In this document: in pieces, positions 1-64,000 of the stretch
Layout of the letters: each line of letters opens with the position of its first letter
Numbering within the stretch: position 1 is the first letter of the stretch
DNA from: Obrimoposthia wandeli
Taxonomy: Eukaryota
NCBI GenBank assembly: GCA_977020255.1
Contig: CDROCS010005920.1
Location: forward strand, 1 to 64,000
Direction of reading: 5' to 3'
DNA length: 64,000 bases
The notes under the pieces: model-generated
What the model was told of the DNA's origin: nothing
What the model saw: only the letters and a program-made list of their open reading frames with translations
The model's database searches: none
Program-made: the position numbers and the translations under genes

Positions 1-1
1 T

Positions 2-1086
2 CTTGCTGAGCAGTTCAAACTGGCATTAGATCGCCAGTTCGCTAAACGTGCAGAATCCCTTAAGCCTTATGATGAAGCACAAGGTGACTTGTTCAATGAA
101 GTCGAGCAAGAAGCAACGGCGCCTGAGCAGACAGAAGTGGTTACCACTTCAGGTAAGAAGGTGCGTGGTAAGCGTAAACCTCTGCCGAAAGATCTCCCTC
201 GCGAACGTATCGTTCTTGATCTCACCGATGAAGAGAAAGTCTGCGCATGCTGCCAAGGCAAGTTACACAAAATCGGTGAAGATGTCAGTGAAAAACTTGA
301 ATTCATTCCCGCGGTATTGAAAGTACTGGAGTACGTTCGCCCTAAATATGGCTGTCGGCAATGTGAGCAACATGCACAAAGCGTTGCGATAAAACAACAG
401 CCCGCCCCGACAGCGCTTATCCCGAAAAGCTATGCCACAGAAAGCTTGCTCGCCAATATTATCCTTGGTAAATACCTGTATGCCTTACCGCTTTATCGTC
501 AGGAAACGCTGTTTTCACAGGCGGGTATCGATCTCCCTAGAACCACAATGGCGCGTTGGGTGATGCAGGTCAGCGAGTGCTTTACACCGTTGTATCAACG
601 GTTAAAAGAGATGTTACTGAATCAAACCGTCGTTCAGGCAGACGAAACACCACTCAATGTGCTCAAAGAAAATAAGCAATGTTATATGTGGGTTTACTGC
701 TCGGGTGCTGACTCCCCCAAGGCTTCGCTTGAGGGGGTGAAAAATATCGTATTGTTCGACTACCAAAACAGTCGGGCACGGGCTTGCCCCGAGGCTTTCC
801 TCGGGAAATATAACGGCTATCTGCAAACAGATGGTTATAAAGCGTATGACGGTCTCGCTTATGTTGAAAATCTAGGGTGCATGGCACACGCTCGTCGTAA
901 ATTTATGGATGCCAAGAAGCTGCAAGGAAAAGGAAAAACAGGTAAAGCGGATATTGTTCTGGCTAAAATCCAGAAACTTTACGCACTGGAGTCGAGAATA
1001 AAAGGCTTCACTGCTGCCGAGCGATTAGTTGAGCGACAAGAACATGCAATCCCGCTGCTGGATGACTTATCCCAATGGCTTAGCAA
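2..1086 (+). pseudogene. tnpC: IS66 transposase TnpC, N-terminal part (open from window edge)
   Basis: CACCQGKLHKIGEDVSEKLE zinc finger, QADETP, LQTDGY, GCMAHARRKF motifs. Confidence 0.92.
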
Positions 1087-3176
1087 ATCGAGTAGGGTGA
1101 GGCGTTACCGCCTCATCCCTCTCACAGAACCGTACGTACGGACCTCGTATACGGCTCCTGTAGTCTTCTATTCCCTATCTTACAGGGAGCAAGATCCCTG
1201 TTTTCACTTCGTCTATCGCATATAAGCCAACTTCCTTGAACCATTGATTCGGCATGGCATAGTGGGATAAGGGACTCGCGGCATTTTTCCATGAGTCCAT
1301 CGTCATAAACTTGAATGGCGGCTTATAACCAAGCTGTTTCAATCTCCGATGCAATTTCATCGGCTTCTTCCACAGCTTTAATTGTAAACGCCTCGATCCG
1401 CCTTATCCATCCCGCCAATTGGGTTAGCTTTCGGCTTATATTCGCTATCTTAAAGTAGTTGACGGTTCCTCCAGAACAGGATTCAGTTCTTTAAGCACCA
1501 TGGCTAAGTTCTTTCCACTGTTTAGTCAGGTGAGCCGCTTTACTTTGGCTTCCGTGGTTGAACTTCTTTTCTTGTATCCGTGTAGAGAGTGTGACCTATC
1601 ACAACTTTGCCAAGAAATTTAACCCCTTCGTCACTGTGGAGCGATGAGTTTTGCGTTCATTCACTGTTAGCTTCAGTTGCTTTTCAAGATATGACTGGCG
1701 ACTTTTCTCGCATGCTCGGCGGCAGCTTGCGTTGCAGCACAAAGATCGAATATCATCCGCATATCGCACTATTCGGTGCTTACGCTTCATCATTTCTTGA
1801 TCAAACTCATCTAAGTATATATTGGCAAGTAACGGACTAATAACGCCACCTTGTGGGCTTCCTAGTACACTTTTTCTGCCAACCAAATCACCTATCATGA
1901 CCCCACTTTTCAGGAATTTATCTATCAGCCTTAGAGCTGCCGTCTGTGATACGTCGTTTGACTGATTGGATGATCAAGTCATGATCGAGCATATCAAAGC
2001 ATTTCGATAGATCATATCTACCACATGTCGACGCCCATACTGGCGTATAAACATCGTAGCTTTACTTATTGCCTGATGACGCTCCTACCCAGACGATATC
2101 CATAACTTGATGGATGAAAGGATGGATCAAAAATTGGTGTCATGATATTCGATAGACATTGTTGAACAATTCGATCTCGAACCGTTGGAATCCCAGTAAC
2201 CTAATGCCTCCATCGTCTTTAGCGATCTCAACACGTTTTACGGGGCGCGCTTGGTAGCGCTTTTCTTGCAGTTCAAGCAGTAACTGTTTCACGTTACTTT
2301 CAGATCTTGCGCAAAATCTTCCACACTGCCCGTCTACGCCGGGAGCGCCTTTGTTTTTCCACACTTTTCTGAATCCCTCATAGAGCTTGCATTGAAAGCA
2401 GGCGTCCATACAGGCTGTAATATATTCGCACGGTTACCGTCTCACACCACTTGCCATTCGCTACTTCCAGTCAGTTCGGTTTGTTTCGTCACCTAGTTAG
2501 GTGTTCTAGCATTTCGCAATCTGCCCAACCCGCCTTCTTGCCTCCAATGAGTAGGAATGACTACTCCCTATGTGCAGCTCCTAGCCATCGCGCCGATTTC
2601 ACTCTTTGCCATTGGGAGGATGCCCCGCCTAATCGGCAGCTTGTGCACCTGTTTTGGTCTTTCGCTTCTTTTCAGTGTATTAAAAAGATTACTTCCCCCT
2701 TCGCAACCCACATAACTTTTTGGCATATATTTAGCTCCAACAAACACGTTGCTGCTGGTCAGTTCAGTTTTATCCTCCACACCATTACTGGGTTTCACTG
2801 GCTGAACTTTACTCACTACTACGGGTTCATCTGCCACCTCACACCAACATAAGCCTTGAATCACTTCTTGTGCTTATGCTTCCAGCCTTATGCTGGAGTT
2901 GATGCCAGGCTTCCTCGGTTACTGCACCAGTCCCTGTTAGAGATCCCATCCCTTTCACGTGATTGGTTTGTCTGAGTATCGTGCTATTGCGGACACTTAC
3001 CCACCAATCCCGCCACATATGGGTTCACTTGCGTTATGTACCTCTAACTTCCTATGGCTTCCTTCAGACCTCATCGTTGGCCAATGACGCCCTTGCCATT
3101 CGGATTATCTTCCCCTCAGTCTGGGTGATTCTGCTTTCTTTCAAGCAGACGGGTTTGCTGGCTTCGCCGAGCAAAC
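1087..3176 (-). mobile_element. Group II intron (2090 bp) inserted antisense in IS66 tnpC
   Basis: Minus-strand 5' end GTTTGCTCGG; 3' DV GAGCCGTATACGAGGTCCGTACGTACGGTTC and DVI ending CTACTCGAT; removing 1087-3176 restores the frame W-L-S-K-Q-K-V-V-S-S-S-Q-L-G-K-A. Confidence 0.93.
1175..2409 (-). pseudogene. ltrA: Intron-encoded reverse transcriptase/maturase, frameshifted into at least 3 pieces
   Basis: KGAPGVDG, GSPQGGVISPLLANIYLDEFD, RYADD and a maturase-like C-terminus in ORFs 2140-2409, 1599-1898, 1175-1360. Confidence 0.9.
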
Positions 3177-3510
3177 ACAAAAAGTCGTCTCGTCGAGTCA
3201 GCTAGGAAAGGCAATAAAATATGCGGTGGGTCAATGGCCTAAACTGATACGTTATGTCGACGATGGGCATTTATCTATTGATAACAATCGAGCTGAACGA
3301 GCAATCAAACCACTGGTTATCGGGAGGAAAAACTGGCTATTTTCTGATACCCCTAGAGGTGCGGGTGCTAGCGCGATGCTTTACAGCATCATTGAAACAG
3401 CAAAAGCTAACGACCTTATCGTGTATGACTACCTGGTTAAATGCATGAAAGAGCTCGCTAAGTCAGTGCCTGATATCGAATCACTTCTTCCGTGGAACGC
3501 CACATACTAA
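3177..3510 (+). pseudogene. tnpC: IS66 transposase TnpC, C-terminal part
   Basis: LGKAIKYAVGQWPKL...IDNNRAERAIKPLVIGRKNWLF...LLPWN. Confidence 0.92.
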
Positions 3511-3901
3511 AATGCCCCGTGGGTTCATGGGGCGCATACCTTCATGGATATATAATGCGGTCTTTCTTTTGAGGCTTCAACACTAAATCAATAGGTTAGT
3601 GAAAAAGCTAATGGATTAGATTGTTCTGTGCGGCATAACTTGTAGGTTTGCTGGTTTTGGATAACTTCTAGTAGGCAAAACGCACGCTCTCAAAGTTGTA
3701 AAGATTGTTTACTCTAACTAACTTTGGGGCAAATTCTTGTTAGCACGCCGGCTAAAAGTGACGGTGCAATGTCACAGCTGGCAGTATTCCGATAGTTTCC
3801 AACCCGCCAATATTATCAGGCATGCACTTTATGAAAAGTTCACATGCGAAATTCGAGCGATGAAACAAAATATTCTGTATAGGTTGTTTTCATACTTTAA
3901 A

Positions 3902-4492
3902 TCATTTCTGGCTGTGTATTGGATGCAACTCGATATGCGCTTGCTTGGTCTTTTGATTACATTCTTTCAACTCTGCGAAAAACAATTTTGTACCATTGAT
4001 GAGCTCAATCAGTAAAGAAACCGACCCATGCTCAATCAACATCGATATCGGTGCAATCTGCTTTCCGTTCGCCTCAAAACAATTCTCTAGATGCTCCTTC
4101 AAAATATAAATAACACCAGGCTCAGTCTTAACTGACTCATCAAATATCTTCGAATCAAACCCGTGCTCATGTAACAATATGTTGAGTAAATCATACAAAC
4201 TCTGTGCATCATTTGCTTTCGCCTGGTAATCCAAAGACAGGGTATAGAGTTCATTCAGCTTCGCTTCCAAATCTCCCCCTTTGCGCTGGCCCGCCAAAAC
4301 CATTCGCTTAATGTCACCCTTGATAACTTTGTATTCGGATTGCTTTAGTTTCGGTTTGAGGTATTTACACAAAAGCGTGTTGCGCTTAGCCAAAGGCACA
4401 AAATGATCATTACTTGCCACTTGGCCATACAGGTGCAACAAACTATTTTCGATCACATCAGAGAGGAGTTGGTGATAATTTTCTTTAGACAA
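3902..4492 (-). CDS. DUF2913-like Vibrionaceae plasmid/island protein
   Basis: 196 aa; N-terminus YHQLL..VIENSLLHLY..V....FVP..KRN.LL.KYLKPK matches my recollection of the family. Confidence 0.7.
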   Translation of the reverse strand: MSKENYHQLLSDVIENSLLHLYGQVASNDHFVPLAKRNTLLCKYLKPKLKQSEYKVIKGDIKRMVLAGQRKGGDLEAKLNELYTLSLDYQAKANDAQSLYDLLNILLHEHGFDSKIFDESVKTEPGVIYILKEHLENCFEANGKQIAPISMLIEHGSVSLLIELINGTKLFFAELKECNQKTKQAHIELHPIHSQK

Positions 4493-4753
4493 AACGATGA
4501 GTACTCACAACAAATGGAATTCAACCTACAAGGAGAAATGGGGGCGATCTCCTCAAAAATCAATCGATATAAAACTAGCAGCATAATGAGATAAGAAAAG
4601 TGATCGTTTTAGCGCTTTGGGGTTAAAAATGAACTAAACCGTAACTTGGGTTTTTGAACACAACTTAGTCACAAAAAATGTGGATAGTTTTGGCGTAGTA
4701 AAGATATGTTTTTGAAGGGTAGGGGGCATGATTTCAATTGGATAATGTTCGCC

Positions 4754-4781
4754 GGTGATGATTATGTACATTATGTAAAAT
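4754..4781. other. dif/cer-like XerCD recombination site
   Basis: GGTGATGATTA-TGTACA-TTATGTAAAAT; 11-6-11 layout; XerD arm 10/11 to TTATGTTAAAT. Confidence 0.55.
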
Positions 4782-4816
4782 GCGGGCGCTTTAGTGAAAA
4801 TTAACTGTAACTTGAT

Positions 4817-5677
4817 GGTTCTGTCGCATCTTGGTGCTCAATAAATAACAATTCTTACCATTATCACCCGTTTGACGAACGGATGACAAATTAACAGGCC
4901 TATCAGAGATGATAGGCCTGTTCCTTTATCTATCTTGAGATCCCCGATGCCCCTGAATTTCGCCAACAAACAGTTTCCTTCCGCCACTATTCTAATGGCG
5001 GTCCGCTGGTATATGGCCTACAAGCTCAGTTACCGGGATATCGAGGAGCTATTGGCAGAGCGCTGGGTTCAAGTTGACCACGCAACTATCCATCGCTGGG
5101 TGTTGGAATATGCCCCTCAGCTGGAAGCCGCGTTCCGTAATAGCAAGAAGCGTGCTGTTTCTGGTTCGTGGCGAATGGATGAGACCTACATCAAAGTCAA
5201 AGGTCGCTGGTTCTACCTCTATCGCTCTGTCGATAAATTCGGTGACACCATCGATTTCATGTTAACTGAAAAACGGGATGAAGCCGCCGCCAGAAGCTTC
5301 TTTAATAAAGCAATAGGACAGCATGGTTTACCTGAGAAGGTGGTCATTGATAAGAGTGGTAGTAACGCCGCCGCTCTAGATACCTTGAATTGGCAGATTT
5401 GGTTTGCTGGCATAATCGGCGGATTTATTGAGGTACTCCAAGTGAAGTATCTTAACAATATCGTGGAGCAAAGCCACCGGGCGGTAAAATGGAAGATGCG
5501 TACCGCGCTAGGATTCAAATCTATTGAGGGGGCTGAGGCGAGTATCGCCGGTGTTGAGTTATGGCAGATGAAAAATGCTGGAGATATGCCGATTTGGGAG
5601 CAATTTTATTCCCTAGCGGCCTAACTGTATCTGGGGATAGGTGTTTCTACATTCTAATTCCAAGATGCGACAGAACC
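4817..5677 (+). mobile_element. IS6-family element (type A)
   Basis: Perfect 18-bp IRs GGTTCTGTCGCATCTTGG / CCAAGATGCGACAGAACC around a DDE transposase. Confidence 0.95.
4947..5624 (+). CDS. IS6-family transposase
   Basis: LSYRDIEE, WRMDETYIKVKG, VIDKSG, YLNNIVEQSHR. Confidence 0.92.
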   Translation: MPLNFANKQFPSATILMAVRWYMAYKLSYRDIEELLAERWVQVDHATIHRWVLEYAPQLEAAFRNSKKRAVSGSWRMDETYIKVKGRWFYLYRSVDKFGDTIDFMLTEKRDEAAARSFFNKAIGQHGLPEKVVIDKSGSNAAALDTLNWQIWFAGIIGGFIEVLQVKYLNNIVEQSHRAVKWKMRTALGFKSIEGAEASIAGVELWQMKNAGDMPIWEQFYSLAA

Positions 5678-5733
5678 CCTCAAGGAGTCCTCGCCTAACT
5701 TCACCTACCAGCAAAGCATGTAACCCTATTGGC

Positions 5734-6542
5734 GGTTTTGTCGCAGAGTTTAGTCTAACTACACGCGCACTGATTTTCAGATACAATTAGGCTGCAAGCG
5801 CGTAAAATTCATCCCAAACAGATAAACATTCAGGGTTGTCGAGCTGTCCATTTTTAATCATCGACCACAGCTCCACGCCAGCGAGTGTGGCCCTTGCTCC
5901 TTCGTCTGATTTCCATCCTAAACATTGATTCATTTTACCTTTCACTCTGCGGTGGCTTTGCTCGACGATATTGTTCAGATACTTGATTGAAAGAATTTCA
6001 ATTAGACTCAGCATGTGCCCGTTATTCCAAAGCCCAACATTGATATGATGCAGTGCTAACGCGTTGGAATGGCTGCCGTCAATAACCACTTTCTCCGGTA
6101 TTGCATATTGGCCGATGGCCTTTCGGAAAAAGGCTCTCGCCGCTTTTTCGTCCCGCTTATCACGCAGTAGAAAATCAATCACATCACCGTACTTATCAAC
6201 GGCCCGGTAGTAATATTTCCATTGGCCCTTGACGTTGATATAGGTCTCGTCCATCCGCCACGAAGACGCGACTGACTTTTTCACTTGTCGGGCTCGATGT
6301 TCCAGTAAGGGGGCATATTTGAGTACCCAGCGGTTCAATGTTGAATGGTCAACATTGATGCCACGCTCTGCCAATATCTCTTCAATTTCACGGTAGCTCA
6401 GCTTGTAGGAAAGATAGTAACGAACAGATTGCAGTATGATCTCAGAAGGAAAATGACGGCCTGTGAATTTAATGGTCATAATGTTGGAAGTGACGAATGT
6501 TGATGAAGATCATAACTTACTACTCCAGCTTGCGACAGAACC
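5734..6542 (-). mobile_element. IS6-family element (type B), apparently intact
   Basis: Ends GGTTTTGTCGCA / TGCGACAGAACC around the transposase. Confidence 0.95.
5787..6479 (-). CDS. IS6-family transposase
   Basis: FTGRHFPSEIIL, WRMDETYINVKG, YLNNIVEQSHR. Confidence 0.95.
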   Translation of the reverse strand: MTIKFTGRHFPSEIILQSVRYYLSYKLSYREIEEILAERGINVDHSTLNRWVLKYAPLLEHRARQVKKSVASSWRMDETYINVKGQWKYYYRAVDKYGDVIDFLLRDKRDEKAARAFFRKAIGQYAIPEKVVIDGSHSNALALHHINVGLWNNGHMLSLIEILSIKYLNNIVEQSHRRVKGKMNQCLGWKSDEGARATLAGVELWSMIKNGQLDNPECLSVWDEFYALAA

Positions 6543-6830
6543 GAAGATACTAAGATCTACCCTACGCATGAGTACACCCTTTCCAATTTAAAATTTGCTC
6601 AAGAGGTAGAGCCAGACAATAAAGCTATCTCTGAATACTACTCACAATGTGAACGAAAATTAAGCAATGGTGAAATCACCCTACCAAGCAAGCTAACTAC
6701 TGAGCGAAAAATTAACCCGTTTTTGCGAACTCAGGTTCCTGGAGTGATAAATCAAGTGAAGTCTCGCATAAGCAAGGCTGATAGTGCATCTGTATTTGTC
6801 GCGCTACGTGAATGGAAAGATGGGTTTTAA
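6543..6830 (+). pseudogene. gloB: Hydroxyacylglutathione hydrolase (glyoxalase II), C-terminal 95 aa; 5' part removed by IS6
   Basis: My translation: EDTKIYPTHEYTLSNLKFAQEVEPDN...ITLPSKLTTERKINPFLR...VFVALREWKDGF*; not in the ORF track because it has no start. Confidence 0.85.
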
Positions 6831-7244
6831 CCACTTAAAGCTTCTAACTAAGGCTAGTAGACGAGTATTATTTGCAGCCAAATTTGATAGAGATTACAAG
6901 AGTGAGAGTAATATAGCTGGGAGTATGCTCTTCACTGTTTCCAACCCACTAACAATTGATTGTAGCGTATTTCGGTGATTGCTATCGCTCAGTTCCCCCT
7001 GTGTCAAACTCTGTTTTCGTCTAGATATTTAAAGAGATGACTATGTCAGCTAACCCCGTTCCAATTGATATGAAAACGAAAGGTCAAACTGATTGTTACC
7101 ACCTTATAATTGGTCTCATCGAAGAATTCATCTTTTGAGTTGAGAGTGCACCTTTAAATCCCGGTAGAATGTAGGTTCTGAAGCTATGTAAATCCCTTAA
7201 TCTATAAGCATAGTTACGATGACATTAAGAGGAAGATTTGCATA

Positions 7245-7355
7245 CTCTGTGCGCAATACGGCCAAACACCAACTCAAAGAATGCCAGGGTCAAAATTTTC
7301 ACAAAAAATTAACATTGTGGTATTATGTTACCACCATGCCCTCTCGCTCTGCGGT
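7245..7355 (+). repeat. Diverged inverted copy of the RHH gene 3' end and downstream DNA (partner about 10869-10975)
   Basis: CACAAAAAATTAACAT(T)GT(G/A)GTATTATGTTACCACCAT(G/A)CCCTCTCGCTCTG shared; AKHQLKE peptide in both. Confidence 0.85.
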
Positions 7356-7409
7356 TATATTGTTTAACGAATATTCAATGCATCAATATAACAGGCGAGA
7401 TAGAAACTT

Positions 7410-7805
7410 ATGTCACAAATTATTCACACTATGATTCGGGTACTCAACCTAGATCGGTCTATATCTTTTTATACTAAAGCTCTGGGGCTGGAAGTCGCAG
7501 GGCAGTTTGAATTTGATTCTTTTACTCTTACCTACCTAAGAGACCCAATATCTGGGCACGAAGTTGAGTTGACCTCAAATCACAATAGAAAGCAACCATA
7601 TGAGCATGGTGACGCCTATGGTCATGTCGCGATTTGTGTTGATGATATTGAAGAAAGTTATCAAAGATTAGTCGAACTCGATCTCCAGCCGACGCCGATA
7701 AAATCCATGGAACATAATAATAAGCTTATGGCGACCTTCTTTTTCTTGACGGATCCCGATGGTTATAAAATCGAGTTTCTTCACAAAGTAGGACGTTTTC
7801 AATAA
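7410..7805 (+). CDS. VOC/lactoylglutathione lyase (glyoxalase I)-like protein
   Basis: HTMIRVLNLDRSISFY, ELT.N, YGHVAICVDD, FLTDPDGYKIE. Confidence 0.88.
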   Translation: MSQIIHTMIRVLNLDRSISFYTKALGLEVAGQFEFDSFTLTYLRDPISGHEVELTSNHNRKQPYEHGDAYGHVAICVDDIEESYQRLVELDLQPTPIKSMEHNNKLMATFFFLTDPDGYKIEFLHKVGRFQ

Positions 7806-7811
7806 TACGAA

Positions 7812-8351
7812 ATGACACGGGAGGTCAAAGTCATGAACGGGAATAAATTCAGCCGCAGAAAATTTTTGAAACTTTCTAGTATCAGTGCATTTTCCGCGAT
7901 GACACTTTGCATATCAGGGTACTCATTGGCGGGTCAGAACTGGGAATTGATGACACGCAATCTTGGTAAGAATGAAGGGCAATTATTACTGCAATTATGT
8001 AAGCGGATCTATCCACACCCAGGCCTGGAAAATTTCTTTTACGGAGCGTGTGTTGAAAGCATAGATGCAAAACTATCGGGCGAGCGCCTGCAGATTTTTC
8101 GTAATGGCTTAGCGACGCTTAGTAAAGTGAAATATGGTGAGCTTTCAACCCAGGAACAGGACGCGATATTAAAAAGGATAGAAAAAGAAACTTTTTTCCA
8201 AACTGTGCGCTCCGATATGGTGGTCTCTCTATATAACAACCCAAAAATTTGGGGACGCTTAGGATATGAGGGGGCGTCATTTTCAAAAGGTGGTTATATC
8301 AACCGAGGATTTAATGATATTGACTGGTTACCAAGAGTAAACAAGGAGTGA
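7812..8351 (+). CDS. Tat-exported gluconate-2-dehydrogenase subunit-3-like protein
   Basis: SRRKFL twin-arginine signal; LYNNPKIWGRLGYEGAS..KGGYI.RGFNDIDWL tail. Confidence 0.8.
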   Translation: MTREVKVMNGNKFSRRKFLKLSSISAFSAMTLCISGYSLAGQNWELMTRNLGKNEGQLLLQLCKRIYPHPGLENFFYGACVESIDAKLSGERLQIFRNGLATLSKVKYGELSTQEQDAILKRIEKETFFQTVRSDMVVSLYNNPKIWGRLGYEGASFSKGGYINRGFNDIDWLPRVNKE

Positions 8352-8355
8352 GCAA

Positions 8356-9927
8356 ATGGCTAGTTTTCAGTTATCAGATAATAGTGTAGTGGTGGTTATA
8401 GGTTCTGGTGCGGGTGGTGGAACATTGGCAAATGAACTCTGCCAAAAAGGTATAAGAGTTGTTTGCTTGGAAGCCGGAACGCACTTGAATTACCTCAAAG
8501 ATTTCAAAAATGATGAATGGCACATGTTCAACAAAGAGGCGTGGCTCGATAAAAGAACGACCTCTGGCAGCTGGGAGGTGGCTAAGGACTTCCCCAATTT
8601 ACCAGCATGGATATGTAAGACTGTTGGTGGTTCGACGCTTCATTGGGCTGGGGCGAGCCTTCGCATTCAAGAGCATGAGTTTAAAACATTAAGTCATTAT
8701 GGTGAAGTAAAAGGCGCCACACTGCTAGATTGGCCGATCACTCTTCAAGAGCTAGAACCATACTATGATAAGGCTGAGTACAAGATGGGGGTTACCAGAA
8801 CTAATGATATCCCGGGTCTTCCTGGCAACAACAATTATAAAGTTATGGAAGCAGGTGCGCGCAAGCTGGGTTATAAGCGAGTCCACACAGGAAAGATGGC
8901 GATTAACTCTAAGCCTCGAGATGGGAGGCCGGGTTGTCAACAGCTTGGCTTCTGTTTCCAAGGCTGCCGAATGTCGGCAAAGTGGTCAACTTTGTATACC
9001 GAAATCCCTAAAGCTGAAGCCACGGGTAACTTTGAATTAAGAGCTCAATCAACGGTACTGCGAATTACGCATAACGAGCAAGGTTTAGTGGATGGGGTGC
9101 TTTATGCCGATAAAGATGGCAATCATCATCATCAAAAAGCTAAAATCGTATGCCTTGCTGGTAATTCCATCGAAAGCCCAAGAATTCTTCTGAATTCAGC
9201 TTCAAGTATGTTCCCTAGTGGCCTGGCAAATAGCTCGGGTGAGGTGGGTAAGAACTACATGCGCCATATGACAGGTTCTGTGTACGCAGAATTTGATAAA
9301 CCGGTCAATATGTACCGTGGAACAACAATGGCCGGAATTATCCAAGATGAGTCTATTCATGATCCTAGCAGGGGTTTTGTGGGGGGCTTCGAAATGGAAA
9401 CACTCTCTCTAGGGCTACCATTCTTGGCGGCATTCCTGAAGCCCGGAGAATGGGGGCGTGATTTTTCCAGTACAATGGAGCAGTATGAGAACATGGCGGG
9501 TATGTGGCTGGTAGGAGAGGATATGCCTAGGTCGACCAACCAGGTTACACTCAATATGGACGAAAAAGATCAACATGGACTCCCTGTCCCCAATGTTCAT
9601 TATGACGATCATCCCAATGATGTTGCAATGCGTAGCTATGCTTATAAAAAAGGTGAGCAGGTGTATGAAGCCGTGGGAGCAGTGAAAACTCACCGCGTGG
9701 TTCCATATCCTTCAACTCATAACCTCGGAACAAATCGCATGAGCGAGAAAGCGAGAGACGGTGTCGTCAACCGTTGGGGACAGGCTCATGATATAAAGAA
9801 CCTATTTATCTCCGATGGTAGTCAATTCACTACCGGATCGGCTGAAAATCCAACATTAACCATCGTTGCTCTTGCTATACGACAAGCAGATTATATTGCG
9901 AACCAGATGTCTACAAAGCAACTCTAA
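8356..9927 (+). CDS. GMC-family FAD oxidoreductase
   Basis: IGSGAGGG FAD motif, VGGSTLHW, CQQLGFCFQGC, HNLGT.RM, ENPTLTIVALA. Confidence 0.92.
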   Translation: MASFQLSDNSVVVVIGSGAGGGTLANELCQKGIRVVCLEAGTHLNYLKDFKNDEWHMFNKEAWLDKRTTSGSWEVAKDFPNLPAWICKTVGGSTLHWAGASLRIQEHEFKTLSHYGEVKGATLLDWPITLQELEPYYDKAEYKMGVTRTNDIPGLPGNNNYKVMEAGARKLGYKRVHTGKMAINSKPRDGRPGCQQLGFCFQGCRMSAKWSTLYTEIPKAEATGNFELRAQSTVLRITHNEQGLVDGVLYADKDGNHHHQKAKIVCLAGNSIESPRILLNSASSMFPSGLANSSGEVGKNYMRHMTGSVYAEFDKPVNMYRGTTMAGIIQDESIHDPSRGFVGGFEMETLSLGLPFLAAFLKPGEWGRDFSSTMEQYENMAGMWLVGEDMPRSTNQVTLNMDEKDQHGLPVPNVHYDDHPNDVAMRSYAYKKGEQVYEAVGAVKTHRVVPYPSTHNLGTNRMSEKARDGVVNRWGQAHDIKNLFISDGSQFTTGSAENPTLTIVALAIRQADYIANQMSTKQL

Positions 9928-10048
9928 TCATGCTGTCATAGCGAAGCACTACGGCTTTTTATTCGATCAGGGCGTCTTTAAGTAGGCGCGCTCTCCTGAC
10001 TTTAAGGTCAGCTTTTGCTGGGCATTTTCGCTGCATTATCGGTTTTTA

Positions 10049-10066
10049 GGTTCTGTTGCAAATTTG
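10049..10066 (+). mobile_element. 18-bp IS6-family IR stub
   Basis: GGTTCTGTTGCAAATTTG directly followed by a second IS6 end. Confidence 0.7.
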
Positions 10067-10868
10067 GGTTCTGTCGCAAGCTGGAGTAGTAAGTTATGAT
10101 CTTCATCAACATTCGTCACTTCCAACATTATGACCATTAAATTCACAGGCCGTCATTTTCCTTCTGAGATCATACTGCAATCTGTTCGTTACTATCTTTC
10201 CTACAAGCTGAGCTACCGTGAAATTGAAGAGATATTGGCAGAGCGTGGCATCAATGTTGACCATTCAACATTGAACCGCTGGGTACTCAAATATGCCCCC
10301 TTACTGGAACATCGAGCCCGACAAGTGAAAAAGTCAGTCGCGTCTTCGTGGCGGATGGGTCGAGACCTATATCAACGCCAGGCGGGCCAATGGAAATATT
10401 ACTACCGGCCGTTGATAAGTACGGTGATGTGATTGATTTTCTACTGCGTGATAAGCGATTGAAAAAGCGGCGAGAGCCTTTTTCCGAAAGCGCCATCGGC
10501 CAATAAATACCGAGAAAGTGGTTATTGACGGCAGCCATTCCAACGCGTTAGCACTGCATCATATCAATGTTGGGCTTTGGGAATAACGGGCACATGCTGA
10601 GCTCCAATTGAAATTTTCAATCAAGTATCTGAACAATACTGTCGAGCAAAGCCACTGCAGAGTGAAAGGCAAAATGAATCAATGTTTGTGATGGAAATCA
10701 GACGAAGGAGCAAGGGCCACACTCGCTGGCGTGGAGCTGGTCGATGATTAAAATGCAGCCTGACAACCCTGAATGTTTATCTGTTTGGGATGAATTTTAC
10801 GCGCTTGCAGCCTAATTGTATCTGAAAATCAGTGCGCGTGTAGTTAGACTAAACTCTGCGACAAAACC
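10067..10868 (+). mobile_element. IS6 type-B copy, inverted relative to 5734-6542; transposase frameshifted
   Basis: Same ends as the 5734 copy; identical for the first ~290 bp, then many 1-nt indels. Confidence 0.93.
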
Positions 10869-10932
10869 CCACAGAGCGAGAGGGTATGGTGGTAACATAA
10901 TACTACATGTTAATTTTTTGTGTTTTTTAGCT

Positions 10933-11235
10933 CTAGTATTCTTTGAGTTGATGTTTTGCGATGTTAAGCACTTCCACAGGTTGAGTCAGGTACATGACAC
11001 ATGAGCATCTTAGTAATGATGTAAAATTCGTGATCTCACCATGCATAAGAGAGGCTTCATCATACAAGAGCGAAAGAAAACGTCCTGTTGTAATATCCTG
11101 CTTCTCAGCAATATCATCAATTATGGCCCAAAACTTAGCCTCCAATTTGATGCTTGTAGACAGGCCACCGATACGGACAGAACGCGATATGGACTTATAA
11201 TTTTCTGGTGATTGTCCCGCAAAAACATAACACAT
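10933..11235 (-). CDS. Ribbon-helix-helix (RHH_4-like) protein
   Basis: Y....RSVRIGGLSTSIKLE..FW.I.D.IA...NFTSLLRC.C; RBS AAGGAGG before ATG at 11235. Confidence 0.85.
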   Translation of the reverse strand: MCYVFAGQSPENYKSISRSVRIGGLSTSIKLEAKFWAIIDDIAEKQDITTGRFLSLLYDEASLMHGEITNFTSLLRCSCVMYLTQPVEVLNIAKHQLKEY

Positions 11236-11544
11236 AATCAACTCCCTCCTTTATGAGCCTCAATTACTACCAATATACAATCCTAAACTTCAAAAGTAGG
11301 AAGATTGAATAGTTGAAATGGCAAACTCCAAGCTACCAACATTAGCATTGATTAATGGGACTTTATCAGTTCTTTGTTGTAAATGTGTCCACTTCTGTGA
11401 TCACAAGTACTTGTAGTACGGATCACTGTGCTGAAGATTCAAAGCGAAAACAGGCATCAAACTTACTTTTCTTAAAGCAAAGCTCATGTTATCGAAATAG
11501 CGTGAACAAATAGGGCCTACTCTGATCTCTTGCTGTTTATTCTG

Positions 11545-11712
11545 TGGATACAGAAAACCACGGGGTTACGCTCACTGCAAATTCTGCTCGGTCACGCCAG
11601 CCTCAACACCACGGCTCGGTACACCCGAATGACACACATTAAACAGCGTGACGCTGCTCTGGCCATCAATCGATTGGCCGATGCATTAACCTTGATGTGG
11701 GAGGCGGTATGA
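11545..11712 (+). pseudogene. Tyrosine recombinase C-terminal fragment (partner of the IS91-like tnp)
   Basis: LRSLQILLGHASLNTTARYT; stop overlaps the tnp start. Confidence 0.8.
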
Positions 11713-12529
11713 GTGCGTTTATTGAACTACTTCGGGTGAATAAAGATGAGCTGAACGCCAACATGGCGCTCAAATCAGCAACGACATTCGCAACGTTATC
11801 TCTGCTATGTTGCGGTGTAAAACCGAACAGCAAGGTCGCTCGCAATGGTTTTGTGCTCACTGCCATCACGATGACCGATTACCGCTCTCTTGCGGTCATC
11901 GACATTGCCCACAATGCCAGCACCGCACCACGTCTGATTGGTTGTTGCGTCAAAAACAAAAGCTACTACCCACACACTACTTTATGACCACCTTTACCTT
12001 GCCATATCAACTGAGAATACTCGCTCGAAAACAGCCGAAAGCGCTGTATAAACTCATGTTCTCGGTTGCGTCGGGTGTACTGAAAAGCTTTGCTCAAAGA
12101 CAACAAAAAGGAACGCTAGGTTTTACCGCCGTGCTGCATACCCACAGTAGGCAACGTAACCTACATCCACACTTGCACATTATTATTGCAGGCGGAAGGT
12201 ATGACTCATCCAAACAAGTATGGCATAAGAGCAACAAGCAGTACTTGTTCAACGCCTTTGCCCTGGCCAACGTCTGGCGAGCACGGTTGCTGGCGGCGAT
12301 AAACCAGCACCCACTCCTGTGGCTACCCCAGAATATTCCCAAGCAATGGGTGGTTGACTGCCGATGCGTCGGTTATGGCGAGCCTGCACTGGAATACCTA
12401 TCTCGTTATCTCTACCGAGGTGTGCTGCCTGACAATGACATCATCAACATCGAAGAAAACAGTGTGACCTTTCGCTATTTAGACAGCAGCACCAACACAA
12501 AGAAAGCACGCACGTTACCCACTTTTGAG
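11709..12529 (+). pseudogene. IS91-family HUH/Y2 transposase; frameshift near 11754, 3' end cut by IS6
   Basis: C..C....LSCGHRHCPQCQ zinc domain, LHTHSR..NLHPHLH HUH, YLSRYLYRG. Confidence 0.88.
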
Positions 12530-13389
12530 GGGTCTGTTGCAACTAATCAGGTAAGGCAGAGCGACCCCAGTGATGGGCTCAATGATTACTGGTAAACAAC
12601 CTCAACATTGAAGAGGCGATTCATGAAGGCGGATCTCTCCCGCACAAGAGTTTTACGTTCATCATGACGTAACCAACAATCAAATTGCCCCTTGTTCAAC
12701 ATCCGTAATGATTCGAATCCTTGGATAGTTGACCAGGCTCGCTTTCGTATTTTAAACCCACCGGTAGCGACAACGAGTTTCTTTATTGGGGCGTGATCAG
12801 ACTCGATACCGTTATTGAGGTACTTCACTTGCCGCTGCTCGACATCCGCTCGCAGTCGTCCCTCCTTCTTCAAGCGAGCAATCGCATTGGCGTATGAGGA
12901 ATGTTTGTCGGTGTTTAATGTTTTAGGCTGATTGTCTACGTCGTAATATCTCAGGCAACGCCTAAGAAACTGATAAGCGGCTTCTTTATTACGTTTGTGG
13001 GAGAAATAGAAATCCAGCGTCTCGCCTTGTTTATTGATAGCACGGTAAAGGTAGTGCCATTTCCCCTTCACTTTTACGTAGGTTTCATCGAGCTGCCACG
13101 AAGAGTCTGTCCGGATAAATTGATGGCGACGTAACTTCTTACGTAATATCGGGGCATATTCAATGAACCAACGATAAATGGTCGAACGATTAACCGAAAT
13201 CCCCCGCTCTGCCAGCATGTCACTGAGGTTTGCGTAACTCATCGGTGTTGAACCATACCACCGAAGGCACCAAAAGATGATTTCAGGGGCGAAGTGTTTC
13301 CATTTGAATTCGGGGTTGGTCATCGAGTTGCTGGATTGGATGGGAAAGAAGGAATTCTGAGCCCAGACTGAATTATTTGCAACAGAGCC
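12530..13389 (-). mobile_element. IS6-family element (type C)
   Basis: Ends GGGTCTGTTGCAA / TTGCAACAGAGCC. Confidence 0.93.
12586..13323 (-). CDS. IS6-family transposase (likely start MTNPEFKWKHF)
   Basis: WQLDETYVKVKG, LNTDK, YLNNGIESDHAPIK. Confidence 0.92.
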   Translation of the reverse strand: MTNPEFKWKHFAPEIIFWCLRWYGSTPMSYANLSDMLAERGISVNRSTIYRWFIEYAPILRKKLRRHQFIRTDSSWQLDETYVKVKGKWHYLYRAINKQGETLDFYFSHKRNKEAAYQFLRRCLRYYDVDNQPKTLNTDKHSSYANAIARLKKEGRLRADVEQRQVKYLNNGIESDHAPIKKLVVATGGFKIRKRAWSTIQGFESLRMLNKGQFDCWLRHDERKTLVRERSAFMNRLFNVEVVYQ

Positions 13390-13513
13390 AATGGAATAAG
13401 CCATGTCCGCATGGATGAAGATAATAGACTTTAATATATATTAAATTTCATTAATTTTACACTGTATTATATATATAAACTATAATACACTGTTTTTTAT
13501 TGAGGGGTTTAAT

Positions 13514-13795
13514 ATGAAAAATTTACTTTTGTTAGCTTTTATTGCTATAGGTTTGACTGGCTGTTCAGGCATTCATCAGTCAGATGAAACATTTGATGCA
13601 CATGCTGAAAGTGTCAATGTTTTATTTTTACAATTTCCAGGTGGGGATACTCAAGAACGAGCAATGGAATTAGTTCCTGATAATGCTGATGTCATCACGG
13701 TTAAGTCAACAGTTTCAGATACATCATCATTCCTTGGTGTGCTAAACCGAATTATTGGCGTTGATCAAACGAAAATTGCTGGTGTAATTAAATAG
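13514..13795 (+). CDS. Small lipoprotein, unknown function
   Basis: Lipobox LTGC; RBS GAGGGG; 93 aa. Confidence 0.8.
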   Translation: MKNLLLLAFIAIGLTGCSGIHQSDETFDAHAESVNVLFLQFPGGDTQERAMELVPDNADVITVKSTVSDTSSFLGVLNRIIGVDQTKIAGVIK

Positions 13796-13833
13796 AGCAT
13801 CAATTATGTTTTATTTTCGATCTCAATAATAAA

Positions 13834-13952
13834 GGTTCTGTCGAAATAGAGTTTTTTAGCCAAATTTAAAATCGATTGAAAACAGATGGTTAAAAAATGA
13901 AAAAACGTTCAAATTTGCTATTTGCGACAGAGCCAAACTTTGCGACAAAACC
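13834..13952. mobile_element. 101-bp IS6-ended miniature element (13834-13934) plus 18-bp IS6 IR stub (13935-13952)
   Basis: GGTTCTGTCG-AAATAG ... CTATTTGCGACAGAGCC, then AAACTTTGCGACAAAACC. Confidence 0.7.
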
Positions 13953-14153
13953 TGATTGTATTAGATGAACTTACAGCGAGGAAGTCGCAACCGCAGGTTG
14001 ATGCCCTTGATTAAATTTCAACAGTGGCTGAGCCCTTTCAGAATAAGGGGTTTTCATGATCTTATCCTGATTCATCGTGCGTATCTATTCAACCAAAAGT
14101 ATTCACCTGCTATTTACCACTATAGATAGGTAGATAAACAAATAAGGAACGAC

Positions 14154-15116
14154 ATGAAATATCTATATTTATTGCCTTTGAGTATTGTATTCAATAGCTC
14201 TGTTTATGCTGAACTTGGAGAGTTAGGATTCAGCGGTGAAGTCAGTGTTTTGGCGGGCATTGGCCATGAGAAAAACAACACAAGTTCTGAAACCAAAAAA
14301 GGCAAACTAAATAGTGATGGAGAAACAGACTCATCGGTTATGTTCATACCTCTGGGTCAGCTACTTTATACTTTTGGTGATGAAAACAATCACCAATTTT
14401 ATCTGGGTACGGCCAGAGAAGACATTATCGAAGGGATAGTGGCTGTCGAGTTAGGTTATTCCTATGGCTTCGACGACTCGAGTATCTCGTTTGGTTACTT
14501 ACCCTCAATTGCTAATGGCGAAGTGTGGGAAGACCCTTATTTAACCAATTCAGCTAAGAAGAGTACGAAAATAAAAGGCAGCACTTATCGGTTTCAATAT
14601 GACAACATTTTAGATACTGGGTTATCCGCCGATTTGGCCGTTTATAACCAAGATGTAGAGAACGAAAAATCAGGCAGCGCACTAACAAGCAATAAGCAGC
14701 TGTTACAACGCGATGCAAAAGGATACCGCATCAGCGTTTCAAATGGATTTGGTATCAGTGAATCTTCTTATATTGAACCTTCCTTTTCTTACCAACGGCA
14801 TTCTGCCGACGGTAAAGCTGTCTCTTTTGACCAATATGGAGTATCACTAACTTATGTGTATTTTTTAGATAATCATGCATTCTCCATTAACGGCGACTAC
14901 GCGATTTCCCAATATGATGCTCAAAATCCACTATTCAATAAAACACAAAAAGACAACAGTTACGGCATAAATGTTGGTTATGAATACAGTGAGTTTATGG
15001 GGTGGGAAGACTGGGGGTTCACGGCTCTGGCAGGATATTCAAATCAGACGTCCAACATAAAATTCTATGACGCTACGGATTACTCAGCCGGTGTAGGTCT
15101 CACCTACCATTTTTAA
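14154..15116 (+). CDS. DUF2860-like outer-membrane beta-barrel protein
   Basis: Signal peptide, GFSGEVS, PLGQLLYTFG, terminal aromatic (YHF). Confidence 0.8.
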   Translation: MKYLYLLPLSIVFNSSVYAELGELGFSGEVSVLAGIGHEKNNTSSETKKGKLNSDGETDSSVMFIPLGQLLYTFGDENNHQFYLGTAREDIIEGIVAVELGYSYGFDDSSISFGYLPSIANGEVWEDPYLTNSAKKSTKIKGSTYRFQYDNILDTGLSADLAVYNQDVENEKSGSALTSNKQLLQRDAKGYRISVSNGFGISESSYIEPSFSYQRHSADGKAVSFDQYGVSLTYVYFLDNHAFSINGDYAISQYDAQNPLFNKTQKDNSYGINVGYEYSEFMGWEDWGFTALAGYSNQTSNIKFYDATDYSAGVGLTYHF

Positions 15117-15149
15117 TGGTAAGGAATATTGAAATTCCTTACCATTAAA
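15112..15149. other. 16-bp-stem hairpin matching the IS91-like oriIS end; also a plausible terminator
   Basis: TTTAATGGTAAGGAAT-ATTGAA-ATTCCTTACCATTAAA; core near-identical to 41383-41414. Confidence 0.65.
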
Positions 15150-15229
15150 TAAGTAATTGCAAAAACAAGCAGTTACTTCATTTTTATCAGTCATATACAT
15201 TCAAAAATATTATTTGAAAGTAAGGTAGA

Positions 15230-15733
15230 ATGAATATTAAATTTACACATATTTTAGCCACACTTGTTGTCGTTTTTTCTACAGCATCACAAGCTTCAAC
15301 CACTAAGTTTGGTAACTGGTATTATTCCGATACATACCAGACATTTGTTTCACAAGAAGTGACTCATGAACTGCCTAAGCAAGCTGAGATCTATCAAATT
15401 GCTAGCTCTAACGAGCTTAATGTTGGCTTTATTTTTCAAAGCCAAGCATGTATTGGAAAAGTAGGTGAATATGATTCAGCTGGTGCATATTTAATCAATA
15501 CAAAACGTATAAACATGGCGTATCAATGTATCAGTAATAACACTGTACGTTTATTCCCAGTTATTAAACGTGAGCGTAAGTATGTGATTAATGAATTCAA
15601 AACCCAGTCGCTAGTTTGCATCAAGCCAACCAAAGAATTGAAAAACGACCCGAACAGTATTTCACTATGTGTTTCTGGCTCTGGGTTTAGTAACGCCTAT
15701 CATGCACTTTCAATGGCTTTGTTGCAACACTAA
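15230..15733 (+). CDS. Secreted hypothetical protein; last ~6 codons supplied by the IS903-like IR
   Basis: Signal peptide ...ASQA; several Cys; stop lies inside the IS end. Confidence 0.7.
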   Translation: MNIKFTHILATLVVVFSTASQASTTKFGNWYYSDTYQTFVSQEVTHELPKQAEIYQIASSNELNVGFIFQSQACIGKVGEYDSAGAYLINTKRINMAYQCISNNTVRLFPVIKRERKYVINEFKTQSLVCIKPTKELKNDPNSISLCVSGSGFSNAYHALSMALLQH

Positions 15734-16834
15734 AACTTTGTGGTCTTTTGATACGGTTAGGCGACTCGGTAGCTATTGGGCATCCCGAGCAGAGTAAAGC
15801 GATTTAAAATAGAGCAGCCGAGTAACATTTCCTTTGACTGGTTTTCAATCTTTCTGCTGTGTAATGTATTGCCGATTATCTTCTTGTAACGTTGCATCGC
15901 CGTTTCTGAGACGTTCCTTTTTCCGTATTGCCGCACGCTCTGCCAACCGATAATGCCAAGGGCGAAGCAACCTATCAGGTTGCTCATCCTCTTTGGATGA
16001 TGGACTTCATCAGCAAACGTATTGTCTTTCGGCGGAATAACAATCTCAGCCTCCGGGAAATGCTCCTCTAATGTCTGGTACACCGCATTGGTATCATACA
16101 TTTTGTCGGCACTGACGTGCTCGACATCCGTAATGATGGACTGACATAACGTCCCGACAACCTGATCATCCATGGCGTTTTTATCGGTGAGGACTGCACT
16201 TTGAATGAAGTGAGCCTCATCAACAGCGAAATGCGCCTTTCGCCAGCTACGTTTTGCATTAACCTTATGTTTTTCTTGATGCCATTCATCCTTCCCGAAC
16301 CGCTTGAGCCCCGTTGAATCAATGGCTATTGCTGCAATTTTGTCATCTGGCCTTTCATGCTTTCTAAATCGTGGCACCGTAAGATTAAGTTGCTTCAGCC
16401 GCTTTGACAGCAGCGTATAATCAGGGCATCGAAGGTTGGTCATGCCAAACTTCATCAGTAAACTATCAATCAACCCTTGAGCTTGACGTAGAGGAAGTTT
16501 ATACACCAATCGGATGTAATGGCAGGCTTCAATGGTGCTGTCAGGATACTTCACAGAAGAGCCAGTACCATCATAAATACGAATGTCATGCTGCCAATGT
16601 TTGATGATATCGTCAGATATCCAAATGTCGAACCGCCCACGTTGCCTGAGAGCCTGGTTATACTCCCGATAGTTATTTAAGGCGTAGGTATGCTTCTTAA
16701 AATGATGGCGTTTTTTGTCATTGTGTTTGTAAGGCATGTGTTAAATAGCGAACCAGTCTAAAGAGGTTCGCCATGATAACTGAACTCAGTGCCAATGGAA
16801 TAATTGAGCGTTATCTGAGCGATTCAACAAAGCC
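15715..16834 (-). mobile_element. IS5-family, IS903 subgroup element
   Basis: IRs GGCTTTGTTG at both ends; flanks not duplicated. Confidence 0.92.
15757..16737 (-). CDS. IS903-like transposase
   Basis: YNQALRQRG, IAIDSTGLK..G..EW, RSWRK.H, SADKMYD, ETAMQRYK. Confidence 0.93.
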   Translation of the reverse strand: MPYKHNDKKRHHFKKHTYALNNYREYNQALRQRGRFDIWISDDIIKHWQHDIRIYDGTGSSVKYPDSTIEACHYIRLVYKLPLRQAQGLIDSLLMKFGMTNLRCPDYTLLSKRLKQLNLTVPRFRKHERPDDKIAAIAIDSTGLKRFGKDEWHQEKHKVNAKRSWRKAHFAVDEAHFIQSAVLTDKNAMDDQVVGTLCQSIITDVEHVSADKMYDTNAVYQTLEEHFPEAEIVIPPKDNTFADEVHHPKRMSNLIGCFALGIIGWQSVRQYGKRNVSETAMQRYKKIIGNTLHSRKIENQSKEMLLGCSILNRFTLLGMPNSYRVA

Positions 16835-17030
16835 AGAAAGTGCAGAAGACAAGATTATCGAGCTAACTTTGTTGAATCCTCACTCTACATTGATGCAACT
16901 GATGAAAGAGTTAAAACAACACAATATCACCGTGAGTATCGGCACGATTAAAAACATTTGAAAGGAAGAAAAACTCAACACCAGAGAGCTTAGGATCAAA
17001 AAATCACAATCGATGAATATCGACGTGTAA
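16835..17030 (+). pseudogene. HTH / IS481-like protein fragment
   Basis: EDKIIEL.L.NP...ELKQHNITVSIGTIKNI*KEEKL with an internal TGA. Confidence 0.45.
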
Positions 17031-17144
17031 GGTAAAAAGTATCAATCATGACTAGAATGTAAGAGCATGACAGAATCGATTGGTACTTATCCCGTCAAGT
17101 TCCCTCAGTAATGACACTCGATTGTTTGGATTAGTAACAGGGAA

Positions 17145-17235
17145 GGTTCTGTCACATCTTTAAATTGGAATGTAGAAATACTTCTTTTCAGATACAATTA
17201 GCCCGCTAGGGGGCATTGTTGCAACACTAAAACTT
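17145..17235. mobile_element. IS6 type-A right-end remnant (17145-17211) abutting a 24-bp IS903 end stub (17212-17235)
   Basis: Similar to the reverse complement of 5610-5677; GGCATTGTTGCAACACTAAAACTT matches 15715-15738. Confidence 0.75.
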
Positions 17236-17277
17236 GATGAATAAAAGATGTAAGATTAATTTATCGGTATAAAAAGC

Positions 17278-18018
17278 TTAGCCAAGAATGACCTCAACGC
17301 CACACTTACTAAGAAACGCTAGATCGCTCTCTCCAGCACGATTATCAGTAAGGAGTATAGAAATTTGTTCAGTACTGCCAATTGTCGATGGGAAAATTTG
17401 CCCAAATTTGCTTGAATCAGTCAAAATAATATTGCGGCGCTGCTTGGCTAAAATGATTGAAGCAATCTCTGATCGCATCATATCACGACTGGTGAATCCA
17501 GTATCTTGGTGGAAGCCGTCGACACCAAGGAAAGCTGTACTAAAGTGAATATTTTCGATGCATAGTTTGGTCAATGGCCCAACTAAACTTTCTCCCTGAT
17601 GCTGATAAACTCCGCCAAGTAAAATGATATTGGCAGAGGTGTTGCGAATCAGATTCGCAATGTAAGCAGATGGCGTAATAATAGTGACATCGCCTCGCTC
17701 TGCTAGGATTCTCGCCAATAACGCATTAGCGCTACCGCCTTCGATCAATACGGTTTCGCTTTGCGCGACTAAATCAGCCGCCATATTTGCCAGAGACTGT
17801 TTAATATCAAAACAAACCTCGAGGCGATTATCAATGTCGTCATTTTGTAGTGCAGTTGCCGCGCCATGTACTCGTTTTAAATAATTTTGTTGCTCTAAGA
17901 AATTGAGATCTTGACGAATGGTTACTCCAGATACACCAATAAGATTGGATAGGTCAGTCACCTGGACACGCTTACGATCATTAACGATTTGTAGGATTTC
18001 ATTCTGTCTAGGATTCAT
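17278..18018 (-). CDS. yciT: DeoR/GlpR-family regulator, YciT-like
   Basis: MNPRQNEILQ..HTH GVS.VTIRQDL..LE, VLIEGGS.N, FHFSTAF.G.DG-like sensor motifs. Confidence 0.88.
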   Translation of the reverse strand: MNPRQNEILQIVNDRKRVQVTDLSNLIGVSGVTIRQDLNFLEQQNYLKRVHGAATALQNDDIDNRLEVCFDIKQSLANMAADLVAQSETVLIEGGSANALLARILAERGDVTIITPSAYIANLIRNTSANIILLGGVYQHQGESLVGPLTKLCIENIHFSTAFLGVDGFHQDTGFTSRDMMRSEIASIILAKQRRNIILTDSSKFGQIFPSTIGSTEQISILLTDNRAGESDLAFLSKCGVEVILG

Positions 18019-18063
18019 TTTTGGTTCTCGAAAAGGAAGAAACTCTATTATATAGTCTCTTCC

Positions 18064-18075
18064 TTTCATTTGAAA
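18064..18075. promoter_or_regulatory. Candidate YciT operator TTTCA-TT-TGAAA
   Basis: Palindrome upstream of yciT; same core at 21489 and 23337. Confidence 0.55.
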
Positions 18076-18092
18076 CCTAAGTGCAACTTAAG

Positions 18093-20516
18093 TTATAAAT
18101 CATGTTCTGTACGTGCAATTATGTCATCCTGAGCATCAGGAGATAATGCCGTAAAGAATGCAGAATAACCCGCGACGCGTACAACAAGATCACGGTATTG
18201 CTCTGGGTTTTCTTTTGCTGCTAACAAGGTATCACGCGATACGATATTGTACTGAACATGCCAACCTTTATGGTGGTTAAAGAAAGTGCGAATTAACATT
18301 GAAAGCTTTATCTTATCGTTCTCTGACTCTACTGCGGCGGGGCTTAACTTCTGGTTAAGTAAGACGCCACCAAGAATCTTGTTCGCTTGAATCTTACCTA
18401 CCGAGTTATAAACCGCTGTTGGACCTAAACGATCTGAGCCAGATGATGGACTTGATCCTTCTGCTAATGGTGTTTTTGCTTGGCGGCCATCAGGCGTTGC
18501 CATCGTCGATGCGCCAAATGGAACGTTAGCCGAGATAGATGATGTACCAGCGTAGTAACCACCTCCAATAGGTCCGCGGCCATTACGCGTGTTGACAAAA
18601 TTATCTAGCTCATTAATGTATACTTGGTACGCTTCTACCAGTAGTGAATCGACTGAATCATCATCATTACCAAACTTAGGTGCAAAATTTAGAATGCGTT
18701 GACGAAGCTGCTCTTGCTCTGAGGATCCAAAGTTTTCTGCCAGAGCTTTAGCAAGATCTGGTTGAGATATTTGAGCATCATCGAACACCATGTGCTTAAT
18801 TGCGGCAAGGCTGTTACCAAGGTTTGCAATACCAACTTGTAGGCCTGATACCCAATCGTATTTAGCCCCCCCTTCTTTGACTGTTTTACCTCGTACTAGA
18901 CAATTATCAACTAATGAAGAACAGAAGATATCTTGCACTTGCTGTTCAAGAACAGTATCTACCACTGTATCAATCTCGATAGATTTACGTGTGTAGTAAC
19001 GTACTTGGTCTGCCCAAGATTCCATAATTTCATCAAAGTTGGTAAAGCTGCCTTCTGCTAATGACTTAGTGTGGGGCAGGAATGTCTTACCAGACGTCGT
19101 ATCTTGACCCTTATTTAGAGCTGCAAGCAGGATACGAGCAAAATTTATGAAGCTCATACCCGTACAGCGATAGCCCCACTTCCCAGGAACAGCGGTCTCA
19201 ATACAACCGATTGATGCGTAGTTGTATGCATCTTCTTTTTCAACGCCAAGCTTAATAAATTCAGGAATGACTATTTCATCGTTGTTGAACGCAGGCATAC
19301 CAAAACCACATTTGATTACCTCGATACAGCCCATCAGGAATTCTTGGTTCAGACCTTCGTGGTAACGAACACTTAGATTTGGCTGAGTTGAGCGAAGCTG
19401 ACCACAAGACTCCAGGATTGTCCAAGACAGTTGGTTTACTGCATCTTCTGGTTTATCGTTTTCATTAAGTTTTTGACCACCTATACATACGTTCTGGTAT
19501 AATGGAGAGCCTGCGGATGCTTTTGAGTGTGCGCCAGAGCGGATCTTATTCACTTCTAAAAGTTTTAACCAACAACTTTGTAGTAGCTCAAGTGCAAAAC
19601 CTTTCTTAAGCTTGCCGCTTTCAATGTCTGCAACATAGTAGCGATTTAGAAATTGGTCCATGCGACCAAATGATACTGAATGACCATTCGATTCGATTTG
19701 CAGCATGAGCTGAACGAAGTAGCTTAGCTGTAGTGCTTGCCAAAAGTTTTCTGGTGCGTGGTATGCAACATGGCGACAGTTTTCAGCAATCGTTTCAAGC
19801 TCTGTTTTGCGATCTGCACGAGTCTCTGTTTGTGCCATTTCAGCGGCAAGTGTTGCGTAGCTAGCCATATGACATTGAATAGCTAAAAGAACAATTTCAG
19901 TTGCCTTATAGAATTGCTCTTTTTTAAGACCTTCAAATGTTGAAACATCATTTTCAGTACGGAACAGACGAACTTCTTCGATAAGACCATTCATACCTAG
20001 CTCAAGAATTTTTTCATTATCGACTGCAAGGTGAGCATCGCCAGAGGTCATATTGCCTTCAGCTTTTATGATAGTTGTTGCTAGGATATCTTGTTGTTCA
20101 TCAGTAAATAGACCATAACAACGGTCTTGAACCGTCTTACCATTCCAGTATGGGGTTAATACATGAATGATCTCTTTATCTTCAGCTGTAACACTAAAGC
20201 CTGCACCAGGGCGATCAGCTAAGTCATCAATCTCAGCTTCAATCCAACGTACAGTGTATTCTGGAAAAATTGGCGCTGCGCGTAGTTTGCTTGCTTGGTT
20301 ACCAACAACCAGCTCGTCATTCTTAATCCAAATTGTACGTGTTTCTAAGTGCTCTTTTAGCGCAATTGCACGTTGAATTATTACAGGTTTATCTTCGTTT
20401 TCCTTGTAAGCCTTGGTGTAAGCTTGTGCACGTTCAGTACAAATTGGCGGCGTTAAAATATTAATCAGTTCAGATTTATGCGCTTTGATGCGCTCAGGTA
20501 GGAAATTTAAGTCCAT
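18093..20516 (-). CDS. ybiW: Glycyl-radical enzyme YbiW/PflF type (1,5-anhydroglucitol-6-P ring-opening enzyme by homology)
   Basis: N-terminus closely matches E. coli YbiW (RAAPIFPEYTV.WIE.EIDDLADRPGAGF, KAEGNMTSGDAHLAV); Cys loop SIGCIE; Gly loop RVAGYS. Confidence 0.93.
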   Translation of the reverse strand: MDLNFLPERIKAHKSELINILTPPICTERAQAYTKAYKENEDKPVIIQRAIALKEHLETRTIWIKNDELVVGNQASKLRAAPIFPEYTVRWIEAEIDDLADRPGAGFSVTAEDKEIIHVLTPYWNGKTVQDRCYGLFTDEQQDILATTIIKAEGNMTSGDAHLAVDNEKILELGMNGLIEEVRLFRTENDVSTFEGLKKEQFYKATEIVLLAIQCHMASYATLAAEMAQTETRADRKTELETIAENCRHVAYHAPENFWQALQLSYFVQLMLQIESNGHSVSFGRMDQFLNRYYVADIESGKLKKGFALELLQSCWLKLLEVNKIRSGAHSKASAGSPLYQNVCIGGQKLNENDKPEDAVNQLSWTILESCGQLRSTQPNLSVRYHEGLNQEFLMGCIEVIKCGFGMPAFNNDEIVIPEFIKLGVEKEDAYNYASIGCIETAVPGKWGYRCTGMSFINFARILLAALNKGQDTTSGKTFLPHTKSLAEGSFTNFDEIMESWADQVRYYTRKSIEIDTVVDTVLEQQVQDIFCSSLVDNCLVRGKTVKEGGAKYDWVSGLQVGIANLGNSLAAIKHMVFDDAQISQPDLAKALAENFGSSEQEQLRQRILNFAPKFGNDDDSVDSLLVEAYQVYINELDNFVNTRNGRGPIGGGYYAGTSSISANVPFGASTMATPDGRQAKTPLAEGSSPSSGSDRLGPTAVYNSVGKIQANKILGGVLLNQKLSPAAVESENDKIKLSMLIRTFFNHHKGWHVQYNIVSRDTLLAAKENPEQYRDLVVRVAGYSAFFTALSPDAQDDIIARTEHDL

Positions 20517-20518
20517 GA

Positions 20519-21418
20519 TTAGCCTCGTATAGTGACGTTGAGTTGAGTATGTTCGTTTGCGTATTGTTGTGCTTTTTTCAATAGTTCTGAATTATTTAGT
20601 GGTTTATCTGAGCACAGGTACGGCATATCAAGTAAACGATATTTGTTGATGCCTAGAGTGTGATAAGGCAGTAAGTGAAGCTCTTTACAGTTTTCAAGTG
20701 AAGCTGCAAAATCGATAATCTCTTTCAGTTCTTCATTGGTATCATTAAAACTTGGAACAACAGGTACACGAATAACGATACGCTTAGCTATTGGCGCTAA
20801 TTTATGAAAATTCTCTTTGATTCGTTTTAACGAGCCTTTTGCCCAGTCTAAAAATTTTTCTTCATCAGTATGTTTTAAATCAACAAGCCAGCAATCAATG
20901 AAAGGTGCTACTTTTTCGACGTTCTTCCAAGGCACGTGCATGCAGGATTCAATCGCTGTCGAAACGTCATTGTCTTTCAGATTTTTCGCAATCTCAGCGA
21001 CAAGGTTTGCTTGCATTAACGGCTCGCCACCAGAGAAAGTAACACCGCCATTACTTTGCTCATAAAACGGGCTATCTTTCATTAGACTATCAAACAGCAT
21101 TTCTGCTTGGGCATCTTCGCCACAAACACTGAGAGCTTGAGTAGGACAAATGTCTCGCAGTGCAATGATCTGCTCGTCACTGATCGCCTTACGATTAATG
21201 ATGACCTTCCCGTTGTCGCGCTGTATAGCGTCACAAGCATTACTACAAAGCTGGCAATGTTCTAAGCAGTTCCGTTCATCAAACAGTAATGAATATTTTT
21301 CACTACGGCTTTCAGGGTTCTGACACCAAGGACAAGCAAGGCTACACCCCTTTAAGAACAAGATAGAGCGAATACCATCGCCATCATGGGTTGAGAATCG
21401 TTGAATGTTGAAATACAT
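20519..21418 (-). CDS. ybiY: GRE activating radical-SAM enzyme YbiY/PflE
   Basis: FNIQRFSTHDGDGIR, CxxxCxxC (CSLACPWC), ferredoxin insert, GGVTFSGGEP. Confidence 0.92.
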   Translation of the reverse strand: MYFNIQRFSTHDGDGIRSILFLKGCSLACPWCQNPESRSEKYSLLFDERNCLEHCQLCSNACDAIQRDNGKVIINRKAISDEQIIALRDICPTQALSVCGEDAQAEMLFDSLMKDSPFYEQSNGGVTFSGGEPLMQANLVAEIAKNLKDNDVSTAIESCMHVPWKNVEKVAPFIDCWLVDLKHTDEEKFLDWAKGSLKRIKENFHKLAPIAKRIVIRVPVVPSFNDTNEELKEIIDFAASLENCKELHLLPYHTLGINKYRLLDMPYLCSDKPLNNSELLKKAQQYANEHTQLNVTIRG

Positions 21419-21486
21419 GCCGCGTACCTTTTATTGCAGCAGAACTTTCTTTTTTTACTCTGCTTTCACTATATGAAATTAACACC

Positions 21487-21500
21487 ACTTCAAATGAAGT
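21487..21500. promoter_or_regulatory. Candidate YciT operator ACTTCA-AA-TGAAGT, with a CRP-like site ATGATATAGATCAAT just beyond
   Basis: Palindrome about 70 bp upstream of ybiY. Confidence 0.55.
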
Positions 21501-21570
21501 CGCGATGATATAGATCAATAAAGTTAAAAGTAACTAGATCTATAGTTATCCCAACAAAAAAACTGCGTTT

Positions 21571-22576
21571 TAATGTAATGAACCAGCCCATCAAACTATA
21601 GTTTTGATTAATAAGTAATTAAGTGGAAGGCAGGGTGATCATTATTAACTTACTGGGTGTTGATTATGATGGGGAATATGTTTTAAAAAAGCGATTATCA
21701 AGAGATGTACTGACTGAATATATCGCTAACACTCCACCATACAAGATCGTCATAGAATTTTGTGGAAGGCCAGAGTTTAACTACATGGCTATATAGTTAA
21801 ACTCATTCGTTCTCAATTTGTAAAACCGTTTGTTAAAAAAATAATGCTGAAGCCATCACGAAACAGCCAGTAGACCATCAGCCGACTTGTTAAAGGCTGC
21901 ACTGCATTGATTAAAGAAATAAGAAGCCTCAAACTTGGGTTATGAAATTACCATTCCTATAGGGGCTACAAAGGTTAAAAAATGTTTTTTGATTATTTCC
22001 AATGAAAATAATGAGCTGACTGGGACCTCTCGTAAGTTCATGAATAATTTCTACAGTAAGTTAGTCCAAATTGAAGACAAATTGAAATATTCAGAAAAGA
22101 AGGTCAAACAGACCTGTAGGAAAAATGAAGGCTACCGCCGACCCCAGTGTCGGGAAATTAACAGCTATGATTTCCGCGGTTCCAAATCCCAATGTATTTA
22201 AGAATAGTCGGCACATGTCCGCATGGCTTAGTACCCAGACAGCATTTTAGCGGAGACAAGCAAACGTTGTTGGGTATAAGCAAGCAAAAAGTGGCAGCCT
22301 AATACACTATATTAGATAGCTTGATATCAACTTTATAGTGGGTATTTCAATAATTTTGCGTTAGTTAATTTTAGATAATTAAACATAGGTCATACTTGCT
22401 TTTCTAAAACTAAAACCTGTTTTGCGATACGGTCCTAGAGCCAATTTTGATAATGGTAGAAGAGTACGGATTTACATCAGGGCACAAATTTAACTTAGAT
22501 GCTGAATATACGACTGCACCTTAGATTATACCAACATCACTAAAAATTAACGTGTAAATAGGAATGGTTCATACAC
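21571..22576 (+). mobile_element. Heavily decayed IS110-family (IS1111 subgroup) element with both ends
   Basis: Left end TAATGTAATGAACC; remnant INLLG.D..VLKKRLSR, FVKPFV; right end GCTGAATATACGACTGCA...GGAATGGTTCATACAC. Confidence 0.7.
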
Positions 22577-22609
22577 TCGTAAATTTTAGGGGGTATTGAG
22601 CTACCCATT

Positions 22610-23135
22610 TTAATCCATCGTTCCACACCAGTGAAGGTAGCTCTTGCACCGTCACCTGATTTCCATCTAAGCATTGATTCATTTTATTTTTCACTCTGCG
22701 GTGGTTTTGTTCAGATACTTGATTGAAAGAATTTCAATTAGACTCAGCATGTGCCCGTTACTCCAAGACCAATATTGATATGATGCAGTGCTAACGTGTT
22801 GGAATGGTTGTCGTAAATAATCACCTTTTCTGGTTTTTAATGTTGCCTTATGGCACTTTTGATTACTTTTTATCTAATTTAATACGCAGTAGAAAATCAA
22901 ACAGCACACCAATCAACCAACGGCTCGATAGCAATATTTCCACTGTTCTCTTACATTTATATACGTTTCCTCATCTGCCACAAAGAAGCTACAAACTTCT
23001 TCTTTCTCCGATCTCTCAACTAAAACAATGGCGCATATTTGAGTGCCTGTCGGTTCAATGTCGAGAATATCTCACTCTGCCATAATCTCTCCGATTTCAC
23101 TATAAGCAAAGGTACTAACGAACAGTCTTGTATAT
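22610..23135 (-). mobile_element. Decayed IS6 type-B remnant
   Basis: Patchy identity to 5787-6479. Confidence 0.75.
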
Positions 23136-23274
23136 GAATTATGAAGGACAGTCTCGGGCTGAGAATGGATTGTCACGCGATTTAACTGGGTTAAAAGATT
23201 CCGTGATCATAATTCATCGAGTCGCGTTGTAAAAAATAAATTATCAATTTTGTAACTAGCATACTCAGTGTTAA

Positions 23275-23333
23275 AAACTGTGATTTGGACTAAATAATGA
23301 AACTATGATTTGGACTAGACAATGAAACTGTGA
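23275..23333 (+). repeat. 25-bp tandem repeat, about 2.4 copies, in the promoter of the PtsG paralog
   Basis: AAACTGTGATTTGGACTAAATAATG / AAACTATGATTTGGACTAGACAATG / AAACTGTGA. Confidence 0.9.
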
Positions 23334-23336
23334 CTG

Positions 23337-23394
23337 TTCACTTGAAATAAAAAATGCCATTAAACTTACAATTGAAGCTTTGATCGAAATCAAA
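23337..23394. promoter_or_regulatory. TTCA-CT-TGAA operator candidate (23337-23346) and CRP-like site TTTGA-N6-TCAAA (23379-23394)
   Basis: Direct motif reading. Confidence 0.55.
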
Positions 23395-23468
23395 ATGTGA
23401 CATATATGAAATCAGGATACTTCCACTCGAAAGCATTAATGCAAAAATACTAATTACAAGAGGTCACT

Positions 23469-24860
23469 ATGAACATATTTAGCGAAATGCAAAAAATGGG
23501 ACGGAGTCTGATGTTACCGGTAGCTTGTATGCCAGCTGCAGGTATTCTATTAGGTATCGGCGGTAATTCTGAAGTGGCTAAGTTTCTGCCAGATTTAGTC
23601 GCTCAGATTATGACAGAAGCTGGGTTAGGCGTATTTTCCAATATGGCTCTTTTATTTGCTATTGGGGTCTCATTAGGTTTTTCAAAAAATGATGGCGTTG
23701 CAGCGCTAGCTGCTGTACTAGGCTACTTAACTATGTCAAGAGTGCTAGCGGTTATAGCACCAGGAACAGATACAGGTGTATTTGGTGGAGTTATTATGGG
23801 TTTAGCAGCAGCCGAACTGTTCAATCGATATCATACTATTAACTTACCAACCTATTTAGGATTTTTTGGAGGTAAGCGATTTGTTCCAATAATTACATCT
23901 TTAGCTGCGTGTGTAATAGCCGCGATAATAGCTGTTATTTGGAAACCTATTGGATCCGGTATTGCGGAATTTTCACACTGGGCAGCATACCAATCACCCA
24001 ACATTGCATTTGGAATTTACGGTGTTGTGGAACGTTCACTTATTCCTTTTGGGTTACATCATATTTGGAACTCAGCATTCTTTTATGAAGTGGGTCAATT
24101 CACGACAGCCGCTGGTGAAATAGTAAAAGGAGAAATCCCACGCTACTTAGCTGGCGATCCAACGGCAGGAAACTTAGCAGGTGGCTATTTATTCAAGATG
24201 TTTGGACTTCCAGCAGCTTGCCTTGCGATGTATGTTACAGCGAAGAAAGAAAATAAAATATTAGTAGCATCAATCCTTGGTTCAGCGGCTTTAACATCTT
24301 TCCTAACTGGCATTACTGAACCGATTGAGTTTGCTTTTATGTTTGTAGCACCATTACTTTATGTCGTTCATGCATTATTGTCTGGATTAGCATTCGTAGT
24401 GCTTATCGAACTCGGAGTAAAACATGGTACTACATTCAGCCATGGTCTATTTGATTTTACTCTACTATATGGAAACTCAACTAAAGGCTGGTTAATACCT
24501 GTCATCGGCTTAGCATATGCGGCATTATATTTTGTGGTTTTTGTTGCTCTAATTAAAGCATTTAATTTAAAAACGCCAGGACGAGAAACTACAACAGAGC
24601 AGATTAGAGAAAAATTCGATACTTCAAGTGATGGCTTAGCAAAAGAAATTCTTCTTGCGTTTGGAGAAAAAGATAACATCAAAGATTTGGATGCGTGTAT
24701 CACTCGCCTTCGTATTACCGTATTAGATAAGTCTAAGGTAAATGTACTACAACTAAAAAACCTTGGTGCTGCTGGTGTTTTTGAAAATGACTGCAATTTT
24801 CAAGCTGTTTTTGGTACACACTCTGAGATAATCAAAGGACAAATTGAAAATCTCACTTAG
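23469..24860 (+). CDS. PTS glucose-family EIICB (PtsG paralog)
   Basis: MQKMGRSLMLPVA.MPAAGILLG, LGFFGGKRFVPI, PFGLHHIW, GITEPIEF, EIIB DACITRLR. Confidence 0.93.
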   Translation: MNIFSEMQKMGRSLMLPVACMPAAGILLGIGGNSEVAKFLPDLVAQIMTEAGLGVFSNMALLFAIGVSLGFSKNDGVAALAAVLGYLTMSRVLAVIAPGTDTGVFGGVIMGLAAAELFNRYHTINLPTYLGFFGGKRFVPIITSLAACVIAAIIAVIWKPIGSGIAEFSHWAAYQSPNIAFGIYGVVERSLIPFGLHHIWNSAFFYEVGQFTTAAGEIVKGEIPRYLAGDPTAGNLAGGYLFKMFGLPAACLAMYVTAKKENKILVASILGSAALTSFLTGITEPIEFAFMFVAPLLYVVHALLSGLAFVVLIELGVKHGTTFSHGLFDFTLLYGNSTKGWLIPVIGLAYAALYFVVFVALIKAFNLKTPGRETTTEQIREKFDTSSDGLAKEILLAFGEKDNIKDLDACITRLRITVLDKSKVNVLQLKNLGAAGVFENDCNFQAVFGTHSEIIKGQIENLT

Positions 24861-24886
24861 TGTAGTGGTACGGTGAGCTTAGCCAC

Positions 24887-25645
24887 CTAATCAGATAAGA
24901 CAGATCTAACCAGTAATGAGGAATTATTACTGGTAAACAGCCTCAATATTAAAGAGACTATTCATAAAGGCGGAGCTCTCCCGCACTAGGATTTTACGTT
25001 CATCATTGCGCAACCATAAGTCAAACTGACCCTTATTTATCATCCGTAAGGACTCAAATCCCTGAAGCGTTGACTAAGCGCGTTTTCGTACTTTGAACCC
25101 ACAGGTAGCGACAGTGAGCTTCTTAATAGGCGCATGATCCGATTCGATACCATTATTAAGACATTTCACTTGTCGCTGCTCGCCATCTGCTCATAATCGC
25201 CCCTCTTTTTTCAAGCGAGCAATGGCATTGGCGTATGAGAAATCTTTGTCAGTGTTTAATGTTTTAGGCTGACTGTCTAAGCCGTAATATCTCAAGCAGC
25301 GCCGAATAAACTGATAAGCAGCCTCTTTATTACGCTTGTGGGAAAAGTAGAAATCGAGGGTTTCACCCTGTTTTTTGATGGCACGGTAAAGGCAGTGCCA
25401 TTTCCCCTTCACTTTGACTTAGGTTTCATCAAGTTACCATGAGGAGCCTGTCCGGATGAATTGATGTCGACGTAATTTCTTACTTAATTTAGGAGCATAG
25501 GCATATTCAATGAACAAACGATAAATGGTCGAACAATTCACCGAAATCCCTCGCTCTGCCAACATGTCACTGAGGTTGGCATAGCTCATTGGTGTTGAAC
25601 TATACCATCGTAAGCACCAAAAGATGATTTCAGGAGAAAATTTTT
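24887..25645 (-). mobile_element. Decayed IS6 type-C copy
   Basis: Homologous to 12530-13389, with stops and frameshifts. Confidence 0.88.
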
Positions 25646-25649
25646 TTCG

Positions 25650-25876
25650 GGAGCCAAATGCCGCGGTACCGCAGGCGAGCATCTTCGTGACATTATCTAT
25701 GACTGCTTCACGAACGTGACCGATGTGCTTATTGAGGAACGTCAGCCATTCCTGTTGTCAATTGAAAAAGGCTTTGAGTAGTTTGTCTGGATGAATAGAC
25801 AGGAAGATACCTGTCTATTCTTGTTATGAACAGTAAAACTAACAGGTCGTTAGTTGCTACGCAGGCAGCCTATGTT
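25650..25876 (-). mobile_element. IS91-family terIS end and transposase 5' fragment
   Basis: Minus strand (G)AAC-ATAGGCTGCC; KMLACGTAAFGS; homologous to 33068-33300. Confidence 0.8.
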
Positions 25877-25882
25877 CCTATA

Positions 25883-26518
25883 TTAAAATTTCAAGTTTAA
25901 AATTTCAACATAGGATTGCTCTTTCACCTTTAAGGTATTACCTCGCTCTAAAATTAACGTTAGTGATTTATCTCTATAACCATTATTTATCTCTTTTAAT
26001 ATTTCAGTAATTAAATTTAATTCATGTGAATAACCAGAACGAATATCACCAATTTTAGTCATTTTTTCAGTTTGCTTCAAAACTCTATCAGTTAAACGAT
26101 CGCTTCTAATACTCAAAGCATAATACTTATCGATTAAAAGAGCATTGTCGGTATAACCGTGTCTAATAGTATGTAGCATTGAAATTACTTTTTTTAAATT
26201 GTCAATTATTTTGTATAGTTTCTCAAGTGATTTTTCATTAATATTCCCACTGTCCAAGTAGTCAGAAGTAATATCATTTCTCATCATATTCAATCTGTTA
26301 CGGAATTTATTTAACGTCAGGAGTATTGCTGTGACATTATTAGAATCGCCATTTGGCATATTATCTTGGTCATAGACAACACTATTATCTTTATATATCT
26401 CAAATATTTCATTATGAGTTAATAACAGGGTTTCTTGGCCAATCAGTTGACTATCTGCATAGACAATATTTGTTTTAAGAAAAAGAGACAACAACAAGCA
26501 CGATGTGATTTTTTTCAT
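25883..26518 (-). CDS. Secreted alpha-helical hypothetical protein (211 aa)
   Basis: Signal peptide ...IVYA; AT-rich; no family recognised. Confidence 0.75.
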   Translation of the reverse strand: MKKITSCLLLSLFLKTNIVYADSQLIGQETLLLTHNEIFEIYKDNSVVYDQDNMPNGDSNNVTAILLTLNKFRNRLNMMRNDITSDYLDSGNINEKSLEKLYKIIDNLKKVISMLHTIRHGYTDNALLIDKYYALSIRSDRLTDRVLKQTEKMTKIGDIRSGYSHELNLITEILKEINNGYRDKSLTLILERGNTLKVKEQSYVEILNLKF

Positions 26519-26628
26519 TTGTAATGTTTCATCATTAAAGTAATGTAAAGTGTGAGTATAATGTAATTAAACATCAACGTGGTCGGACTTCATATATATG
26601 ATTAGAAGAAACCTAATCTGCCATCCAT

Positions 26629-27236
26629 GGCATTATTACAACACTAAAATTTTGTGGTCTTTTGATACGGTTAGGCGATTCGGTAACTATTGGGCATTTC
26701 GATATGGGTGAAGCTATTTAAAATAGAACAACCGAGTAATATTTCTTTTGTCTGGTTTTTCATACTTTATAAAGCGTAGCCCCGTGAGATTGAGCAGCTT
26801 AAGCCGCTTTGATAACAGCGTATAATCCGGGCATTGAAGGTTGCCCATGCCGAGATTCATCAGTAAGTTTTCAATGAAGCCTTGAGCTTGACTTAGCTGA
26901 AGATTATACACCAATTAGATGTAGTCGCAGGCTTCAATAGTACTGTCCGGATATTTAACGAAGAGCCGATACCGTCATAAACACGAGTGTCGTGTTGCCA
27001 ATTGTTGATGATATATTCATAAATCCAAATATCGAACTGCCTGCGTTGCCTGAGAGCCTGGTTGTACTCATGATAGTTATTTAACGCGTAGGTATGCTTC
27101 TTAAAATGATGGCGTTTTCTGTCATTGTGTTTATAAGGCATGTGTTAAATAGTGAACCAGTTTAAAAAGGTTCGCCATGATAACTGAACTCAGTGTTAAT
27201 GGAGTAGGGGTATTATCTGAGCGCTTCAACACTGCC
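26629..27236 (-). mobile_element. Internally deleted IS903-like element
   Basis: Both ends plus the 5' and 3' parts of the tnp homologous to 15715-16834; 608 vs 1120 bp. Confidence 0.85.
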
Positions 27237-27407
27237 TAACCTAGAGCTGCGTTCCGGTTCACTATAAAAAATATTTTATTATGAATGTTGTTTTTTTATT
27301 GATTCATTTCAAATTTTAAAGTAACCTTCTGGGTAGTTAGTCCCGAATGGGAATGTATTTTTTGGTTCCTTTTTGGATAGGGCGCCATTCAACATCGGAT
27401 GATTTAA

Positions 27408-27860
27408 ATGAAAAAATTAGCATTTTTACTGATCGGTGTGCCTTTGAGTTCTAGCATTGTTTTCGCTAACACATGATGATATACGAAGTTCATATACCTA
27501 ATGGATATTAAGATAATATCATTGCGATTTACATTACAATAAAGAACCTTAAAAATAGATTAAGTATGGTGAGAGGTGAAATGAATACTGATGATATTTA
27601 CAGTGACCACGATAAGTGATAAGGCAAGAGAAAAAATTAATTAATCGATGGGTTGGTTAATATTACGAATAAGTTAAATAAAGTAAGGAAAGGATTTATT
27701 GACAATAACAGACATAATCGATAAACACTCCCCCTTTAGTCTCAATAGTGTACCTAGAATAATAGATAAGACGGTTAAAATGGTTGAGGTTGGTGATGTT
27801 CAATCTGGTTATGCACATGAATTAAATTTCAGACCATCAATTTAAAATTAGAGTTCTAAT
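27408..27860 (+). pseudogene. Decayed paralog of the 25883-26518 secreted protein
   Basis: MKKLAFLL..SSSIVFA signal; pieces NIIAIYITIKNLKNRLSMVR, KVRKGFIDN, KTVKMVEVGDVQSGYAHELN align to the intact gene. Confidence 0.8.
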
Positions 27861-28647
27861 GAAGATAAAGCAGGTTTTCTTATTCTGCTAACAACAAAAG
27901 TTACTCTCAATGAAAAATAATCTTACTTACTTTAGTTCTTCCACCTATTCAGCGCCATTAGGCACCGAAAACACAGTTACACTAGGAAATTAGCCATAAC
28001 AATACTTGGTTTAACTGTCATTACACTTCATCAGTTCTTGTGTAAAAAGATTATAGCGAGTGTATTGCTGAGAGTGCGTTATCTGGTTTCACAGCACTAG
28101 CCGTGATTGTTATTGATGACATAGGACAAGTTCTACAAATCGAACTTGTAAACTAAATTATGGGTGCACTAAATCCTGTTCGCTGTAATAACTGAAATTT
28201 GGACGTTGAATGAATTATCATCTCAGTTGTAGTTACTGTTTTACCTACCAAAAACATATTAAAATCCAAAGAAGTATAATTGAACGGTTATTTATACACC
28301 GTTGTAGAATGAAATATTTTTGCCAAAATTGTCAACAATATTTTTATATAAGGTATTACAAATAATGAGACAGAAAGCTATCACCATAACCCTATTTTTC
28401 ATTTTAGTTGCATCTCTTTTTTTCAGCCTTATTTGGTTAACAGAAACGATAAGTAATAACTTTGAGAATAGTAATGTCGATATAATTTTATTTGATAAAA
28501 AAGTTTTTTTTAAGTGCCACATTCTTTGCTAGTACGACCATTTAAAATGGTTATCATCACTCATATAGTTAAACGTTACAATTTTTTTATTAACTATTCA
28601 GCACGCAGAAAAATATTAATCAACCCCATATTGATAGTGATTAGGGT

Positions 28648-28750
28648 TGTTATGTCGCAAACTGGAGTGCTGAGTCGACAACCTTGAAAGGTTATCTGTT
28701 TGGGAGCAATTTTACGCGCTAGCAGCCTAATTGTATCTAAAAATCAGTAC
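28648..28750 (+). mobile_element. IS6 left end fused to a tnp 3' end (internal deletion)
   Basis: TGTCGCAAACTGGAGTGCT then DN..RLSVWEQFYALAA*. Confidence 0.65.
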
Positions 28751-28764
28751 TTTTGTATTTCGTA

Positions 28765-28920
28765 ATAACTTTTCGACACAATCAGTAAACGTGACTTTAA
28801 GGAAGCTATTGACCAATTTTTTACTGTCACTCTTCCAGAGATCGTAGGCTCATTGACGTATCGACTTAATGATAACTTGAAGGTACTCAAGCCTGAATCG
28901 TCAAGTTGATTGGCGTAGAT
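28765..28920 (+). mobile_element. IS630-family 3' remnant
   Basis: SKRDFKEAIDQFFTVTLPEI..L..RLNDN..VLKP.SSS* resembles Vibrio IS630 C-termini as I recall them. Confidence 0.6.
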
Positions 28921-28949
28921 ATATATCAAATTACTTAAAAGAGATTTTT

Positions 28950-31382
28950 ATGCAAAAAATATTATTAACATTGTTAATTACCTTGAGTTTGGTGTTATAT
29001 GGCTATGCTAATGACAGTGAAATGACAAAAAGTCCATCCGGTGAATCAGCTATTCAAAATAGTTTACAAGCCGAAACAAAAATCAAATTTGATTTAATTT
29101 CTGATCCATCAAACCCAATAGTTGTTACTCCAACATTCCTAGCCATGGATTCGGCTGATGGTACGCTAAGTACAGATGGGAACCTTAGTACTAGTCGTTA
29201 TTCAACTAATACAACTGACCCAGCGATAGCATTAGGAAAAACGGATGGGTGGAGTACCAGTCAACCTTTCGTAATTGAGTTTACAGGTAATGCTCTTGAT
29301 GAAAAAACAGTTGGAAATTGCTTTTTCTTAATTGAGTCACGAAATCCTACGAAAGAAAATTCTACCCAAGAAGCAATAAAGCTCTCCGCTGCTGATGGTG
29401 ATTTTATAGTATCAGCCTCAGGCAATAAACTGACTGTATTATTGATAAAGCCCCTTAAAGCTTCGACAAATTATATGTTTGCTATTACTGATGACTTAAA
29501 AGATGACCAAGGTAACAGTGTAGGCATGTCTAACTCTTATGCTTTACTCAAATCAACAAAAAAAACGCAATTAGATGCATTAGTACCTGTACAAGAAATT
29601 ATTCAGGCGACTGAAAAAGAGTTCAATACAATAGGTGTAGCAAGTAGTAATATTATTTTTACCAGTTGGTTTACTACACATTCTGTTGGCAACACACTTT
29701 ATGCGACCAAAATAGCAATCGCCCAAGGATTAGCTATTAATAATCTTTCTGCAATTTGGAAAGACAACGCAAACCCGAATGACGTAGACCTATCAAAAGC
29801 TTATAAGATCAACACCACAGGCTTAACTACAGAAGATTATGCAACAGCACTCGAGAATGACGTAAATTTTACTAAATATTTAGATGAGAAAACAGGTATA
29901 AAAAAATCAAAATTATTAACTATTTATTCAGAAAACCCAGATACAATTAATGTCACATCGGGGTCAGTTAATTTACCTTACTTTCTTGAGACAGGAACAG
30001 GTTGGGCAAGTACTTCTTTCAAATCTGCCGTACCAAGCTTGGTTAAACTATCCAGTATCCTTACTATCCCAGATAGTGCAGATGCACAAATTATAAGTTC
30101 ACAATTAATTAAAAAAGGCATTAATCCTGCGTTATTGGCAACAGACCAAGCTGAGAAATTGAAGTTGATTGGGCTCACACTCAATAAAGCTGACGGTACA
30201 ATGCTTGATGAAGAAAGACTTATGACTAAATATAGTCCAGTACCACAGATAAAATCTATGGAAACAGTGCCTTTCCTATTATTTACTCCAGCAATATCAG
30301 CCGCCCCATTACAAGTTGTTATTTATCAACATGGTATTACTTCAGTTAAAGAAAATAGTTATTTTTTTGCTAAAAATCTAGCAGCAAATGGTATTGCTGT
30401 TATTGCAATCGATAATCCACTTCATGGTTCACGTAGTCTTGATGATCAACGTTCAGCTAATGCTAATATCCAAGCTTATTTAAATCTTGGTAATTTAACT
30501 GTAGCCCGCGATAATATTCGTCAAAGTATTCTAGATATTATAGGGCTAAGAGTCGCATTAACTGTGTCTCAGAAAGCGGGAATATTTGTAGCTAATTCAG
30601 AGTTAAGTAAATTAGCACCCAATAGGCTATCTACTAGATCTAATACCTCATTTTTAGGCCACTCTCTAGGCGGTATTGTTGGTGCTCCAGCAGTTGTTGC
30701 TGCTAATCGAAATCTAGGTAGTGATGACGAAGATGTACTATTTAACTTTAAAAGTAGCGCTTTTGCTAATTCTGGTGGTGATATTGGCAATCTACTCTTT
30801 GGCTCTGAATCTTTTGGATCACTTATTAAGCACAACTTAATGCTAAATCGCATGGCTGAATATCAAGATTATGTAAAAACTGCTTGTACCAATATTTCAA
30901 CTGAAGGTTGGGAAAATAAGTGTTTTGATAATTTCTACAAAGTTGCTTCTATAACAACTAAAGCTGAAATGGATAGTACATTCGCTTCATTTATCTATGT
31001 TGCTCAATCGATTGTGGGTACCGTCGATCCAATTAATGTTTCTCAATTAAAAGATACCAGCGGTAAAGAGATCCTTGCAGATACACCAATGTATATGATG
31101 CAAGTTACAAACGATGATACGGTCCCTAATAAACTAGAAGCAGCGCCGTTAGCAGGTACAGAACCAATGGCAAAATTATTTGGTCTAACTTCGTTAGCTG
31201 AAACAACAACGGGGAACAAACATTTTGGCAAGTTCAATAAAGATGGAAATGGTACGCACAATACAATAGTGGCACCAGGAGCTGAAGACCTACTTACACA
31301 TAAAGAGATCCTATTGCAGCTAATTCAGTTCTATACACTAGATGGAACTATCGTTAATATAGATACTGCTTTTCTTGAGTAA
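28950..31382 (+). CDS. VolA/Pla-1-family lipase/lysophospholipase; lipobox Cys absent
   Basis: LGKTDGWSTSQP, QHGITS.KE, ID.PLHGSR, GHSLG nucleophile, D.TVPN, H near the C-terminus. Confidence 0.9.
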   Translation: MQKILLTLLITLSLVLYGYANDSEMTKSPSGESAIQNSLQAETKIKFDLISDPSNPIVVTPTFLAMDSADGTLSTDGNLSTSRYSTNTTDPAIALGKTDGWSTSQPFVIEFTGNALDEKTVGNCFFLIESRNPTKENSTQEAIKLSAADGDFIVSASGNKLTVLLIKPLKASTNYMFAITDDLKDDQGNSVGMSNSYALLKSTKKTQLDALVPVQEIIQATEKEFNTIGVASSNIIFTSWFTTHSVGNTLYATKIAIAQGLAINNLSAIWKDNANPNDVDLSKAYKINTTGLTTEDYATALENDVNFTKYLDEKTGIKKSKLLTIYSENPDTINVTSGSVNLPYFLETGTGWASTSFKSAVPSLVKLSSILTIPDSADAQIISSQLIKKGINPALLATDQAEKLKLIGLTLNKADGTMLDEERLMTKYSPVPQIKSMETVPFLLFTPAISAAPLQVVIYQHGITSVKENSYFFAKNLAANGIAVIAIDNPLHGSRSLDDQRSANANIQAYLNLGNLTVARDNIRQSILDIIGLRVALTVSQKAGIFVANSELSKLAPNRLSTRSNTSFLGHSLGGIVGAPAVVAANRNLGSDDEDVLFNFKSSAFANSGGDIGNLLFGSESFGSLIKHNLMLNRMAEYQDYVKTACTNISTEGWENKCFDNFYKVASITTKAEMDSTFASFIYVAQSIVGTVDPINVSQLKDTSGKEILADTPMYMMQVTNDDTVPNKLEAAPLAGTEPMAKLFGLTSLAETTTGNKHFGKFNKDGNGTHNTIVAPGAEDLLTHKEILLQLIQFYTLDGTIVNIDTAFLE

Positions 31383-31469
31383 GCTTTGTTGACATATTCT
31401 ATATACGCTTATTTTCGTGAAATGGTCAACTTACTTATACAGGTTGACCATTTTTAGGTAGGTATTAAT

Positions 31470-31580
31470 GGGGATTGTTGCAAAAATGTAAATATCGGCT
31501 CAAAACTCCTTATTTCCCATCTAATCTAGCGATCCAATGATTAACCACTAATTTAAATGGAAACATTGAGCCCTATCCAA
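31470..31580 (+). mobile_element. Decayed IS6 type-C left end
   Basis: GGGATTGTTGCAAAAATG...TTTCCCATC...AAATGGAAACA matches the reverse complement of 13300-13389. Confidence 0.7.
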
Positions 31581-31926
31581 AAACATAACATCCTATCTCA
31601 CTAGTTGGTGGCTACAATATTACTAACGGTATTTCTAGCTCGAATACGTATAACTGCGGTATTGATGTCAGTGGTTATAATATGACAGCTACACTACAAT
31701 GGGAGGCCACTAAACCTTTACTTGTGGTTCTTGGTGATCGTTTAATTATGTGTTGAGTGACTCAACAGGTCCATTTGAACTGGATCTCACCCAATGTATT
31801 GAAGATGCACTACCTCATATTCTTGAACACCTTGAAGTAGCTAATAGCTACTCATTTAATTAAATTTGGTTATTGAAGGTCGGTTTATGAAAAACCAGTA
31901 TTTAACATACAATCTCATTAATAAAT

Positions 31927-32625
31927 ATGGGGATAATGATTATCTTCCATATTTTTAATCAACTTCCTGGTTTCTGGGGTACTAAAGATAAAGATTCTGT
32001 CTTTGTTTTTGCTAATTCAGAATATGGTAAAATAATTGGTGTTGATCATCATTTAGATTGTGTTGGGCGCACAGATTTTGATATGCCAAGCCCAACCATT
32101 GAATGGGCCCCATCATTTCAAGAACAAGATTTACAAGTAATAGATTCCGGAAAGTGTATGCGGGTTCTTGATATCCACCCTTATTCAGATGGGCATTGGC
32201 GTGCACATTTATTCACAAAGATACCGTGGAAAAATGAGGAAAACAAAATAGTTGGGACTATTTTTTCTGGTACCGAGCTAACAGATACCGTTACTCTAGA
32301 AGTTGGCCATTTGATTTGCCAAGCTGCCGGTTTTAGTAAAAAGACTCAGGTTTCATTTAGTTTAGATTTACATAATCAAAAAGTAGCCATTAATACTCGG
32401 GAATCTGAAGTGCTTTTTTTATTACTCTATGGAAAAAAAACTCAGTATATTGCAAGAGGGTTGAATATTTCAGTGAAAACAGTAGAGAACCATGTACTTC
32501 ATTTACGTGAGAAATTCAATGCTTACTCAAAAGCTGAATTAATCGATCTAGCATTAGATTTAGGTTTTGGATCGTATATACCAGAAAGCCTGTTAACAAA
32601 ACAATTATCTGTAATACTAAAATAA
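31927..32625 (+). CDS. vqmA: VqmA-like PAS + LuxR-HTH regulator (true start may be 31888 with a frameshift near 31945)
   Basis: QLPG.WG.KD..SVFV.AN, GRTDF.MPSPT, VLDIHPY.DG.W.AH.FTK.PW, RESEVLFLLLYGKK, IDLALD.GFGS.IP..LL.KQLSV all match V. cholerae VqmA as I recall it. Confidence 0.85.
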   Translation: MGIMIIFHIFNQLPGFWGTKDKDSVFVFANSEYGKIIGVDHHLDCVGRTDFDMPSPTIEWAPSFQEQDLQVIDSGKCMRVLDIHPYSDGHWRAHLFTKIPWKNEENKIVGTIFSGTELTDTVTLEVGHLICQAAGFSKKTQVSFSLDLHNQKVAINTRESEVLFLLLYGKKTQYIARGLNISVKTVENHVLHLREKFNAYSKAELIDLALDLGFGSYIPESLLTKQLSVILK

Positions 32626-32643
32626 TAAAGAGGCTAATATTTT

Positions 32644-33067
32644 ATCGGGATAGGGCGAGGCCTCGCAGCCTCGCTTCCCCCCACACCACCCAGCATACGG
32701 ATCCGTACTGGACGGTTCAAACAGTTAAGTGAGTGATAATGTCTGTAGCCCTATTGCAGCAAACCAAGAATTGGACAATGTTCGACTTAACGTCGGCGTA
32801 CAACTCATTCGCCAGTATTTCTTAGAGGATGCTTTGTATAGAGCCGCGGCTCTATACAAAGCACCTCTCGAAACCAGTTATTTTAATCGGCGCTTTGCCG
32901 TTTTCTGTTGAAATCACATCAAGTCACGAAGCCGTCTTCTTATCCATTTATCAAAACCTCTAAAGTAGATTGGTTTAACTAAAATACTGTCGCCACCCTC
33001 TCAGAGACGTGTTAATCTTTACATCAACGAGCAATCGTGTTTCTTTGTTAATTGTTTAACTTCCAAT
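32644..33067 (-). mobile_element. Class C-type group II intron 3' remnant (maturase tail, DV, DVI)
   Basis: DV GAACCGTCCAGTACGGATCCGTATGCTGGGTGGTG, end CCTATCCCGAT; decayed LRGW.QYF..DKWIRRRLR..KKYWRMS.TP.L...L.NSWF..IGL. Confidence 0.85.
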
Positions 33068-33756
33068 AACATAGGCTGCCTACGGAAGCAACCAACGATC
33101 TGTTAGTTTACTGTTCATCTATAGGCATAGACAGGTATCTTCCTGTCTATGCCTATAGATGAACCACTCAAAGCCCTTTTCAATCGACAGCAGGAATGGC
33201 TGACGTTCCTCAACAAACACATCGGTCACGTTCGTGAAGCGGTCATTAAGAATGTCACGAAGATGCTTGCCTGTGGCACTGCAACATTTGGCTCCCGAAA
33301 ATATACGTGCTCCAACACTCGCTGCTCCCACATCAAATTGATCAACCAAACCTGTAAGTCCAGAGCCTGCAATAGTTGTGGCACCAAAGCCACAGGGCGC
33401 TGGGTGCAAACTCCGCAATATGTCCTTCCTGATTGTGAATGGCAACACATCACCTTCACGATGCCCGGTTATGCCGCGATGCTGAAAGGGTATGTGAATG
33501 TTGACCCGTTTGAATGTGTGCTGTGCCAAAATCGGTTAGTTTTCAATGGGTATAGAGTCGGAACGCCGCTCTCCGAGTTGACGGCTTCGACGTTAGTGCA
33601 GGTGAGTATGCTGCCGGCCTGATGGCCGGTACGGAATAGGTGTATTCAAACGACGATAAAAAGGCAATATCTGTTTAATAATGCGCCGTTGAATGGCGAC
33701 GAAAAAAGTGCGGGCAATAACAGAGGTGAAAAAAGTCAGTTTGTGCCATGCTATGT
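33068..33756 (+). mobile_element. IS91-family element with an in-frame internal deletion of the catalytic domain (ORF 33149-33622); oriIS tip missing
   Basis: terIS AACATAGGCTGCC; zinc domain QTCKSRACNSCG..HITFTMP fused to GYAAMLKG..DPFEC. Confidence 0.85.
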
Positions 33757-33977
33757 TAGCGATATATTCAACGAATATATCTCATGATAATCGCTTTTTT
33801 AAAACAGCGTTACCATTATAATCAACATCATGAAGTTGAAAAACATTCTTGGCAATATCAATACCCAGTAAATTAATCATCATCATTCCATCTCCCACTT
33901 ATCAATTAATTGCTTATTATTGTCACCATAATCATAGCCTGACGGGGCGTTATGGAGTGGGATGGTTCATTACATTA
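33750..33977 (-). mobile_element. IS1111-type left end and tnp 5' fragment
   Basis: TAATGTAATGAACC end; INLLGIDIAKNVFQLH; inverted homolog of 37183-37400. Confidence 0.85.
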
Positions 33978-33984
33978 GAGCCAA

Positions 33985-34713
33985 CTAAATGCCAACTTTT
34001 AATAAAGAGCTAATTTCTATAGGCTTACTATAAAGAAACCCTTGATGTAATCCTCTGTATCTCAGTAATTCATAATGTTGATATTCTGTTTCTACACCTT
34101 CAAATATAAAACGACTGATACCAAATTCAGATAGAGAAGTAATAAAGTTTGACATCTTGGAAGGACTATCTAGGTAATTATAGAGAACGCTTTTATCAAA
34201 TTTAACAATATCCCAATCTGCAAAACTTAACGTATTTCTTGGAATTTCGTCTGATAAAAAATCATCAAGCCATATTTTATGCCCTGATTTTTTTATGTCA
34301 CGAATTGTCTTGATTAATCGACATCGTTCATATTTTTCTGTTGGTATTGTAGTTAGTTCAAATGCAATTTTTTTCGTTAGACTTTTAATTGTATCATTAA
34401 TAAAAACATTGTCCGCCATCACTTCTGACGAGCAATTAATAGAAAATAATACTAATTTTTCATTGGAAATTCTATTTATTTCATTTACTTGATGTCGTAT
34501 TATCTCTTTTATTACATCGTTAGATATGTTTTTAAAAAACAACTCATTATCTATATGACCATTTTTAAATTTAGTAAGGAACTCAAATGCAAAAATTTTA
34601 TTTGTTCTAGGGTTAACTATTGGTTGAAGCATGAATTTGAAATATGATATTATATTTTTTTTGTCATCAATCATTTTGTAATGGTTGTTTTTTGTTAATG
34701 TTGTGTAGTGCAT
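33985..34713 (-). CDS. Stand-alone EAL-domain protein
   Basis: QPIV, EFL, SIN, FEL, WLDDF, VKFDKS, EGVET, QGFLYSKP. Confidence 0.9.
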   Translation of the reverse strand: MHYTTLTKNNHYKMIDDKKNIISYFKFMLQPIVNPRTNKIFAFEFLTKFKNGHIDNELFFKNISNDVIKEIIRHQVNEINRISNEKLVLFSINCSSEVMADNVFINDTIKSLTKKIAFELTTIPTEKYERCRLIKTIRDIKKSGHKIWLDDFLSDEIPRNTLSFADWDIVKFDKSVLYNYLDSPSKMSNFITSLSEFGISRFIFEGVETEYQHYELLRYRGLHQGFLYSKPIEISSLLKVGI

Positions 34714-34723
34714 AACTCACTTC

Positions 34724-35137
34724 TTATTCGTTCCAGACATCTATTGTCATAGATTCTAATTTATATTTAAGTAGCTGTGATTTTAAGTTTTTTATTTCCA
34801 ACTCATAAAGACGATTACAATCAATACGTTTTCTCTTATTTCCAATTGGTATAACAATTTGAGCATAAATCCCTATTTTATCTTTTCCTTTAATATTTCG
34901 ATTATAGTTGCGATTAGTCGATAATATTTGATCATGATCATTATCAATTTTCATTCCCATCAAGCCTGTCTGTATGTACATATCAGATGCAATAGTCGAT
35001 TCGCATGTTGTGCCATCACTTGTTGAAATACGATCATACCCAGAGGGGATTGTTGCACTTGGTATATCTAATGATTCCGCAAAACTAATACTATGATAAA
35101 AAAACATAAAGATTAACACGTAAAAAAAACATCTCAC
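34724..35137 (-). CDS. Secreted two-Cys protein with a C-terminal coiled coil
   Basis: Signal peptide; DRISTSDGTTCES, GIYAQIVIPIG, RIDCNRLYELEI. Confidence 0.8.
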   Translation of the reverse strand: MRCFFYVLIFMFFYHSISFAESLDIPSATIPSGYDRISTSDGTTCESTIASDMYIQTGLMGMKIDNDHDQILSTNRNYNRNIKGKDKIGIYAQIVIPIGNKRKRIDCNRLYELEIKNLKSQLLKYKLESMTIDVWNE

Positions 35138-35138
35138 T

Positions 35139-35522
35139 TTACTTATCCTTAATTAATTTTTTTATCTTATCTTTGGGATAATATAATTTTATCTTTGTGC
35201 ATATTCGCGTTCTCAAGTTACTTCCATTCTTAGGGATAGATACTGAACATAGCTTATACTCATTAAGCTTTGATGCTGGTATCCCATTGATAATGATTGA
35301 GTATTTTCGATAATCGCCTACTCCTACTTTGATATTACTATCAATAATTTTACCATCGAGCTCTATATCAAAATATGTTGTTGTTTTATCTTGACTTCCA
35401 ATTTCAATTTTAATTTTTTGGCTACCAGTCAGACTTATTGCTTTAAAATTTATTGGTGATTGTGAGTGAGAAAAAACTATTGAACTAAAAAGCAAGCTAC
35501 ATAATGTAATTATTATCTTCAT
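35139..35522 (-). CDS. Secreted two-Cys beta-rich protein (chaperone-like?)
   Basis: Signal peptide, HSQSP, KLCSVS...RTRICTKI; ATGA overlap with the upstream gene. Confidence 0.78.
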   Translation of the reverse strand: MKIIITLCSLLFSSIVFSHSQSPINFKAISLTGSQKIKIEIGSQDKTTTYFDIELDGKIIDSNIKVGVGDYRKYSIIINGIPASKLNEYKLCSVSIPKNGSNLRTRICTKIKLYYPKDKIKKLIKDK

Positions 35523-36415
35523 GGATTACATGTTACTGTTGTTTTAATCTGGTATTTACCTGATTTTAATTGATTTTTTTGTAATGATACAAATGGGCTC
35601 ATTGTAATTACTCCAGAGCTATTGATTGAATAACTACTATTGACAAGTACACGATGATTACTACTTAAATCTTCATGATGTGCTCTAATAGAACTCCTAC
35701 CTAATGGTGATATTTTTTTATTCATAACGTAATAATATTCAAGATTATTTTCGAATTCTTTTTTTATTGATCTTGAAAACCTATTCCCTTTATGATCTTT
35801 ACCTGATACTTTACTATCGAATGATAAACTTTTAGCAGAGTCAGTATCGTAAATAAATGTTGCATTATTTGTATTAGTGTAATCGTTGAATGATATCCCA
35901 CCTCTAGCATCAATAACAGATAATCGACAATAATTTGATTGAGTAACTTCGATAAAATTAATAGATAATTCATCAGTACCATTTACTTTTAATCTAAGAC
36001 TTTCTGCATGTTGACTTTTCATAATAAAAAAAATAGTTTTAGTTTTATCATCGTCACCATTTAGGAAAAAATCAACTTCAAAAGTTTCACCAGCATATAC
36101 CCTCCGAATAGGTTCCTCCCCTTCGGGTTGATATAAAAATATTGAAGAATCTCCTGCTGAAAGGACATTGATTTTAAATGTTTTAGATTTTATTTTTTTA
36201 TATGAAATAGTTAAAAAAGCACCTTTCATTAAGAATGTATTTTCATTAAATGTAAATTGTTTAGGAATTATATGATTATTTGTACTGTATTTTATAGTGT
36301 AATTTGAATTGTATATTTCTTTTTGCTCAGAAGACGATGTTATCGTATGACTTTGAGCTAAAAAGGAACATGACAAACTATATACACTGAAGCTCAGCCG
36401 TAACAATGTATTCAT
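35519..36415 (-). CDS. Secreted two-domain adhesin/pilin-like protein (298 aa)
   Basis: Signal-like N-terminus; C-terminal domain bounded by SNYCRL and SGKYQIKTTVTCNP. Confidence 0.72.
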   Translation of the reverse strand: MNTLLRLSFSVYSLSCSFLAQSHTITSSSEQKEIYNSNYTIKYSTNNHIIPKQFTFNENTFLMKGAFLTISYKKIKSKTFKINVLSAGDSSIFLYQPEGEEPIRRVYAGETFEVDFFLNGDDDKTKTIFFIMKSQHAESLRLKVNGTDELSINFIEVTQSNYCRLSVIDARGGISFNDYTNTNNATFIYDTDSAKSLSFDSKVSGKDHKGNRFSRSIKKEFENNLEYYYVMNKKISPLGRSSIRAHHEDLSSNHRVLVNSSYSINSSGVITMSPFVSLQKNQLKSGKYQIKTTVTCNP

Positions 36416-36902
36416 ATTTACCTTTTGATAAATCTATTCTATCAACTTGTGGAGCACTAAGAATAACTTTTATCTTATCTGAAGTATTAATAGAATTAAC
36501 ATATCCACTTTGTTTTGATGAACTAAGATCAGAAACTGTTGTATCTATAGCTATATCATAACTTGAATTAGCTGTTTGTGTTGATATTTTAAGTGCCATT
36601 TTTTTATCACCAAATGAGCCTTGGTCAACGCCATGCCTCGGACTTAATGAGGAATTACTTTCTAACTCAAAACTAATATCAGCATCATTCGTGGCACTAT
36701 TCGTATTAAAGGCAAGAATATGATATTTATCAGCATCTGAATCGCCTTTAAATGAAATACCTTTATTTATACCAATGGTCTCAGCGGTCATCTCGCAAAT
36801 TTCATCAACAGTTTCACTAAATCGCATACTAACAGCTTTGCTTTGAAGTGGTAAGAAACACATACTCATGATAACACTAATTTTCATCCAATTTAAAAAC
36901 AT
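36378..36902 (-). CDS. Secreted pilin-like subunit (174 aa)
   Basis: Signal peptide ...SKA; VSMRFSETVDEIC...GKYEYIVTAELQCI, a fimbrial-subunit-like pattern. Confidence 0.72.
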   Translation of the reverse strand: MFLNWMKISVIMSMCFLPLQSKAVSMRFSETVDEICEMTAETIGINKGISFKGDSDADKYHILAFNTNSATNDADISFELESNSSLSPRHGVDQGSFGDKKMALKISTQTANSSYDIAIDTTVSDLSSSKQSGYVNSINTSDKIKVILSAPQVDRIDLSKGKYEYIVTAELQCI

Positions 36903-37182
36903 ACTTTTATTACCTTACATCTAATCCCACAATGAACCATACCAAAAAATACCTTCCCAAAAGGGACGGGTCGGATCTTACCTCTAAATATGATATGGAT
37001 CAACAAACAAAATGGAGTTTATATATTTTATTTATAATTACTCCGTTAACCATAAACAGTAATGATTGCTTTTGAGTTGAATGAAAATCATAAAGGAAGT
37101 CATCAGTTTGTGAAAAACTGCTGTTTTTAAAATGAGAATTAATCGTTGAATTGTCGAAATCAAGACTTCTTAATACGGGGCT

Positions 37183-37838
37183 TAATGTAATGAACCATAG
37201 CGTCACGTCAGGCTATGATTATGGTGACAATTAATAAGCAATTAATTGATAAGTGGGAGATAGAGTGATGATCATTAACTTACTGGGTATTGATATTGCT
37301 AAGAATATGTTTCAACAGCATGGTGTTGACTGTAAGGGTAAAGCGGTTTTAAAAAAGCGATTATCAAGAAATAAACTGGCCGAATATATCGCTAATATAC
37401 CACCGTGCACGATCGTCATGGAGTCTTGTGGAGGAGCCAACTATTGGCCCGCGTCTTCCAACGGTCAGGACATACAGTGAAACTCATTAGTACTCAGTTC
37501 GTAAAACCGTTTGTTAAACAAACAAAAATGATGCGAATGATGCTGAGGCCATAACAGAGGCAGCCAGTAGGTTATCAATGCATTTCGTACCAATCAAGCA
37601 GATTGAACAACAAGATATACAGTCTCTACATCGAATTAGAAGCCAATTAGTTAAAAATAGAACGGCATTGATTAACGAAATAAGAGGGCTCAATTTGGAA
37701 TACGGCATTACTATTCCAACAGGGGCATCAAAGGTAAAAACTGAATTATGTTCCATTATTTCCAATGAAAATAATGAGCTGACTGTGGCCTCTCGTGAAT
37801 TCATGAATGATCTCTACAATGAGCTCGTCGAAATTGAT
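37183..37838 (+). mobile_element. IS1111-type IS110 element, 5' half, frameshifted
   Basis: GIDIAKN.FQ, VMESCGGANYW, FVKPFVK..KNDANDAEAI, QQDIQSLHRIR. Confidence 0.88.
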
Positions 37839-37930
37839 AGTCATAATGCGAAAGCTAATGAGTGCAGGCGGAGATCATAACTTAGCACTCCAGTTTGCGA
37901 CACAACCAGGAATATTGAAATTCCTTACCA
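37830..37930. mobile_element. IS6 left-end stub (minus, to 37907) followed by half of an oriIS-like hairpin (37908-37930)
   Basis: Reverse complement GGTTGTGTCGCAAACTGG...ATGACTATCAATTTC; then AGGAATATTGAAATTCCTTACCA. Confidence 0.7.
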
Positions 37931-38157
37931 CTAAAGTTATTGGATGATTTTGATTTATCGTGGTTGTGTCGCCGTAATTAACGTAACACCCGTAATGAGT
38001 CTCGCGGATAAACAACCACCAAGGTTGAATACTGATTCACCTCTTGATTGAAGAAAGACCATTTGTGCAGCTTTATCTCGCAGATGACGGATTTATACAA
38101 TACCCCAAAGTCCCCCTCTTGTACTATAACTTCCAACATCAAACAGGAAGCTCTATT

Positions 38158-38466
38158 ATGTCTAGCATCTTCAAAGCCGCTTTTATTTTTATCGCACCCG
38201 AAGCCGACCCCTCCCGCGATTGCTCTTGGGTGCGTACCGAAGAAGTACACGTAAAAACCATTGCGGTTTCAAGTTATAAACAAGCTTGCAAGCTAATTGA
38301 CTCATTAGTTAAAGAAGGTATTCAAGCCATTGAACTCTGTGGTGGGTTTGGCCATCAAGGGGTCGCAGATGTAGTAAAGGCAGCCAATTCGCGTTTGCAT
38401 GTGGGTGTTGTACGCTTTGACAAACATCCTTGTTTGGACTTTGCCAGCGGTGATGAGTTATTCTGA
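38158..38466 (+). CDS. DUF6506-like small protein
   Basis: KAAFIFIAPEADP, GIQAIELCGGFG, VGVVRFD.HP. Confidence 0.78.
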   Translation: MSSIFKAAFIFIAPEADPSRDCSWVRTEEVHVKTIAVSSYKQACKLIDSLVKEGIQAIELCGGFGHQGVADVVKAANSRLHVGVVRFDKHPCLDFASGDELF

Positions 38467-38544
38467 TCCACATATAAAACATCAACGGCACCACCTCTAA
38501 TACCGACATTATGATCGCAAGAGGTGGTAGGTAACATAGAAATC

Positions 38545-39342
38545 ATGTATACGCGACAAATCAAACCAGCACATCAATTGAGTCCATATATTGCCCATTT
38601 TTGGTTTTGGGAGCAAAACTATACCTTAGCACTCCCTGATATGTTACCTGGGACCGGGGTTGAGATGCTGTTCAACTTCGGAGATGCATTAACAATACAA
38701 ACCGATCAACAATCGCGACTTTTCTTTGGTGACGCTGTCGTGATCTGCCCACGAAAATCACGTATTCAGATCCAGCCAACGGGCGTAACAAAAACACTTT
38801 CAATACGTTTTCGCTCAGCTGGATTTTTCACCCTCTTTGGATTGCCCTTAACTGAACTATCAGATCAAATAATCCCGACAAGTCAATTATTACCCGCTAG
38901 TTTACTAACACACCTTGTCGAATCAAAAAGCGATATTACGAAGGTTACCTTGCTAGAACAATGGCTACTACAACAAATGGTTAAGATCAAAAATCAAGAT
39001 TCTGCACTACAATGGGCCATCGATAAGATTTATTACCAATATCACAATGACAGCATTAATGAAGTCAAAAAACAGTTAAAATGTAGTGAGAGAACATTTC
39101 AACGAAAATTCAAAATATTCACGGGAGTAGATGCAAAGTACTTTGAGCGAACCGCACGATTTCAATCGGCACTAAAAACGCTGTTAGCGGCTCATTCAAA
39201 CCAATATATAACAGTTGCACTCGATCATGGTTACTGTGATCAATCGCATTTTATTAAAGACTTTAAATATTATACTCAGGTGACACCAAGCGAATATCTG
39301 ACTGAAAGGAATTTTTATTTAAACTACTATACAACAACCTAA
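38545..39342 (+). CDS. AraC-family regulator
   Basis: P...L..YIAHFW N-domain; SERTFQRKF, GYCDQSHFIKDFK. Confidence 0.9.
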   Translation: MYTRQIKPAHQLSPYIAHFWFWEQNYTLALPDMLPGTGVEMLFNFGDALTIQTDQQSRLFFGDAVVICPRKSRIQIQPTGVTKTLSIRFRSAGFFTLFGLPLTELSDQIIPTSQLLPASLLTHLVESKSDITKVTLLEQWLLQQMVKIKNQDSALQWAIDKIYYQYHNDSINEVKKQLKCSERTFQRKFKIFTGVDAKYFERTARFQSALKTLLAAHSNQYITVALDHGYCDQSHFIKDFKYYTQVTPSEYLTERNFYLNYYTTT

Positions 39343-39420
39343 TTATTAAAACCAATAATCAAGCTATAAAGAGCTCTATCGCTAAGTTCTGAAGGCTGAT
39401 CTGCTTGGAAGCAGTTTTAA

Positions 39421-39487
39421 GCACTAGCAGCCTAATTGTATCTGGAAATCAATACGCTGTAATTATTAACAACTTTGCGACACAACC
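39421..39487 (+). mobile_element. IS6 right-end stub
   Basis: GCACTAGCAGCCTAATTGTATC...CTTTGCGACACAACC. Confidence 0.75.
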
Positions 39488-39622
39488 AGAAAACTCAAGA
39501 AGGAATATACACGCGATTTTTGTTCGTTGATTAAAATGTTATATTTCATCTCTGGTAAGATTTGTTATCTTCATTTTTTAGTGTAAATTGAGATTTAAAC
39601 TAAATAACTATATGAAATTAAA

Positions 39623-40297
39623 ATGAATAAAGAAGCCACAACTGCCGGACAAGCTGTTTACTCAAAAAAAGTACTTTCAATATACGATTTCTGGGTTTTG
39701 GGTGTGTCTAATCACTACCTTTGGAAATGTCCAACACGATTTATTAGTGAGTTATTTTCAAAACAAGTATCATCTAATCACTTAGATGTTGGTGTAGGAT
39801 CTGGTTATTATCTTAAGCATTTTTTACCTCAAACAACAAAGCGTATTGCTCTGTTAGATTTGAATAAAAATAGCCTTGACACGGCATCAAAAACAATTAG
39901 TCATTTTCAGCCAGAAGTTTATTGTGGAAATGTACTTGAGCCTCTTGAATTAAATATTCAAAAATTCGATTCTATTAGTGTTAACTATTTACTTCATTGT
40001 TTACCTGGAAATATAGCCGAAAAATGCGTTACATTTAAGCATTTAAAAAGTCATATGAATGATGGCGCAATATTGTTTGGTAGTACAATTTTGGGTAAAG
40101 GTACGACTCAAAACTTTTTCGCTAAAAAATTAATGGGTGTTTACAATAAGAAAGGGATATTTAGTAATCATAACGATGACCTTGATTCGCTGTTGATATC
40201 ATTAAACGAACATTTTACTGATGTAAGAGTGGAATTATTAGGGTGCGTAGCGTTATTCTCAGGTAAAAAATATAATCAGGTAACTAAAGGTCTTTAA
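39623..40297 (+). CDS. Class I SAM-dependent methyltransferase
   Basis: HLDVGVGSG motif I, LLDLN, FDSISVNYLLHCLPG. Confidence 0.88.
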   Translation: MNKEATTAGQAVYSKKVLSIYDFWVLGVSNHYLWKCPTRFISELFSKQVSSNHLDVGVGSGYYLKHFLPQTTKRIALLDLNKNSLDTASKTISHFQPEVYCGNVLEPLELNIQKFDSISVNYLLHCLPGNIAEKCVTFKHLKSHMNDGAILFGSTILGKGTTQNFFAKKLMGVYNKKGIFSNHNDDLDSLLISLNEHFTDVRVELLGCVALFSGKKYNQVTKGL

Positions 40298-40306
40298 CCC
40301 TCAGCC

Positions 40307-41094
40307 GGTTCTGTCGCAAACTGGTGCGGTAGGTTATGATCTTCGTCATTACTCACCACGTCGAATCCTATGACTATCAATTTTTCAAGCCGACATTTTC
40401 CGTCAGAGATAATCCTTCAGTTGGTTCGGTACTATCTCTCTTATAAATTGAGTTACCGTGAAATTGAAGAAACCTTTGCAGAACGAGGTATCAATGTTGA
40501 TCACTCAACATTGAATCGCTGGCTGATTCAATATGTGCCATTGCTAGAACATCGAGCTCGCCACGAAGAAACCAGTGCTTCTTCGTAGCGAATGAATGAG
40601 ACCTATATCAACGTCAAAGGTCAGTGAAATTATTACTACCGAGCCGTTGATAAATATGGTGATGTGATTGATTTTCTACTGCGTAATAAGCGAAATGAAA
40701 ATGCGGCTAGAGCCTTTTCCCAAAAGGCCATCGGCCAACACGGATTACCTAAAAAGGTGATGATTGACGGCAGCCATTCTAACACGTTAGCACTGCATCA
40801 TATCAATGTTGGGTTTTGGAATAACAGGCACATGCTGAGTCTAATTGAAATCCTTCCAATCAAGTATCTACACAATATTGTCGAGCAAAGCCACCGCAGA
40901 AATGAACCAGGCTCTAAATCTAACAAAGGAGCCAAGGCCACATTAGCTGGTATAGAACTGTGGTCGATGATGAGGAATGGGCAGCTCGACAACCCTGATG
41001 GTTTATCTCTTTGGGATGAATTTTACGCGCTAGCAGCCTAATTGCATCTAAAAATCAATACGCTTGTACTTCAGTAGAACTTTGCGACAGAGCC
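40307..41094 (+). mobile_element. IS6 type-B-like element, transposase disrupted
   Basis: Ends GGTTCTGTCGCAAA / TTTGCGACAGAGCC; internal stops. Confidence 0.9.
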
Positions 41095-41414
41095 CCTTGC
41101 CCGGTTATGCCGTGATGCTGAAAGGGTATGTGAATGTAGACCCGTATGAATGTATGTTGTGCCAAAGTCGGTTGGTTTTCAATCGGTATCGAGCCGGAAC
41201 GCCGCTCTCAGAATTGATGGCTTCGACCTTGGTGCTGGTGAGTATGATGGCCGGACCGAGATAGGTGTATTCAAATAACGGAGAAATGGCAATATGTATT
41301 TAATAATGCAGCATTGAATGGCGACGAAAGAAACGCGAGCAATCACAGAGGTAAAAAGAGTTTATTTGCGCCAGCCTATGTTGATGGTAGGAAATATTGA
41401 AATTCCTTACCATC
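41095..41414 (+). mobile_element. IS91-family 3' fragment with oriIS hairpin
   Basis: LPGYAVMLKG..DPYEC, homologous to 33465-33756; ends GATGGTAGGAAATATTGAAATTCCTTACCATC. Confidence 0.8.
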
Positions 41415-41552
41415 GAGGACAGATTATCGTAGATGAATCGTTGCCAGTTTGGGATCGCTTTTACGCAATCACTTTATAATCGTGTCTAAAATTCGGCACA
41501 CTTGCACTTAGCCAAAACTTTGCGACAGAACCGAATTTTTTGCAAAAACGCC
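41415..41552. mobile_element. IS6 3' remnant (to 41532) plus a 20-bp type-C IR stub (41533-41552)
   Basis: GQI..ESLPVWDRFY; CTTTGCGACAGAACC; GAATTTTTTGCAAAAACGCC. Confidence 0.65.
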
Positions 41553-41620
41553 AGATAATTTACTAATTCTCTTTCTCACCTATTTGTAATAAATTTGTTA
41601 AACAGCCAAACTGTATAAAT

Positions 41621-41691
41621 AGGTTGGCCATGATAACTGAACTCAGTGTTAATGAAATAATTAAGCATTATCTGAGCACTTCAACAACGCC
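41621..41691 (-). mobile_element. IS903-like left-end stub
   Basis: GCCATGATAACTGAACTCAGTG...TTATCTGAGC..TTCAACAACGCC matches 16770-16834. Confidence 0.75.
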
Positions 41692-41708
41692 ATTTAGCAT
41701 TATTGTAA

Positions 41709-42176
41709 TTAATGATTTTTAACGCCAATAAGAGCTTTTTCTAATAGAATAAGTAAGGTATTGTACTCATCAATACTTAAAGTACGCAAATAAGCAGCCT
41801 TTCTAACATTGGTCACTTCTTGAACGACATTGAATTTATCTAGACCTTCTGCCGTTATAACTAAATATACTTGACGACGATCCTCTTTATCTGTACGGCG
41901 TACTATATATTTTTTTTCTACTAAATCTTGAATTAACCGTGAAACTTGGCTTTTTCCACCAATCAAATTATGTTCCGTCACTAACTCAGATTGGTGTACC
42001 CCTCTCTCCAAGTCCTCTTGTGCTTTAGTTAATATCCAAGCCTGCTCAGAGTTAAAATTTAGCTCTGACACCTTAAATATAGCTTCGTATTTTTGCTTTG
42101 ATATCGTAGCAATTTGATAACAAAGCATACCGATGAGATTGTCTCGACCATGTTGGTCTAAAAGCTCAGTTATCAT
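41709..42176 (-). CDS. MarR-family regulator
   Basis: QSEL...KSQVSRLIQDL..K.YI.R..D..DRRQV...IT.EG. Confidence 0.9.
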   Translation of the reverse strand: MITELLDQHGRDNLIGMLCYQIATISKQKYEAIFKVSELNFNSEQAWILTKAQEDLERGVHQSELVTEHNLIGGKSQVSRLIQDLVEKKYIVRRTDKEDRRQVYLVITAEGLDKFNVVQEVTNVRKAAYLRTLSIDEYNTLLILLEKALIGVKNH

Positions 42177-42393
42177 TTTTTGATATATCCTACAATCATC
42201 TCAAAAGAAAAGATTTCATTTGGTATTATTCTAGCGGTATTTTTTTCAAACAGAATAATATGAGTCAAAAAAATAACGATAATGCAACCAAGATCACATT
42301 TTAATAAAAATGATAGGTATACTTTGAATTTCGCCTCTCTATATTATTAGGCTTTAGTGTTAGGTAATCAGTACATTTTGTTGTTGTTTTAAG

Positions 42394-43240
42394 GGGTCTG
42401 TTGAAAATTAATTAGATAAAGCAGATCTACTCAGTGATGGGTTCAATGATTACTGGTAAACAACCTCAACATTGAAGAGACGATTCATGAAGGCGGATCT
42501 CTCCCGCACCAGGGTTTTACATTCATCATGACGTAACCAACAATCAAACTGGCCTTTGTTCAACATCCGTAATGATTCGAATCCTTGAATAGTTGACCAG
42601 GCTCGTTTTCGTATTTTAAAACCACCGGTGGCTACAACAAGCTTCTTGATAGGGGCGTGATCAGACTCGATACCATTATTGAGGCACTTAACTTGCCCTG
42701 CTCGACATCCGCTCGCAGTCGTCCCTCCTTCTTTAAGCGGGCAATCGCATTGGCGTATGAGGAATGTTTGTCGGTGTTTAACGTTTTAGGCTGATTGTCT
42801 ACGTCGTAATATCTCAGGCAACGCCTAAGAAACTGATAAGTAGCTTCTTTATTATTACGCTTGTGAGAGAAATAGAAATCCAGCGTCTCGCCTTGTTTAT
42901 TGATAGCACGGTAAAGGTAGTACCATTTCCCCTTCACTTTGACGTAGGTTTCATCAAGCTGCCACGAAGAGTCTGTCCGGATGAATTGATGGCGACGTAG
43001 CTTCTTACGTAATACTGGGGCATATTCAATAAACCAACGAAAATGGTCGAGCGATTAACCGAAATCCCCCGCTCTGCCAGCATGTCGCTGAGGTTCACGT
43101 AGCTCATTGGCGAAGGCACCAAAGGATGATTTCAGGAGCAAAGTGTTTCCATTTGAATTCGGGGTTGGTCATTGAGTTGCTAGATTAGAGAGGGAAAAGA
43201 AGGGATTCTGGGCCTTGGTTAAATTTTTTGCAACATATAT
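42394..43240 (-). mobile_element. IS6 type-C copy, frameshifted
   Basis: High identity to 12530-13389. Confidence 0.9.
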
Positions 43241-43388
43241 GAACCAGTTTGAGCTGAAGCAGATTTTTTTGTAAAAATTCGAGTAAAAAGCTGTCGTTAT
43301 CATAACTTATCAAGTCACTTTACGACAAAACTTTAATAAAGGTATAATCTTTTGATATCTTCTTTTTTCAAAAGCAACTAGGTGTCAA

Positions 43389-43727
43389 ATGAAACTTATT
43401 GCCGTTACTGCTTGTATCAGTGGTGTTGCACACACATATATGGCCGCTGAGCAGCTGGAAAAGCTGTGCCGAAAAAAAGGTTTTCATATTAAGATTGAAA
43501 CTCAAGGAGCATTAGGCGTAGAGAATACTTTAAGCTGTGAGGATATTGACGCTGCAGTAATCGTCATCATTGCTGCTGATATCAACATAGAAGGTTTTGA
43601 GCGTTTCCAGCGTAATCGAATTATTAAACTATCGATAAAAACTCTCTTGAAAAATCCAAATGTCATTTTGTTTACCATTGATAAAATACGGAATGCTCCA
43701 CCGTCAACCGTTATTGAAATTACTTAA
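43389..43727 (+). CDS. frwD: PTS fructose-like EIIB, FrwD type
   Basis: AVTACISGVAHTYMAAEQLEKLC..IETQGALG.EN.L. Confidence 0.88.
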   Translation: MKLIAVTACISGVAHTYMAAEQLEKLCRKKGFHIKIETQGALGVENTLSCEDIDAAVIVIIAADINIEGFERFQRNRIIKLSIKTLLKNPNVILFTIDKIRNAPPSTVIEIT

Positions 43728-44582
43728 CTGGCTTCGATATTGAACCCGATATTCTGTCGGAGATCTACCTGTATTTAGACGGAAAATCCGACAAAAGTAA
43801 TTGCTATCACTAAATCCACAACGATGTGCTACTTCTTTTACTTTCATATCGTATCGCTGTAATAAATATTTGGCCCTTTCGAGGCGTGTTTGATTGAGGT
43901 ATGCATTGAAACGTATTTTCCCTTCTCGATGAAACAACTGCGATAAATAATTGGCTGATATATAAAATTGTGTAGCCACTAATTCTCTGGTTAATGGCTC
44001 TTGATAGTGTATCTTAATATACCCGCGAATTGCTTCGAATAACGTTTGACTACGCGAGAGGGTCTCTGGAGGGTGCTGAATAAGGTCTAGAGCATGACTC
44101 AGCAGCGCGCTGACAAGTAAACATGCAGTAAATTGATCTTCAGGATGCTTGGTGAGCTCTTCCAACGATCTAAGAATGAATGTTCCGATACGAGGGCCTC
44201 GTCGTTGAACACTCTCCTTACTTAGCACCTTGAAATTTTCGCCATCCCAGTGAAAAATACTGAATCCTAAGGTTTGTTTACCAAAAAGTAAGCTCAATAT
44301 CGTTGCGGGCTGCTGCCAATCAGCTTTATTCCAACTAAATGAAGGGAGAAACAACGCCTGTCCAAAAGTCAATTTTTCCGTATAGCTTTGTCCTTCACCG
44401 CCAATGTCCATAGGCACTACACCCTTGATGACTAATTCTAATCGGGGGAAATTGACCTGATAGGCTAACTCCGGTGGCTCTGATTGGTTTCCGGCAAAAA
44501 ACACTTGATTTAACTGAGTCGGATCATGAACGAAACGGTTCAACTCTTCATAAAGAAGTAGATCGTGAATTTTTGTAATCAT
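43704..44582 (-). CDS. yijO: AraC-family regulator YijO type
   Basis: YQVNFPRLELV, SLLFGKQ.LGFS, QRRGPR.G..I; convergent overlap with frwD as in E. coli. Confidence 0.88.
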   Translation of the reverse strand: MITKIHDLLLYEELNRFVHDPTQLNQVFFAGNQSEPPELAYQVNFPRLELVIKGVVPMDIGGEGQSYTEKLTFGQALFLPSFSWNKADWQQPATILSLLFGKQTLGFSIFHWDGENFKVLSKESVQRRGPRIGTFILRSLEELTKHPEDQFTACLLVSALLSHALDLIQHPPETLSRSQTLFEAIRGYIKIHYQEPLTRELVATQFYISANYLSQLFHREGKIRFNAYLNQTRLERAKYLLQRYDMKVKEVAHRCGFSDSNYFCRIFRLNTGRSPTEYRVQYRSQLSNFNNG

Positions 44583-44797
44583 TTGTTAGCCATTAGCACC
44601 TAAGTTTAACGTTAATTTTTTAACGGTTTAACTATAAATATTATAATATAGAAATTAATAAACCACAGTTAATGAGATCATCATTAGCATTCCAGCTTCT
44701 GAAAAATAAAGGGTCCATAATGTTTATCCTTCATTTTTCAGTGCACTCTGATCACATCAGAGCTGTATAACCACGGTCTGACGTGACACGATGCGCA

Positions 44798-45097
44798 TTA
44801 GCTGATTGTATAGTCCAATACAATAATATCTTCCAGAACAGGACGAAAGATAGACTTTAGCGCATCATGTTTTTGATGAGACAAATAGGATTGTCTACTA
44901 GCTTCGTCACGGAAGGTCATCAGCACGCAGTGTGTATAACCGCGATTTTTACCTTCAGGACTGTCATTTTCACCCAATTCAACGGTTTCGATACCCTCGA
45001 TAGCCTCTGGGAGAATAATAAAAGCGTCTTTTACAGCATCAATTTGTGATTGTGGCACATTGGATTTGAATTTAATTAGTAAAATATGTCGGATCAT
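44798..45097 (-). CDS. Dabb (stress-responsive A/B barrel) protein
   Basis: MIRHILLIKFK, GENDSPEGK..GYTH, YL.H..H, IIVLDY. Confidence 0.9.
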   Translation of the reverse strand: MIRHILLIKFKSNVPQSQIDAVKDAFIILPEAIEGIETVELGENDSPEGKNRGYTHCVLMTFRDEASRQSYLSHQKHDALKSIFRPVLEDIIVLDYTIS

Positions 45098-45248
45098 ATT
45101 GAATACTCTCTTTTTACATTTTGTGTAAACTAAATTTATACTCTTACTTCTGAAGAGTGTTGGGAATATTAACTTACCTTTCGAAGCTCAATGTGAATTG
45201 ATATAAATCTGCAAACCAAATAGTGAAAGGTAGCTAAATTTTTAGATA

Positions 45249-46013
45249 TTAAACGTCTAAAAGCCATTTTTGGGCTGGAGTCAACTTACTCTCAGTCGCA
45301 TGAGTTAACCACCTTTTCTGATCTTGCTGCTGGTGATCATTTCTATCAGCATACAACCCGTGTAATACACGCCGACGAGTTCCAGCTTTGTTTATAGTAC
45401 CACCATGCCAAGTATGAGCATTAAAAATCAAGACACTTCCTGCAGAGCATTCCCAAACCACTTCATTAGGATGAGCTTGATTAAGATCATCTAATACGTC
45501 TTCAGGGAGGTCTGGACAATTATGTGTTCCAGGAATAATTCGAGGTGAACCATTCTCTGCACTTAAATCATCAACAGCCCAAAGCGCATTGACTAAATGA
45601 ACTTTAGGAAAATCTGGACGCGGTTTTTTCCAATCACCATGAAGTGGTTGATGCCCTCCATCTGGGTGTGCTTCACGAGCATTTAAACTTGAGATCTTAA
45701 ACTCTCCTTGGAATATGTGCTTGCATACAGCTAGAACAAGTGGATGAGCCCATACTTTTTCCCATACCGTCCCTTTGTTAATTAAGTTAGCTATTCGTGT
45801 CACCTTCTCTTCTGTATGGTGCTCAATAGCCAATTTACTGCCTTCATTTTCAACTTGTTTATCAAAATTTCGGCGCATTTCACTTAGCCAATCAGGATCG
45901 ATAACATTTGGAACAACTACAAATCCATTAGTATCTAGTTCATCTATCATTTGTTGTGTTAGCGTCATGTCTGCTCCAAGTGCAGATAAATGTTGTTGAG
46001 CAAGTGCTGACAT
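45249..46013 (-). CDS. Phytanoyl-CoA dioxygenase-family Fe(II)/2OG enzyme
   Basis: GFVVV, QPLHGD (HxD), WAVDD...ENGS..IIPGTH, FNAHTWHGG..N. Confidence 0.88.
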   Translation of the reverse strand: MSALAQQHLSALGADMTLTQQMIDELDTNGFVVVPNVIDPDWLSEMRRNFDKQVENEGSKLAIEHHTEEKVTRIANLINKGTVWEKVWAHPLVLAVCKHIFQGEFKISSLNAREAHPDGGHQPLHGDWKKPRPDFPKVHLVNALWAVDDLSAENGSPRIIPGTHNCPDLPEDVLDDLNQAHPNEVVWECSAGSVLIFNAHTWHGGTINKAGTRRRVLHGLYADRNDHQQQDQKRWLTHATESKLTPAQKWLLDV

Positions 46014-46417
46014 AATATGTTCCCATTAGGTATGTTATTAGAGTGTGATAATACTTAATTAGAGCATCTATTAATGTAGGGGAAATGTTAGAATAACTGG
46101 ATATATGTTGACTTAGCGATAGAACGTGATCTCAATATTAAAGAGACTATTGACCTGAAAGTAAATTTTTCTTGCATCGGGTATGATGCTCATAACTACG
46201 TAACCAATAATCAAATTGAACTTTATTTATCATCGTAATAACTTGAATCGTTGACTATGTACATTTTTGTATCTTTAACCCACTAATAGTAATAGTGAAC
46301 TTCTTAATCAGCATTCAAGTGCTTCTCAGTGTTTAACGTGCCTACGTCGTAATGTTTCGACAACGTCTAGAAACTGAGAAGCGGCTTTCTGGCATAAAAA
46401 TAGAATTACAATGTTAT

Positions 46418-48304
46418 TTAAACAACAAAAGTAAATACTTTTTCATTCAATTTTATAGCTTGGTTACTTAGCACTTCTGCTTGACTACGAGCTGCAACAG
46501 CACCTTCTACAAGCTGATCTGTTACGTCTTTAATTGTGGTTGTATTTAATGTAATTTCACTTGTTACATGCGTTTGTTCTTCTGCTGCAGTAGCTATTTG
46601 TGTCGCCATATCACTAATTAAAGCCACTGAGTCGTTAATCTGCTCTAATGCTACTGTTGCTTGGTCTGCGTCGTCTACCGAACATTGCGCAAGCTGAGAG
46701 CTTGTTTCCATCAAGGCAACCGCTTTCGATGTTGTCTGTTGTAATGTCGCAATCATACTCTGAATTTCTTCAGTCGATGTATGAGTACGTTGAGATAACA
46801 CGCGTACTTCATCAGCCACAACAGCAAAACCTCGCCCTTGTTCACCCGCTCTTGCTGCTTCAATTGCAGCATTCAATGCCAATAAGTTTGTCTGTTCTGC
46901 AATACCTTGAATAGTAGATAAGATACTGTTGATGTTCTGAGCATGATCATTCAACTCACTAATCACAGTCGTTGCCTGATTCACTTCTTCTGCTAGATTG
47001 TTGATAGACACTCGGCTTTGTACAACTAACTCACGACCACTGTTTGTATACTCTGTCGAAACTTGTGCTGCACGCGCTGTTTGCTCTGCATGAGACGCAA
47101 TTTCTTGTGTAGCTGATGCCATTTCCGTTACCGCGGTGGCAACCATGCTGATTTCATCTTGCTGACGACTTAACTCATCAGCCGACTTATTCGCTCGGAA
47201 TTCACTTTCTGCCGAAGCCTGACTCAGCTCAACACCTTGGCTGCGAATATGACCAATAAGACCCTGTAAACTTGCTGTAAACTGGTTAAAATTACGGGCT
47301 AATTCACCGACCTCATCGTTAGAATCAATATTAATACGTTGAGTTAAATCACCACCGCCTTGTGCAATGACAGCCAGTGCTTTAGATACTTGCTGTAACG
47401 GTTTAAATAAATACACACAAAATAGGTTAAACAGAAACGCACAAATAACCACAACCAATAGCGTCATGAATATCTGTTCATATAATGAGCTGTAAAGAGG
47501 CGCGGCAACAGAATTATAATCAATAACAATAACTGTACTTAGACTTGTACCTTGAATTGGCTTAACAAACACATAGCTTTCATTACCTGTAATATTTTCT
47601 TTTTCAACTAGGCCTTCTCGCGCTAAACGTTTTAGCATTGAATAGGTTAAACCACGGTCTTGTGCACTAACAGATTGATTCAATAAAGACGTATCTGCGT
47701 GCGCAAAAAAATTACCTTCATCATTTACGATAAACATGTAGCCTTCACCAGGCAATACCACATCATCAAGTTGCTTGATGATATCTGACATTTCGACATC
47801 AGCACCTAGAACGGTCTGCTGCCCAAAAATAGAAATTGCTTTCCCCATAGAAACAACATTTGACCCTGTGGCCGCTGCAACGGTCGGATTTTCTATCGTC
47901 ACTTTACCATTAAGGTTAATCGCATTTTGATACCATTGCCATTGGCGAGGATCATTATCACCTGATGGTAAGATAACGTTATTTGCATTCACTTGTGTAC
48001 CATCAGAAAAAGCTAAAAAAACATTATCAAACCCTGCTGAATCGCGAACCTGCTGAAGATGTTGACCAAGCGTGTCTTGTGAAATATTCACAGGTATAGC
48101 GGAAAGTACTGTTCCTTTCGACTCTAACCAATTAGAAACATAATTATTGTACGAAGAAGCTGTACCATTAAGTTGCTTATTAATGTCACTATCTAAACGA
48201 CCTAGCGACGATAAAAAAGAAAAAGCAGTTACAAGTAAACCGCCGATAATGATTGCAATACTTGCAGAAAGAGCCAACTTTATTCTGAGTGTCATATTAA
48301 ACAT
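46418..48304 (-). CDS. Methyl-accepting chemotaxis protein (dCache-HAMP-MCP)
   Basis: 2 TM, YDPR.W.WY-like Cache motif (NDPRQWQWY), [34 protein letters not shown]. Confidence 0.95.
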
Positions 48305-48600
48305 TGTATAACCTAATGATTTATAAAAGGCAGTGAATTGCCTAAAAATTTGCTAGTAAAAACTAGTGCATTATCTTCCGAGCATTTTATATAACGTTAT
48401 ATGGCGATTTATGATATATTTTTTTCATTACTGTGTCCGCTAGTATCAAGAAACACCTTCTTGTAATAGGTCGTTTCAAATATTAAAATAAGTTTTATAC
48501 TAGACTCAATTATTCATAATTAACATTACGATTATTTACCAATATTTATTACAGTACCATAGGATAGGCCTGCCACATCTCATTATTTTTAATAGCCACC

Positions 48601-48638
48601 TTTAATGGTAAAAAATATTTAAACCCCTTACCATTAAA
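48601..48638. terminator. Hairpin downstream of gldA, degenerate oriIS-like
   Basis: TTTAATGGTAA-N16-TTACCATTAAA, same arms as 15112. Confidence 0.5.
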
Positions 48639-48658
48639 TATATTTTTGAATGGATTTT

Positions 48659-49747
48659 TTATTTTTCACTACCAATACAATGTGCTGTCAAAATAGCTGA
48701 CAATACAGCATTTGGCGTTACATCAAATGGCATATTATGAATTGTTTCTCCTTCTGCGCAGGCAGCTTCGGCAACGTCCCTTAAATTATCAAGATTAATA
48801 TTTTTTATCCCCATATCGGTTAAATTAGTTGGTAACCCAACGCTTTTACAGAAATTAATAACTATATTAATTTCATCCATAGGTGCATTCTCAAGTACCA
48901 GTTGTACTAATGTACCAAAAGCGACTTTTTCACCATGGTATAGATTGTGGCATTCTTCTAGTTTGGTTAAGCCATTATGTATAGCATGGGCTGCGGCAAG
49001 ACCACTGCTTTCAAAACCAATACCACTTAGATATGTATTAGCTTCAACAATATTATCAACGGCTTTTGAAGACAGTCCGTTTTCGACAGCAATTTTGGCT
49101 TTCATACCATCAGCTAGTAGCGTTTCATAACACAGTTTGGCTAATGCTTGAGCTGAACGAGTCGGTGCACCACCGGCCATAGTCATTTTTCCCGAGATTG
49201 CATTAGCCCGAGCTTCAAAATGAGTAGAAAGTGCATCACCCATACCGGCCACCAATAAGCGAACAGGTGCCTGAGCAATGATCTTTGTATCCATGACCAC
49301 CATATTTGGATTGGTTGGTAGTAGCAAGTACTCGCTAAACTCACCTTCAGGCGTATAAATAACAGCAAGCGCACTCGTTGGTGCGTCAGAAGAGGCAATC
49401 GTAGGCACTAAAACGACCGGAATTTTATTGTAGAAAGCAATGGCTTTAGCTGTATCGAGTGTTTTTCCACCACCAATACCAATGACCACATCAGCATTGG
49501 CATTTTTGCTAATATCTAATAAGCGATTAATTTCAGGCTGAGAACATTCGCCATTAAATAGTTCCATTGTTAATGTCATGCAAGTGTTTTGGAAACTACT
49601 GTCCACGGTTCCGCCAACTAAGCCAGTAACAAACTCATCAGCGATAGCTATCGGTGCATTACCATAAGGCTTCACGTATTTAGCGAGTGAAGAAAGCACA
49701 TTTTCACCTTGAATATACTTACCCGGGCTGATAATTATTTTGTCCAT
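48659..49747 (-). CDS. gldA: Glycerol dehydrogenase (hydroxyacetone reductase)
   Basis: SPGKYIQG, GGGKTLDTAK, GMGDALST.FEA, AAAHAIHNGLT, HGEKVAFG. Confidence 0.95.
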   Translation of the reverse strand: MDKIIISPGKYIQGENVLSSLAKYVKPYGNAPIAIADEFVTGLVGGTVDSSFQNTCMTLTMELFNGECSQPEINRLLDISKNANADVVIGIGGGKTLDTAKAIAFYNKIPVVLVPTIASSDAPTSALAVIYTPEGEFSEYLLLPTNPNMVVMDTKIIAQAPVRLLVAGMGDALSTHFEARANAISGKMTMAGGAPTRSAQALAKLCYETLLADGMKAKIAVENGLSSKAVDNIVEANTYLSGIGFESSGLAAAHAIHNGLTKLEECHNLYHGEKVAFGTLVQLVLENAPMDEINIVINFCKSVGLPTNLTDMGIKNINLDNLRDVAEAACAEGETIHNMPFDVTPNAVLSAILTAHCIGSEK

Positions 49748-49826
49748 TTTTTTTCCTTTTTAATTTATAACTAAAATGATTAAATATTCCGCAATTTTTT
49801 CAAATGGTTTACATATGACTTCTTAA

Positions 49827-50756
49827 CTATTTTTTCAAAATACCGACAAATCGATCTTGTTCACAAACTATTAAAGCTGAAATTTTTTTCTCCTCCATCA
49901 ATTCCAATGCTGCATGAATCGATGTATCGGGAGTCGTCGTGATCGGTAGTGGAGAACTAATACTAGAAGCGTCTAAAACAAAAATTTCTTTTTGGTACTT
50001 TTCTATCGCTCGGCGCAGGTCACCATCAGTGATCACTCCCACAACCTCTTGATGTTCAACTACGAGGGCTAGACCTAGTTGCCCTGTCGAAATGACGGTT
50101 ATTACCTCTACAAGTGTGGTTTGACAACTAACAATCGGTAGGTTCTCAGTGATCATGTCATCACTGACCCGACCTAATAAGCGCCGACCCAGACTACCGC
50201 CAGGATGAAAGCGGGCAAAATTTTCGGGCCTGAATTGCCTTGCTTGCATTAAAGCGACTGTCAGTGCATCGCCCATGACTAAAGTGGCAGTTGTCGATGC
50301 GGTTGGTGCTAATTGGAAAGGACAAGCTTCCTGAGGAACTGAAATATTAAGATGGCAATGTGAATTACTAGCTAAAGTCGACCACTGTTTACCAGTAATA
50401 GCGATAATCTGATTATTGTTTTCTCGCAAGAAAGGAAGTAACTTAAGTACTTCATCGGTTTCGCCTGAATTGGAAATGGCGATAAAGATATCTTCAGATT
50501 TCACCATTCCCAGATCACCGTGGAAAGCTTCGGCAGGATGCATGAAAAAGCTAGGTGTACCGGTACTGGCTAACGAGGCGGCTATTTTTTTTCCAATAAT
50601 ACCTGACTTTCCCATTCCACATACAATGGTTCGGCCTTTTGTGGCTAGGATCATATTAACCGCTTGAGTAAAGTCGTCACCCAGATTATCCGCCATGAAT
50701 TGAAGACCACTGATCTCAGCTTGAATAACTTCTTTTGCAGTGTCTAATCGACTCAT
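49827..50756 (-). CDS. KpsF/GutQ-family sugar-phosphate isomerase (SIS + 2 CBS)
   Basis: GMGKSGIIGKKIAA, HPAEAFHGDLG, SGET, APTASTT, FHPGGSLG. Confidence 0.92.
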   Translation of the reverse strand: MSRLDTAKEVIQAEISGLQFMADNLGDDFTQAVNMILATKGRTIVCGMGKSGIIGKKIAASLASTGTPSFFMHPAEAFHGDLGMVKSEDIFIAISNSGETDEVLKLLPFLRENNNQIIAITGKQWSTLASNSHCHLNISVPQEACPFQLAPTASTTATLVMGDALTVALMQARQFRPENFARFHPGGSLGRRLLGRVSDDMITENLPIVSCQTTLVEVITVISTGQLGLALVVEHQEVVGVITDGDLRRAIEKYQKEIFVLDASSISSPLPITTTPDTSIHAALELMEEKKISALIVCEQDRFVGILKK

Positions 50757-51241
50757 GGCTTACCCTCTTCTGATTTTTCGTCTTGGCTTAGAAAACTGTT
50801 TAACACATCAATAATAAGCTGATGGTCTTCTGCCTGAGGCAGTCCTGAGATACTGATTGCACCTACGATTCCGACGTTACGAATGGTCAGCGGAAATGAA
50901 CCACCATAAGGAGCATATTCTTTAGGATCGACTAAAGAGCGCTCTTCAATAGTTTTACCTTTGGCCTTACATGCGTTGCCCATATACCAAGAGCTACACT
51001 GATAGCGTTTTACCACATTACGCTTACGTCGGATCCACTCAGAATTATCTATGGTGGTACCCTGCATGGCATAGAAAAACAAACATTGACCGTTGAACGT
51101 AATATCAATCGTAATATTGACTTCGCGTTGCTCAGCCAGTACTTTAATTGCTCCACCTAACTCCCAAGCGCGTTGGTGATTAAAGAAGTGAAATTGAAGA
51201 TGCTGTTCCTGTGCTGCGATTTCATTAAGTATGTCGTTCAT
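50753..51241 (-). CDS. UPF0303 / GlcG-HbpS-like (heme-degrading domain) protein
   Basis: DN..WIRRKRNVV.R...SSW, GGSFPL, VGAISISGLPQ.EDH. Confidence 0.85.
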   Translation of the reverse strand: MNDILNEIAAQEQHLQFHFFNHQRAWELGGAIKVLAEQREVNITIDITFNGQCLFFYAMQGTTIDNSEWIRRKRNVVKRYQCSSWYMGNACKAKGKTIEERSLVDPKEYAPYGGSFPLTIRNVGIVGAISISGLPQAEDHQLIIDVLNSFLSQDEKSEEGKP

Positions 51242-51281
51242 ACCATTCTCTTATTTATTAGAATTTGAAACTACCAACATG

Positions 51282-52322
51282 CTATAGATAGATCCGACGC
51301 TCTTGCTCATCGCTTCGATAGGCAGCTTCGATGATTTCAATGACAGCTAGTGCTTCTTTGGCTAAAACAGGTAATACAGAGCCGGTTCTGATCGCATCTG
51401 CAACTTGAAAGTAGAATTGCTCGTAACCTCCATGGCAAGTCGGAATGATTTCATTATGGGGTTGTTCATCAGAAATATAGCCAGCACAACCATACAACGC
51501 GGGCTTATCAACGCCCCACTCTAGACTCTCTGGGCCAATACTTTGTCGCAGAAGATCCTCTTGAAGATCCATGCCGTATTTTATGAAAGAACCTTTGTCG
51601 CCAAAGATTTGAAAACGTGGGCCGGGTGTTGTACTTAGGCAGTTACCATGCAAGATCACTTCTCGTGTCGGGTAGCTCAGGATGAGATGGAAATGATCAA
51701 CAGCTTGAGTTCCTATACGTTGATATCGCAAATGGGCATCAACAGAATCAGGCATACCAAAAAGCTGCAAAGCTTGATCTATCAGGTGTGAACCTAGGTC
51801 ATACAAAATTCCAGAGCCAGGCTCATCACGTTCTCGCCAACGTTCCTTAACATGTGGGCGATAACGGTTGTAATTGGAAATAAAAGTATGAACCTCACCT
51901 AATTTGCCTTTATCCATTAATTTTTTGATAGTAACAAAATCGCCATCAAAACGACGACTCTGATAAACTGTCAACAGTTTGTTCTGTTCTTTTGCTAATT
52001 GAATCAGTCTTTCACCTGAAGCACTATTAATCACGAAGGGTTTTTCAACCACAACATGTTTGCCTGCTCTAAGAGCCATCGCGGCCATAGCGTAATGTTT
52101 TTCGTTCGGGGTTGCGATGACGACAAGTTCTACCTCACTTTCTGTCAATACATTTTCAATGCTGCTATAAACTTCAACCTGAGGTAACACCGCTTTAACC
52201 TTGTCTGAGTTGCTTGATACAACGGCGGTTAAGTCCAGAGTAGGAACGGATTGAATCACAGGTGTTTGAAAGTAACGCCCGGATATTCCAAAACCGATGA
52301 GGGCTGTTTTGATTGGGTTCAT
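51282..52322 (-). CDS. Gfo/Idh/MocA oxidoreductase (YdgJ/IolW-like)
   Basis: LIGFG.SG, IATPN..H, GKHVVVEKP, YQSRRFDGDF, LYDLGSHLIDQ. Confidence 0.92.
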   Translation of the reverse strand: MNPIKTALIGFGISGRYFQTPVIQSVPTLDLTAVVSSNSDKVKAVLPQVEVYSSIENVLTESEVELVVIATPNEKHYAMAAMALRAGKHVVVEKPFVINSASGERLIQLAKEQNKLLTVYQSRRFDGDFVTIKKLMDKGKLGEVHTFISNYNRYRPHVKERWRERDEPGSGILYDLGSHLIDQALQLFGMPDSVDAHLRYQRIGTQAVDHFHLILSYPTREVILHGNCLSTTPGPRFQIFGDKGSFIKYGMDLQEDLLRQSIGPESLEWGVDKPALYGCAGYISDEQPHNEIIPTCHGGYEQFYFQVADAIRTGSVLPVLAKEALAVIEIIEAAYRSDEQERRIYL

Positions 52323-52448
52323 TCTGTTCTCGACACATGTTGAATTGGACATTGCTATATGAGAACAAAACATTCCCACAATATATCGCTTTGGAAAATA
52401 TAAGGTGGCATCCATATATGGAATGTCGCCATCTTATTTGTCACTAAT

Positions 52449-54959
52449 TTATTGCTCTAATTCAGTTTTAAGAATCTGCTCAACTTGCTCGACAGATTGA
52501 GCATCTAGCAAATTCTGTCGAAACTGTTCGTGCATAATACGACGGGCTAATTTTGAGAAAATTTTCATGTGCTGATCACCGGCCGCATGCTTGTTCAAGG
52601 TTAACATAATGACAAACTGCGCTTCGTCATCGCCCCACAAGATAGGTTTAGCCAGCCTTGTCACACTGATCGTCGACTGCTCAATGTGCTCACTTTTGGT
52701 ATGGGGAATAGCAAAGCCAAAGCCCAAACCGGTTGAGAACACATCTTCTCTTGCCCATAAATCGTCAGCCAACTTATTTTGATATCGGCAGCGACCGGCT
52801 AGGAACAGATTATCAGTCAGAGTCTTGAACACTTCTTCTTTGCTTCGTAGTTCAGCGTCAAGGGTAATGCACTCTTTGGTGATTAATGGTGCGTCAGTCT
52901 GCTCCATACGAAATTGAGCCAGCAGGTGTTCCACTTCTAACGTGGTGCGGCAGTTCATTGCTTTGTTAAGTAGTTGACGGCATAAACGGCTATCAAGCTT
53001 GGCGATACGCTCTTTCGTCGCCGGAATGCTGGGTGCACTCATACTAATTTCATCTAAACCCAGACCAACCAGTAATGGCAGAACCGACCCTTTGGCCCCT
53101 AATTCGCCACATAAACCAATCCACTTTCCATGACGGTGAACTTCTCTTACGACATGATCCAGAGTACGTAAAAATGCTGGGTTCAAGCTATTGTAGGTCT
53201 TTGTAACTTTGGCATTGTCACGATCGACGGCCATTAGATATTGGGTCAGGTCATTTGAGCCGATAGAGAAGAAGTCAATTTCTTCGCAGCACTGATCAAT
53301 AATGAAAGCGACAGATGGTACTTCCAGCATAATGCCCAATGGAATTTTTTCATCAAATGGGAGCTTTTCTTTACGAAGCTCCTGACGGACTTCGGCTAAT
53401 ACATCTTTCACCCAGAGGATTTCTTCAACAGATGAAATCATCGGAATCATGATTTTTAACGGGCCGTGGGCTGATGCACGTAAAATACTGCGTAGCTGGG
53501 TTTTGAATAGCTCGATAAACTCTTCGTAAATTCGTACTGCACGGTAGCCTAGAAATGGGTTTTTTTCTGCTGGGATCTTCAAGTAATCAACGGGCTTATC
53601 GCCACCGATATCGATAGTCCTTACGATAATAGGCTTGTCATTTGCCGCTTCAATCGCCTGACAAAAAATATTGTAGAGTTCGTCTTCATCCGGCGCGCTG
53701 GTGCGGTCCATGTAAAGCATTTCGGTACGGAAAAGGCCAACACTTTCTGCACCATTATTGAATGCCGGTTTGGCTTCAATAGCGTGTGCAATATTGGCGG
53801 CAATTTCAATTTTTATACCATCAGCCGTCTGACCTTGCTGCTCACGAAATAGGCTTTGTCGTTCAGCCACAATATTTGCAACTCGTTGCTCTTCTTGATA
53901 GTAACGAGTGACTTGTTCATTAATTTCAGTAACAACTAAGCCAAGATCGCCATCAAGCAAGACTTCTGAATCGAGATAGTCGGTGACAGAATTTTCATCA
54001 ATGCCAATCAGGGTCGGAATACCAAATGAACGAGCAAGGATAACCGTGTGTGATGTGCTGCCACCATGGGTGAGCATTAGCCCTTTCAACAGGCTCTTAT
54101 CTAGTTCCAGAAATTGGCTGGGTGTTAAGTCATCGGCCAAACAGATCGATGGCCCAGTAAGTATGAGCTTATTATCAAAGTGCTCTTCGCCATACACCGC
54201 TTGCAGCAACTGAAAACAGATATCACGAATATCCAGTTCACGCTCCCTCAGATAGCTGCTCGAAGAGTTCTGAAGTTGTGCGCAATAGTATTGAGCCGTG
54301 GCGATAATTGAGTTGGCACAACTCTGTTTGTCTTCACTCAGGTTCTGTCCCAGTTTTACACGAAACTCCTCATCGTTAAGAATAGATAAGTGTGCTTCAA
54401 TCACAGCAACTTCTGTACCTGCACCAACTTTCTTTTGTAAGGTGAGTGAGGAAGCCACTTTTTCAAGACCTTGAGCCAGCATGACTTGCTCTTCATCGTT
54501 GCTACGAGCAGATGGCAAATCGGTAAGTGCATCAAAGTTAATACTTCCCACACGCAGCAACTTACCTTGACCAATGCCCGTACTAACGGGACGTCCGCGA
54601 ACCAAACTAGGATTTAGATTGCTCAGGTTACGAGGAAGCGGTTCAAATTCACCATCATCACTCTCCGCGATTTCAAGCGCCTCGTCACAATGGGGGAATT
54701 CCTCTTTAATAAACCTGGTTAGCCGCTCAAATGCTGCGGCTTCATCTTCACCCTCAATGGTGATTAAACATTTATCACCATTGAGAGTATCGGTACCAAT
54801 AAGTGATAAAACACTTTTTGCGTTACCTACCACACCAGTGCGCTCATTTCTCCAATTAATAGCTGCTTTAAATTCATTACACAAAGCTTCTATATTGCTA
54901 GCAGGACGAGCATGTACACCATTAGGCAGCTCGCAGGAAAAGGTCAGGGTCTTAGCCAT
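52449..54959 (-). CDS. ptsA: Multiphosphoryl transfer protein HPr-EI-EIIA (PtsA/FrwA)
   Basis: LPNGVHARPAS, TSHTVILARS, GLFRTEML, DFFSIGSNDLTQY, AIPHTKS. Confidence 0.95.
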   Translation of the reverse strand: MAKTLTFSCELPNGVHARPASNIEALCNEFKAAINWRNERTGVVGNAKSVLSLIGTDTLNGDKCLITIEGEDEAAAFERLTRFIKEEFPHCDEALEIAESDDGEFEPLPRNLSNLNPSLVRGRPVSTGIGQGKLLRVGSINFDALTDLPSARSNDEEQVMLAQGLEKVASSLTLQKKVGAGTEVAVIEAHLSILNDEEFRVKLGQNLSEDKQSCANSIIATAQYYCAQLQNSSSSYLRERELDIRDICFQLLQAVYGEEHFDNKLILTGPSICLADDLTPSQFLELDKSLLKGLMLTHGGSTSHTVILARSFGIPTLIGIDENSVTDYLDSEVLLDGDLGLVVTEINEQVTRYYQEEQRVANIVAERQSLFREQQGQTADGIKIEIAANIAHAIEAKPAFNNGAESVGLFRTEMLYMDRTSAPDEDELYNIFCQAIEAANDKPIIVRTIDIGGDKPVDYLKIPAEKNPFLGYRAVRIYEEFIELFKTQLRSILRASAHGPLKIMIPMISSVEEILWVKDVLAEVRQELRKEKLPFDEKIPLGIMLEVPSVAFIIDQCCEEIDFFSIGSNDLTQYLMAVDRDNAKVTKTYNSLNPAFLRTLDHVVREVHRHGKWIGLCGELGAKGSVLPLLVGLGLDEISMSAPSIPATKERIAKLDSRLCRQLLNKAMNCRTTLEVEHLLAQFRMEQTDAPLITKECITLDAELRSKEEVFKTLTDNLFLAGRCRYQNKLADDLWAREDVFSTGLGFGFAIPHTKSEHIEQSTISVTRLAKPILWGDDEAQFVIMLTLNKHAAGDQHMKIFSKLARRIMHEQFRQNLLDAQSVEQVEQILKTELEQ

Positions 54960-55099
54960 AAGTTGTTTCCTCAGAAATTGTTCAATCTCACTGGATTTGA
55001 ATGAATACGTGCTTTACCACAAAGAATAGTGTTTGAAGCAGAAGCAAACTATGGGACATTTCTACGAAACACTAGACAAATGTTACAACCTCTCTGCTA

Positions 55100-55255
55100 T
55101 GTGATCTCGTTCAAATTTGTTATTAAAAATATACTCCTTGTAATAATGAATTATCCCAAACTCATCGTTAAATGGTAATTCATTGATATTTATTGTTTAA
55201 ACACGTTTAACAAGTAAGCGATGCTTACTTGTTAATTTACGTGAGTCAGATCACC
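55100..55255. promoter_or_regulatory. Two CRP-like sites (55100-55115, 55240-55255) and a 13-bp-stem palindrome (55207-55235) in the ptsA/frwC divergent promoter
   Basis: TGTGA-N6-TCAAA; CGTGA-N6-TCACC; TTAACAAGTAAGC-GAT-GCTTACTTGTTAA. Confidence 0.65.
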
Positions 55256-55424
55256 CTTTCACTAAGATCTAACAATAATCCAGTAAATCGTATTTTTATC
55301 TTCTCTTTATAAGGGCTCATTTCTCACATTATTAAATACGAACAAATAGATTTCCCTACATTAATTATTAAAATAATTCTGATCAAATTGTTAAGTTTGA
55401 TCCCCTGTACCTAAGGAGAGCATC

Positions 55425-56504
55425 GTGAATGACCTCATCAAAATCTTAAAAAACACTAGGCAACACCTAATGACAGGTGTTTCACATATGATCCCGTTTG
55501 TTGTTGCCGGCGGCATCTTATTGGCAGCATCTGTAATGCTTTATGGTGAAGGTGCTGTACCTGAAAATGGAACCTGGCTTCATGACTTATTCTTTATCGG
55601 TGTCGCCGGCTTCCAACTTATGGTTCCTTTTCTGGCCGCTTATATTGGCTACTCGATTGCTGACCGCTCAGCATTAGCACCATCGGCCATTGCCGCCTTT
55701 GTCGGTGCAAATATGTACAACACTGGCTTTTTCGGTGCCATTTTTGCTGGCCTGCTCGGTGGTATTGTTGTTTTCTATTTGAAGAAGATAAAAGTACCGT
55801 CATTTGCACGTTCAGTGATGCCAATCTTCGTCATTCCTATCATTGGTACTTTTATTACTGCTGGTGCAATTGTCTGGGGGATCGGTGCACCTATAGGTGC
55901 AATGACAGCATCATTGACTGAATTCCTAAAAGAAATGCAAGGCTCCAGCATTGTAGTGTTGGCTATCATCATAGGGTTGATGATCTCCTTTGATATGGGC
56001 GGACCGGTTAATAAAGTCGCCTATGCGTTCGTTATTCTTTGTGTAGGTGAAGGCCTTTACGATGTTGCCGGTATTAGTTCCGTTGCTGTCGCAGTTCCAT
56101 CTGTAGGTATGGGCCTCGCCACCTTCCTAGGTAAAAAATTGTATGACGATAGTGAGCGAGAAGCTGGTCGTGCTTCCATTCTGATGGGTACGATGGGTAT
56201 CACTGAAGGGGCTATCCCATTTGCTGCCGCCGATCCGTTACGTGTACTTCCTTCAATCATGATTGGTACCGCTTGCGGTGCTGCGACTGCCGCCGTATTA
56301 GGAGTTAAAAGCTATGCCGCCTGGGGTGGCCTGATTGTGTTACCCGTGGTTGATGGCCGCTTTGGGTTCATCATTGCACTGGCTGTTGGTTCGGTTTCAA
56401 CTGCATTAATCGTGAATTTTCTTAAGAAATATACTCGTCAGACACAATCCAAAGTAGACCCAAACCACTCAGGTGAACTGGACCTAGATATTGATATTGG
56501 TTAA
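55425..56504 (+). CDS. frwC: PTS fructose-like EIIC
   Basis: RQHLMTGVSHMIPFVVAGG, FDMGGPVNK, GITEGAIPFAAADP. Confidence 0.92.
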   Translation: MNDLIKILKNTRQHLMTGVSHMIPFVVAGGILLAASVMLYGEGAVPENGTWLHDLFFIGVAGFQLMVPFLAAYIGYSIADRSALAPSAIAAFVGANMYNTGFFGAIFAGLLGGIVVFYLKKIKVPSFARSVMPIFVIPIIGTFITAGAIVWGIGAPIGAMTASLTEFLKEMQGSSIVVLAIIIGLMISFDMGGPVNKVAYAFVILCVGEGLYDVAGISSVAVAVPSVGMGLATFLGKKLYDDSEREAGRASILMGTMGITEGAIPFAAADPLRVLPSIMIGTACGAATAAVLGVKSYAAWGGLIVLPVVDGRFGFIIALAVGSVSTALIVNFLKKYTRQTQSKVDPNHSGELDLDIDIG

Positions 56505-56583
56505 GGCTTCCAGTCACATTTTCCAGCGTTCTCTAATCGCTGGGTACAAAACAAAATTTATTGCTACTTATTGAAAGGTAAAT

Positions 56584-56916
56584 ATGATGAAAAAAGTTAT
56601 TGCTGTTACCGCTTGCCCATCTGGCGTTGCTCATACCTATATGGCTGCAGAAGCAATTGAAACTTCAGCTAAGGCTAAAGGCTGGGAATGCAAGGTAGAA
56701 ACCCAAGGCTCAATTGGTATTGAAAATGAATTGACCGACGATGAAATAACTGCGGCAGATATTGTGATCCTCACCAAAGATATTGGTATCAAAGGCGAAG
56801 ATCGCTTCCAGGGTAAAACCGTTGTCCGCGTTGGTGTGAGCGATGCAGTTAAACGTGCAGATGCTGTAATGGCTAAAATTGAAGCGCACTTTACCAAAGT
56901 AGATGCAAACGCTTAA
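56584..56916 (+). CDS. frwB: PTS fructose-like EIIB
   Basis: AVTACPSGVAHTYMAAE, KVETQGSIG. Confidence 0.92.
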   Translation: MMKKVIAVTACPSGVAHTYMAAEAIETSAKAKGWECKVETQGSIGIENELTDDEITAADIVILTKDIGIKGEDRFQGKTVVRVGVSDAVKRADAVMAKIEAHFTKVDANA

Positions 56917-56936
56917 ACACTTTGCTATCAAATCTG

Positions 56937-56960
56937 TCAGTAGGGCCCTGCCCCTACTGA
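56937..56960 (+). terminator. Intercistronic hairpin between frwB and pflD
   Basis: TCAGTAGGG-CCCTGC-CCCTACTGA, no clear U-tract. Confidence 0.5.
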
Positions 56961-57017
56961 AACATAACAATAATAATATCTATTAATCATAGTCAGTCAG
57001 ATCAACTGGAGCGTTTT

Positions 57018-59327
57018 ATGAGTACAGCCCGGATCAATCACCTTAAATCTTCCCTTTTTGATGCCAAGCGTGAGATTTCTCTCGAACGAGCACTTCTATA
57101 CACAGAAAGTCATCAGCAGACCGACGGTGAACCAACACTCATTCGTCGAGCTAAAGCTACATCTCATGTGATGGACAATGTTGAGATCTCCATTCGGGAA
57201 AATGAGCTCCTCGCAGGTAACCGCACAGTAAAACCTCGCGTAGGGATAGTGTCACCTGAAATGGACCCCTATTGGATCGACAAAGAGCTGGATATTTTTC
57301 CTTCTCGCCCACAAGACAAGTTTGATATCTCCGAGCAAGACAAAAATATCTATCGCCAGCAGTTGCTACCGTATTGGTCACAACGCTCGATGAAGGATTT
57401 TATCAATAGTCAATTTCCTGATGAGATCCGAGAAGCAACCAGCCAGAAAGTATTTTCAGTTAACCAGACTGACAAAGGCCAAGGGCACATCATCATTGAC
57501 TATGATCGTCTGTTGGAAAATGGTTTGGGTCGCCTTACCGATGAGATGACAACGTTAGCAACACAAAATCCAGGTAACCATTTCTACACGGCAGTTCAGT
57601 TGTTACTCGAAGCAAGCACCCGACACATCTGCCGCTATGAGCAATTAGCCCAGGAGATGGCTGATAGCCTTGAGCATGAAGGAAAAATGGAACGCGCTGC
57701 TGAATTAAAGCACATTGCTGAAATCTCGGCCAAAATAGCTATTGAGCCGCCAGAAACATTTTATGAAGCATGCCAGTTATTCTGGTACATGAACATTATT
57801 CTGCAATACGAATCCAATGCGAGTTCTCTTTCTCTGGGCCGTTTTGATCAGTACATGTTGCCATTTTATCGCGCATCACTAGATGCAGGTGAAGATCCAG
57901 CCTTCCTGCAAGAGTTACTGGAAAGTCTGTGGGTTAAGATGAATGACATTGTGCTGTTGCGTTCGACAAACAGTGCCAAGTTCTTTGCCGGGTTTCCAAC
58001 CGGATACACGATATTGCTTGGTGGATTGAACGAAACAGGTCATAGCGCCGTCAACGAACTATCTACTCTATGTCTGGACTCTTACCAAAATATTCAACTG
58101 CCTCAGCCAAACTTAGGTGTGCGTATCAACGAACTGATCGACCGTCAGTTCTTACAAAAAACCGCTGAAACCATCCGATTGGGGACCGGTATACCTCAAA
58201 TATTTAATGACGAAGTGGTGGTACCTGCCTTCCTGAACCGTGGTGTCTCTCTCGAAGATGCCCGTGACTATTCTGTCGTGGGTTGTGTGGAATTATCTAT
58301 TCCGGGTAAGACTTATGGCTTGCATGATATTGCGATGTTTAATCTACTTAAAGTCATGGAGCTGGTTCTTAAGCGTAATCAACATAACTCGGACGTGAGT
58401 TATGACAGCTTGGTTGAACAAATTCGTGACGATATCTGCCACTACGTAAAACTGATGGCTGAAGGCTCGAATATTTGTGATATTGGCCATCGAGATTGGG
58501 CTCCAGTACCACTTCTTTCCTCTTTCATCAATGACTGTATCGAAAATGGACAAGATATTACTAACGGTGGAAGTCGTTATAACTTCTCGGGCGTACAGGG
58601 GATAGGTATCGCTAACCTGTCAGATTCACTTCATGCACTGAAGAAATTTGTGTTCGAAGAGAAACGCATGAGCTACGCAGATTTCATTGAAACGCTGGAC
58701 TGCAATTTCGAAAATGAAGGTGGAGACAAAGTCCGTGCTCGACTGATCAATCGTTACGAGAAGTTCGGTAATGACATCGATGATGTAGACATGATCAGTG
58801 CCGACTTATTACGCCTGTTCTGTAAAGAAGTCGAGCAATACGATAATCCACGTGGTGGTAAATTTACCCCCGGTTCGTATACCGTCTCAGCCCACATACC
58901 ACTCGGGCAAGTGGTGGGTGCTACACCTGATGGACGGTTAGCGAAAGAGCAGCTGGCCGACGGCGGTCTGTCACCTATGCTCGGTCAAGATCAGACCGGA
59001 CCGACCGCGGTACTCAAGTCAGTCAGCAAACTTGATAACTATCTGTTGTCCAATGGCAGCCTGCTCAACGCCAAGTTTACGCCAAGCACACTTGAAGGTG
59101 AGCAAGGCATTAACAAGCTGTGTGATTTCTTACATGCATTCATGAAGCTTAAGTTACAGCACATTCAGTTTAACGTGCTCAACGCTGACACGCTCAAAAA
59201 AGCACAAGAAAATCCAGGAGATTATGCTGGTTTGGTGGTACGAGTTGCCGGGTACAGTGCGTTTTTTGTTGAGTTGTCCAAAGAAATCCAGGACGACATT
59301 ATTCGTCGAACTGCCCATGAGCTGTAA
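57018..59327 (+). CDS. pflD: Glycyl-radical enzyme PflD type (1,5-anhydromannitol-6-P ring-opening enzyme by homology)
   Basis: REISLERALLYT.SH.QT.GEP, NQTDKGQGHII, VVGCVELS, RVAGYSAFFVEL. Confidence 0.93.
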   Translation: MSTARINHLKSSLFDAKREISLERALLYTESHQQTDGEPTLIRRAKATSHVMDNVEISIRENELLAGNRTVKPRVGIVSPEMDPYWIDKELDIFPSRPQDKFDISEQDKNIYRQQLLPYWSQRSMKDFINSQFPDEIREATSQKVFSVNQTDKGQGHIIIDYDRLLENGLGRLTDEMTTLATQNPGNHFYTAVQLLLEASTRHICRYEQLAQEMADSLEHEGKMERAAELKHIAEISAKIAIEPPETFYEACQLFWYMNIILQYESNASSLSLGRFDQYMLPFYRASLDAGEDPAFLQELLESLWVKMNDIVLLRSTNSAKFFAGFPTGYTILLGGLNETGHSAVNELSTLCLDSYQNIQLPQPNLGVRINELIDRQFLQKTAETIRLGTGIPQIFNDEVVVPAFLNRGVSLEDARDYSVVGCVELSIPGKTYGLHDIAMFNLLKVMELVLKRNQHNSDVSYDSLVEQIRDDICHYVKLMAEGSNICDIGHRDWAPVPLLSSFINDCIENGQDITNGGSRYNFSGVQGIGIANLSDSLHALKKFVFEEKRMSYADFIETLDCNFENEGGDKVRARLINRYEKFGNDIDDVDMISADLLRLFCKEVEQYDNPRGGKFTPGSYTVSAHIPLGQVVGATPDGRLAKEQLADGGLSPMLGQDQTGPTAVLKSVSKLDNYLLSNGSLLNAKFTPSTLEGEQGINKLCDFLHAFMKLKLQHIQFNVLNADTLKKAQENPGDYAGLVVRVAGYSAFFVELSKEIQDDIIRRTAHEL

Positions 59328-60195
59328 CGATGTGCCTGCAGCGACCCAAAAACACAATGAGCAAATGGGGCGTGTATTTAATATTCAGCGCTATTCGCTC
59401 AATGATGGCCAGGGTATTCGCACTGTAGTGTTTTTCAAGGGATGCCCGCTGAGTTGTCCTTGGTGTGCTAACCCGGAATCACGCTCACCGAAACAACAAG
59501 TGATCAAGCGGGAGGCAAAGTGCATTCATTGTGACGTTTGTGTACTTGATACAAAAGAAAGCATTGATGAGTGCCCAAGTGGTGCCCTAGAGGTTATCGG
59601 TAACGACATGACGTTAGATGAGATTGTCGCTGAAATTGAAAAAGACAGCGTCTTTTTCCGCACCTCCGGTGGTGGCGTTACCCTGTCTGGGGGCGAGGTA
59701 ATGGCTCAAGCCCCTTTTGTTATCGAACTCGCGAAACGTCTCAAAGCGTTGAATTATCCAGTCGCGATAGAGACCACGGGACAAGGCAATCAAAAGCATT
59801 TATTAGCATTGGGAAATTTGTGCAATGAAGTGCTGTTTGACTTCAAAATCATGAATGCAGAACGAGCAAAATCTATCACGGGGATTGATTTGCCAAAGGT
59901 ACTCGATAACTTTAAGGCATTGATTAGAGCGGGTGTGAATGTAACCCCTCGTTTACCTCTCATTCCAGGCTATACCCTAGATTTGATAAATGTAGATCAG
60001 GTATTACGATTCTTACAACCTTTTGAACTCAAAGAGATGCATTTACTACCCTTTCACCAATACGGGGAAAACAAATACGACAATTTAAATTTAAATTACT
60101 TATTAAAAGACGTACGGGTTCCATCTCCAAGTGAAATTGAAGCGATCCGCCGTCACGTAGAAGCCGCAGGCTATCAAATCATTATTGGAGGTTAA
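59317..60195 (+). CDS. pflC: GRE activating radical-SAM enzyme
   Basis: FNIQRYSLNDGQGIR, CPLSCPWC, DECPSGAL, GGGVTLSGGE; overlaps the pflD stop. Confidence 0.92.
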   Translation: MSCNDVPAATQKHNEQMGRVFNIQRYSLNDGQGIRTVVFFKGCPLSCPWCANPESRSPKQQVIKREAKCIHCDVCVLDTKESIDECPSGALEVIGNDMTLDEIVAEIEKDSVFFRTSGGGVTLSGGEVMAQAPFVIELAKRLKALNYPVAIETTGQGNQKHLLALGNLCNEVLFDFKIMNAERAKSITGIDLPKVLDNFKALIRAGVNVTPRLPLIPGYTLDLINVDQVLRFLQPFELKEMHLLPFHQYGENKYDNLNLNYLLKDVRVPSPSEIEAIRRHVEAAGYQIIIGG

Positions 60196-60200
60196 TTCTG

Positions 60201-61061
60201 ATGAAAAAGAAAATTTTACTTACGGGTGCCAGCGGTTTTTTCGGTACGCGATTTATTAAAGCGTACCAGCACCAATTTGAGGTTCATGCAACAGATGTTA
60301 AACAATTAGACATCACAAATAACGAACAAGTGATGACAATTTTTGCTGACATCAAGCCTGACTATGTTATCCATGCCGCTGCCATTGCCGTTACGGACTT
60401 TTGCAATAAAAAACCAGAGCTTGCCCATAAAGTCAATGTACAAGGCGCGATCAACGTTGCCAAAGCTTGTCGTAAAATGGGCAGCAAACTGGTCTTTATC
60501 AGTACCGAACAGGTGTTCAACGGTAACAAAGAGCTTGGTCCCTATACGGAAAACGACGTTCCTGAACCAGATACAGTTTACGGCCAAAACAAATTAGAAG
60601 CGGAAGGAAAATTAAAAGAGATTTTAGATGAGCTTTGGACTATTCGATTCACTTGGTTATTCGGTTTACCTGAACGCCAGACTAATATCAATCCAAATGT
60701 AGTTTGGAATACGCTGCAAAGCCTTATTTCAGGGACAAAAATGTTAGAGCGGACCGATGAATTCCGTGGCCTGACCTATGTTCACGAACTAATTGATCAG
60801 TTTGATAAAATATTTGAAATCCCTTACGGCACCTACCATGTTGGTGCCCAGAATGACCTAAGCCGCTATGAGATTACGCGTCACATTCTAGTTAAGCTTG
60901 GGCAAGAAGATCGCTTAGACCAACTACTTGAAGGTATCGATACCCCAACTGTACGTGATATTCGCCTTGATACATCTAAGATCGCCTCACACGGCATTAC
61001 TTTTACTGACAGCCGTGAAGCAATCAATAACTGCTTGGGTGAATTTAGTTTTAATATTTGA
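60201..61061 (+). CDS. RmlD-like extended SDR NAD(P)-dependent reductase
   Basis: TGASGFFG, HAAA...D.C, ISTEQVF.G, YGQNK (YxxxK), G.YHV. Confidence 0.85.
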   Translation: MKKKILLTGASGFFGTRFIKAYQHQFEVHATDVKQLDITNNEQVMTIFADIKPDYVIHAAAIAVTDFCNKKPELAHKVNVQGAINVAKACRKMGSKLVFISTEQVFNGNKELGPYTENDVPEPDTVYGQNKLEAEGKLKEILDELWTIRFTWLFGLPERQTNINPNVVWNTLQSLISGTKMLERTDEFRGLTYVHELIDQFDKIFEIPYGTYHVGAQNDLSRYEITRHILVKLGQEDRLDQLLEGIDTPTVRDIRLDTSKIASHGITFTDSREAINNCLGEFSFNI

Positions 61062-61088
61062 TTATTTTTAATATTTGGAGTTTAAACA

Positions 61089-61766
61089 ATGATTTACATG
61101 CTAGACACTGCAAACCTTGACGCTATCGCTAAAGCTGTAGATTTTTATCCTCTTGCAGGGGTTACAACCAACCCATCGATTATTGCGAAAGAAAATCGCC
61201 CACTACGTGATATTTTATTCGATATCCGCGAAATTATCGGTCACTTGCGAATGTTACATGTGCAAGTAATTGGTAAAACAGCAGATGTGATGGTGAAGGA
61301 AGCCAATATACTGCATAATATTGATGAAAACTTAATAATCAAAGTACCTGTAACAACTGAAGGTATGAAAGCTATTCGTTTGCTTGCAGCAGATGGTTTT
61401 CGAGTAACAGCAACTGCAATTCTTACTCCACAACAAGCACTTATGGCTGCAGTTGCGGGAGCTGAGTTTTTAGCCCCTTATGTTAATCGCTTAGATAACA
61501 TCTGCGGTGATGGTGTAAAAGTTACGAAAGAAATGGTTCAGCTACTTGACCATTACAACCTGAGTTCAAAAGTTTTGGCTGCATCATTCAAAAATGTTCA
61601 GCAAGTTCAAGATGTAGCAAAGGTTGGTGCGCAATCCATTACTGTCGCCCCTGACGTATTTGATTTACTCATTCAGCATCCATTAACTAATTCAGGTGTT
61701 GCTAGTTTTACCAGTGACTGGGAAAGTGTTTACGGCAAAGGAACGACAATTTTAGATATAATCTAG
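61089..61766 (+). CDS. fsa: Fructose-6-phosphate aldolase (FSA, not transaldolase)
   Basis: LDTAN, GVTTNPS, IKVP Schiff-base Lys; FSA-type Gln (HVQV) and Tyr (APYVNR) instead of transaldolase Glu/Phe. Confidence 0.9.
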   Translation: MIYMLDTANLDAIAKAVDFYPLAGVTTNPSIIAKENRPLRDILFDIREIIGHLRMLHVQVIGKTADVMVKEANILHNIDENLIIKVPVTTEGMKAIRLLAADGFRVTATAILTPQQALMAAVAGAEFLAPYVNRLDNICGDGVKVTKEMVQLLDHYNLSSKVLAASFKNVQQVQDVAKVGAQSITVAPDVFDLLIQHPLTNSGVASFTSDWESVYGKGTTILDII

Positions 61767-62111
61767 CTCGATTAAAAACCTTTAGTGATCTAATAAAGCA
61801 TTTTAGTGCTAAAAGAAGATGTAATATTTTCTTTTTAAATGAAGCTTATTAGATGTTATCTGATTACCACCGAACCTCAGCTAATTTAAGTAGACGCTGA
61901 GGCATCGGTACAGTTTTAATACTCGAATAAATTAGCTGTTCCATCATATTTTCTACGTTGAATCATCGATTAAACTTAACTCTGCGAGGTAACGCACAGA
62001 TGCCTGTTATTAATAGCGTGATACGTACCATACATGTAATTTCATATATTACTAATCATGGTATTAACTCATTTGAAAAATGGTAGCTCCACACAGTCGC
62101 AATTAGTAATA

Positions 62112-62510
62112 TCAAGCAGGCCAGTCACAGTTTTGTAGTACTACTTTATAGCCATCAATATCCTTAAATGATTTACCTACTCGATCCCAATATGGGTTAT
62201 ATGACTCTACCACAATAAACCCAGCATCAATCATACTTCGACAGGCTCTTTCCCATTCTCGGCTACATGGTAAGTAAAACACCAAAAAATTATCCTGTAT
62301 TAATGTATTACCAACTTTCATTCCATGAGAATGAGAGAACTCAAGATGGTAGAGGTGCTTAGGATGACCCAAAACCATACCGTCAAATTCATCTTGATTT
62401 TTAAATTGCGCAAGTACTTCAAAGTTCAGCGCTTTTCTGTACATCAAAGATATTTCTTTTAAGTTATCAGTAAGTCTTACTACTCGTAAAATTGTATCTT
62501 TAGGGATCAT
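62112..62510 (-). CDS. VOC/YycE-like protein
   Basis: LRV.R.TDNL, FDG.VLG, YHLEF, LVFY, YW...G..F.D.DGY.VVLQN. Confidence 0.85.
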   Translation of the reverse strand: MIPKDTILRVVRLTDNLKEISLMYRKALNFEVLAQFKNQDEFDGMVLGHPKHLYHLEFSHSHGMKVGNTLIQDNFLVFYLPCSREWERACRSMIDAGFIVVESYNPYWDRVGKSFKDIDGYKVVLQNCDWPA

Positions 62511-62664
62511 AACTTTATCCTTGGGTATTGGTCATCTGTCCAATGAATGCAGTAATTAAATGCTGGCAGTTCATTATTATACAAAGATTCAACATAGCTA
62601 ACCGGACGAGCTGTACACTATTTTGAAGGCCGCTCGCAAGAAATAGTCAGAAGTCAACTGCATA

Positions 62665-63128
62665 TTTACCACAAAGGATAGTGCCTGAAGACAAAAGTAA
62701 ATATGGGATATTTCTACGAAATACTAGACAAATGTTAAATTCTTCCTGTTATGCGACCTTGTTCAAATTTACAATTGAAAATATACGCTTTGTAAATAAG
62801 GTATTATCCAAAATTAATCAGTTAAAGATAATTCATTGCTTAAATACATTTAACGGGTAGTAATATTTATATCAACATTTACGTGACTCAGTTCACCCTT
62901 CCACTAAGGCCTAACAATACTCCAGTAAATCGTATTTTTATCTTCTCTTTATGAGGTTTGATTTCTCACATTATATAATTAAGAACAAGCAGATTTCCTC
63001 TATATAAATTATTCAAATAATTTTGATAAAATTGTAACCCACTGAACTTAAGGAGAGTGTCATTAATGATCTCATAAAATATCTAATGGTAAGTGTTTCA
63101 ATATAGCCCTGTTTGTTATTTCCGGCGC
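62665..63128 (+). repeat. Diverged duplicate of the ptsA/frwC intergenic region plus decayed first codons of frwC (partner about 55013-55515)
   Basis: Collinear blocks TTTACCACAAAG, CTAGACAAATGTTA, CCAGTAAATCGTATTTTTATCTTCTCTTTAT, TAAGGAGAG. Confidence 0.9.
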
Positions 63129-63243
63129 CTCTCTACATTCGTACCATCATACATGACCGTCACTTTAGTGATTATTGAATTGTATACGTTGTAAATTTTT
63201 TGCTAAAACAGACATACAAACTAATTTGAAGGATTCAACTTTT

Positions 63244-64000
63244 ATGCAGTGCAAATCAGGTTTACGTGACGTATTTTACGTTTCTGTCGGTACAGCCATT
63301 ACATCTGAAACACTCGGACATGCTGTTCTTGGGCAATTCCCTATCAAAACTCGTCAAATAGCTTTACCTTTTATCGATACTACAGACCGAGCGTATCATG
63401 TAAGACAAAAAATTAATCAATCATTTGAATCTAGTGGTGTTAAACCGCTTGTTTTCTATACCATTGCTCAGCCGGAACTGAAAAACATTATCGAACAGAG
63501 CCAAGGCTATTTATATGATGTATTCAATGTACTGATTGAGCAATTAAAAAAGGATCTACAACTTACACCTCAACCACAGTTTCAACGAGTACACAGTATC
63601 AATAAAGACATTACCAGTTATCAGAATCGCATTGCTGCAATTGAATATACTTTAGCTCATGATGATGGGGTCTCACTGAATAATCTCGATCAAGCGGATA
63701 TTATTTTACTTGGTGTTTCTCGCAGTGGAAAAACACCAACCAGCCTGTATTTAGCAATGCAATTTGGTATCCGTGTTGTTAACTACCCATTCATCGCTGA
63801 AGACATGACAAGTCTAAAGTTACCTAAAGCTATTGAACCTTATCGCTTTAAAACCTATGGATTAACTATAAATATTGAGCGTCTGATTACCATTCGGCAT
63901 GAACGTTACGCAAACAGCAATTACGCTAGCGAGCAGCAATGTAAAAACGAATTGAATAAAGTTGAAGCCATGTTTCGTCATGAAGCCATCCCGTACCTCA
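63244..64000 (+). CDS. ppsR: PEP synthase regulatory kinase/pyrophosphorylase, runs off the window end
   Basis: My translation: VFYVS.GTAITSETLGHAVL.QFP...AAIEYTLAHDDG...ADIILLGVSRSGKTPTSLYLAMQFG. Confidence 0.92.
   Translation, partial: MQCKSGLRDVFYVSVGTAITSETLGHAVLGQFPIKTRQIALPFIDTTDRAYHVRQKINQSFESSGVKPLVFYTIAQPELKNIIEQSQGYLYDVFNVLIEQLKKDLQLTPQPQFQRVHSINKDITSYQNRIAAIEYTLAHDDGVSLNNLDQADIILLGVSRSGKTPTSLYLAMQFGIRVVNYPFIAEDMTSLKLPKAIEPYRFKTYGLTINIERLITIRHERYANSNYASEQQCKNELNKVEAMFRHEAIPYL

What the first reader, a model, noticed from the sequence alone, without database searches (positions are those of the whole stretch)
17278..61766. Both radical-glycolysis GREs on one mobile island, converging on a single aldolase and GldA
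Seen: intact ybiW-ybiY and pflD-pflC (single-Cys CIE/CVE loops, RVAGY, CxxxCxxC activases), their PTS parts, one FSA and one gldA. Established: E. coli YbiW and PflD ring-open 1,5-anhydroglucitol-6-P and 1,5-anhydromannitol-6-P to 1-deoxyfructose-6-P. FsaA/B cleave it to hydroxyacetone + G3P and GldA makes 1,2-propanediol. 1,5-anhydrofructose, the precursor, comes from alpha-1,4-glucan lyases of red algae and fungi. Inference: a horizontally mobile, merged anaerobic pathway for both anhydro-polyols in a marine Vibrionaceae. The ybiW module has no fsaA and would depend on the fsa about 40 kb away.
Basis: partly seen in the sequence, partly recalled or inferred. Interest (0 to 1): 0.85.

Follow-up and report, generated by a model that had tools for sequence, protein, structure and literature searches.

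The report
Two anhydro-sugar radical enzyme modules, IS-scrambled
The window carries intact Vibrionaceae versions of the two known E. coli glycyl-radical "anhydroglycolysis" gene sets (YbiW and PflD). Both are common in marine vibrios, and here insertion sequences have brought them near each other and partly scrambled them, so this is not one purpose-built mobile island.

Summary
All the named genes are present and intact, with the stated motifs. YbiW (18093-20516) is 68% identical to E. coli YbiW. PflD (57018-59327) is 74% identical to E. coli PflD and passes NCBI's PflD equivalog model.

- Each module is separately widespread in Vibrionaceae. In Vibrio sp. HN007 the two lie about 1 Mb apart.
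- fsa and gldA belong to the PflD locus, as in E. coli. Nothing has been merged.
- The ybiW module's own aldolase is a secondary loss. 47 of 48 orthologous loci keep a divergent fsa within 600 bp of ybiY. Here that position holds IS110- and IS6-type debris.
- frwD and its AraC regulator sit 17 kb from the pflD operon.
- At least 17 IS-derived segments cover about 16% of the window. I found no integrase, tRNA or island borders.

So this is an IS-made mosaic, and I found nothing that shows it moves as one island.

- An SDR reductase between pflC and fsa, and a Gfo/HbpS-like pair, are conserved in aquatic PflD modules, including those of Pseudovibrio and Aeromonas.
- The only perfect FNR box in the window lies upstream of a PtsG-like IIBC.

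These are candidate entry steps for 1,5-anhydrofructose and 1,5-anhydroglucitol. I rate it a new member of a known kind, of modest interest.

The parts
15710..16835 (-). IS5-family element (transposase 15757-16737) bordering the ybiW module on its yciT side
   Evidence: NCBIfam transpos_IS5_2, 240 bits. A deleted direct copy lies at 26624-27239.
17278..18069 (-). YciT-like DeoR-family regulator, last gene of the ybiY-ybiW-yciT unit
   Evidence: NCBIfam trans_reg_YciT, 310 bits, below the 450 cutoff. It is syntenic in most Vibrionaceae relatives at 64-89% identity.
18093..20516 (-). YbiW ortholog: glycyl radical enzyme, predicted 1,5-anhydroglucitol-6-P C-O lyase (isomerase)
   Evidence: PDB 8ID7 (E. 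coli YbiW) scores 1270 bits against 585 for the next enzyme class. It is 68% identical to E. coli YbiW over its full length. Motifs: GC438IE440 and RVAGY780.
20519..21418 (-). YbiY-type GRE activase (radical SAM)
   Evidence: TIGR02494, 322 bits. CSLACPWC at residue 25. 49% identical to E. coli YbiY.
21419..21560 (.). Retained part of the conserved fsa|ybiY regulatory region, with an FNR-like box at 21505-21518
   Evidence: Alignment with five relatives. The box has one mismatch to TTGAT-N4-ATCAA. Homology ends before the position where fsa starts in relatives.
21656..23167 (.). IS110-like and IS6-like debris at the position where relatives have the divergent fsaA-type aldolase
   Evidence: Repeats D14, D16, D18 and D20. 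tblastn remnants at 21932-22075 (IS110) and 22567-23167 (IS6). No fsa remnant. 47 of 48 relatives have fsa here.
23380..23393 (+). Perfect FNR consensus TTGATCGAAATCAA, 76 bp upstream of the IIBC gene
   Evidence: It is the only zero-mismatch match in the 64 kb window. The sequence was read.
23469..24860 (+). PtsG-like glucose-family PTS IIBC paralog (463 aa), candidate 1,5-anhydroglucitol importer and kinase
   Evidence: TIGR02002, 600.5 bits, above the 591.8 cutoff. PRK11089, 634.5 bits, below the 647 cutoff. It belongs to a 462-466 aa subfamily found in some Vibrionaceae. An 89% homolog sits next to fsa, ybiY and yciT in contigs L072 and L073.
24922..25787 (-). Degenerate IS6-family copy, in direct orientation with 12581-13404 and 42445-43211
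   Evidence: Repeats D1-D4. tblastn gives 85% aa identity to the intact transposase at 12586-13404.
42445..43211 (-). Frameshifted IS6-family remnant abutting frwD
43389..43727 (+). FrwD-type PTS IIB, displaced from the pflD operon
   Evidence: NCBIfam PRK10427, 136 bits (cutoff 153). 50% identical to E. coli FrwD. In all 7 related PflD loci and in E. coli, frwD lies at the operon end: after fsa in the relatives, after pflC in E. coli.
43704..44582 (-). YijO-like AraC-family regulator, convergent with frwD as in E. coli
   Evidence: 55% identical to E. coli YijO. 55-64% identical to the AraC gene next to frwD in L064, L071, L075 and L076.
48659..49747 (-). Glycerol dehydrogenase (GldA family), predicted hydroxyacetone to 1,2-propanediol step
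   Evidence: NF006941, 542 bits, above the 336 cutoff. The GldA equivalog scores 524 bits, below the 700 cutoff. 57% identical to E. coli GldA.
49827..50756 (-). KpsF/GutQ-family SIS+CBS sugar-phosphate isomerase; role unknown
   Evidence: TIGR00393, 328 bits, above the 204 cutoff. An SIS/CBS gene is also present in the PflD loci L065 and L071.
50753..51241 (-). HbpS/GlcG-like (heme-degrading domain) protein, paired with the Gfo oxidoreductase
   Evidence: NF002696, 200 bits. Conserved in 6 of 7 related PflD loci at 57-77%.
51282..52415 (-). Gfo/Idh/MocA oxidoreductase (the true start is probably Met32, near 52322); candidate ring-ketone (1,5-anhydrofructose) reductase
   Evidence: PRK11579, 350 bits. 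The best PDB match is B. subtilis YvaA at 320 bits; 1,5-anhydrofructose reductase 2GLX/4KOA scores only 47-50 bits. Conserved in L065, L071, L075 and L076.
52449..54959 (-). PtsA/FrwA-type fused HPr-EI-IIA(Fru)
   Evidence: TIGR01417 plus fruA IIA and HPr domains. 66% identical to E. coli PtsA.
55425..56916 (+). FrwC (IIC, 55425-56504) and FrwB (IIB, 56584-56916)
   Evidence: Equivalogs PRK10478 (576 bits) and PRK10474 (184 bits), both above cutoff.
57018..59327 (+). PflD ortholog: glycyl radical enzyme, predicted 1,5-anhydromannitol-6-P C-O lyase
   Evidence: Equivalog NF007437, 1464 bits, above the 1109 cutoff. PDB 8YJO scores 1290 bits and 8ID0 1043 bits. 74% identical to E. coli PflD. Motifs: GC423VE425 and RVAGY742.
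59224..60195 (+). PflC activase (the true start is probably near 59317)
   Evidence: Equivalog NF007483, 421 bits, above the 326 cutoff, aligned from residue 32. CPLSCPWC.
60201..61061 (+). RmlD-like extended SDR between pflC and fsa; candidate keto-sugar(-phosphate) reductase
   Evidence: TIGR01214, 153 bits, below cutoff. GASGFFG and YGQNK motifs are intact. Present at this position in 7 of 7 aquatic PflD loci at 68-78%, absent in E. coli.
61089..61766 (+). FSA-family aldolase of the PflD operon, the only one in the window
   Evidence: Equivalog NF009299, 220.7 bits, above the 214 cutoff. The E. coli-type PRK12653 scores 232 bits, below the 306 cutoff. 67-72% identical to the fsa of other PflD operons, but only 39-43% to E. 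coli FsaA/FsaB and to ybiW-linked fsa.
62660..63080 (+). About 83% identical copy of the ptsA|frwC intergenic region, including the RBS and first codons of frwC, with no gene behind it
   Evidence: Repeats D13 and D15. Alignment A1. No frwC remnant by tblastn.

Best explanation
The window holds two separate, already-known gene modules for anaerobic breakdown of 1,5-anhydro-hexitols. They lie 36 kb apart in a variable region that is heavily reworked by insertion sequences.

Module A is ybiY-ybiW-yciT. It is the Vibrionaceae form of the E. coli fsaA|ybiY-ybiW locus. It has lost its divergent aldolase gene to an IS-associated deletion, but it keeps its promoter region with an FNR-like box.

Module B is the 'aquatic' form of the E. 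coli gldA-fsaB-ptsA|frwCB-pflDC-frwD|yijO locus. Its order is SIS, HbpS-like, Gfo, PtsA | FrwC, FrwB, PflD, PflC, SDR, FSA. GldA sits at one end, and FrwD with the YijO-like regulator has been displaced 17 kb.

Inferred mechanism:
1. PTS uptake and phosphorylation gives AG6P and AM6P.
2. Under anoxia the activated GREs open the rings to 1-deoxyfructose-6-P.
3. The single FSA splits that into glyceraldehyde-3-P and hydroxyacetone.
4. GldA reduces hydroxyacetone to 1,2-propanediol.

Both GREs give the same product, so one aldolase can in principle serve both. Here that is a by-product of gene loss, not an assembled island.

What is shown here: gene presence, orthology, motifs, synteny, and the IS scars. 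What is inferred: substrates, flux, regulation, and the sharing of the aldolase.
For: - Orthology.
- E. coli locus maps.
- Biochemistry of YbiW and PflD: PMC13450708 (section 5.7) and PMC12441222 (section 5.1).
- The canonical fsa|ybiY-ybiW(-yciT) arrangement is present in 47 of 48 orthologous loci.
- The window keeps about 140 bp of the shared regulatory region and then turns into IS110 and IS6 debris.
- The PflD operon order frwC-frwB-pflD-pflC-SDR-fsa-frwD is identical in 7 of 7 relatives. In the window frwD and AraC instead sit next to an IS6 remnant at 42.4-44.6 kb.
- In Vibrio sp. HN007 the two modules lie about 1 Mb apart on one replicon. In V. hannami they are on different contigs, more than 200 kb apart.
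- At least 17 IS-derived segments cover at least 10.5 kb of the window.
- No tRNA gene is present.
Against: - No experiment has been done. Substrate specificity is inferred from 68-74% identity to the E. coli enzymes.
- The substrate-contacting residues beyond the Cys-x-Glu loop were not checked one by one, because the primary paper was not available in the library.
- The window FSA is a divergent lineage, about 40% identical to E. coli FsaA and FsaB. Its activity on 1-deoxyfructose-6-P is inferred from its operon position only.
- The relatives were fetched with only 10 kb flanks, so a 36-kb spacing in other species would be missed, except in the two genomes where both positions are known.
- The source genome was not found, so the replicon type and the rest of the gene content are unknown.
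Confidence: 0.62

Rival explanations
1. The 17-62 kb stretch is one horizontally mobile island. It was selected as a unit, and in it the two anhydro-polyol routes have been merged onto one aldolase and one GldA.
For: - Both modules lie within 44 kb, and IS6-family copies in direct orientation sit at 12.6, 24.9 and 42.4 kb.
- The modules are horizontally mobile elsewhere: a V. europaeus plasmid, and Pseudovibrio and Aeromonas.
- The window contains only one fsa and one gldA.
Against: - No integrase, tRNA or terminal repeats define a unit.
- The IS copies are only 79-93% alike and are mostly broken, so they are not a recent compound transposon.
- IS density is just as high outside the proposed island, at 1-17 kb.
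- The intervening 25 kb carries unrelated genes (VolA lipase, EAL, regulators, MCP) and has 28-39% GC.
- In other genomes the modules are far apart.
- fsa and gldA are native parts of the PflD locus.
Confidence: 0.1
2. Module A is a stranded remnant on its way to decay. Without its own aldolase, and cut off from native neighbours by IS activity, it no longer supports growth on 1,5-anhydroglucitol. In that case the apparent 'convergence' has no physiological meaning.
For: - The fsa that 47 of 48 relatives keep has been lost.
- IS debris lies directly upstream.
- The region is full of broken transposases and shows other rearrangements, such as the displaced frwD and yijO and the orphan promoter copy at 62.7 kb.
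- The distal fsa sits in an operon that is probably controlled by a different regulator (YijO-like).
Against: - YbiW, YbiY and YciT are full-length with all catalytic motifs. YbiW is 93% identical to its best relative.
- The promoter region with its FNR-like box is retained.
- A PtsG-like IIBC with a perfect FNR box lies next door.
- V. albus also lacks the adjacent fsa.
Confidence: 0.18
3. The marine enzymes act on sugar phosphates other than AG6P and AM6P, for example other anhydro- or deoxy-hexitol phosphates from algal polysaccharides. The E. coli assignments would then not transfer.
For: - Extra genes absent from E. coli sit in the PflD locus: SDR, Gfo, HbpS-like and SIS/CBS.
- The FSA lineage is divergent.
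- The IIBC is a distinct paralog family.
Against: - Identity to the E. coli enzymes is 68-74% over the full length, with near-identical Cys-loop and Gly-loop neighbourhoods.
- PflD exceeds NCBI's equivalog cutoff.
- All PTS parts and the regulator are orthologous to E. coli's.
Confidence: 0.1

Closest known systems
E. coli fsaA | ybiY-ybiW locus (YbiW = 1,5-anhydroglucitol-6-phosphate C-O lyase; PDB 8ID7)
   Same: The GRE is 68% identical and the activase 49%. The Cys-x-Glu loop and RVAGY are the same, and the gene order activase-then-GRE is the same.
   Different: - The divergent fsaA is missing here, replaced by IS debris.
- A YciT-like DeoR regulator follows ybiW, as in other Vibrionaceae; E. 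coli has ybiV there.
- A PtsG-like IIBC lies 2 kb upstream.
E. coli gldA-fsaB-ptsA | frwC-frwB-pflD-pflC-frwD | yijO locus (PflD = 1,5-anhydromannitol-6-phosphate C-O lyase; PDB 8YJO, 8ID0)
   Same: All nine gene types are present and orthologous: PflD 74%, PflC 53%, PtsA 66%, FrwC 64%, FrwB 76%, FrwD 50%, YijO 55% and GldA 57%.
   Different: - fsa lies downstream of pflC and belongs to a different FSA lineage (39-41% identity).
- Four extra genes are present: SDR, Gfo, HbpS-like and SIS/CBS.
- frwD and yijO are displaced 17 kb.
'Aquatic-type' PflD module of V. harveyi, Vibrio sp. HN007, V. hannami, Aeromonas veronii and Pseudovibrio exalbescens (uncharacterised; seen in loci L064, L068, L071, L075, L076)
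   Same: The core is the same: HbpS-like, Gfo, PtsA | FrwC, FrwB, PflD, PflC, SDR, FSA, at 57-89% aa identity. V. harveyi also has SIS/CBS and a GldA-like Fe-ADH.
   Different: - In all of those loci frwD follows fsa directly, and in four of the five the AraC gene follows frwD.
- In the window this pair sits on the other side of the locus, behind PhyH, MCP and gldA.
- The window gldA is only about 50% identical to their Fe-ADH.
Vibrio europaeus plasmid pVeu-CECT8426 ybiW module
   Same: yciT-ybiW-ybiY at 78% nucleotide identity and 82-91% aa identity.
   Different: The plasmid copy keeps the divergent fsa right next to ybiY, and no pflD module is nearby.

Membership tests
YbiW-type GRE isomerase (AG6P C-O lyase) | PFL-like GRE with a C-terminal glycyl-radical motif (RVxG[FWY]) | tested here: met
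   TIGR01774, 1113 bits. RVAGY at residue 780.
YbiW-type GRE isomerase (AG6P C-O lyase) | Cys loop with a single Cys and a Glu two residues later (E. coli C441/E443, PMC13450708) | tested here: met
   IGC438IE440TAV aligns with E. coli IGC441IE443TAV.
YbiW-type GRE isomerase (AG6P C-O lyase) | Closer to characterised YbiW than to any other characterised GRE class | tested here: met
   8ID7 and 8YJN score 1270 bits, against 585 for glycerol dehydratase and 481 for PflD.
YbiW-type GRE isomerase (AG6P C-O lyase) | Adjacent cognate activase and divergent FSA aldolase | tested here: inconclusive
   The activase is present. The aldolase is absent, although 47 of 48 relatives have it.
YbiW-type GRE isomerase (AG6P C-O lyase) | Converts AG6P to 1-deoxyfructose-6-P | not testable with these tools
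   Needs an enzyme assay.
PflD-type GRE isomerase (AM6P C-O lyase) | Passes the curated equivalog model for E. coli PflD | tested here: met
   NF007437, 1463.7 bits, above the 1109 cutoff.
PflD-type GRE isomerase (AM6P C-O lyase) | Cys-x-Glu loop (C431/E433 in 8ID0) and glycyl-radical motif | tested here: met
   VGC423VE425 aligns with the 8ID0 and 8YJO loops. RVAGY at 742.
PflD-type GRE isomerase (AM6P C-O lyase) | Embedded in the Frw fructose-like PTS operon together with PflC | tested here: met
   The order ptsA | frwC frwB pflD pflC is as in E. coli.
Fructose-6-phosphate aldolase (FSA) | Passes a curated FSA model and not a transaldolase model | tested here: met
   NF009299, 220.7 bits, above the 214 cutoff. 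Two other FSA models fall below cutoff: TIGR00875 (228 against 246) and the E. coli-type PRK12653 (232 against 306). Transaldolase models score 48 bits or less.
Fructose-6-phosphate aldolase (FSA) | Cleaves 1-deoxyfructose-6-P to hydroxyacetone and G3P | not testable with these tools
   Inferred only from its position in the pflD operon in the window and in 7 relatives.
GldA (L-1,2-propanediol / glycerol dehydrogenase) | Passes the curated model | tested here: inconclusive
   The subfamily model NF006941 is passed (542 against 336). The GldA equivalog NF047954 is not (524 against 700). Identity to E. coli GldA is 57%.
Genomic island or integrative mobile element carrying both modules | Integrase or recombinase, tRNA or att-type borders, or identical flanking IS copies that delimit one unit | tested here: not met
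   There is no tRNA and no integrase among the annotated ORFs. The flanking IS6 and IS5 copies are 79-93% alike and mostly degenerate. They bracket sub-segments, not the whole stretch.
Genomic island or integrative mobile element carrying both modules | The same block present as a unit in other genomes | tested here: not met
   In 48 YbiW loci and 7 PflD loci, none has the other module within 8-10 kb. In HN007 the two are about 1 Mb apart, and in V. hannami they are on separate contigs. A 36-kb spacing elsewhere is not fully excluded.

The most novel reading that the evidence does not exclude

- The RmlD-like SDR is fixed between pflC and fsa in 8 of 8 aquatic PflD operons.
- The Gfo/Idh/MocA + HbpS-like pair also sits next to the YbiW module in two Vibrio species.
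- One or both of these would reduce 1,5-anhydrofructose, or its 6-phosphate made by the Frw PTS, to AM6P or AG6P.
- The PtsG-like IIBC paralog with the perfect FNR box would be a dedicated 1,5-anhydroglucitol transporter of the YciT regulon.

This would link red-algal and fungal alpha-1,4-glucan lyase products to bacterial fermentation to 1,2-propanediol.
Probability: 0.25. Interest if true: 0.55.

Novelty: new member of a known kind. Interest (0 to 1): 0.3.

Why it matters
If the assignments hold, the recently described 'anhydroglycolysis' route is not confined to gut enterobacteria. It would be standard equipment in many marine Vibrionaceae, and it is exchanged as a module with Aeromonas and even an alphaproteobacterium.

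The window itself mainly shows how IS activity reshuffles such modules: loss of one aldolase, and displacement of a PTS subunit and its regulator.

The more useful lead is comparative. A conserved SDR and a Gfo/HbpS-like pair inside the aquatic PflD module, and an FNR-boxed PtsG paralog, are concrete and testable candidates for the steps that bring 1,5-anhydrofructose and 1,5-anhydroglucitol into the pathway. The literature I could reach does not assign those steps.

Tried and rejected
- **fsa pseudogene next to ybiY or frwD.** I looked for a degraded fsa in 21418-23469 and upstream of frwD. None was found.
- **Source genome.** I looked up the exact YbiW protein in the assembly collection and found no record. 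The best relatives in the genome collection are 93% identical or less.
- **Plasmid origin.** Only the ybiW module (V. europaeus, 78%) and IS copies match plasmid records. The PflD locus has no plasmid match. There is no evidence for or against a plasmid.
- **Gfo protein as a 1,5-anhydrofructose reductase ortholog.** Rejected. AFR (2GLX, 4KOA) scores only 47-50 bits, against 320 for B. subtilis YvaA. I therefore offer it only as a functional candidate.
- **A shared YciT operator motif (TTTCATTTGAAA) upstream of ybiY, yciT and the IIBC.** Matches exist at 18064, 21488 and 23336, but the count across the window (40 against 24 expected) is too close to chance to use.
- **PDB 9GPI, the best SDR match.** No paper was found.
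- **The primary paper (Ma et al.).** It is not in the searchable library, so I could not do a residue-by-residue check of the substrate pocket.

Full report
**What is there**

ORF listing and family searches give the following map.

| Coordinates | Strand | Feature |
|---|---|---|
| 89-1225 | + | IS66 transposase |
| about 1084-3188 | | group II intron-like remnant |
| 4935-5624 | + | IS6-family transposase |
| 5787-6479 | - | IS6-family transposase |
| 7410-9927 | + | glyoxalase and GMC oxidoreductase cassette |
| 10118-10812 | | broken IS6 |
| 11807-12595 | + | truncated IS91 |
| 12586-13404 | - | third IS6 type |
| 14154-15116 | + | DUF2860 |
| 15757-16737 | - | IS5 transposase |
| 17278-18069 | - | module A: yciT-like DeoR regulator |
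| 18093-20516 | - | module A: YbiW |
| 20519-21418 | - | module A: YbiY |
| 21.6-23.2 kb | | IS110 and IS6 debris |
| 23469-24860 | + | PtsG-like IIBC |
| 24922-25787 | - | IS6 remnant |
| 26624-27239 | - | IS5 remnant |
| 28950-31382 | + | VolA/Pla-1 lipase |
| 31927-32625 | + | LuxR-type HTH |
| 33149-33622 | + | IS91 fragment |
| 33985-36902 | - | EAL gene plus four orphan ORFs in a 28% GC block |
| 37578-37880 | + | IS110 fragment |
| 38044-40297 | + | DUF6506, AraC, methyltransferase |
| 40301-41249 | | IS6 and IS91 fragments |
| 41709-42176 | - | MarR |
| 42445-43211 | - | IS6 remnant |
| 43389-43727 | + | FrwD |
| 43704-44582 | - | YijO-like AraC |
| 45249-46013 | - | PhyH |
| 46180-46308 | | IS6 scar |
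| 46418-48304 | - | MCP |

Module B then runs as follows: gldA 48659-49747(-), SIS/CBS 49827-50756(-), HbpS-like 50753-51241(-), Gfo 51282-52415(-), PtsA 52449-54959(-), FrwC 55425-56504(+), FrwB 56584-56916(+), PflD 57018-59327(+), PflC 59224-60195(+), RmlD-like SDR 60201-61061(+) and FSA 61089-61766(+). The window contains no N and no tRNA gene.

**Checking the observation**

- **GRE 1 is a YbiW ortholog.**
  - The PDB chains of E. coli YbiW (8ID7, 8YJN) score 1270 bits, against 585 for the next class.
  - Full-length identity to E. coli YbiW is 68%.
  - The Cys loop IGC438IE440 aligns with E. coli C441/E443, the residues named in PMC13450708.
- **GRE 2 is a PflD ortholog.**
  - It passes NCBI's equivalog model (1464 bits against a 1109 cutoff).
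  - It scores 1290 bits against E. coli PflD 8YJO and 1043 against 8ID0, and it is 74% identical to E. coli PflD.
- **Motifs.** Both GREs end in RVAGY, and both activases have CxxxCxxC.
- **PTS parts and regulator.** PtsA, FrwC, FrwB, FrwD and the AraC regulator are 50-76% identical to their E. coli counterparts.
- **Aldolase and dehydrogenase.** tblastn finds only one FSA-family gene and one glycerol dehydrogenase in the window.

The primary paper was not in the library.

**Module A compared with relatives**

A scan of one genome per species returned 62 loci. About 50 are orthologs at 77-93% aa identity, from Vibrio, Photobacterium, Psychromonas, Endozoicomonas and Corallincola.

Of the 48 with enough flank, 47 have the arrangement fsa(-) | ybiY-ybiW(+), with the aldolase within 600 bp of ybiY, usually followed by yciT. 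That is the E. coli fsaA|ybiY-ybiW layout. The V. europaeus megaplasmid copy has it too.

In the window, about 140 bp upstream of ybiY still aligns with relatives. This stretch includes a TTGAT-N4-ATCAA-type box. Homology then stops, and the next 1.6 kb consists of IS110-like and IS6-like fragments with no trace of fsa. The missing aldolase is therefore a lineage-specific, IS-associated loss.

**The PtsG-like IIBC**

- It is flanked by IS6 remnants on both sides.
- It is not a conserved neighbour of ybiW. Only two relatives have a PtsG-like gene nearby, and those matches are weak.
- It belongs to a 462-466 aa paralog family found in some Vibrionaceae. Ordinary 480-aa PtsG proteins are only 57-58% identical to it.
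- In two metagenome contigs, its 89% homolog lies in the order fsa(-) | ybiY(+), yciT(-) | IIBC(+). In Photobacterium chitinilyticum an 80% homolog sits in a sucrose-like cluster.
- The only perfect FNR consensus in the 64 kb lies 76 bp upstream of it.

A link to the anaerobic 1,5-AG route is plausible but not established.

**Module B compared with relatives**

PflD homologs at 78-88% identity are common in Vibrio. I examined seven contexts: HN007, V. hannami, V. harveyi, two metagenome contigs, Aeromonas veronii and the alphaproteobacterium Pseudovibrio exalbescens.

- All seven share the order PtsA | FrwC-FrwB-PflD-PflC-SDR-FSA-FrwD.
- An HbpS-like gene sits beside PtsA in six of the seven, paired with Gfo in four. 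An AraC gene follows FrwD in four.
- V. harveyi additionally has SIS/CBS and a GldA-like Fe-ADH.

So the window's gene content is the normal 'aquatic' version of the E. coli locus gldA-fsaB-ptsA|frwCB-pflDC-frwD|yijO. fsa and gldA are native to this locus, and E. coli too has a single gldA.

Two things are unusual here:
- FrwD and the AraC gene are not behind fsa. They lie 17 kb away, next to an IS6 remnant.
- An 83% copy of the ptsA|frwC intergenic region, with the RBS and first codons of frwC, lies orphaned at 62660-63080.

The window FSA passes one curated FSA model (NF009299). It is only 39-43% identical to E. coli FsaA and FsaB and to ybiW-linked FSAs.

**Is it one mobile island?**

- At least 17 IS-derived segments cover at least 10.5 kb, or 16% of the window. 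They lie inside and outside the proposed coordinates alike.
- IS6-family copies at 12.6, 24.9 and 42.4 kb, and IS5 copies at 15.7 and 26.6 kb, are in direct orientation. They are only 79-93% alike and mostly degenerate.
- They bracket sub-segments, not the whole stretch.
- There is no integrase, no tRNA and no pair of terminal repeats around the whole stretch.
- The 25 kb between the modules carries unrelated genes at 28-39% GC. The modules themselves are at 42-46% GC.
- In Vibrio sp. HN007 the two modules are about 1 Mb apart on one 2.15-Mb replicon. In V. hannami they are on different contigs, more than 200 kb apart.
- At least seven Vibrio species carry both GREs, so co-occurrence in one genome is ordinary.

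The modules are horizontally mobile as modules, as the plasmid, Pseudovibrio and Aeromonas copies show. A single 44-kb island is not supported.

**Mechanism**

The steps below are inferred, not shown.
1. Under anoxia, 1,5-AG enters by a glucose-family PTS, possibly the IIBC here together with a Crr encoded elsewhere. 1,5-AM enters by the Frw PTS. Each is taken up as its 6-phosphate.
2. YbiW and PflD, activated by YbiY and PflC, open the rings to 1-deoxyfructose-6-P.
3. The FSA of the pflD operon cleaves that to G3P and hydroxyacetone.
4. GldA reduces hydroxyacetone to 1,2-propanediol.

Because the two GREs give one product, one aldolase suffices chemically. Whether it is expressed when only 1,5-AG is present is unknown, and another fsa elsewhere in the genome cannot be excluded.

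**A lead beyond the finding**

- The RmlD-like SDR has intact GxxGxxG and YxxxK motifs. It occupies the same slot in all eight aquatic operons and is absent from E. coli.
- A Gfo + HbpS-like pair accompanies PflD in five lineages. It also sits beside the YbiW module in Vibrio sp. EA2 and YIC-376.
- The closest solved relative of the Gfo protein is B. subtilis YvaA. From memory, that enzyme is an NADPH-dependent inosose/scyllo-inositol dehydrogenase.

These proteins are reasonable candidates for reducing 1,5-anhydrofructose, or its 6-phosphate, to the GRE substrates. This is a hypothesis only.

**Verdict**

The 'single merged mobile island' reading is not supported. This is a new member of a known kind, in an IS-scrambled setting, and of modest interest.

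Noticed in passing
window 5734-10868: Two inverted IS6-family copies (5734-6545 intact, 10064-10868 broken) share 295-nt arms that are 100% identical. They bracket a 3.5-kb cargo of glyoxalase, a Gluconate_2-dh3-like protein and a GMC oxidoreductase (7410-9927). The structure looks like a composite transposon, and it is the most recent-looking IS event in the window.
   Followed up: partly
window 1084-3188: This stretch, next to the IS66 transposase, is about 79-80% identical to group II intron (ltrA) regions of Marinomonas, Alteromonas and Pseudoalteromonas plasmids. No full reverse-transcriptase ORF remains.
   Followed up: no
window 62660-63080: An orphan copy, 83% identical, of the ptsA|frwC intergenic region, including the RBS and the first codons of frwC. 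No coding sequence follows it. It may be a relic of a second Frw/PflD module or of the rearrangement that displaced frwD and yijO.
   Followed up: partly
window 23380-23393 and 21505-21518: A perfect FNR consensus, TTGATCGAAATCAA, lies 76 bp upstream of the PtsG-like IIBC; it is the only perfect one in 64 kb. A one-mismatch box lies 87 bp upstream of ybiY, at a position where relatives have the perfect box. No such box (at one mismatch or fewer) occurs in the ptsA|frwC intergenic region.
   Followed up: partly
window 33985-36902: A block with 28% GC holds an EAL-domain gene and four ORFs with no family match. It is flanked by IS91 and IS110 fragments and is compositionally foreign to the rest of the window.
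   Followed up: no
L072 1-4488 and L073 73-3722 (metagenome contigs): A variant arrangement, fsa(-) | ybiY(+), yciT(-) | PtsG-like IIBC(+), with no GRE gene between the activase and the regulator. It is either a module that lost ybiW or one whose GRE is encoded elsewhere.
   Followed up: partly
L007 5505-8133 and L021 5427-8037: In Vibrio sp. EA2 and YIC-376, a Gfo/Idh/MocA + HbpS-like pair with its own DeoR regulator lies immediately beside the fsa|ybiY-ybiW module. This mirrors the pair found in PflD loci.
   Followed up: partly
L012 992-7600; L004 17466-20800: Vibrio rhodolitus has a third, distant GRE (25-28% identity) with its activase and FrwC/FrwB-like PTS genes next to its YbiW module. 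V. hannami has a second GRE and activase (33% identity) 5 kb downstream of YbiW. Clustering of several sugar-type GREs may be common in vibrios.
   Followed up: no
L075 (Pseudovibrio exalbescens) and L076 (Aeromonas veronii): The complete aquatic-type PflD module is present in an alphaproteobacterium and in Aeromonas at 48-83% aa identity to the window genes. In Aeromonas it lies beside a DDE transposase fragment. This is clear inter-class horizontal transfer of the module.
   Followed up: partly
window 48659-49747 versus L053 6967: The window gldA is 77% identical to a gldA that sits next to a different, distant GRE (38% to YbiW and PflD) in Thaumasiovibrio. It is only about 50% identical to the Fe-ADH of other Vibrio PflD loci. 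It may therefore have joined this locus from another GRE cluster.
   Followed up: no

What the first reader, a model, noticed from the sequence alone, without database searches (positions are those of the whole stretch)
31888..32625. Accessory VqmA-like DPO quorum-sensing receptor lacking the inhibitory Cys63
Seen, against V. cholerae VqmA recalled from memory: the DPO-pocket equivalents F67, Q70, D85, F99 and K101 are all present. C48 and C134 are kept, C63 is Trp and C22 is Thr. Established: VqmA binds DPO, a C48-C63 bond limits activity under oxygen, a C134-C134 bond enhances it, and phage VP882 carries its own VqmA. Inference: a mobile-element receptor eavesdropping on DPO without the oxygen brake. 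No obvious vqmR or GGGG-N-CCCC box is upstream, so targets are unknown; the nearby secreted/EAL operon and lipase are candidates. An upstream ATG (31888) with an RBS joins the ORF if one C near 31945 is removed.
Basis: partly seen in the sequence, partly recalled or inferred. Interest (0 to 1): 0.7.

Follow-up and report, generated by a model that had tools for sequence, protein, structure and literature searches.

The report
Orphan second VqmA on mobile DNA
A marine Photobacterium carries a second, stand-alone copy of the quorum-sensing receptor gene vqmA on accessory DNA, which likely still senses the DPO signal and would act on the host's own chromosomal vqmR promoter, but its missing "oxygen-brake" cysteine is ordinary because many normal Photobacterium copies lack it too.

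Summary
In detail: a VqmA-family PAS-LuxR gene with the whole DPO pocket, C63W and C22T. It is not the sole vqmA: the same assembly has a canonical copy (83% identical, VqmA box, pdxH). A 95%-identical orphan lies on a conjugative-element contig of P. frigidiphilum. The out-of-frame 5' end is no sequencing error: it recurs there and in two metagenome contigs. The gene body is still more conserved than its flanks (12 of 529 nonsynonymous sites vs 29 of 375 flank bases, p=1.4e-4), so a protein was likely made after the rearrangement, probably from ATG 31936. C63 loss is common: 19 of 66 canonical Photobacterium copies lack it, including P. frigidiphilum's own. Neighbouring genes are unlikely targets: they are not shared between the two copies and no good box lies on either contig. 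Best reading: an orphan paralog under relaxed selection acting in trans on host vqmR; it may be silent here. Second copies are rare (4 of 225 vqmA-bearing genomes).

The parts
31936..32625 (+). Orphan vqmA paralog, likely coding sequence (229 aa from ATG 31936; in-frame alternative ATG 31927 gives 232 aa). Homology to chromosomal vqmA starts at 31946 and runs to the stop.
   Evidence: SD-like GGGG/GGAG just before ATG 31936 in both alleles (-5.5 and -6.4 kcal/mol), none before 31927; the P. frigidiphilum protein on record starts at the equivalent ATG (P0001, 229 aa)
31887..31958 (+). 23-codon upstream ORF with an SD-like site, out of frame with vqmA, stop 20 nt past ATG 31936; possible translational-coupling leader
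   Evidence: 23 codons in both alleles; 6 changes in 61 bases between alleles, no sign of protein constraint
31923..31954 (.). Inverted repeat across the junction; its RNA hairpin would bury the SD-like site and hold ATG 31936 at the loop; centre 31932-31944 is a Fur-box-like core with poor flanks
   Evidence: fold z = -2.6 and -2.7 in the two alleles
31574..31861 (+). 3' remnant of an unknown signal-peptide-like gene (134 aa, intact in P. frigidiphilum); here 5'-truncated, with a stop and a 1-base deletion
   Evidence: no other homolog found
31476..31573 (.). Repeated insertion-sequence end that cuts the module on the left, removing the upstream gene's start and presumably its promoter
   Evidence: matches the 5' end of the transposase gene at 12586-13404 and three other places on the contig
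32645..32720 (-). Remnant resembling a group II intron 3' end; right edge of the shared module
   Evidence: 75% column identity to the Rfam Intron_gpII hit at 1087-1159; no Rfam hit of its own at E<=0.1

Best explanation
This is a second, orphan copy of the Photobacterium vqmA gene on accessory DNA, without vqmR or a VqmA box, that is likely translated from ATG 31936 into a 229-residue receptor predicted to bind DPO and that would act in trans on the host's chromosomal vqmR promoter as an extra dose of VqmA. Shown: paralog status, origin from the P. frigidiphilum-group vqmA, a replaced 5' end shared by several alleles, an intact pocket, purifying selection on the body, and no good box on either carrier contig. 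Inferred: start codon, expression (probably low, perhaps coupled to the 23-codon upstream ORF that would open the junction hairpin), DPO binding, and the target. C63W would remove the C48-C63 bond, but so does C63Y in many ordinary chromosomal copies.
For: Canonical copy with box and pdxH in the same assembly, and only one such locus; same pairing in P. frigidiphilum. Both orphans form one long branch at the P. frigidiphilum group. dN/dS against chromosomal copies is 0.115-0.147 at dS 0.63-0.74. Between the two alleles, which share the 5' rearrangement: body 22 of 675 bases differ vs 29 of 375 in the flanks (p=0.002); synonymous 10 of 146 matches the flank rate (p=0.85); nonsynonymous 12 of 529 is far lower (p=1.4e-4). 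All ten pocket residues tested by Huang et al. are unchanged. The 229-aa form begins at residue 7, the start of the dimer crossover helix 7-15, and the model keeps a helix there. K185 and R195 equivalents are kept. The pattern for the box matched 2 places in the whole assembly, one being the host vqmR promoter.
Against: No expression data. dN/dS between alleles (0.29) is above that of chromosomal pairs (0.03-0.14), and with transition bias the 12:10 split alone is only p=0.01-0.09 against neutrality. The window allele has 6 nonsynonymous to 2 synonymous polarised changes, including His at the K193 equivalent, where Ala abolished DNA binding in V. cholerae VqmA. Well-conserved W132 (154 of 156) and A125 are changed in both alleles. 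In this genome the upstream gene is broken and cut by an IS end, and no sigma-70-like promoter points at the gene. The SD-like site is only 3 bases from the ATG and is predicted to be base-paired. That the two contigs lie in one cell is inferred, not shown.
Confidence: 0.5

Rival explanations
1. The copy was functional on a mobile element but is now a silent, decaying passenger, at least in this genome.
For: Upstream gene pseudogenised and cut by an IS end; intron-like remnant right after the stop. Raised dN/dS of 0.29, which by simple arithmetic fits dN/dS 0.1 for about 80% of the time since the alleles split and neutrality since. 6N:2S on the window branch. Weak, buried start site. The contig is full of transposase fragments. 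V. parahaemolyticus 882 shows a vqmA silenced by promoter loss (Duddy 2023, section 5).
Against: No stop or indel in 225 codons of either complete allele. The window's HTH variants recur in contigs of two other studies (X3: 222 bases identical; X5: 226 bases, 1 difference). His at that HTH position occurs in 7 of 119 other homologs, two with the same ENHVLHLR motif.
Confidence: 0.3
2. The protein is made but works as a brake or with shifted specificity: it would bind DPO and pair with host VqmA into less active heterodimers, as TrlR does with TraR.
For: Pocket fully kept while linker, N-terminal helix and HTH positions drift; no target of its own; precedent in TrlR (PMC13043044 passages).
Against: The DNA-binding domain is complete. 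The P. frigidiphilum allele keeps P, K, Y, R, R at the five HTH positions checked, like most canonical copies. Nothing here tests heterodimers.
Confidence: 0.1
3. The full product starts at ATG 31887 and enters the vqmA frame by a +1 ribosomal slip at TTT-TAA (31953-31958).
For: ATG 31887 has a well-spaced SD-like site in both alleles; the upstream ORF ends in a run of five T followed by the stop, so re-pairing in the +1 frame is possible; its length is the same in both alleles. The shifty-stop mechanism is recalled, not from a call.
Against: The upstream codons change at the flank rate and mostly nonsynonymously. They show no significant homology to the chromosomal N-terminus (p 0.17-0.92). 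An in-frame start exists, so no recoding is needed.
Confidence: 0.05
4. One reading: a mobile-element DPO sensor selected to lack the oxygen brake and controlling neighbouring cargo genes.
For: Mobile context in P. frigidiphilum; all three orphan lineages have lost at least one conserved cysteine, and 3 of 5 orphan copies lack the C48-C63 pair.
Against: 19 of 66 canonical copies lack the pair too and 2 of 5 orphans keep it; neighbours differ completely between the two carriers; no good box on 84 kb and 93 kb of carrier DNA.
Confidence: 0.05

Closest known systems
VqmA of Vibrio cholerae and the chromosomal vqmR-vqmA locus of Vibrionaceae
   Same: PAS + LuxR-type HTH, all tested DPO-pocket residues, C48 and C134; 83% identical to the host's own chromosomal copy.
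   Different: No vqmR, no box, no pdxH synteny; first ten codons replaced; C22T, C63W, W132L, a new Cys at 80; sits on accessory DNA as a second copy.
VqmA-phage of VP882 and related linear plasmid phages
   Same: Extra VqmA on a mobile replicon, lacking C63 (Phe in 7DWM); the phage protein also activates host vqmR in trans (Duddy 2021 abstract).
   Different: Far more distant in sequence (E 2e-38 vs 2e-85). No qtip-like partner or own promoter box was seen. The carrier is a conjugative-element contig or an IS-rich island, not a phage; no relative found in viral contigs. Keeps C48 and C134, which the phage protein lacks.
TrlR / dominant-negative LuxR paralogs
   Same: A paralog of a quorum-sensing receptor on accessory DNA with its ligand domain intact (PMC13043044 passages).
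   Different: TrlR lacks the DNA-binding domain; this gene keeps a complete HTH.
vqmA of V. parahaemolyticus strain 882
   Same: vqmA without vqmR, promoter region lost.
   Different: That is the sole chromosomal copy and is not expressed; this is an extra copy with a long record of purifying selection.

Membership tests
VqmA receptors | N-terminal PAS domain plus C-terminal LuxR-type HTH, homologous to VqmA | tested here: met
VqmA receptors | DPO-binding residues F67, F99, K101 | tested here: met
   residues from Huang et al. section 6
VqmA receptors | DNA-binding residues K185, K193, R195 | tested here: inconclusive
   K185 and R195 equivalents kept; K193 equivalent is His in the window (1 of 71 Photobacterium copies, 7 of 119 other homologs) and Arg in the P. 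frigidiphilum allele
VqmA receptors | Binds DPO and activates PvqmR | not testable with these tools
   needs a bench assay
Canonical vqmR-vqmA locus | VqmA box and vqmR upstream, pdxH downstream | tested here: not met
   box in 66 of 66 canonical copies (pdxH in 65 of 66), in 0 of 5 orphans; no vqmR-region match
Canonical vqmR-vqmA locus | Four redox cysteines C22, C48, C63, C134 | tested here: not met
   T22, C48, W63, C134; but 19 of 66 canonical copies fail this too
Phage VqmA-Qtip module | Linear plasmid-phage context with an adjacent small antirepressor gene and its promoter | tested here: not met
   no phage genes among the ORFs read on the contig; no viral-contig relative; qtip itself was not searched by sequence
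Fur-regulated genes | 19-bp Fur box with AT-rich flanks near a promoter | tested here: inconclusive
   perfect 13-base core (1 in the window, 0.02 expected) but 13 of 18 to the Vibrio consensus; of 16 loci examined, intergenic sites scored 16-17 and sites inside genes 12-14; flank changes weaken binding (PMC7536154 passages)

The most novel reading that the evidence does not exclude
Conjugative and island DNA in Photobacterium has repeatedly (at least three times) captured vqmA without its sRNA, and this lineage rebuilt the 5' end into a leader-ORF-plus-hairpin switch, so that a non-phage mobile element tunes host DPO quorum sensing in trans, boosting or poisoning the host receptor.
Probability: 0.15. 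Interest if true: 0.65.

Novelty: new variant of a known kind. Interest (0 to 1): 0.32.

Why it matters
Extra VqmA receptors are described only for VP882-like phages in the papers seen here. A survey of 5,460 Vibrio genomes reported one strain with vqmA but no vqmR. If active, these orphans show a second route by which mobile DNA can reach into DPO signalling. The side result may matter more to specialists: the C48-C63 oxygen switch, described as strictly conserved in vibrios (PMC7387800), is absent from 19 of 66 canonical Photobacterium receptors, so it is not a general feature of the family. If the orphan is silent, it is an ordinary decaying duplicate.

Tried and rejected
One-base sequencing error: rejected. 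An 8-base deletion from an ancestral in-frame N-terminus (my first idea): no significant homology upstream of 31946 (p 0.17-0.92). Fur control: core is perfect but flanks are not, and the six changes between alleles avoiding the 13-mer is expected by chance (about 0.2, my arithmetic); kept only as a weak lead. 'HTH is broken': weakened, since the same His residues occur in other natural homologs. Second Photobacterium genome in the assembly as the owner of this gene: one pdxH locus and one full-length close rpoD match argue against it. Searches that found nothing more: plasmid collection gave only 3 chromosome-sized records; metagenome contigs by protein, 0 of 70 stretches, and by a 19-base pattern, 74 loci, none with vqmA; viral contigs, 0 of 4 stretches; the 5' module in 401 Vibrionaceae genomes, only G001 plus one 22-base chance hit; upstream ORF homologs, only itself, the G005 hit being antisense to a dehydrogenase. 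No RNA holder was listed. Run X8 gave no laid contig. Rfam gave no VqmR hit even at the canonical locus, so vqmR was tracked by box and synteny. The protein tree is the quick one; the careful search did not finish. No complex prediction was run, as a pass would follow from likeness to solved VqmA dimers. Earlier scan findings: none.

Full report
1. What is there. The window is the first 64 kb of an 84-kb bacterial contig (G000:C5920) inside a 1.35-Gb assembly that holds several bacteria. ORF 31927-32625 encodes a PAS_4 + GerE protein that matches V. cholerae VqmA at E about 2e-85. F67, Q70, D85, F99, K101, C48 and C134 are present, with T22 and W63. All ten pocket residues mutated by Huang et al. 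(10.1101/2019.12.19.881847; passages and section 6 read) are unchanged. The upstream ATG is at 31887 and opens a 23-codon ORF in another frame.

2. It is a second copy. The same assembly holds a copy on contig C998, 83% identical, with a VqmA box at -361 and pdxH downstream. Only one pdxH locus and one full-length close rpoD match were found, so one Photobacterium likely owns both contigs; this is inferred. The C998 protein is 95-98% identical to those of P. frigidiphilum and three unnamed relatives. P. frigidiphilum JCM 12947 also has both a canonical gene and a 95%-identical orphan. Its orphan lies on a 93-kb contig with TraD, a PFL_4706-type conjugative ATPase, integrating-element proteins, ParA/ParB-like genes, BREX and toxin-antitoxin genes (18 chosen ORFs scanned). 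Apart from repeats, the two carriers share only a 1,072-base module, 31574-32644. In the window it is bounded by an IS end and an intron-like remnant; no conjugation genes were recognised among the ORFs read on C5920.

3. How common. Of 67 Photobacterium species genomes, 65 have a full canonical vqmA and 4 have a second close copy. Of 401 Vibrionaceae genomes, 225 have vqmA and only those same 4 have two. With the window's two copies this gives 71 genes: 66 with a box, 5 without. The 5 orphans fall in three well-separated lineages on long branches: window plus G001, G033, and G030 plus G061 (quick tree). The window lineage attaches at the P. frigidiphilum group; its exact place inside that group is unsupported.

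4. The cysteine claim. Among the 66 canonical copies 47 have C48 and C63, 18 have Y63 and 1 has S63; P. frigidiphilum's own chromosomal gene is Y63. Among 119 other database homologs 77 have both. Phage VqmA has Phe there. So an aromatic residue at 63 is a routine variant. Mashruwala and Bassler (PMC7387800, passages) call the four cysteines strictly conserved in other vibrios; their supplementary Fig. S3, which I did not see, would show which species were aligned. They report about 2- to 3-fold effects of the C48-C63 bond on apo-VqmA. C22 is the better marker: kept in 66 of 66 canonical copies and lost in 4 of 5 orphans; its role is not established in the passages read.

5. The 5' end. Homology to the chromosomal gene begins at 31946. 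The P. frigidiphilum allele has the same layout base for base in register. A cold-seep metagenome contig (X4; 31574-32103, 36 differences, one gap far upstream) and a sediment contig (X9; 31870-32023, 10 differences, no gap, depth 3.8) span the junction unchanged in length. Of 7 different runs laid, 3 spanned it (X1, X4, X9); X1 may be the window's source. ATG 31936 has an SD-like site in both alleles, only 3 bases away; ATG 31927 has none. A 229-aa product would start at residue 7, where the dimer crossover helix begins; the AlphaFold model of the 232-aa form (mean pLDDT 84) keeps a helix at residues 2-12. An inverted repeat spans the junction (z about -2.6); its left arm is the reverse complement of the first homologous bases, which fits either a fold-back origin of the junction or a coupling hairpin opened by ribosomes on the 23-codon ORF. 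Neither is shown.

6. Is it alive? Against five chromosomal copies dN/dS is 0.115-0.147 at dS 0.63-0.74: long purifying selection. Between the two complete alleles the body differs at 22 of 675 bases, the flanks at 29 of 375. Synonymous sites match the flank rate, nonsynonymous sites are about 3.5-fold lower (p=1.4e-4). Because both alleles share the rearranged start, the body stayed under selection after it arose. Against this: dN/dS is 0.29, higher than in chromosomal pairs (0.03-0.14); the internal N:S test is p=0.01-0.09 depending on transition bias; the flank yardstick includes a gene that is dead in the window; the window branch has 6 nonsynonymous to 2 synonymous polarised changes; and its upstream gene and presumed promoter are destroyed. 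Three window changes lie in the HTH region, one at the K193 equivalent. They recur in contigs of runs X3 and X5, and His at that place occurs in 7 of 119 homologs, so they need not be lesions.

7. Target. The box (Duddy 2021, 10.1101/2021.04.15.439952; abstract and sections 6-7 read) has no match above chance in the window. With up to 3 mismatches there were 2 poor hits inside genes on C5920 and none on the P. frigidiphilum contig. In the whole assembly the exact pattern matched 2 places, against 7 for the reversed control; one is the host vqmR promoter. With a near-canonical recognition helix, the host promoter is the most likely site of action, as for phage VqmA. This step is inferred.

8. 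Literature. Searches for vqmA with Photobacterium (5 papers, listing only), with second copy/paralog/orphan terms and with Vibrionaceae conservation showed no report of non-phage second copies; the library lacks most subscription papers. Duddy 2023 (10.1101/2023.06.05.543668; abstract and section 5) found one vqmR-less vqmA among 5,460 Vibrio genomes. PMC12802170 (passages) does not mention Photobacterium. Also seen: PMC7536154 and PMC13043044 (passages) and the abstract of 10.1101/2025.08.22.671807.

9. Verdict. A real, rare orphan vqmA paralog on accessory DNA: a new variant of a known kind. The headline trait (no Cys63) is ordinary, the neighbours are unlikely targets, and the frame break is genuine but probably bypassed by an internal start. 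Activity is more likely than not for the lineage and uncertain for this allele. Interest 0.32.

Noticed in passing
66 canonical Photobacterium vqmA loci (L002, L018, L027-L055, L057, L059, L061, L143-L174): C63 is absent from 19 of 66 canonical receptors, and F67 is Tyr in 6 of them (L159-L164); the oxygen switch is not family-wide.
   Followed up: partly
L056:6147-6905 (G033) and L058:5808-6515 (G030; identical protein in G061): Two other orphan vqmA lineages with altered pockets (F99V, F99C). One faces a GGDEF-like gene on a chromosomal stretch near pyruvate kinase and rpoD, the other lies beside capsule-export-like genes (neighbour names from reading the sequences, not from a family scan).
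   Followed up: partly
window 31932-31944: Perfect Fur-box-like core centred on the likely start codon, one of 6 such sites in the P. frigidiphilum genome, but with poor flanks.
   Followed up: partly
window 46418-48304 and 28950-31382: The contig carries diverged duplicates of resident genes: a chemoreceptor 90% identical to a copy on C2105, and a lipase 68% identical over 727 bases to one on C3840. It looks like a collector of genes from sister lineages.
   Followed up: partly
window 33985-36902 (-): Five-gene low-GC cluster (28-30% GC): four proteins without a Pfam match, several signal-peptide-like, plus a stand-alone EAL domain.
   Followed up: no
window 1087-1159, 2926-3087 and 32645-32720: Group II intron pieces (Rfam hits for the first two; the third by alignment).
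   Followed up: partly
L009:5533-5937: 134-aa signal-peptide-like protein upstream of the orphan with no homolog in the collections searched.
   Followed up: yes
G000: The 1.35-Gb assembly contains several bacterial genomes (9 tdh matches over the cut-off, 10 rpoD-like matches).
   Followed up: no

What the first reader, a model, noticed from the sequence alone, without database searches (positions are those of the whole stretch)
33985..36902. Usher-less pilus/adhesin-like operon: four secreted two-Cys proteins plus EAL
Seen: five tightly coupled genes (overlaps or gaps of 10 nt or less, apart from a 38-nt overlap), very AT-rich. The 174-aa protein and the C-terminal domain of the 298-aa protein share an architecture: an early Cys, then G.Y...V/T...C at the extreme C-terminus. 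That suggests a major subunit and a two-domain tip adhesin. The 127-aa and 137-aa proteins could be assembly factors. No usher, PapD chaperone, type IV pilus or curli gene is present. From memory (unverified), the 127-aa and 137-aa types resemble uncharacterised adjacent genes in marine phages and bacteria. Inference: a possibly undescribed surface-fibre system with its own small secretion/anchor protein (the 137-aa protein may oligomerise), coupled to c-di-GMP turnover.
Basis: partly seen in the sequence, partly recalled or inferred. Interest (0 to 1): 0.8.

Follow-up and report, generated by a model that had tools for sequence, protein, structure and literature searches.

The report
Usher-less pilus-like operon with EAL gene
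A five-gene operon in a Photobacterium-like bacterium encodes pilus-type subunits, a miniature PapD-like chaperone, a small unknown envelope protein in place of the usual outer-membrane usher, and a c-di-GMP enzyme; its three-gene core is an unannotated module found in many Vibrionaceae, some alphaproteobacteria and Vibrio phages.

Summary
Five intact, tightly coupled minus-strand genes lie at 33985-36902: A (174 aa), B (298), C (127), D (137) and an EAL protein (242). They form an AT-rich island between inverted IS110-like fragments. A to D have no Pfam or NCBIfam match.

The core A-C-D module is real. D sits next to C and A-type genes in all 54 loci holding it, was found in 55 of 401 Vibrionaceae and 10 of 401 Pseudomonadota species genomes, and in 87 phage records. 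The full A-B-C-D-EAL order recurs in four other loci.

The predicted fold of A matches chaperone-usher pilins best, with CfaB and CooA first. The C-terminal half of B is A-like. A complex prediction places one strand of C between the first and last strands of A (score 0.62, best control 0.00), as in donor-strand complementation.

No usher lies in any locus with wide flanks, and P. chitinilyticum has none in its genome. D has no structural analogue. It looks like an amphipathic hairpin plus a coiled coil, and in relatives it is fused to peptidoglycan-binding domains.

Best reading: an undescribed usher-independent, donor-strand-type fibre system. Fibre formation, export and D's role are inferred, not shown.

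The parts
36378..36902 (-). A: 174-aa secreted pilin-like subunit. Signal peptide cleaved after residue 23 (inferred). N-terminal strand motif h-x-F-x3-V-x3-C; C-terminal motif G-x-Y-x-h-x-T-x-x-h-x-C.
   Evidence: ORF. Two invariant Cys in 57 relatives. AF2 model pLDDT 74, pTM 0.68. Best fold matches are CfaB, CooA, CS20, FimG/F and the PapG pilin domain.
35519..36415 (-). B: 298-aa secreted two-domain subunit. Variable N-terminal domain (about 22-146) plus A-like pilin domain (about 147-298). Its start overlaps the 3' end of A by 38 nt.
   Evidence: ORF. A-family profile without B sequences hits residues 161-297 at E 5e-8. Atlas feature neighbours of residues 22-150 are fimbrial tip adhesins, 0.79-0.84. 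Only one close homologue among 5.8 billion clusters.
35139..35522 (-). C: 127-aa secreted single-domain Ig-like protein, candidate mini-chaperone (PapD N-domain-like). Carries the KIKLYYP motif.
   Evidence: phrog_25455, E 1e-9. Always directly upstream of D. Predicted complex with A: ipSAE 0.62 against control 0.00, with C residues 84-90 between A strands 13-17 and 143-148. Weak profile-profile signal to the PapD family, P 0.0023 against controls 0.4-0.7. Motif comparison.
34724..35137 (-). D: 137-aa secreted protein of an unannotated family. Conserved N-terminal motif IPSGYDRxxTxDGTTCES, amphipathic beta-hairpin with a variable loop, disulfide pair C45/C107, C-terminal heptad helix.
   Evidence: 285 representative clusters at E<=1e-3. 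phrog_37374. AF2 model pLDDT 80. No PDB analogue. Fusions to OmpA-like or SPOR domains in relatives. Column hydropathy.
33985..34713 (-). Stand-alone EAL-domain protein (242 aa), putative c-di-GMP phosphodiesterase or sensor with an atypical loop 6.
   Evidence: Pfam EAL 68.5 bits. Alignment to Lmo0131 and a Vibrio EAL structure. Follows D in 5 of 5 type I loci.
36903..37194 (-). Upstream non-coding region with a candidate sigma-70-like promoter (37114-37087).
   Evidence: Consensus scan, 10 of 12 matches. The total number of sites equals the shuffled expectation, so this is weak.
33749..33955 (.). Left IS110-like fragment, an inverted copy of 37195-37402, bounding the island.
   Evidence: Inverted repeats I1 and I3, 86-92% complementary. 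Sequence read.
37195..37402 (.). Right IS110-like 5' end, followed by a frameshifted transposase at 37253-37880.

Best explanation
The operon encodes an usher-independent relative of chaperone-usher pili. A is the polymerising Ig-like subunit. B is a two-domain tip adhesin whose C-terminal half is an A-type pilin domain. C is a one-domain periplasmic chaperone, related to or convergent with the N-terminal domain of PapD. It caps the open groove between the first and last strands of A and B with its own last beta-strand (donor-strand complementation). Subunits would then join by exchanging that strand for the N-terminal strand of the next subunit. D replaces the usher as the envelope component. 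It is a small, disulfide-stapled protein with an amphipathic hairpin and a coiled coil, fused in relatives to peptidoglycan-binding domains. It either oligomerises into an outer-membrane platform or pore, or anchors the fibre base to the cell wall. The EAL protein couples the system to c-di-GMP. Shown: the gene set, its conservation and synteny, and the absence of an usher. Predicted in silico: the pilin-like fold of A and the A-C interface. Inferred only: polymerisation, surface export, D's role and EAL activity.
For: Synteny: D is adjacent to C and to one or two A-type genes in all 54 loci that hold it (of 56 catalogued). These span Vibrionaceae, alphaproteobacteria-like contigs and phages. 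Prevalence: 55 of 401 Vibrionaceae and 10 of 401 Pseudomonadota species genomes, and 87 phage records. The same A-B-C-D-EAL order occurs in V. nigripulchritudo plasmids, P. chitinilyticum and one further locus. Fold of A: Foldseek against Swiss-Prot models gives almost only chaperone-usher fimbrial subunits among the top 21 hits, with CfaB and CooA first at E 7e-4, aligned from residue 1 of A. PDB top hits are CfaB at E 1.3e-3 and CfaE-CfaB at Z 7.1, rmsd 4.0 over 130 residues. A-C complex: ipSAE 0.62 against a best control of 0.00. That mark was reached by 51 of 78 solved complexes and 2 of 108 mismatched pairs. The three runs agree in at least 83% of contacts and the partner pLDDT is at least 85. 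C strand 84-90 runs parallel to A's C-terminal strand and antiparallel to A's first strand. C carries KIKLYYP where PapD-like chaperones carry RIKLFYRP after the G1 strand. Identity to relatives: D 61-66%, C 45-53%, A 21-30%, B 19-27%, the pattern of conserved machinery and variable surface subunits. In alphaproteobacterial loci a second A lacks the N-terminal strand, as a tip subunit would. No usher above the Pfam cut-off in 3 of 5 carrier genomes tested, including P. chitinilyticum, which also lacks a PapD_N match.
Against: No Pfam fimbrial, SCPU or PapD model matches any member of the A or C families at E<=1. Fold matches for A have low TM (about 0.35) and Z below 8, a range where common beta-sandwiches also score. 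The C-PapD profile signal is weak once signal peptides are removed: 12.5% probability, P 0.0023. The 94-96% seen before trimming was inflated by signal peptides. The complex predictor may score from memory of solved chaperone-pilin complexes. The invariant Cys pair of A would staple the first strand to the C-terminus at one end of the groove, unlike classical pilins, and might mean a closed, non-polymerising fold. B keeps an A-like 'N-terminal strand' motif as its interdomain linker, so that strand may be part of the domain rather than a free donor. D is small: a low-order oligomer could not pass a folded pilin, and no oligomer model was run. No expression data were found.
Confidence: 0.6

Rival explanations
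1. A and B are chaperone-usher-type subunits and C is their chaperone, but they cross the outer membrane through machinery encoded elsewhere: an usher in trans or the type II secretion system, as reported for DraD. D is only a peptidoglycan-linked anchor or terminator.
For: DraD is a chaperone-usher-type subunit with an unusual disulfide that reaches the surface independently of its usher, via type II secretion (PMC3112383). D relatives are fused to OmpA-like or SPOR peptidoglycan-binding domains. The assembly holds a separate usher operon on contig C506.
Against: P. chitinilyticum and two other carrier genomes have no usher above the cut-off. Phages carry A-C-D as a self-contained unit. D is the most conserved gene and is never absent, which fits a core machine part better than an optional anchor.
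Confidence: 0.2
2. The module makes no fibre. A and B are monomeric Ig-like envelope or surface proteins held by C, and D tethers them to the envelope. The function would be receptor masking or superinfection exclusion, which would explain the phage copies.
For: 87 phage records carry the module next to tail-fibre-like and lysis genes. The Cys pair of A links the first strand to the C-terminus and could close the fold. No fibre evidence exists.
Against: The best fold matches are polymerising pilins. The predicted A-C interface is the donor-strand geometry used to keep pilins assembly-competent. The operons hold a major subunit plus a two-domain subunit or a subunit without the N-terminal strand, as tip-and-shaft pili do.
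Confidence: 0.17
3. The ORFs are chance open frames or decaying remnants in an AT-rich, IS-riddled island.
For: The region is full of broken IS elements, and A and B have only one close homologue.
Against: All five frames are intact with signal peptides. Order and overlaps are conserved at 19-66% protein identity across genera. The families have invariant Cys pairs.
Confidence: 0.02

Closest known systems
Alternate (class 5) chaperone-usher fimbriae: CFA/I (CfaA-B-C-E) and CS1 (CooB-A-C-D)
   Same: The major subunit is about 150 aa mature with a donor-type N-terminus. A two-domain tip adhesin has a C-terminal pilin domain. A periplasmic chaperone is predicted to complete the subunit fold by donating a strand. 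CfaB, CooA and CfaE are the best structural matches of A.
   Different: There is no usher. The chaperone has one domain (109 aa mature) instead of two (about 215 aa). The subunit disulfide links the first strand to the C-terminus. There is no HMM-level sequence similarity. An extra small protein D and an EAL gene are present.
Elr/WxL pilus of Enterococcus faecalis (bioRxiv 10.64898/2026.10.17.759780)
   Same: It has a chaperone-plus-pilin core that assembles by donor-strand complementation and exchange without an usher. Adhesin and anchor are variable, and the anchor attaches to peptidoglycan. The best, though weak, PDB sequence hit of the C profile is a WxL-interacting protein, E 0.025.
   Different: That system is Gram-positive and confined to Bacillota. 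Its chaperone is membrane-anchored and it uses sortase anchoring, with no outer membrane to cross. Here the proteins are periplasmic, and D replaces the sortase substrate or anchor.
DraD/AfaD invasin of Dr/Afa adhesins (PMC3112383)
   Same: It is a chaperone-usher-type Ig-like subunit with a non-classical disulfide involving the F strand, and it reaches the surface without its usher.
   Different: DraD is one accessory subunit inside a full chaperone-usher operon and folds without a chaperone. Here the whole operon lacks an usher and keeps a dedicated chaperone-like gene.
EAL genes at the end of fimbrial operons (for example mrkJ of Klebsiella type 3 fimbriae; from my own knowledge, not tested here)
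   Same: A stand-alone EAL gene is the last gene of an adhesin operon, suggesting feedback between fibre production and c-di-GMP.
   Different: Loop 6 here is DDFLSDEIP rather than DDFGxGYS, so activity is uncertain.

Membership tests
Chaperone-usher pathway pili | Outer-membrane usher (Pfam PF00577) encoded in the operon | tested here: not met
   No usher in the window operon or in any related locus with 5-8 kb flanks. None in the genomes of P. chitinilyticum (G001) and G035, and G338 is below the cut-off.
Chaperone-usher pathway pili | Two-domain PapD-like chaperone (PapD_N plus PapD_C) | tested here: not met
   C is 109 aa mature and single-domain. No PF00345 or PF02753 hit in 30 members at E<=1. 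Profile-profile comparison to 31 PapD-like chaperones gives P 0.0023 after removing signal peptides, against controls of 0.43-0.74.
Chaperone-usher pathway pili | Ig-like pilin fold with an acceptor groove between the first and last strands | tested here: inconclusive
   The AF2 model's best matches are chaperone-usher pilins, but TM is about 0.35 and Z is at most 7.1. Model coordinates were not inspectable.
Chaperone-usher pathway pili | Chaperone strand inserted parallel to the subunit's C-terminal strand (donor-strand complementation) | tested here: met
   In silico only. Contacts A143-148 with C85-90 run parallel and A13-17 with C89-85 run antiparallel. ipSAE 0.62 against best control 0.00. 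The mark was reached by 51 of 78 solved complexes and 2 of 108 mismatched pairs. Runs agree in at least 83% of contacts; partner pLDDT at least 85.
Chaperone-usher pathway pili | Sequence membership in the fimbrial subunit families (Fimbrial, SCPU, CS1-type) | tested here: not met
   No such Pfam family at E<=1 in 21 A-type members. No PDB pilin at E<=10 with the A profile.
EAL-domain c-di-GMP phosphodiesterases | EAL domain above the Pfam gathering score | tested here: met
   PF00563, 68.5 bits against a cut-off of 31.3, residues 25-231.
EAL-domain c-di-GMP phosphodiesterases | Catalytic and metal-binding motifs with an intact loop 6 | tested here: inconclusive
   The E(F)L, N, E, DD, K, EGVE and Q positions align with solved EAL proteins, but loop 6 reads DDFLSDEIP. 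The residue roles come from my own knowledge of the family.
PHROG families 25455 and 37374 (unknown function) | HMM match, and adjacency of the two genes | tested here: met
   C matches at E 1e-9 and D at E 9e-11. The two families are adjacent in Vibrio phage K478b.
Curli, type IV pili, type V pili | CsgA/CsgG; prepilin leader with secretin and ATPase; lipoprotein pilins with protease processing | tested here: not met
   No such Pfam or NCBIfam hits. A to D have ordinary signal peptides without a lipobox or prepilin motif (read).

The most novel reading that the evidence does not exclude
A-C-D is a self-sufficient, usher-independent pilus pathway of Gram-negative bacteria. A one-domain chaperone primes the pilins. 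D, a 115-residue hairpin-plus-coiled-coil protein, oligomerises into a previously unknown outer-membrane assembly and secretion platform tied to peptidoglycan. The module is small enough to be carried by phages as a three-gene cassette.
Probability: 0.3. Interest if true: 0.9.

Novelty: new variant of a known kind. Interest (0 to 1): 0.8.

Why it matters
Donor-strand pili of Gram-negative bacteria are thought to need an 800-residue usher to catalyse polymerisation and to provide the pore. This module has pilin-like subunits and a chaperone-like partner, but only a 137-aa protein in the usher's place. It has no family annotation in Pfam, NCBIfam or PHROGs. It was nevertheless found in about one in seven Vibrionaceae species genomes searched, on a shrimp-pathogen virulence plasmid, in Bradyrhizobium-like and sphingomonad-like genomes, and in dozens of Vibrio phages. 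If fibres form, it would define a minimal route for building and exporting adhesive fibres. It would also give a tractable three-gene system for studying donor-strand assembly, and would show that phages can transfer a complete adhesin machine. The conserved EAL gene offers a direct link to biofilm signalling.

Tried and rejected
Direct BLASTP of A against B was not significant.

Word-indexed homologue searches found a single 75-83% relative for A and B and none for C.

The alignment of 37 D proteins was too diverse for the genome-contig scan; a seven-sequence alignment worked.

Profile searches of PDB sequences with the A and C families gave nothing significant.

Foldseek and VIA searches with the D model found no solved analogue. 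AlphaFold DB clusters returned only uncharacterised members of D's own family.

hhalign of C against PapD-like chaperones first gave 94-96% probability. I rejected that figure because A and D controls also scored through their signal peptides. After trimming it fell to 12.5%, P 0.0023.

A spanin or lysis-cassette reading of the phage C/D pair was considered. The genes overlap and lie near an M15 endolysin. I rejected it because C and D are beta-rich secreted proteins, neither has a lipobox, they always travel with a pilin-like gene, and they occur in bacterial operons with EAL genes.

The promoter and terminator scan was uninformative: 26 sites found against 26 expected.

Four literature searches found no description of an usher-less Gram-negative donor-strand system. 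The library is incomplete, so this is not proof of novelty.
Full report
**Observation**

The minus strand of 33985-36902 carries five intact ORFs:
- A: 36378-36902, 174 aa
- B: 35519-36415, 298 aa
- C: 35139-35522, 127 aa
- D: 34724-35137, 137 aa
- EAL protein: 33985-34713, 242 aa

A and B overlap by 38 nt and B and C by 4 nt. C and D are 1 nt apart, and D and the EAL gene 10 nt apart. GC is 27-31% in the operon and 35-44% around it. Each of A to D starts with a signal peptide and has two Cys in its mature part.

The block is bracketed by inverted copies of about 207 nt of an IS110-like 5' end, at 33749-33955 and 37195-37402. It lies among IS91, IS110 and IS6-like fragments. Pfam and NCBIfam recognise only the EAL domain.

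**Where the window comes from**

The assembly is 1.35 Gb in 6912 contigs, so it is a eukaryote with bacterial contigs. A pyruvate-formate-lyase-like protein of the window is 87% identical to its counterpart in Photobacterium chitinilyticum. The bacterium is therefore Photobacterium-like. DNA of the operon is partly held by an invertebrate gut metagenome run, and a small share of its sampled words by a marine sediment metagenome run.

**Relatives**

A and B each have a single close relative (75% and 83% identity), on one 1.8-kb metagenomic contig. C gave nothing in the word-indexed search.

D belongs to a real family. An exhaustive HMMER search found 285 representative clusters at E<=1e-3. Some are fused at the C-terminus to OmpA-like or SPOR peptidoglycan-binding domains.

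DNA and protein searches then recovered whole loci:
- Three Vibrio nigripulchritudo conjugative plasmids matched; the two examined in detail carry the same A-B-C-D-EAL order behind a winged-helix regulator.
- P. chitinilyticum carries the same order on its chromosome.
- One more Vibrionaceae genome carries B-C-D-EAL at the edge of the fetched stretch.
- Several Vibrio species have A-C'-B-C-D, with D fused to an OmpA-like domain and no EAL gene.
- Most Vibrionaceae carriers have C-D-A-x-A'.
- Bradyrhizobium-like loci have A-C-D-A2, and sphingomonad-like loci have A-C-D.
- Vibrio phages have A-C-D between a large tail-like gene and an M15 endolysin. Their C and D are phrog_25455 and phrog_37374.

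I catalogued 56 loci. In all 54 that hold D, it is adjacent to C and to at least one A-type gene. D was found in 55 of 401 Vibrionaceae species genomes and in 10 of 401 evenly drawn Pseudomonadota genomes. The EAL gene follows D in 5 of 5 loci of the window's type and nowhere else.

**What the proteins look like**

A. The only invariant columns in 57 sequences are the Cys after the N-terminal strand and the Cys one to four residues from the C-terminus. The termini read h-x-F-x3-(V/I)-x3-C and G-x-Y-x-h-x-T-x-h-x-C. An AF2 model (pLDDT 74, pTM 0.68) is all-beta.
- Foldseek against PDB puts CfaB first (E 1.3e-3, probability 0.99). CS20, FimG, FimF, the PapG and FimH pilin domains, CsuA/B and CupE also rank among the top 50, interleaved with unrelated beta-sandwich folds.
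- VIA-align puts CfaE-CfaB first (Z 7.1, rmsd 4.0 over 130 residues). Z under 8 can be a generic sandwich.
- Against Swiss-Prot models, the top 21 hits are almost all chaperone-usher fimbrial subunits. CfaB and CooA come first at E 7e-4, aligned from residue 1 of A.
- No HMM-level similarity to any fimbrial family exists.

B. A profile of 69 A-type proteins, none of them B, hits B residues 161-297 at E 5e-8. The N-terminal half is unrelated and highly variable. Its language-model neighbours are fimbrial tip adhesins (DUF2544/YadU, PapG, EcpD, FimH-like) at 0.79-0.84, which is only a lead. In the Bradyrhizobium-like loci the second A starts directly at the first Cys and so lacks the N-terminal strand. 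That is what a tip subunit that donates no strand would look like.

C. The mature protein is about 109 aa, with two invariant Cys and a near-invariant Asn in a 'x-L-x-N' strand.
- Named-cluster neighbours in the Atlas are PapD_N chaperones at 0.80, a lead only.
- hhalign against 31 Vibrionaceae PapD-like chaperones gave 94-96% probability while signal peptides were included. The A and D controls also scored then. After trimming, C gives 12.5% probability and P 0.0023, against 0.43-0.74 for the A, D and reversed controls. Sequence homology is therefore suggestive, not established.
- C ends its domain with KIKLYYP, where 18 of 31 PapD-like chaperones have [KR][ILV][KR]h-x-[YFW][RK]P, for example RIKLFYRP.

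A with C. The complex predictor gave ipSAE 0.62 (three runs: 0.62, 0.64, 0.62) against 0.00 for the best of three controls. That mark was reached by 51 of 78 solved complexes and 2 of 108 mismatched pairs. The runs agree in at least 83% of contacts, and the partner pLDDT is at least 85. The contacts place C residues 84-90 between two strands of A:
- parallel to A's C-terminal strand: A143 with C85/86, A145 with C87, A147 with C89;
- antiparallel to A's first strand: A13 with C89, A15 with C87, A17 with C85.

This is the geometry of donor-strand complementation by chaperone-usher chaperones. The score may partly reflect the model's memory of such complexes. It supports the likeness and does not show binding.

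D. An AF2 model (pLDDT 80, pTM 0.44) has two short strands, a long hairpin (54-64 and 87-97) and a helix (107-136). It has no solved analogue and only uncharacterised relatives in AlphaFold DB. Family columns show the following:
- The hairpin has one strongly hydrophobic face. Mean hydropathy is about +3.2 against -0.7 on the second strand.
- The connecting loop is variable and rich in Asp, Asn, Ser and Tyr.
- C45 and C107 are invariant, and the helix has heptad-spaced Leu/Ile.

Together with the C-terminal OmpA-like and SPOR fusions, this fits a protein whose hairpin sits in or on the outer membrane and whose helix and C-terminus face the periplasm and cell wall. That topology is inference.

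EAL protein. The positions that bind metal and substrate in solved EAL proteins are conserved in the alignment, but loop 6 reads DDFLSDEIP instead of DDFGxGYS. Activity is open.

**No usher**

No usher gene lies in the window or in any locus with 5-8 kb flanks. Of five carrier genomes searched with PF00577, P. chitinilyticum and one other have no match, and a third only a sub-threshold one. P. chitinilyticum also has no PapD_N match. The window's assembly does hold a separate operon on contig C506, made of a PapD_N chaperone, an 821-aa usher and a 301-aa protein. An usher in trans therefore cannot be excluded for this strain, but it cannot be the general solution.

**Conservation pattern**

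Against the P. chitinilyticum and V. nigripulchritudo versions, D is 61-66% identical, C 45-53%, the EAL protein 42-47%, A 21-30% and B 19-27%. A housekeeping protein is 87% identical. Conserved machinery with fast-changing subunits is typical of surface adhesin operons. With the low GC and the IS flanks, it also points to horizontal acquisition.

**Interpretation**

The most economical reading is a donor-strand-type fibre system. A is the shaft, B the tip adhesin and C a one-domain chaperone. D is the envelope component that stands where the usher would be, and the EAL protein ties production to c-di-GMP.

Two points keep confidence at about 0.6.
- The invariant disulfide of A links the first strand to the C-terminus, unlike the A-B disulfide of classical pilins (PMC3112383). 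It could close the fold.
- D's size makes a pore plausible only as a large oligomer, which I could not model.

The rival readings are export through other machinery with D as an anchor, as for DraD, which leaves by type II secretion (PMC3112383), and a non-fibre envelope complex used by phages for exclusion.

**Comparison and novelty**

The closest known systems are the class 5 fimbriae CFA/I and CS1. Subunit and adhesin architecture and fold agree, but the usher, the chaperone size and the sequence families do not. The recently described usher-free, chaperone-guided Elr/WxL pilus of enterococci is also close (bioRxiv 10.64898/2026.10.17.759780). It shares the logic of a chaperone-pilin core with variable adhesin and a peptidoglycan anchor, but it is Gram-positive.

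Four full-text searches found no description of an usher-less donor-strand system in Gram-negative bacteria. None of A, C or D has a Pfam, NCBIfam or functional PHROG annotation. I rate it a new variant of a known kind, with a 0.3 chance that D defines a new outer-membrane assembly platform.

Noticed in passing
window 33149-33955 and 37195-41400: The operon sits in an IS graveyard. Present are an IS91 zinc-finger fragment (33149-33622), inverted IS110-like 5' ends on both sides (33749-33955 and 37195-37402), a frameshifted IS110 transposase (37253-37880), IS6-like pieces (40370-41041), and direct repeats 33462-33757 and 41098-41382 at 80-89% identity. The 207-nt inverted repeats could allow inversion of the whole 3.2-kb operon.
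   Followed up: partly
L004 4133-5457; L013-L016 2133-3297: Vibrio phages of 80-130 kb carry a three-gene A-C-D cassette between a 690-818-aa tail-like gene and an M15 endolysin. The D frame with a signal peptide starts about 85 nt inside the 3' end of C. A 63-aa lipoprotein gene follows in phage K478b.
   Followed up: partly
G000 contig C506:3088354-3092538 (L059): A separate, canonical-looking archaic chaperone-usher operon lies on another contig of the same assembly, at 41-45% GC: a PapD_N chaperone of 231 aa, an usher of 821 aa and a 301-aa protein.
   Followed up: partly
L012 5980-6773: In one Vibrio MAG the D::OmpA fusion gene is split into 189-aa and 73-aa frames. This is probably a frameshift or pseudogene, while a second intact copy lies on another contig.
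   Followed up: no
L022, L040-L058 (type III loci): The common Vibrionaceae arrangement C-D-A-x-A' includes a further secreted 137-158-aa protein 'x' between the two pilin-like genes in most such loci (absent in L046-L048). Its C-terminus is conserved (...DF(I/M)VRV(I/M)VN) and it has no family assignment.
   Followed up: no
window 28950-32625: Upstream neighbours are an 810-aa secreted protein with the 'bacterial virulence factor lipase N-terminal' domain plus a weak Big_5 match (below Pfam's cut-off), and a PAS-LuxR regulator of 232 aa.
   Followed up: no
L003 10205-10678; L005 3579-4046: In both V. nigripulchritudo plasmids a winged-helix (MarR-like) regulator gene precedes the operon. No counterpart survives in the window, where an IS fragment occupies that side.
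   Followed up: no

What the first reader, a model, noticed from the sequence alone, without database searches (positions are those of the whole stretch)
48659..54959. ptsA operon expanded with Gfo/Idh/MocA, UPF0303 and KpsF/GutQ where E. coli has fsaB
Seen: ptsA - oxidoreductase - UPF0303 - isomerase (4-nt overlap) - gldA, all on one strand. Established: E. coli has ptsA-fsaB-gldA, and the characterised bacterial 1,5-anhydrofructose reductase that forms 1,5-anhydromannitol (Sinorhizobium) is a Gfo/Idh/MocA enzyme. Caveat: this protein looks more YdgJ/IolW-like, and the isomerase keeps arabinose-5-P isomerase motifs. Inference: an undescribed upstream or side branch that converts 1,5-AF or another keto/anhydro sugar into GRE substrates, giving UPF0303 a possible pathway context.
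Basis: partly seen in the sequence, partly recalled or inferred. Interest (0 to 1): 0.7.

Follow-up and report, generated by a model that had tools for sequence, protein, structure and literature searches.

The report
Extra genes in anhydro-sugar operon
A marine Photobacterium-like bacterium carries the recently described glycyl-radical pathway for 1,5-anhydro-sugars with three extra genes in its PTS operon. Comparison across genomes shows that one of them, the function-unknown UPF0303 protein, is a constant part of this pathway in several bacterial groups and is often paired with a YdgJ-type sugar oxidoreductase.

Summary
On the minus strand lie ptsA, a YdgJ/IolW-like Gfo/Idh/MocA oxidoreductase, UPF0303 (DUF336 fold), a KpsF/GutQ-family isomerase with a 4-nt overlap, and gldA. 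They face frwCB-pflDC-(RmlD-like)-fsa. The aldolase is therefore not missing; it has moved to the other arm.

The three extra genes do not form a fixed unit.
- **UPF0303:** it lies in all 17 contiguous Vibrionaceae pflD clusters examined. It co-occurs 19/19 with the RmlD-like reductase in a 251-genome sample. It recurs in Hahella, Endozoicomonas and Clostridia pflD clusters. It is missing from all 10 E. coli-type clusters.
- **Gfo:** it is optional (10/17 clusters). However, it forms a conserved adjacent pair with UPF0303 well beyond pflD, including 17/57 metagenome loci, often followed by a HAD phosphatase.
- **KpsF-like gene:** it is optional (8/17 clusters) and was recruited twice from different API lineages. 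Its catalytic residues are intact.

All three genes are under purifying selection.

Best reading: these are accessory parts of the PflD anhydro-sugar regulon that act on keto/anhydro sugar phosphates. The exact chemistry, and whether UPF0303 is an enzyme or a carbonyl-binding helper, remain inferred. This is a new variant of a known pathway and gives UPF0303 a real context.

The parts
52449..54959 (-). ptsA: fused HPr-EI-EIIA(Fru) multiphosphoryl transfer protein, first gene of the operon
   Evidence: Pfam PTS-HPr, PEP-utilizers N/mobile/C and PTS_EIIA_2; TIGR01417 495 bits; 94% identical to P. lipolyticum
51282..52415 (-). YdgJ/IolW-like Gfo/Idh/MocA oxidoreductase (likely start at 52322). 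Optional cluster member; widely conserved neighbour of UPF0303
   Evidence: NF008607 350 bits (cut-off 330); PDB 3gfg YvaA E 1e-94; no acidic residue at the end of strand beta2 (AVVSSN); present in 10/17 clusters; dN/dS 0.14
50753..51241 (-). UPF0303 (DUF336/HbpS-like fold); invariant member of the extended pflD cluster
   Evidence: NF002696 200 bits (cut-off 146), PF03928; model pLDDT 94, TM 0.86 to yeast Ybr137w 4clc; invariant E12 W69 R72 K73 S84 G113-P117 S132 G133 Q136 D139 H140; co-occurrence
49827..50756 (-). KpsF/GutQ-family SIS+CBS sugar-phosphate isomerase; an extra paralogue beside housekeeping KdsD; 4-nt overlap with UPF0303
   Evidence: TIGR00393 328 bits (cut-off 203.7), but below the KdsD and GutQ equivalog cut-offs; K59/H88/E111/E152/H193 equivalents kept; long branch 2.34 in the tree; dN/dS 0.10
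48659..49747 (-). gldA glycerol/1,2-propanediol dehydrogenase (hydroxyacetone reductase of the pathway)
   Evidence: NF006941 542 bits; same place relative to ptsA as in E. coli
54960..55424 (.). divergent intergenic control region between ptsA and frwC
   Evidence: position only; consensus scans not above chance
55425..56916 (+). frwC and frwB, fructose-type PTS EIIC and EIIB
   Evidence: NF007787 576 bits, NF007783 184 bits
57018..60195 (+). pflD (1,5-anhydromannitol-6-P C-O lyase orthologue) and pflC activase
   Evidence: NF007437 1464 bits; PDB 8yjo PflD 1290 bits; CxE at C423/E425 and RVAG at 742; NF007483 421 bits for pflC
60201..61061 (+). RmlD-like extended SDR; the constant partner of UPF0303
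   Evidence: PF04321 165 bits, below the rmlD equivalog cut-off; 19/19 co-occurrence with pflD-type UPF0303
61089..61766 (+). fsa, fructose-6-P-aldolase family (DF6P aldolase of the pathway), relocated to this arm
   Evidence: NF009299 221 bits (cut-off 214)
43389..46013 (.). displaced tail of the same regulon: frwD-like EIIB (+), AraC/YijO-like regulator (-), Dabb protein (-), PhyH-type 2OG dioxygenase (-)
   Evidence: the same block follows fsa in other Vibrionaceae

Best explanation
The five-gene minus-strand operon is the PTS arm of a 'Vibrionaceae-type', extended version of the PflD anhydroglycolysis regulon. The known core is: PTS uptake, then 1,5-anhydromannitol-6-P, then PflD/PflC to 1-deoxyfructose-6-P, then Fsa to G3P plus hydroxyacetone, then GldA to 1,2-propanediol. 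The extra genes are accessory parts that work on keto/anhydro sugar phosphates around that core. UPF0303 is a constant component. It always travels with the RmlD-like reductase, so it most likely serves the step that E. coli-type clusters lack: handling a 2-keto sugar phosphate (1,5-anhydrofructose-6-P) on its way to the lyase substrate. It would do so as a DUF336-type carbonyl/ligand-binding protein or a small isomerase/tautomerase. The YdgJ/IolW-like Gfo is an optional, probably NADP(H)-accepting ring-ketone oxidoreductase. With UPF0303 it forms a widespread two-gene unit, and here it most likely interconverts 1,5-anhydrohexitol-6-P and the 2-keto form. The KpsF-like protein is an optional aldose-ketose sugar-phosphate isomerase with an intact arabinose-5-P-isomerase active site. 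It probably acts next to Fsa/GldA, either on A5P/Ru5P (Fsa cleaves A5P) or on 1-deoxyfructose-6-P, which is A5P with a methyl group in place of the aldehyde hydrogen. Shown here: gene content, linkage, co-variation, selection and retained catalytic residues. Inferred: every substrate and reaction assigned to the three extra genes.
For: The locus is a PflD regulon: PflD matches 8yjo at 1290 bits and the window also holds a YbiW orthologue (8id7, 1270 bits). The pathway is described in PMC13450708 and PMC12441222. UPF0303 linkage: 18/18 pflD genomes in a 251-genome Vibrionaceae sample carry it, 16 within 7 kb, against 2/233 without pflD. The RmlD-like gene and pflD-type UPF0303 co-occur 19/19. 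Both are absent from 10/10 pflD clusters of other Enterobacterales families. Both are present in Hahella, Endozoicomonas and 5 Clostridia clusters. The gfo-UPF0303 pair occurs as deoR-gfo-UPF0303 in Vibrionaceae and in 17/57 metagenome loci, 14 of them with a HAD hydrolase next. In Clostridia the Gfo and isomerase roles are filled by non-orthologous genes (LGDH/IolG-like Gfo, manA-type PMI), and in Hahella by a mannose-isomerase-like AGE protein. KpsF-like genes entered the cluster twice, once from the GutQ clade and once from the KdsD side, always beside a housekeeping KdsD. Catalytic residues are kept. dN/dS is 0.10-0.14 for all three genes, like the core genes. IolW reduces a ring ketone with NADPH (PMC3176187). 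FsaA cleaves A5P (PMC6900487). DUF336 relatives bind small carbonyls or haem and sit in catabolic operons with reactive aldehydes (PMC8153426; fold hits).
Against: No biochemical or expression data were available: no RNA run holds the locus. Gfo and the KpsF-like gene are each missing from many otherwise complete clusters, so neither is essential. No DUF336 protein is a proven enzyme, and UPF0303 could be regulatory. The KpsF-like protein looks like a normal API, and E. coli GutQ shows that an API paralogue can sit in a PTS operon without a known catabolic role. This organism and most relatives also have YbiW, so an AG6P-to-AM6P epimerisation is not needed. One relative (L036) keeps PTS + RmlD-like + UPF0303 without pflDC/fsa, which a pure feeder role does not explain. 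The co-occurrence counts come from a few lineages and are not phylogenetically independent. The primary paper (Ma et al., JACS 2024) could not be read.
Confidence: 0.55

Rival explanations
1. Radical-free parallel route. The accessory enzymes open the 1,5-anhydro ring without the glycyl radical enzyme, in the way the levoglucosan and 3-keto-glycoside pathways work. Gfo (or the SDR with bound NAD) oxidises AG6P/AM6P at C2 or C3. UPF0303 catalyses the following elimination, enol-ether hydration or tautomerisation. A reductase and an aldose-ketose isomerase (KpsF-like, PMI or mannose-isomerase-like) finish to DF6P or mannose-6-P/fructose-6-P.
For: There is precedent for oxidation-elimination-hydration-reduction of an anhydro sugar started by a Gfo/Idh/MocA enzyme (PMC7676230; 3-keto route in bioRxiv 2024.03.25.586180). 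The gfo-UPF0303(-HAD) units stand alone without any GRE. L036 keeps PTS + RmlD-like + UPF0303 without pflDC. 'Manno-type' isomerases recur in three non-orthologous forms. The Clostridia Gfo is closest to levoglucosan dehydrogenase/IolG models.
Against: Strict anaerobes (Clostridia MAGs) carry the accessory genes together with pflD, so an oxygen-tolerant bypass is not the obvious driver. 3-keto-1,5-anhydroglucitol behaved as a stable substrate analogue in a related eliminase crystal. No DUF336 enzyme is known. Gfo is absent from 7/17 clusters that keep UPF0303.
Confidence: 0.15
2. Protective rather than catalytic roles. UPF0303 is an EfgA-like sensor or buffer of a reactive carbonyl (AF6P, hydroxyacetone, methylglyoxal) that throttles uptake or translation. 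The KpsF-like protein is a plain GutQ-like A5P isomerase that keeps the A5P/KDO pool up while a highly induced Fsa cleaves A5P. Gfo is a general NADPH ketoreductase that detoxifies keto sugars.
For: EfgA, a DUF336 protein, senses formaldehyde and arrests growth (PMC8153426). The closest folds are all ligand binders: EfgA, HbpS, PduOC, OrfY, NahX. UPF0303 directly follows ptsA where gfo is missing. FsaA cleaves A5P with KM 0.65 mM. GutQ lies at the end of the E. coli sorbitol PTS operon. IolW is described as a general stress protein of unknown physiological role.
Against: UPF0303 co-varies perfectly with a reductase rather than with Fsa/GldA, which E. coli-type clusters also have. Its start/stop codons overlap with gfo in several genomes, which suggests stoichiometric partners. 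The profile search did not reach EfgA, so conservation of its ligand residues is unverified.
Confidence: 0.2
3. Passengers: the three genes were inserted into the ptsA operon by chance rearrangement and have no functional tie to PflD (inositol metabolism, LPS precursor supply, an unrelated UPF0303 role).
For: IS fragments and a rearranged regulon tail in the window show local shuffling. Gfo and the KpsF-like gene are dispensable in many clusters. Betaproteobacterial and many soil UPF0303 genes have no pflD nearby.
Against: UPF0303 keeps its position across 17/17 Vibrionaceae clusters and recurs in another phylum. API-family genes were recruited twice independently at the same spot. All three genes are under purifying selection.
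Confidence: 0.06
4. Haem reading: UPF0303 ('haem-degrading domain protein') with a biliverdin-reductase-like Gfo/Idh/MocA partner degrades haem.
For: The NCBIfam/Pfam names and the haem binding of HbpS and PduOC. Biliverdin reductase is a distant Gfo/Idh/MocA member (5b3t, E 7e-16).
Against: The neighbours are PTS components, DeoR regulators, sugar phosphatases, aldolase and glycosidases, not haem uptake genes. The Gfo is 320 bits to IolW against about 62 bits to biliverdin reductase. Many hosts are strict anaerobes.
Confidence: 0.02

Closest known systems
E. coli pflD 'anhydroglycolysis' locus (gldA-fsaB-ptsA <> frwCB-pflDC-frwD-yijO; Ma et al., JACS 2024, as summarised in PMC13450708 and PMC12441222)
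   Same: Orthologous PtsA, FrwC/B/D, PflD (CxE Cys loop, glycyl motif), PflC, Fsa-family aldolase, GldA and AraC regulator. Same divergent layout.
   Different: Adds an RmlD-like SDR and UPF0303 (constant in this type), plus a YdgJ-like Gfo and a KpsF-like isomerase (optional). fsa has moved to the pflD arm and is a different Fsa subtype, 37-42% identical to the fsa genes of E. coli-type clusters. The frwD-araC tail is displaced.
B. subtilis IolW (YvaA), NADP-dependent scyllo-inositol dehydrogenase / E. coli YdgJ
   Same: Best solved relative (E 1e-94). YdgJ subfamily model passed. A ring-ketone reductase type of enzyme.
   Different: Encoded in a PTS/GRE sugar-phosphate operon and paired with UPF0303. 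No inositol genes nearby. Substrate untested.
Sinorhizobium 1,5-anhydro-D-fructose reductase (AFR, 2glx/4koa)
   Same: Same superfamily.
   Different: Only distant similarity (47-50 bits, E about 1e-11 to 1e-12); not an orthologue.
E. coli GutQ / KdsD arabinose-5-phosphate isomerases
   Same: SIS + two CBS domains, catalytic Lys/His/Glu/Glu/His kept. Like GutQ, it is a second copy at the end of a PTS operon.
   Different: Below both equivalog cut-offs. Very long branch. The last ~9 residues of the CBS pair are lost and the His after the GKSG motif is Ile. In other Vibrionaceae a GutQ-clade gene holds the same position.
DUF336 proteins with known ligands (EfgA, HbpS, PduO C-terminal domain; yeast Ybr137w as the only solved UPF0303)
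   Same: Same fold: TM 0.86 to Ybr137w, 0.65-0.69 to the others. Placement in catabolic operons that generate reactive carbonyls.
   Different: 16-19% identity to EfgA/HbpS/PduOC. Its own set of invariant polar residues, including an Arg-Lys pair. Its partners here are sugar-phosphate enzymes.
Levoglucosan pathway (LGDH + eliminase + hydratase + reductase)
   Same: Anhydro-sugar catabolism started by a Gfo/Idh/MocA dehydrogenase (PMC7676230).
   Different: No homologues of the levoglucosan eliminase/hydratase were seen here. Resemblance of logic only.

Membership tests
PflD anhydroglycolysis locus | PflD-type glycyl radical enzyme with CxE Cys loop and RVxG glycyl motif, plus its activase | tested here: met
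   NF007437 1464 bits (cut-off 1109); 8yjo 1290 bits; C423-x-E425; RVAG 742; PflC NF007483 421 bits
PflD anhydroglycolysis locus | Fructose-type PTS (PtsA, FrwC, FrwB, FrwD), Fsa-family aldolase and GldA in the same locus | tested here: met
   layout compared with E. coli K-12
PflD anhydroglycolysis locus | Turnover of 1,5-anhydromannitol-6-P to 1-deoxyfructose-6-P | not testable with these tools
   Activity known for E. coli PflD from the literature; inferred here from 73-75% identity to the pflD genes of E. coli-type clusters
UPF0303 (PRK02487 / PF03928 DUF336) | Family model above cut-off and Ybr137w-like fold | tested here: met
   NF002696 200 bits (cut-off 146); PF03928 106 bits; TM 0.86 to 4clc
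EfgA-type formaldehyde sensors | Conserved K57/S114/D121 ligand site and close kinship to EfgA | tested here: inconclusive
   K73, S132 and D139 are invariant, with the same S-to-D spacing. But the profile search did not reach 6bws and identity is only 16%.
Gfo/Idh/MocA, YdgJ subfamily | N-terminal Rossmann domain plus C-terminal alpha/beta domain; subfamily model above cut-off | tested here: met
   PF01408, PF02894; NF008607 350 bits (cut-off 330)
1,5-anhydro-D-fructose reductase (Sinorhizobium AFR) | Orthology to AFR (2glx) | tested here: not met
   47.5 bits, against 320 bits to YvaA/IolW
Arabinose-5-phosphate isomerase (KpsF/GutQ subfamily) | SIS + tandem CBS, subfamily model above cut-off, catalytic K59/H88/E111/E152/H193 equivalents | tested here: met
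   TIGR00393 328 bits (cut-off 203.7); residues seen in the alignments to 2xhz/5uqi and E. coli KdsD
KdsD or GutQ equivalogs | Score above the curated equivalog cut-off | tested here: not met
   KdsD 318.7 against 505; GutQ 297.8 against 481; separate long branch

The most novel reading that the evidence does not exclude
UPF0303, a protein family conserved from bacteria to yeast with no known activity, is the missing catalyst of a widespread, radical-free and oxygen-independent way to use or detoxify 1,5-anhydro-hexitol phosphates. A YdgJ-type dehydrogenase makes the 2- (or 3-) keto sugar phosphate. UPF0303 then converts it, by enol-ether hydration, ring-oxygen elimination or tautomerisation, into an ordinary hexose phosphate or 1-deoxy-ketose phosphate. 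An isomerase, reductase or phosphatase finishes the job. The PflD clusters would then hold two chemically different solutions to the same ether-cleavage problem.
Probability: 0.12. Interest if true: 0.85.

Novelty: new variant of a known kind. Interest (0 to 1): 0.62.

Why it matters
The PflD/YbiW 'anhydroglycolysis' pathway was described only in 2024, and from E. coli-type loci. This window shows a second, richer form of the locus that is standard in Vibrionaceae and also occurs in Hahella, Endozoicomonas and Clostridia.

Its two constant additions are an RmlD-like reductase and UPF0303. Together they point to a different entry substrate, most plausibly 1,5-anhydrofructose, which red algae and fungi make from starch.

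The comparison also gives UPF0303/DUF336 something it has lacked: a defined metabolic neighbourhood and a recurrent enzyme partner, the YdgJ-type oxidoreductase, often with a sugar phosphatase. That turns 'function unknown' into a handful of direct assays. It may also bear on E. coli YdgJ, on B. subtilis IolW (whose physiological role is unknown) and on yeast Ybr137w.

Tried and rejected
- **Class-level pflD search:** 401 Gammaproteobacteria gave no hit beyond the centre genome, so no statistics came from it.
- **Promoter/terminator scan:** counts were not above shuffles, so it gives no operon evidence.
- **Sequencing runs:** no RNA holder was found; only the source sample and marine sediment metagenomes hold parts of the locus.
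- **Primary paper:** Ma et al., JACS 2024 is not in the library. Whether it already mentions these accessory genes could not be checked. Other literature searches found nothing on UPF0303 in sugar metabolism.
- **'Gfo replaces a missing YbiW by epimerising AG6P':** rejected. ybiW orthologues are present in 7/9 gfo+ and 4/6 gfo- genomes, and in the window itself.
- **'The trio is one conserved module':** rejected.
- **EfgA ligand residues:** a profile search to map them onto UPF0303 reached only 4clc and, marginally, 2a2l.
- **Betaproteobacterial and several metagenomic UPF0303 neighbourhoods:** uninformative.
- **Word-based protein search:** it returned only 23 close relatives and no functional names.

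Full report
**1. Observation**

The ORF list shows five consecutive minus-strand genes inside 48659-54959: 836, 377, 162, 309 and 362 aa. Pfam and NCBIfam identify them as follows.
- PtsA, with HPr + EI + EIIA-Fru domains.
- A Gfo/Idh/MocA oxidoreductase of the YdgJ subfamily (NF008607, 350 bits, cut-off 330).
- UPF0303 (NF002696, 200 bits, cut-off 146; PF03928 HbpS-like).
- A KpsF/GutQ-family SIS + 2xCBS isomerase. TIGR00393 scores 328 bits, but the protein falls below the KdsD and GutQ equivalog cut-offs.
- GldA.

The UPF0303 stop and the isomerase start share ATGA. The gfo ORF probably starts at its 32nd codon, judged from the alignment of homologues.

The E. coli K-12 record reads gldA-fsaB-ptsA <> frwC-frwB-pflD-pflC-frwD-yijO. 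The aldolase is not replaced here. It lies at 61089-61766 on the other arm, after pflC and an RmlD-like gene.

**2. What the locus is**

The plus-strand arm is frwC, frwB, pflD, pflC, an RmlD-like SDR and fsa.
- The 769-aa enzyme is a PflD orthologue: 8yjo 1290 bits, Cys loop C423-x-E425, glycyl motif RVAG.
- The window also carries a YbiW orthologue with its activase, a DeoR regulator and a PtsG paralogue at 17-25 kb.
- According to the literature available to me, YbiW and PflD are C-O lyases. They isomerise 1,5-anhydroglucitol-6-P and 1,5-anhydromannitol-6-P to 1-deoxyfructose-6-P. An aldolase then splits that into G3P and hydroxyacetone (PMC13450708 and PMC12441222).
- The primary paper (Ma et al., JACS 2024) is not held.

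The window is a bacterial contig inside a 1.35-Gb mixed or host assembly. Its nearest genome is Photobacterium lipolyticum, at 80-94% protein identity across the cluster. Parts of the locus occur in marine sediment metagenomes.

**3. Linkage of the extra genes to pflD**

*Vibrionaceae.* I searched an evenly drawn sample of 251 genomes of the family.
- 18 have pflD (at least 75% identity).
- All 18 have a UPF0303 of this type (47-84% identity). In 16 it lies within 7 kb of pflD on the same contig; in the other two it is on a different short contig.
- Only 2 of the 233 genomes without pflD have this type.
- The RmlD-like gene is found in exactly those 18 genomes plus one more, G201. Its co-occurrence with the pflD-type UPF0303 is therefore 19/19.

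Reading 15 fetched clusters plus the window and P. lipolyticum gives 17 clusters.

| Gene | Clusters with it |
|---|---|
| frwCB, pflDC, RmlD-like, fsa, ptsA, UPF0303 | constant (fsa of P. lipolyticum lies beyond the fetched flank) |
| frwD, araC | constant in the 15 fetched clusters; displaced in the window |
| gfo | 10/17 |
| KpsF-like | 8/17, one of them SIS-only |
| gldA within the locus | 7/17 |

Gfo and the KpsF-like gene vary independently of each other.

*Other Enterobacterales families.* An order-level sample of 401 genomes gave 10 further pflD clusters. All 10 are of the E. coli type, with no RmlD-like gene, UPF0303, gfo or KpsF-like gene within 20 kb.

*Other gammaproteobacteria.* Hahella and Endozoicomonas clusters have gfo, UPF0303 and the RmlD-like gene.

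*Clostridia.*
- Five pflD clusters have both UPF0303 and the RmlD-like gene.
- One has only the reductase and one only UPF0303.
- Two further clusters are cut by contig ends, and one pflD-like gene has no cluster around it.
- These clusters also carry a different Gfo (LGDH/IolG-like, 24-27% identical to the window's), a manA-type mannose-6-P isomerase and a Cof-type sugar phosphatase.
- In Hahella a mannose-isomerase-like AGE-family gene follows UPF0303.

**4. UPF0303 has a second, wider partner**

Vibrionaceae UPF0303 genes of a more distant type (44-46% identity) sit in deoR-gfo-UPF0303 units, with overlapping stop and start codons.

Of the 80 best metagenome loci that encode a UPF0303, 57 have enough upstream sequence to judge.
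- 17 of the 57 have a YdgJ-like gfo (37-46% identical to the window's) immediately upstream on the same strand.
- In 14 loci a HAD-IA hydrolase follows. GH2 and GH3 glycosidase genes lie nearby in some.
- One JGI genome has UPF0303 beside an AraC regulator and a GH31 enzyme.

The family's recurrent company is thus a ring-ketone oxidoreductase, sugar-phosphate regulators and phosphatases.

In a UPF0303 tree, the gammaproteobacterial pflD-linked copies form one supported clade, and five of the six Clostridia copies that could be placed form another.

**5. The proteins themselves**

*UPF0303.*
- It folds with high confidence (pLDDT 94) and matches yeast Ybr137w at TM 0.86.
- Next come the DUF336 proteins OrfY, HbpS, EfgA, NahX and the PduO C-terminal domain.
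- None of these is a proven enzyme. The known functions are haem binding and formaldehyde sensing, and several lie in operons that produce reactive aldehydes (PMC8153426).
- Across 36 sequences the invariant residues are E12, W69, R72, K73, S84, G113-G114-(S-F)-P117, S132, G133, Q136, D139 and H140. This is a polar site with an Arg-Lys pair that would suit an anionic ligand (inference).
- The spacing of K73/S132/D139 resembles EfgA K57/S114/D121. I could not verify that by alignment.

*Gfo.*
- It is closest to B. subtilis IolW (YvaA). [quoted passage not shown]
- It lacks the acidic residue that marks NAD-specific members.
- It is only distantly related to Sinorhizobium AF reductase.

*KpsF-like protein.*
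- Each genome that has it also has a housekeeping KdsD.
- In the tree, the cluster copies have two origins. One group joins E. coli GutQ. The window + P. lipolyticum pair sits on a very long branch (2.34) on the KdsD side.
- The API catalytic residues are kept in all copies. The window's copy has lost the last ~9 residues and changed the His after the GKSG motif to Ile.

*Selection.* Between the window and P. lipolyticum, dN/dS is 0.14 (gfo), 0.11 (UPF0303) and 0.10 (KpsF-like), against 0.06-0.12 for the core genes. All three are maintained genes.

**6. Mechanism**

*Shown.* This is an extended PflD regulon. UPF0303 and the RmlD-like SDR are its constant additions and co-vary. Gfo and an API-family isomerase are frequent, independently acquired options. 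In another phylum the same two roles are filled by non-orthologous genes.

*Inferred, best reading (0.55).* The additions serve keto/anhydro sugar phosphates around the PflD step.
- E. coli-type loci have neither a reductase nor UPF0303. The pair therefore most likely belongs to an entry step that 1,5-anhydromannitol does not need but 1,5-anhydrofructose does: PTS uptake to AF6P, then reduction to AM6P.
- UPF0303 would bind or prepare the carbonyl form, which exists as hydrate, enol or keto.
- By analogy with IolG/IolW, the IolW-like Gfo would interconvert the 2-keto form and the equatorial epimer AG6P, which YbiW can use.
- For the isomerase two chemically sensible targets exist. Fsa cleaves A5P (KM 0.65 mM, PMC6900487), so API + Fsa + GldA link Ru5P, A5P, glycolaldehyde and G3P. 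Alternatively, 1-deoxyfructose-6-P is A5P with a methyl group in place of the aldehyde hydrogen, so an API-type enzyme could move its carbonyl.

*Rivals.*
- A radical-free ring-opening route modelled on levoglucosan catabolism (0.15).
- Protective roles, with UPF0303 as an EfgA-like carbonyl sensor and the API as a GutQ-like keeper of the A5P pool (0.2).
- Passengers (0.06).
- A haem reading (0.02).

*Against a pure feeder role.*
- One relative (L036) keeps PTS + RmlD-like + UPF0303 but has no pflDC or fsa.
- Gfo presence does not track the absence of ybiW.

**7. Limits**
- There is no expression or biochemical evidence.
- The co-occurrence counts come from a few lineages and are not phylogenetically corrected.
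- Genome samples are samples; 'not found' means not found in the loci or genomes searched.
- The primary pathway paper could not be read.

**8. Verdict**

The finding is a new variant of a known pathway. Its main value is that it gives UPF0303 a testable context and a partner enzyme.

Noticed in passing
window 43389-46013: This block holds a frwD-like EIIB, an AraC/YijO-like regulator, a 99-aa Dabb protein and a PhyH-type 2OG dioxygenase. In other Vibrionaceae the same block follows fsa. Here it lies beyond gldA, behind a chemoreceptor gene (46418-48304) and near IS6 fragments (40664-41041, 42632-42937). The dioxygenase stays beside araC in at least 10 clusters, including one outside Vibrionaceae (L042). 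It could be an oxygen-dependent enzyme of the same regulon; hydroxylation of 1,5-AM6P at C1 to mannose-6-P is only a guess.
   Followed up: partly
L036 (G201:C1:202000-221900): A Vibrionaceae cluster with araC, frwD, RmlD-like, frwB, frwC, ptsA, UPF0303 and the PhyH gene, but without pflD, pflC and fsa.
   Followed up: no
window 17278-24860; G001:C12:95317-97740: A YbiW orthologue with activase, DeoR regulator and PtsG paralogue lies in the same window. In P. lipolyticum ybiW is only about 5 kb from the pflD cluster.
   Followed up: partly
L083-L143 (soil and peat metagenome loci): A YdgJ-like gfo, UPF0303 and HAD-IA hydrolase triplet recurs in 14 loci, some with GH2 and GH3 genes nearby. It looks like a stand-alone module for a sugar phosphate.
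   Followed up: partly
L051/L052 8001-11686: UPF0303 lies next to an AraC regulator and a GH31 enzyme, the family that includes the alpha-1,4-glucan lyases which make 1,5-anhydrofructose.
   Followed up: no
L035 11581-13993 (G210): pflD is split into two overlapping ORFs, through a frameshift or an assembly error.
   Followed up: no
window 62112-62510 (-): A YycE-like glyoxalase-fold protein lies directly after fsa. A link to carbonyl by-products is possible.
   Followed up: no
whole window / G000: The window is a bacterial (Photobacterium-like) contig inside a 1.35-Gb, 6912-contig assembly that holds at least 20 different KdsD-like genes. The 'genome' is therefore a host or mixed assembly with many bacteria.
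   Followed up: partly
window 15757-16737: An IS5-family transposase lies beside the ybiW cluster. Together with the IS6 fragments it marks a rearrangement-prone region.
   Followed up: no
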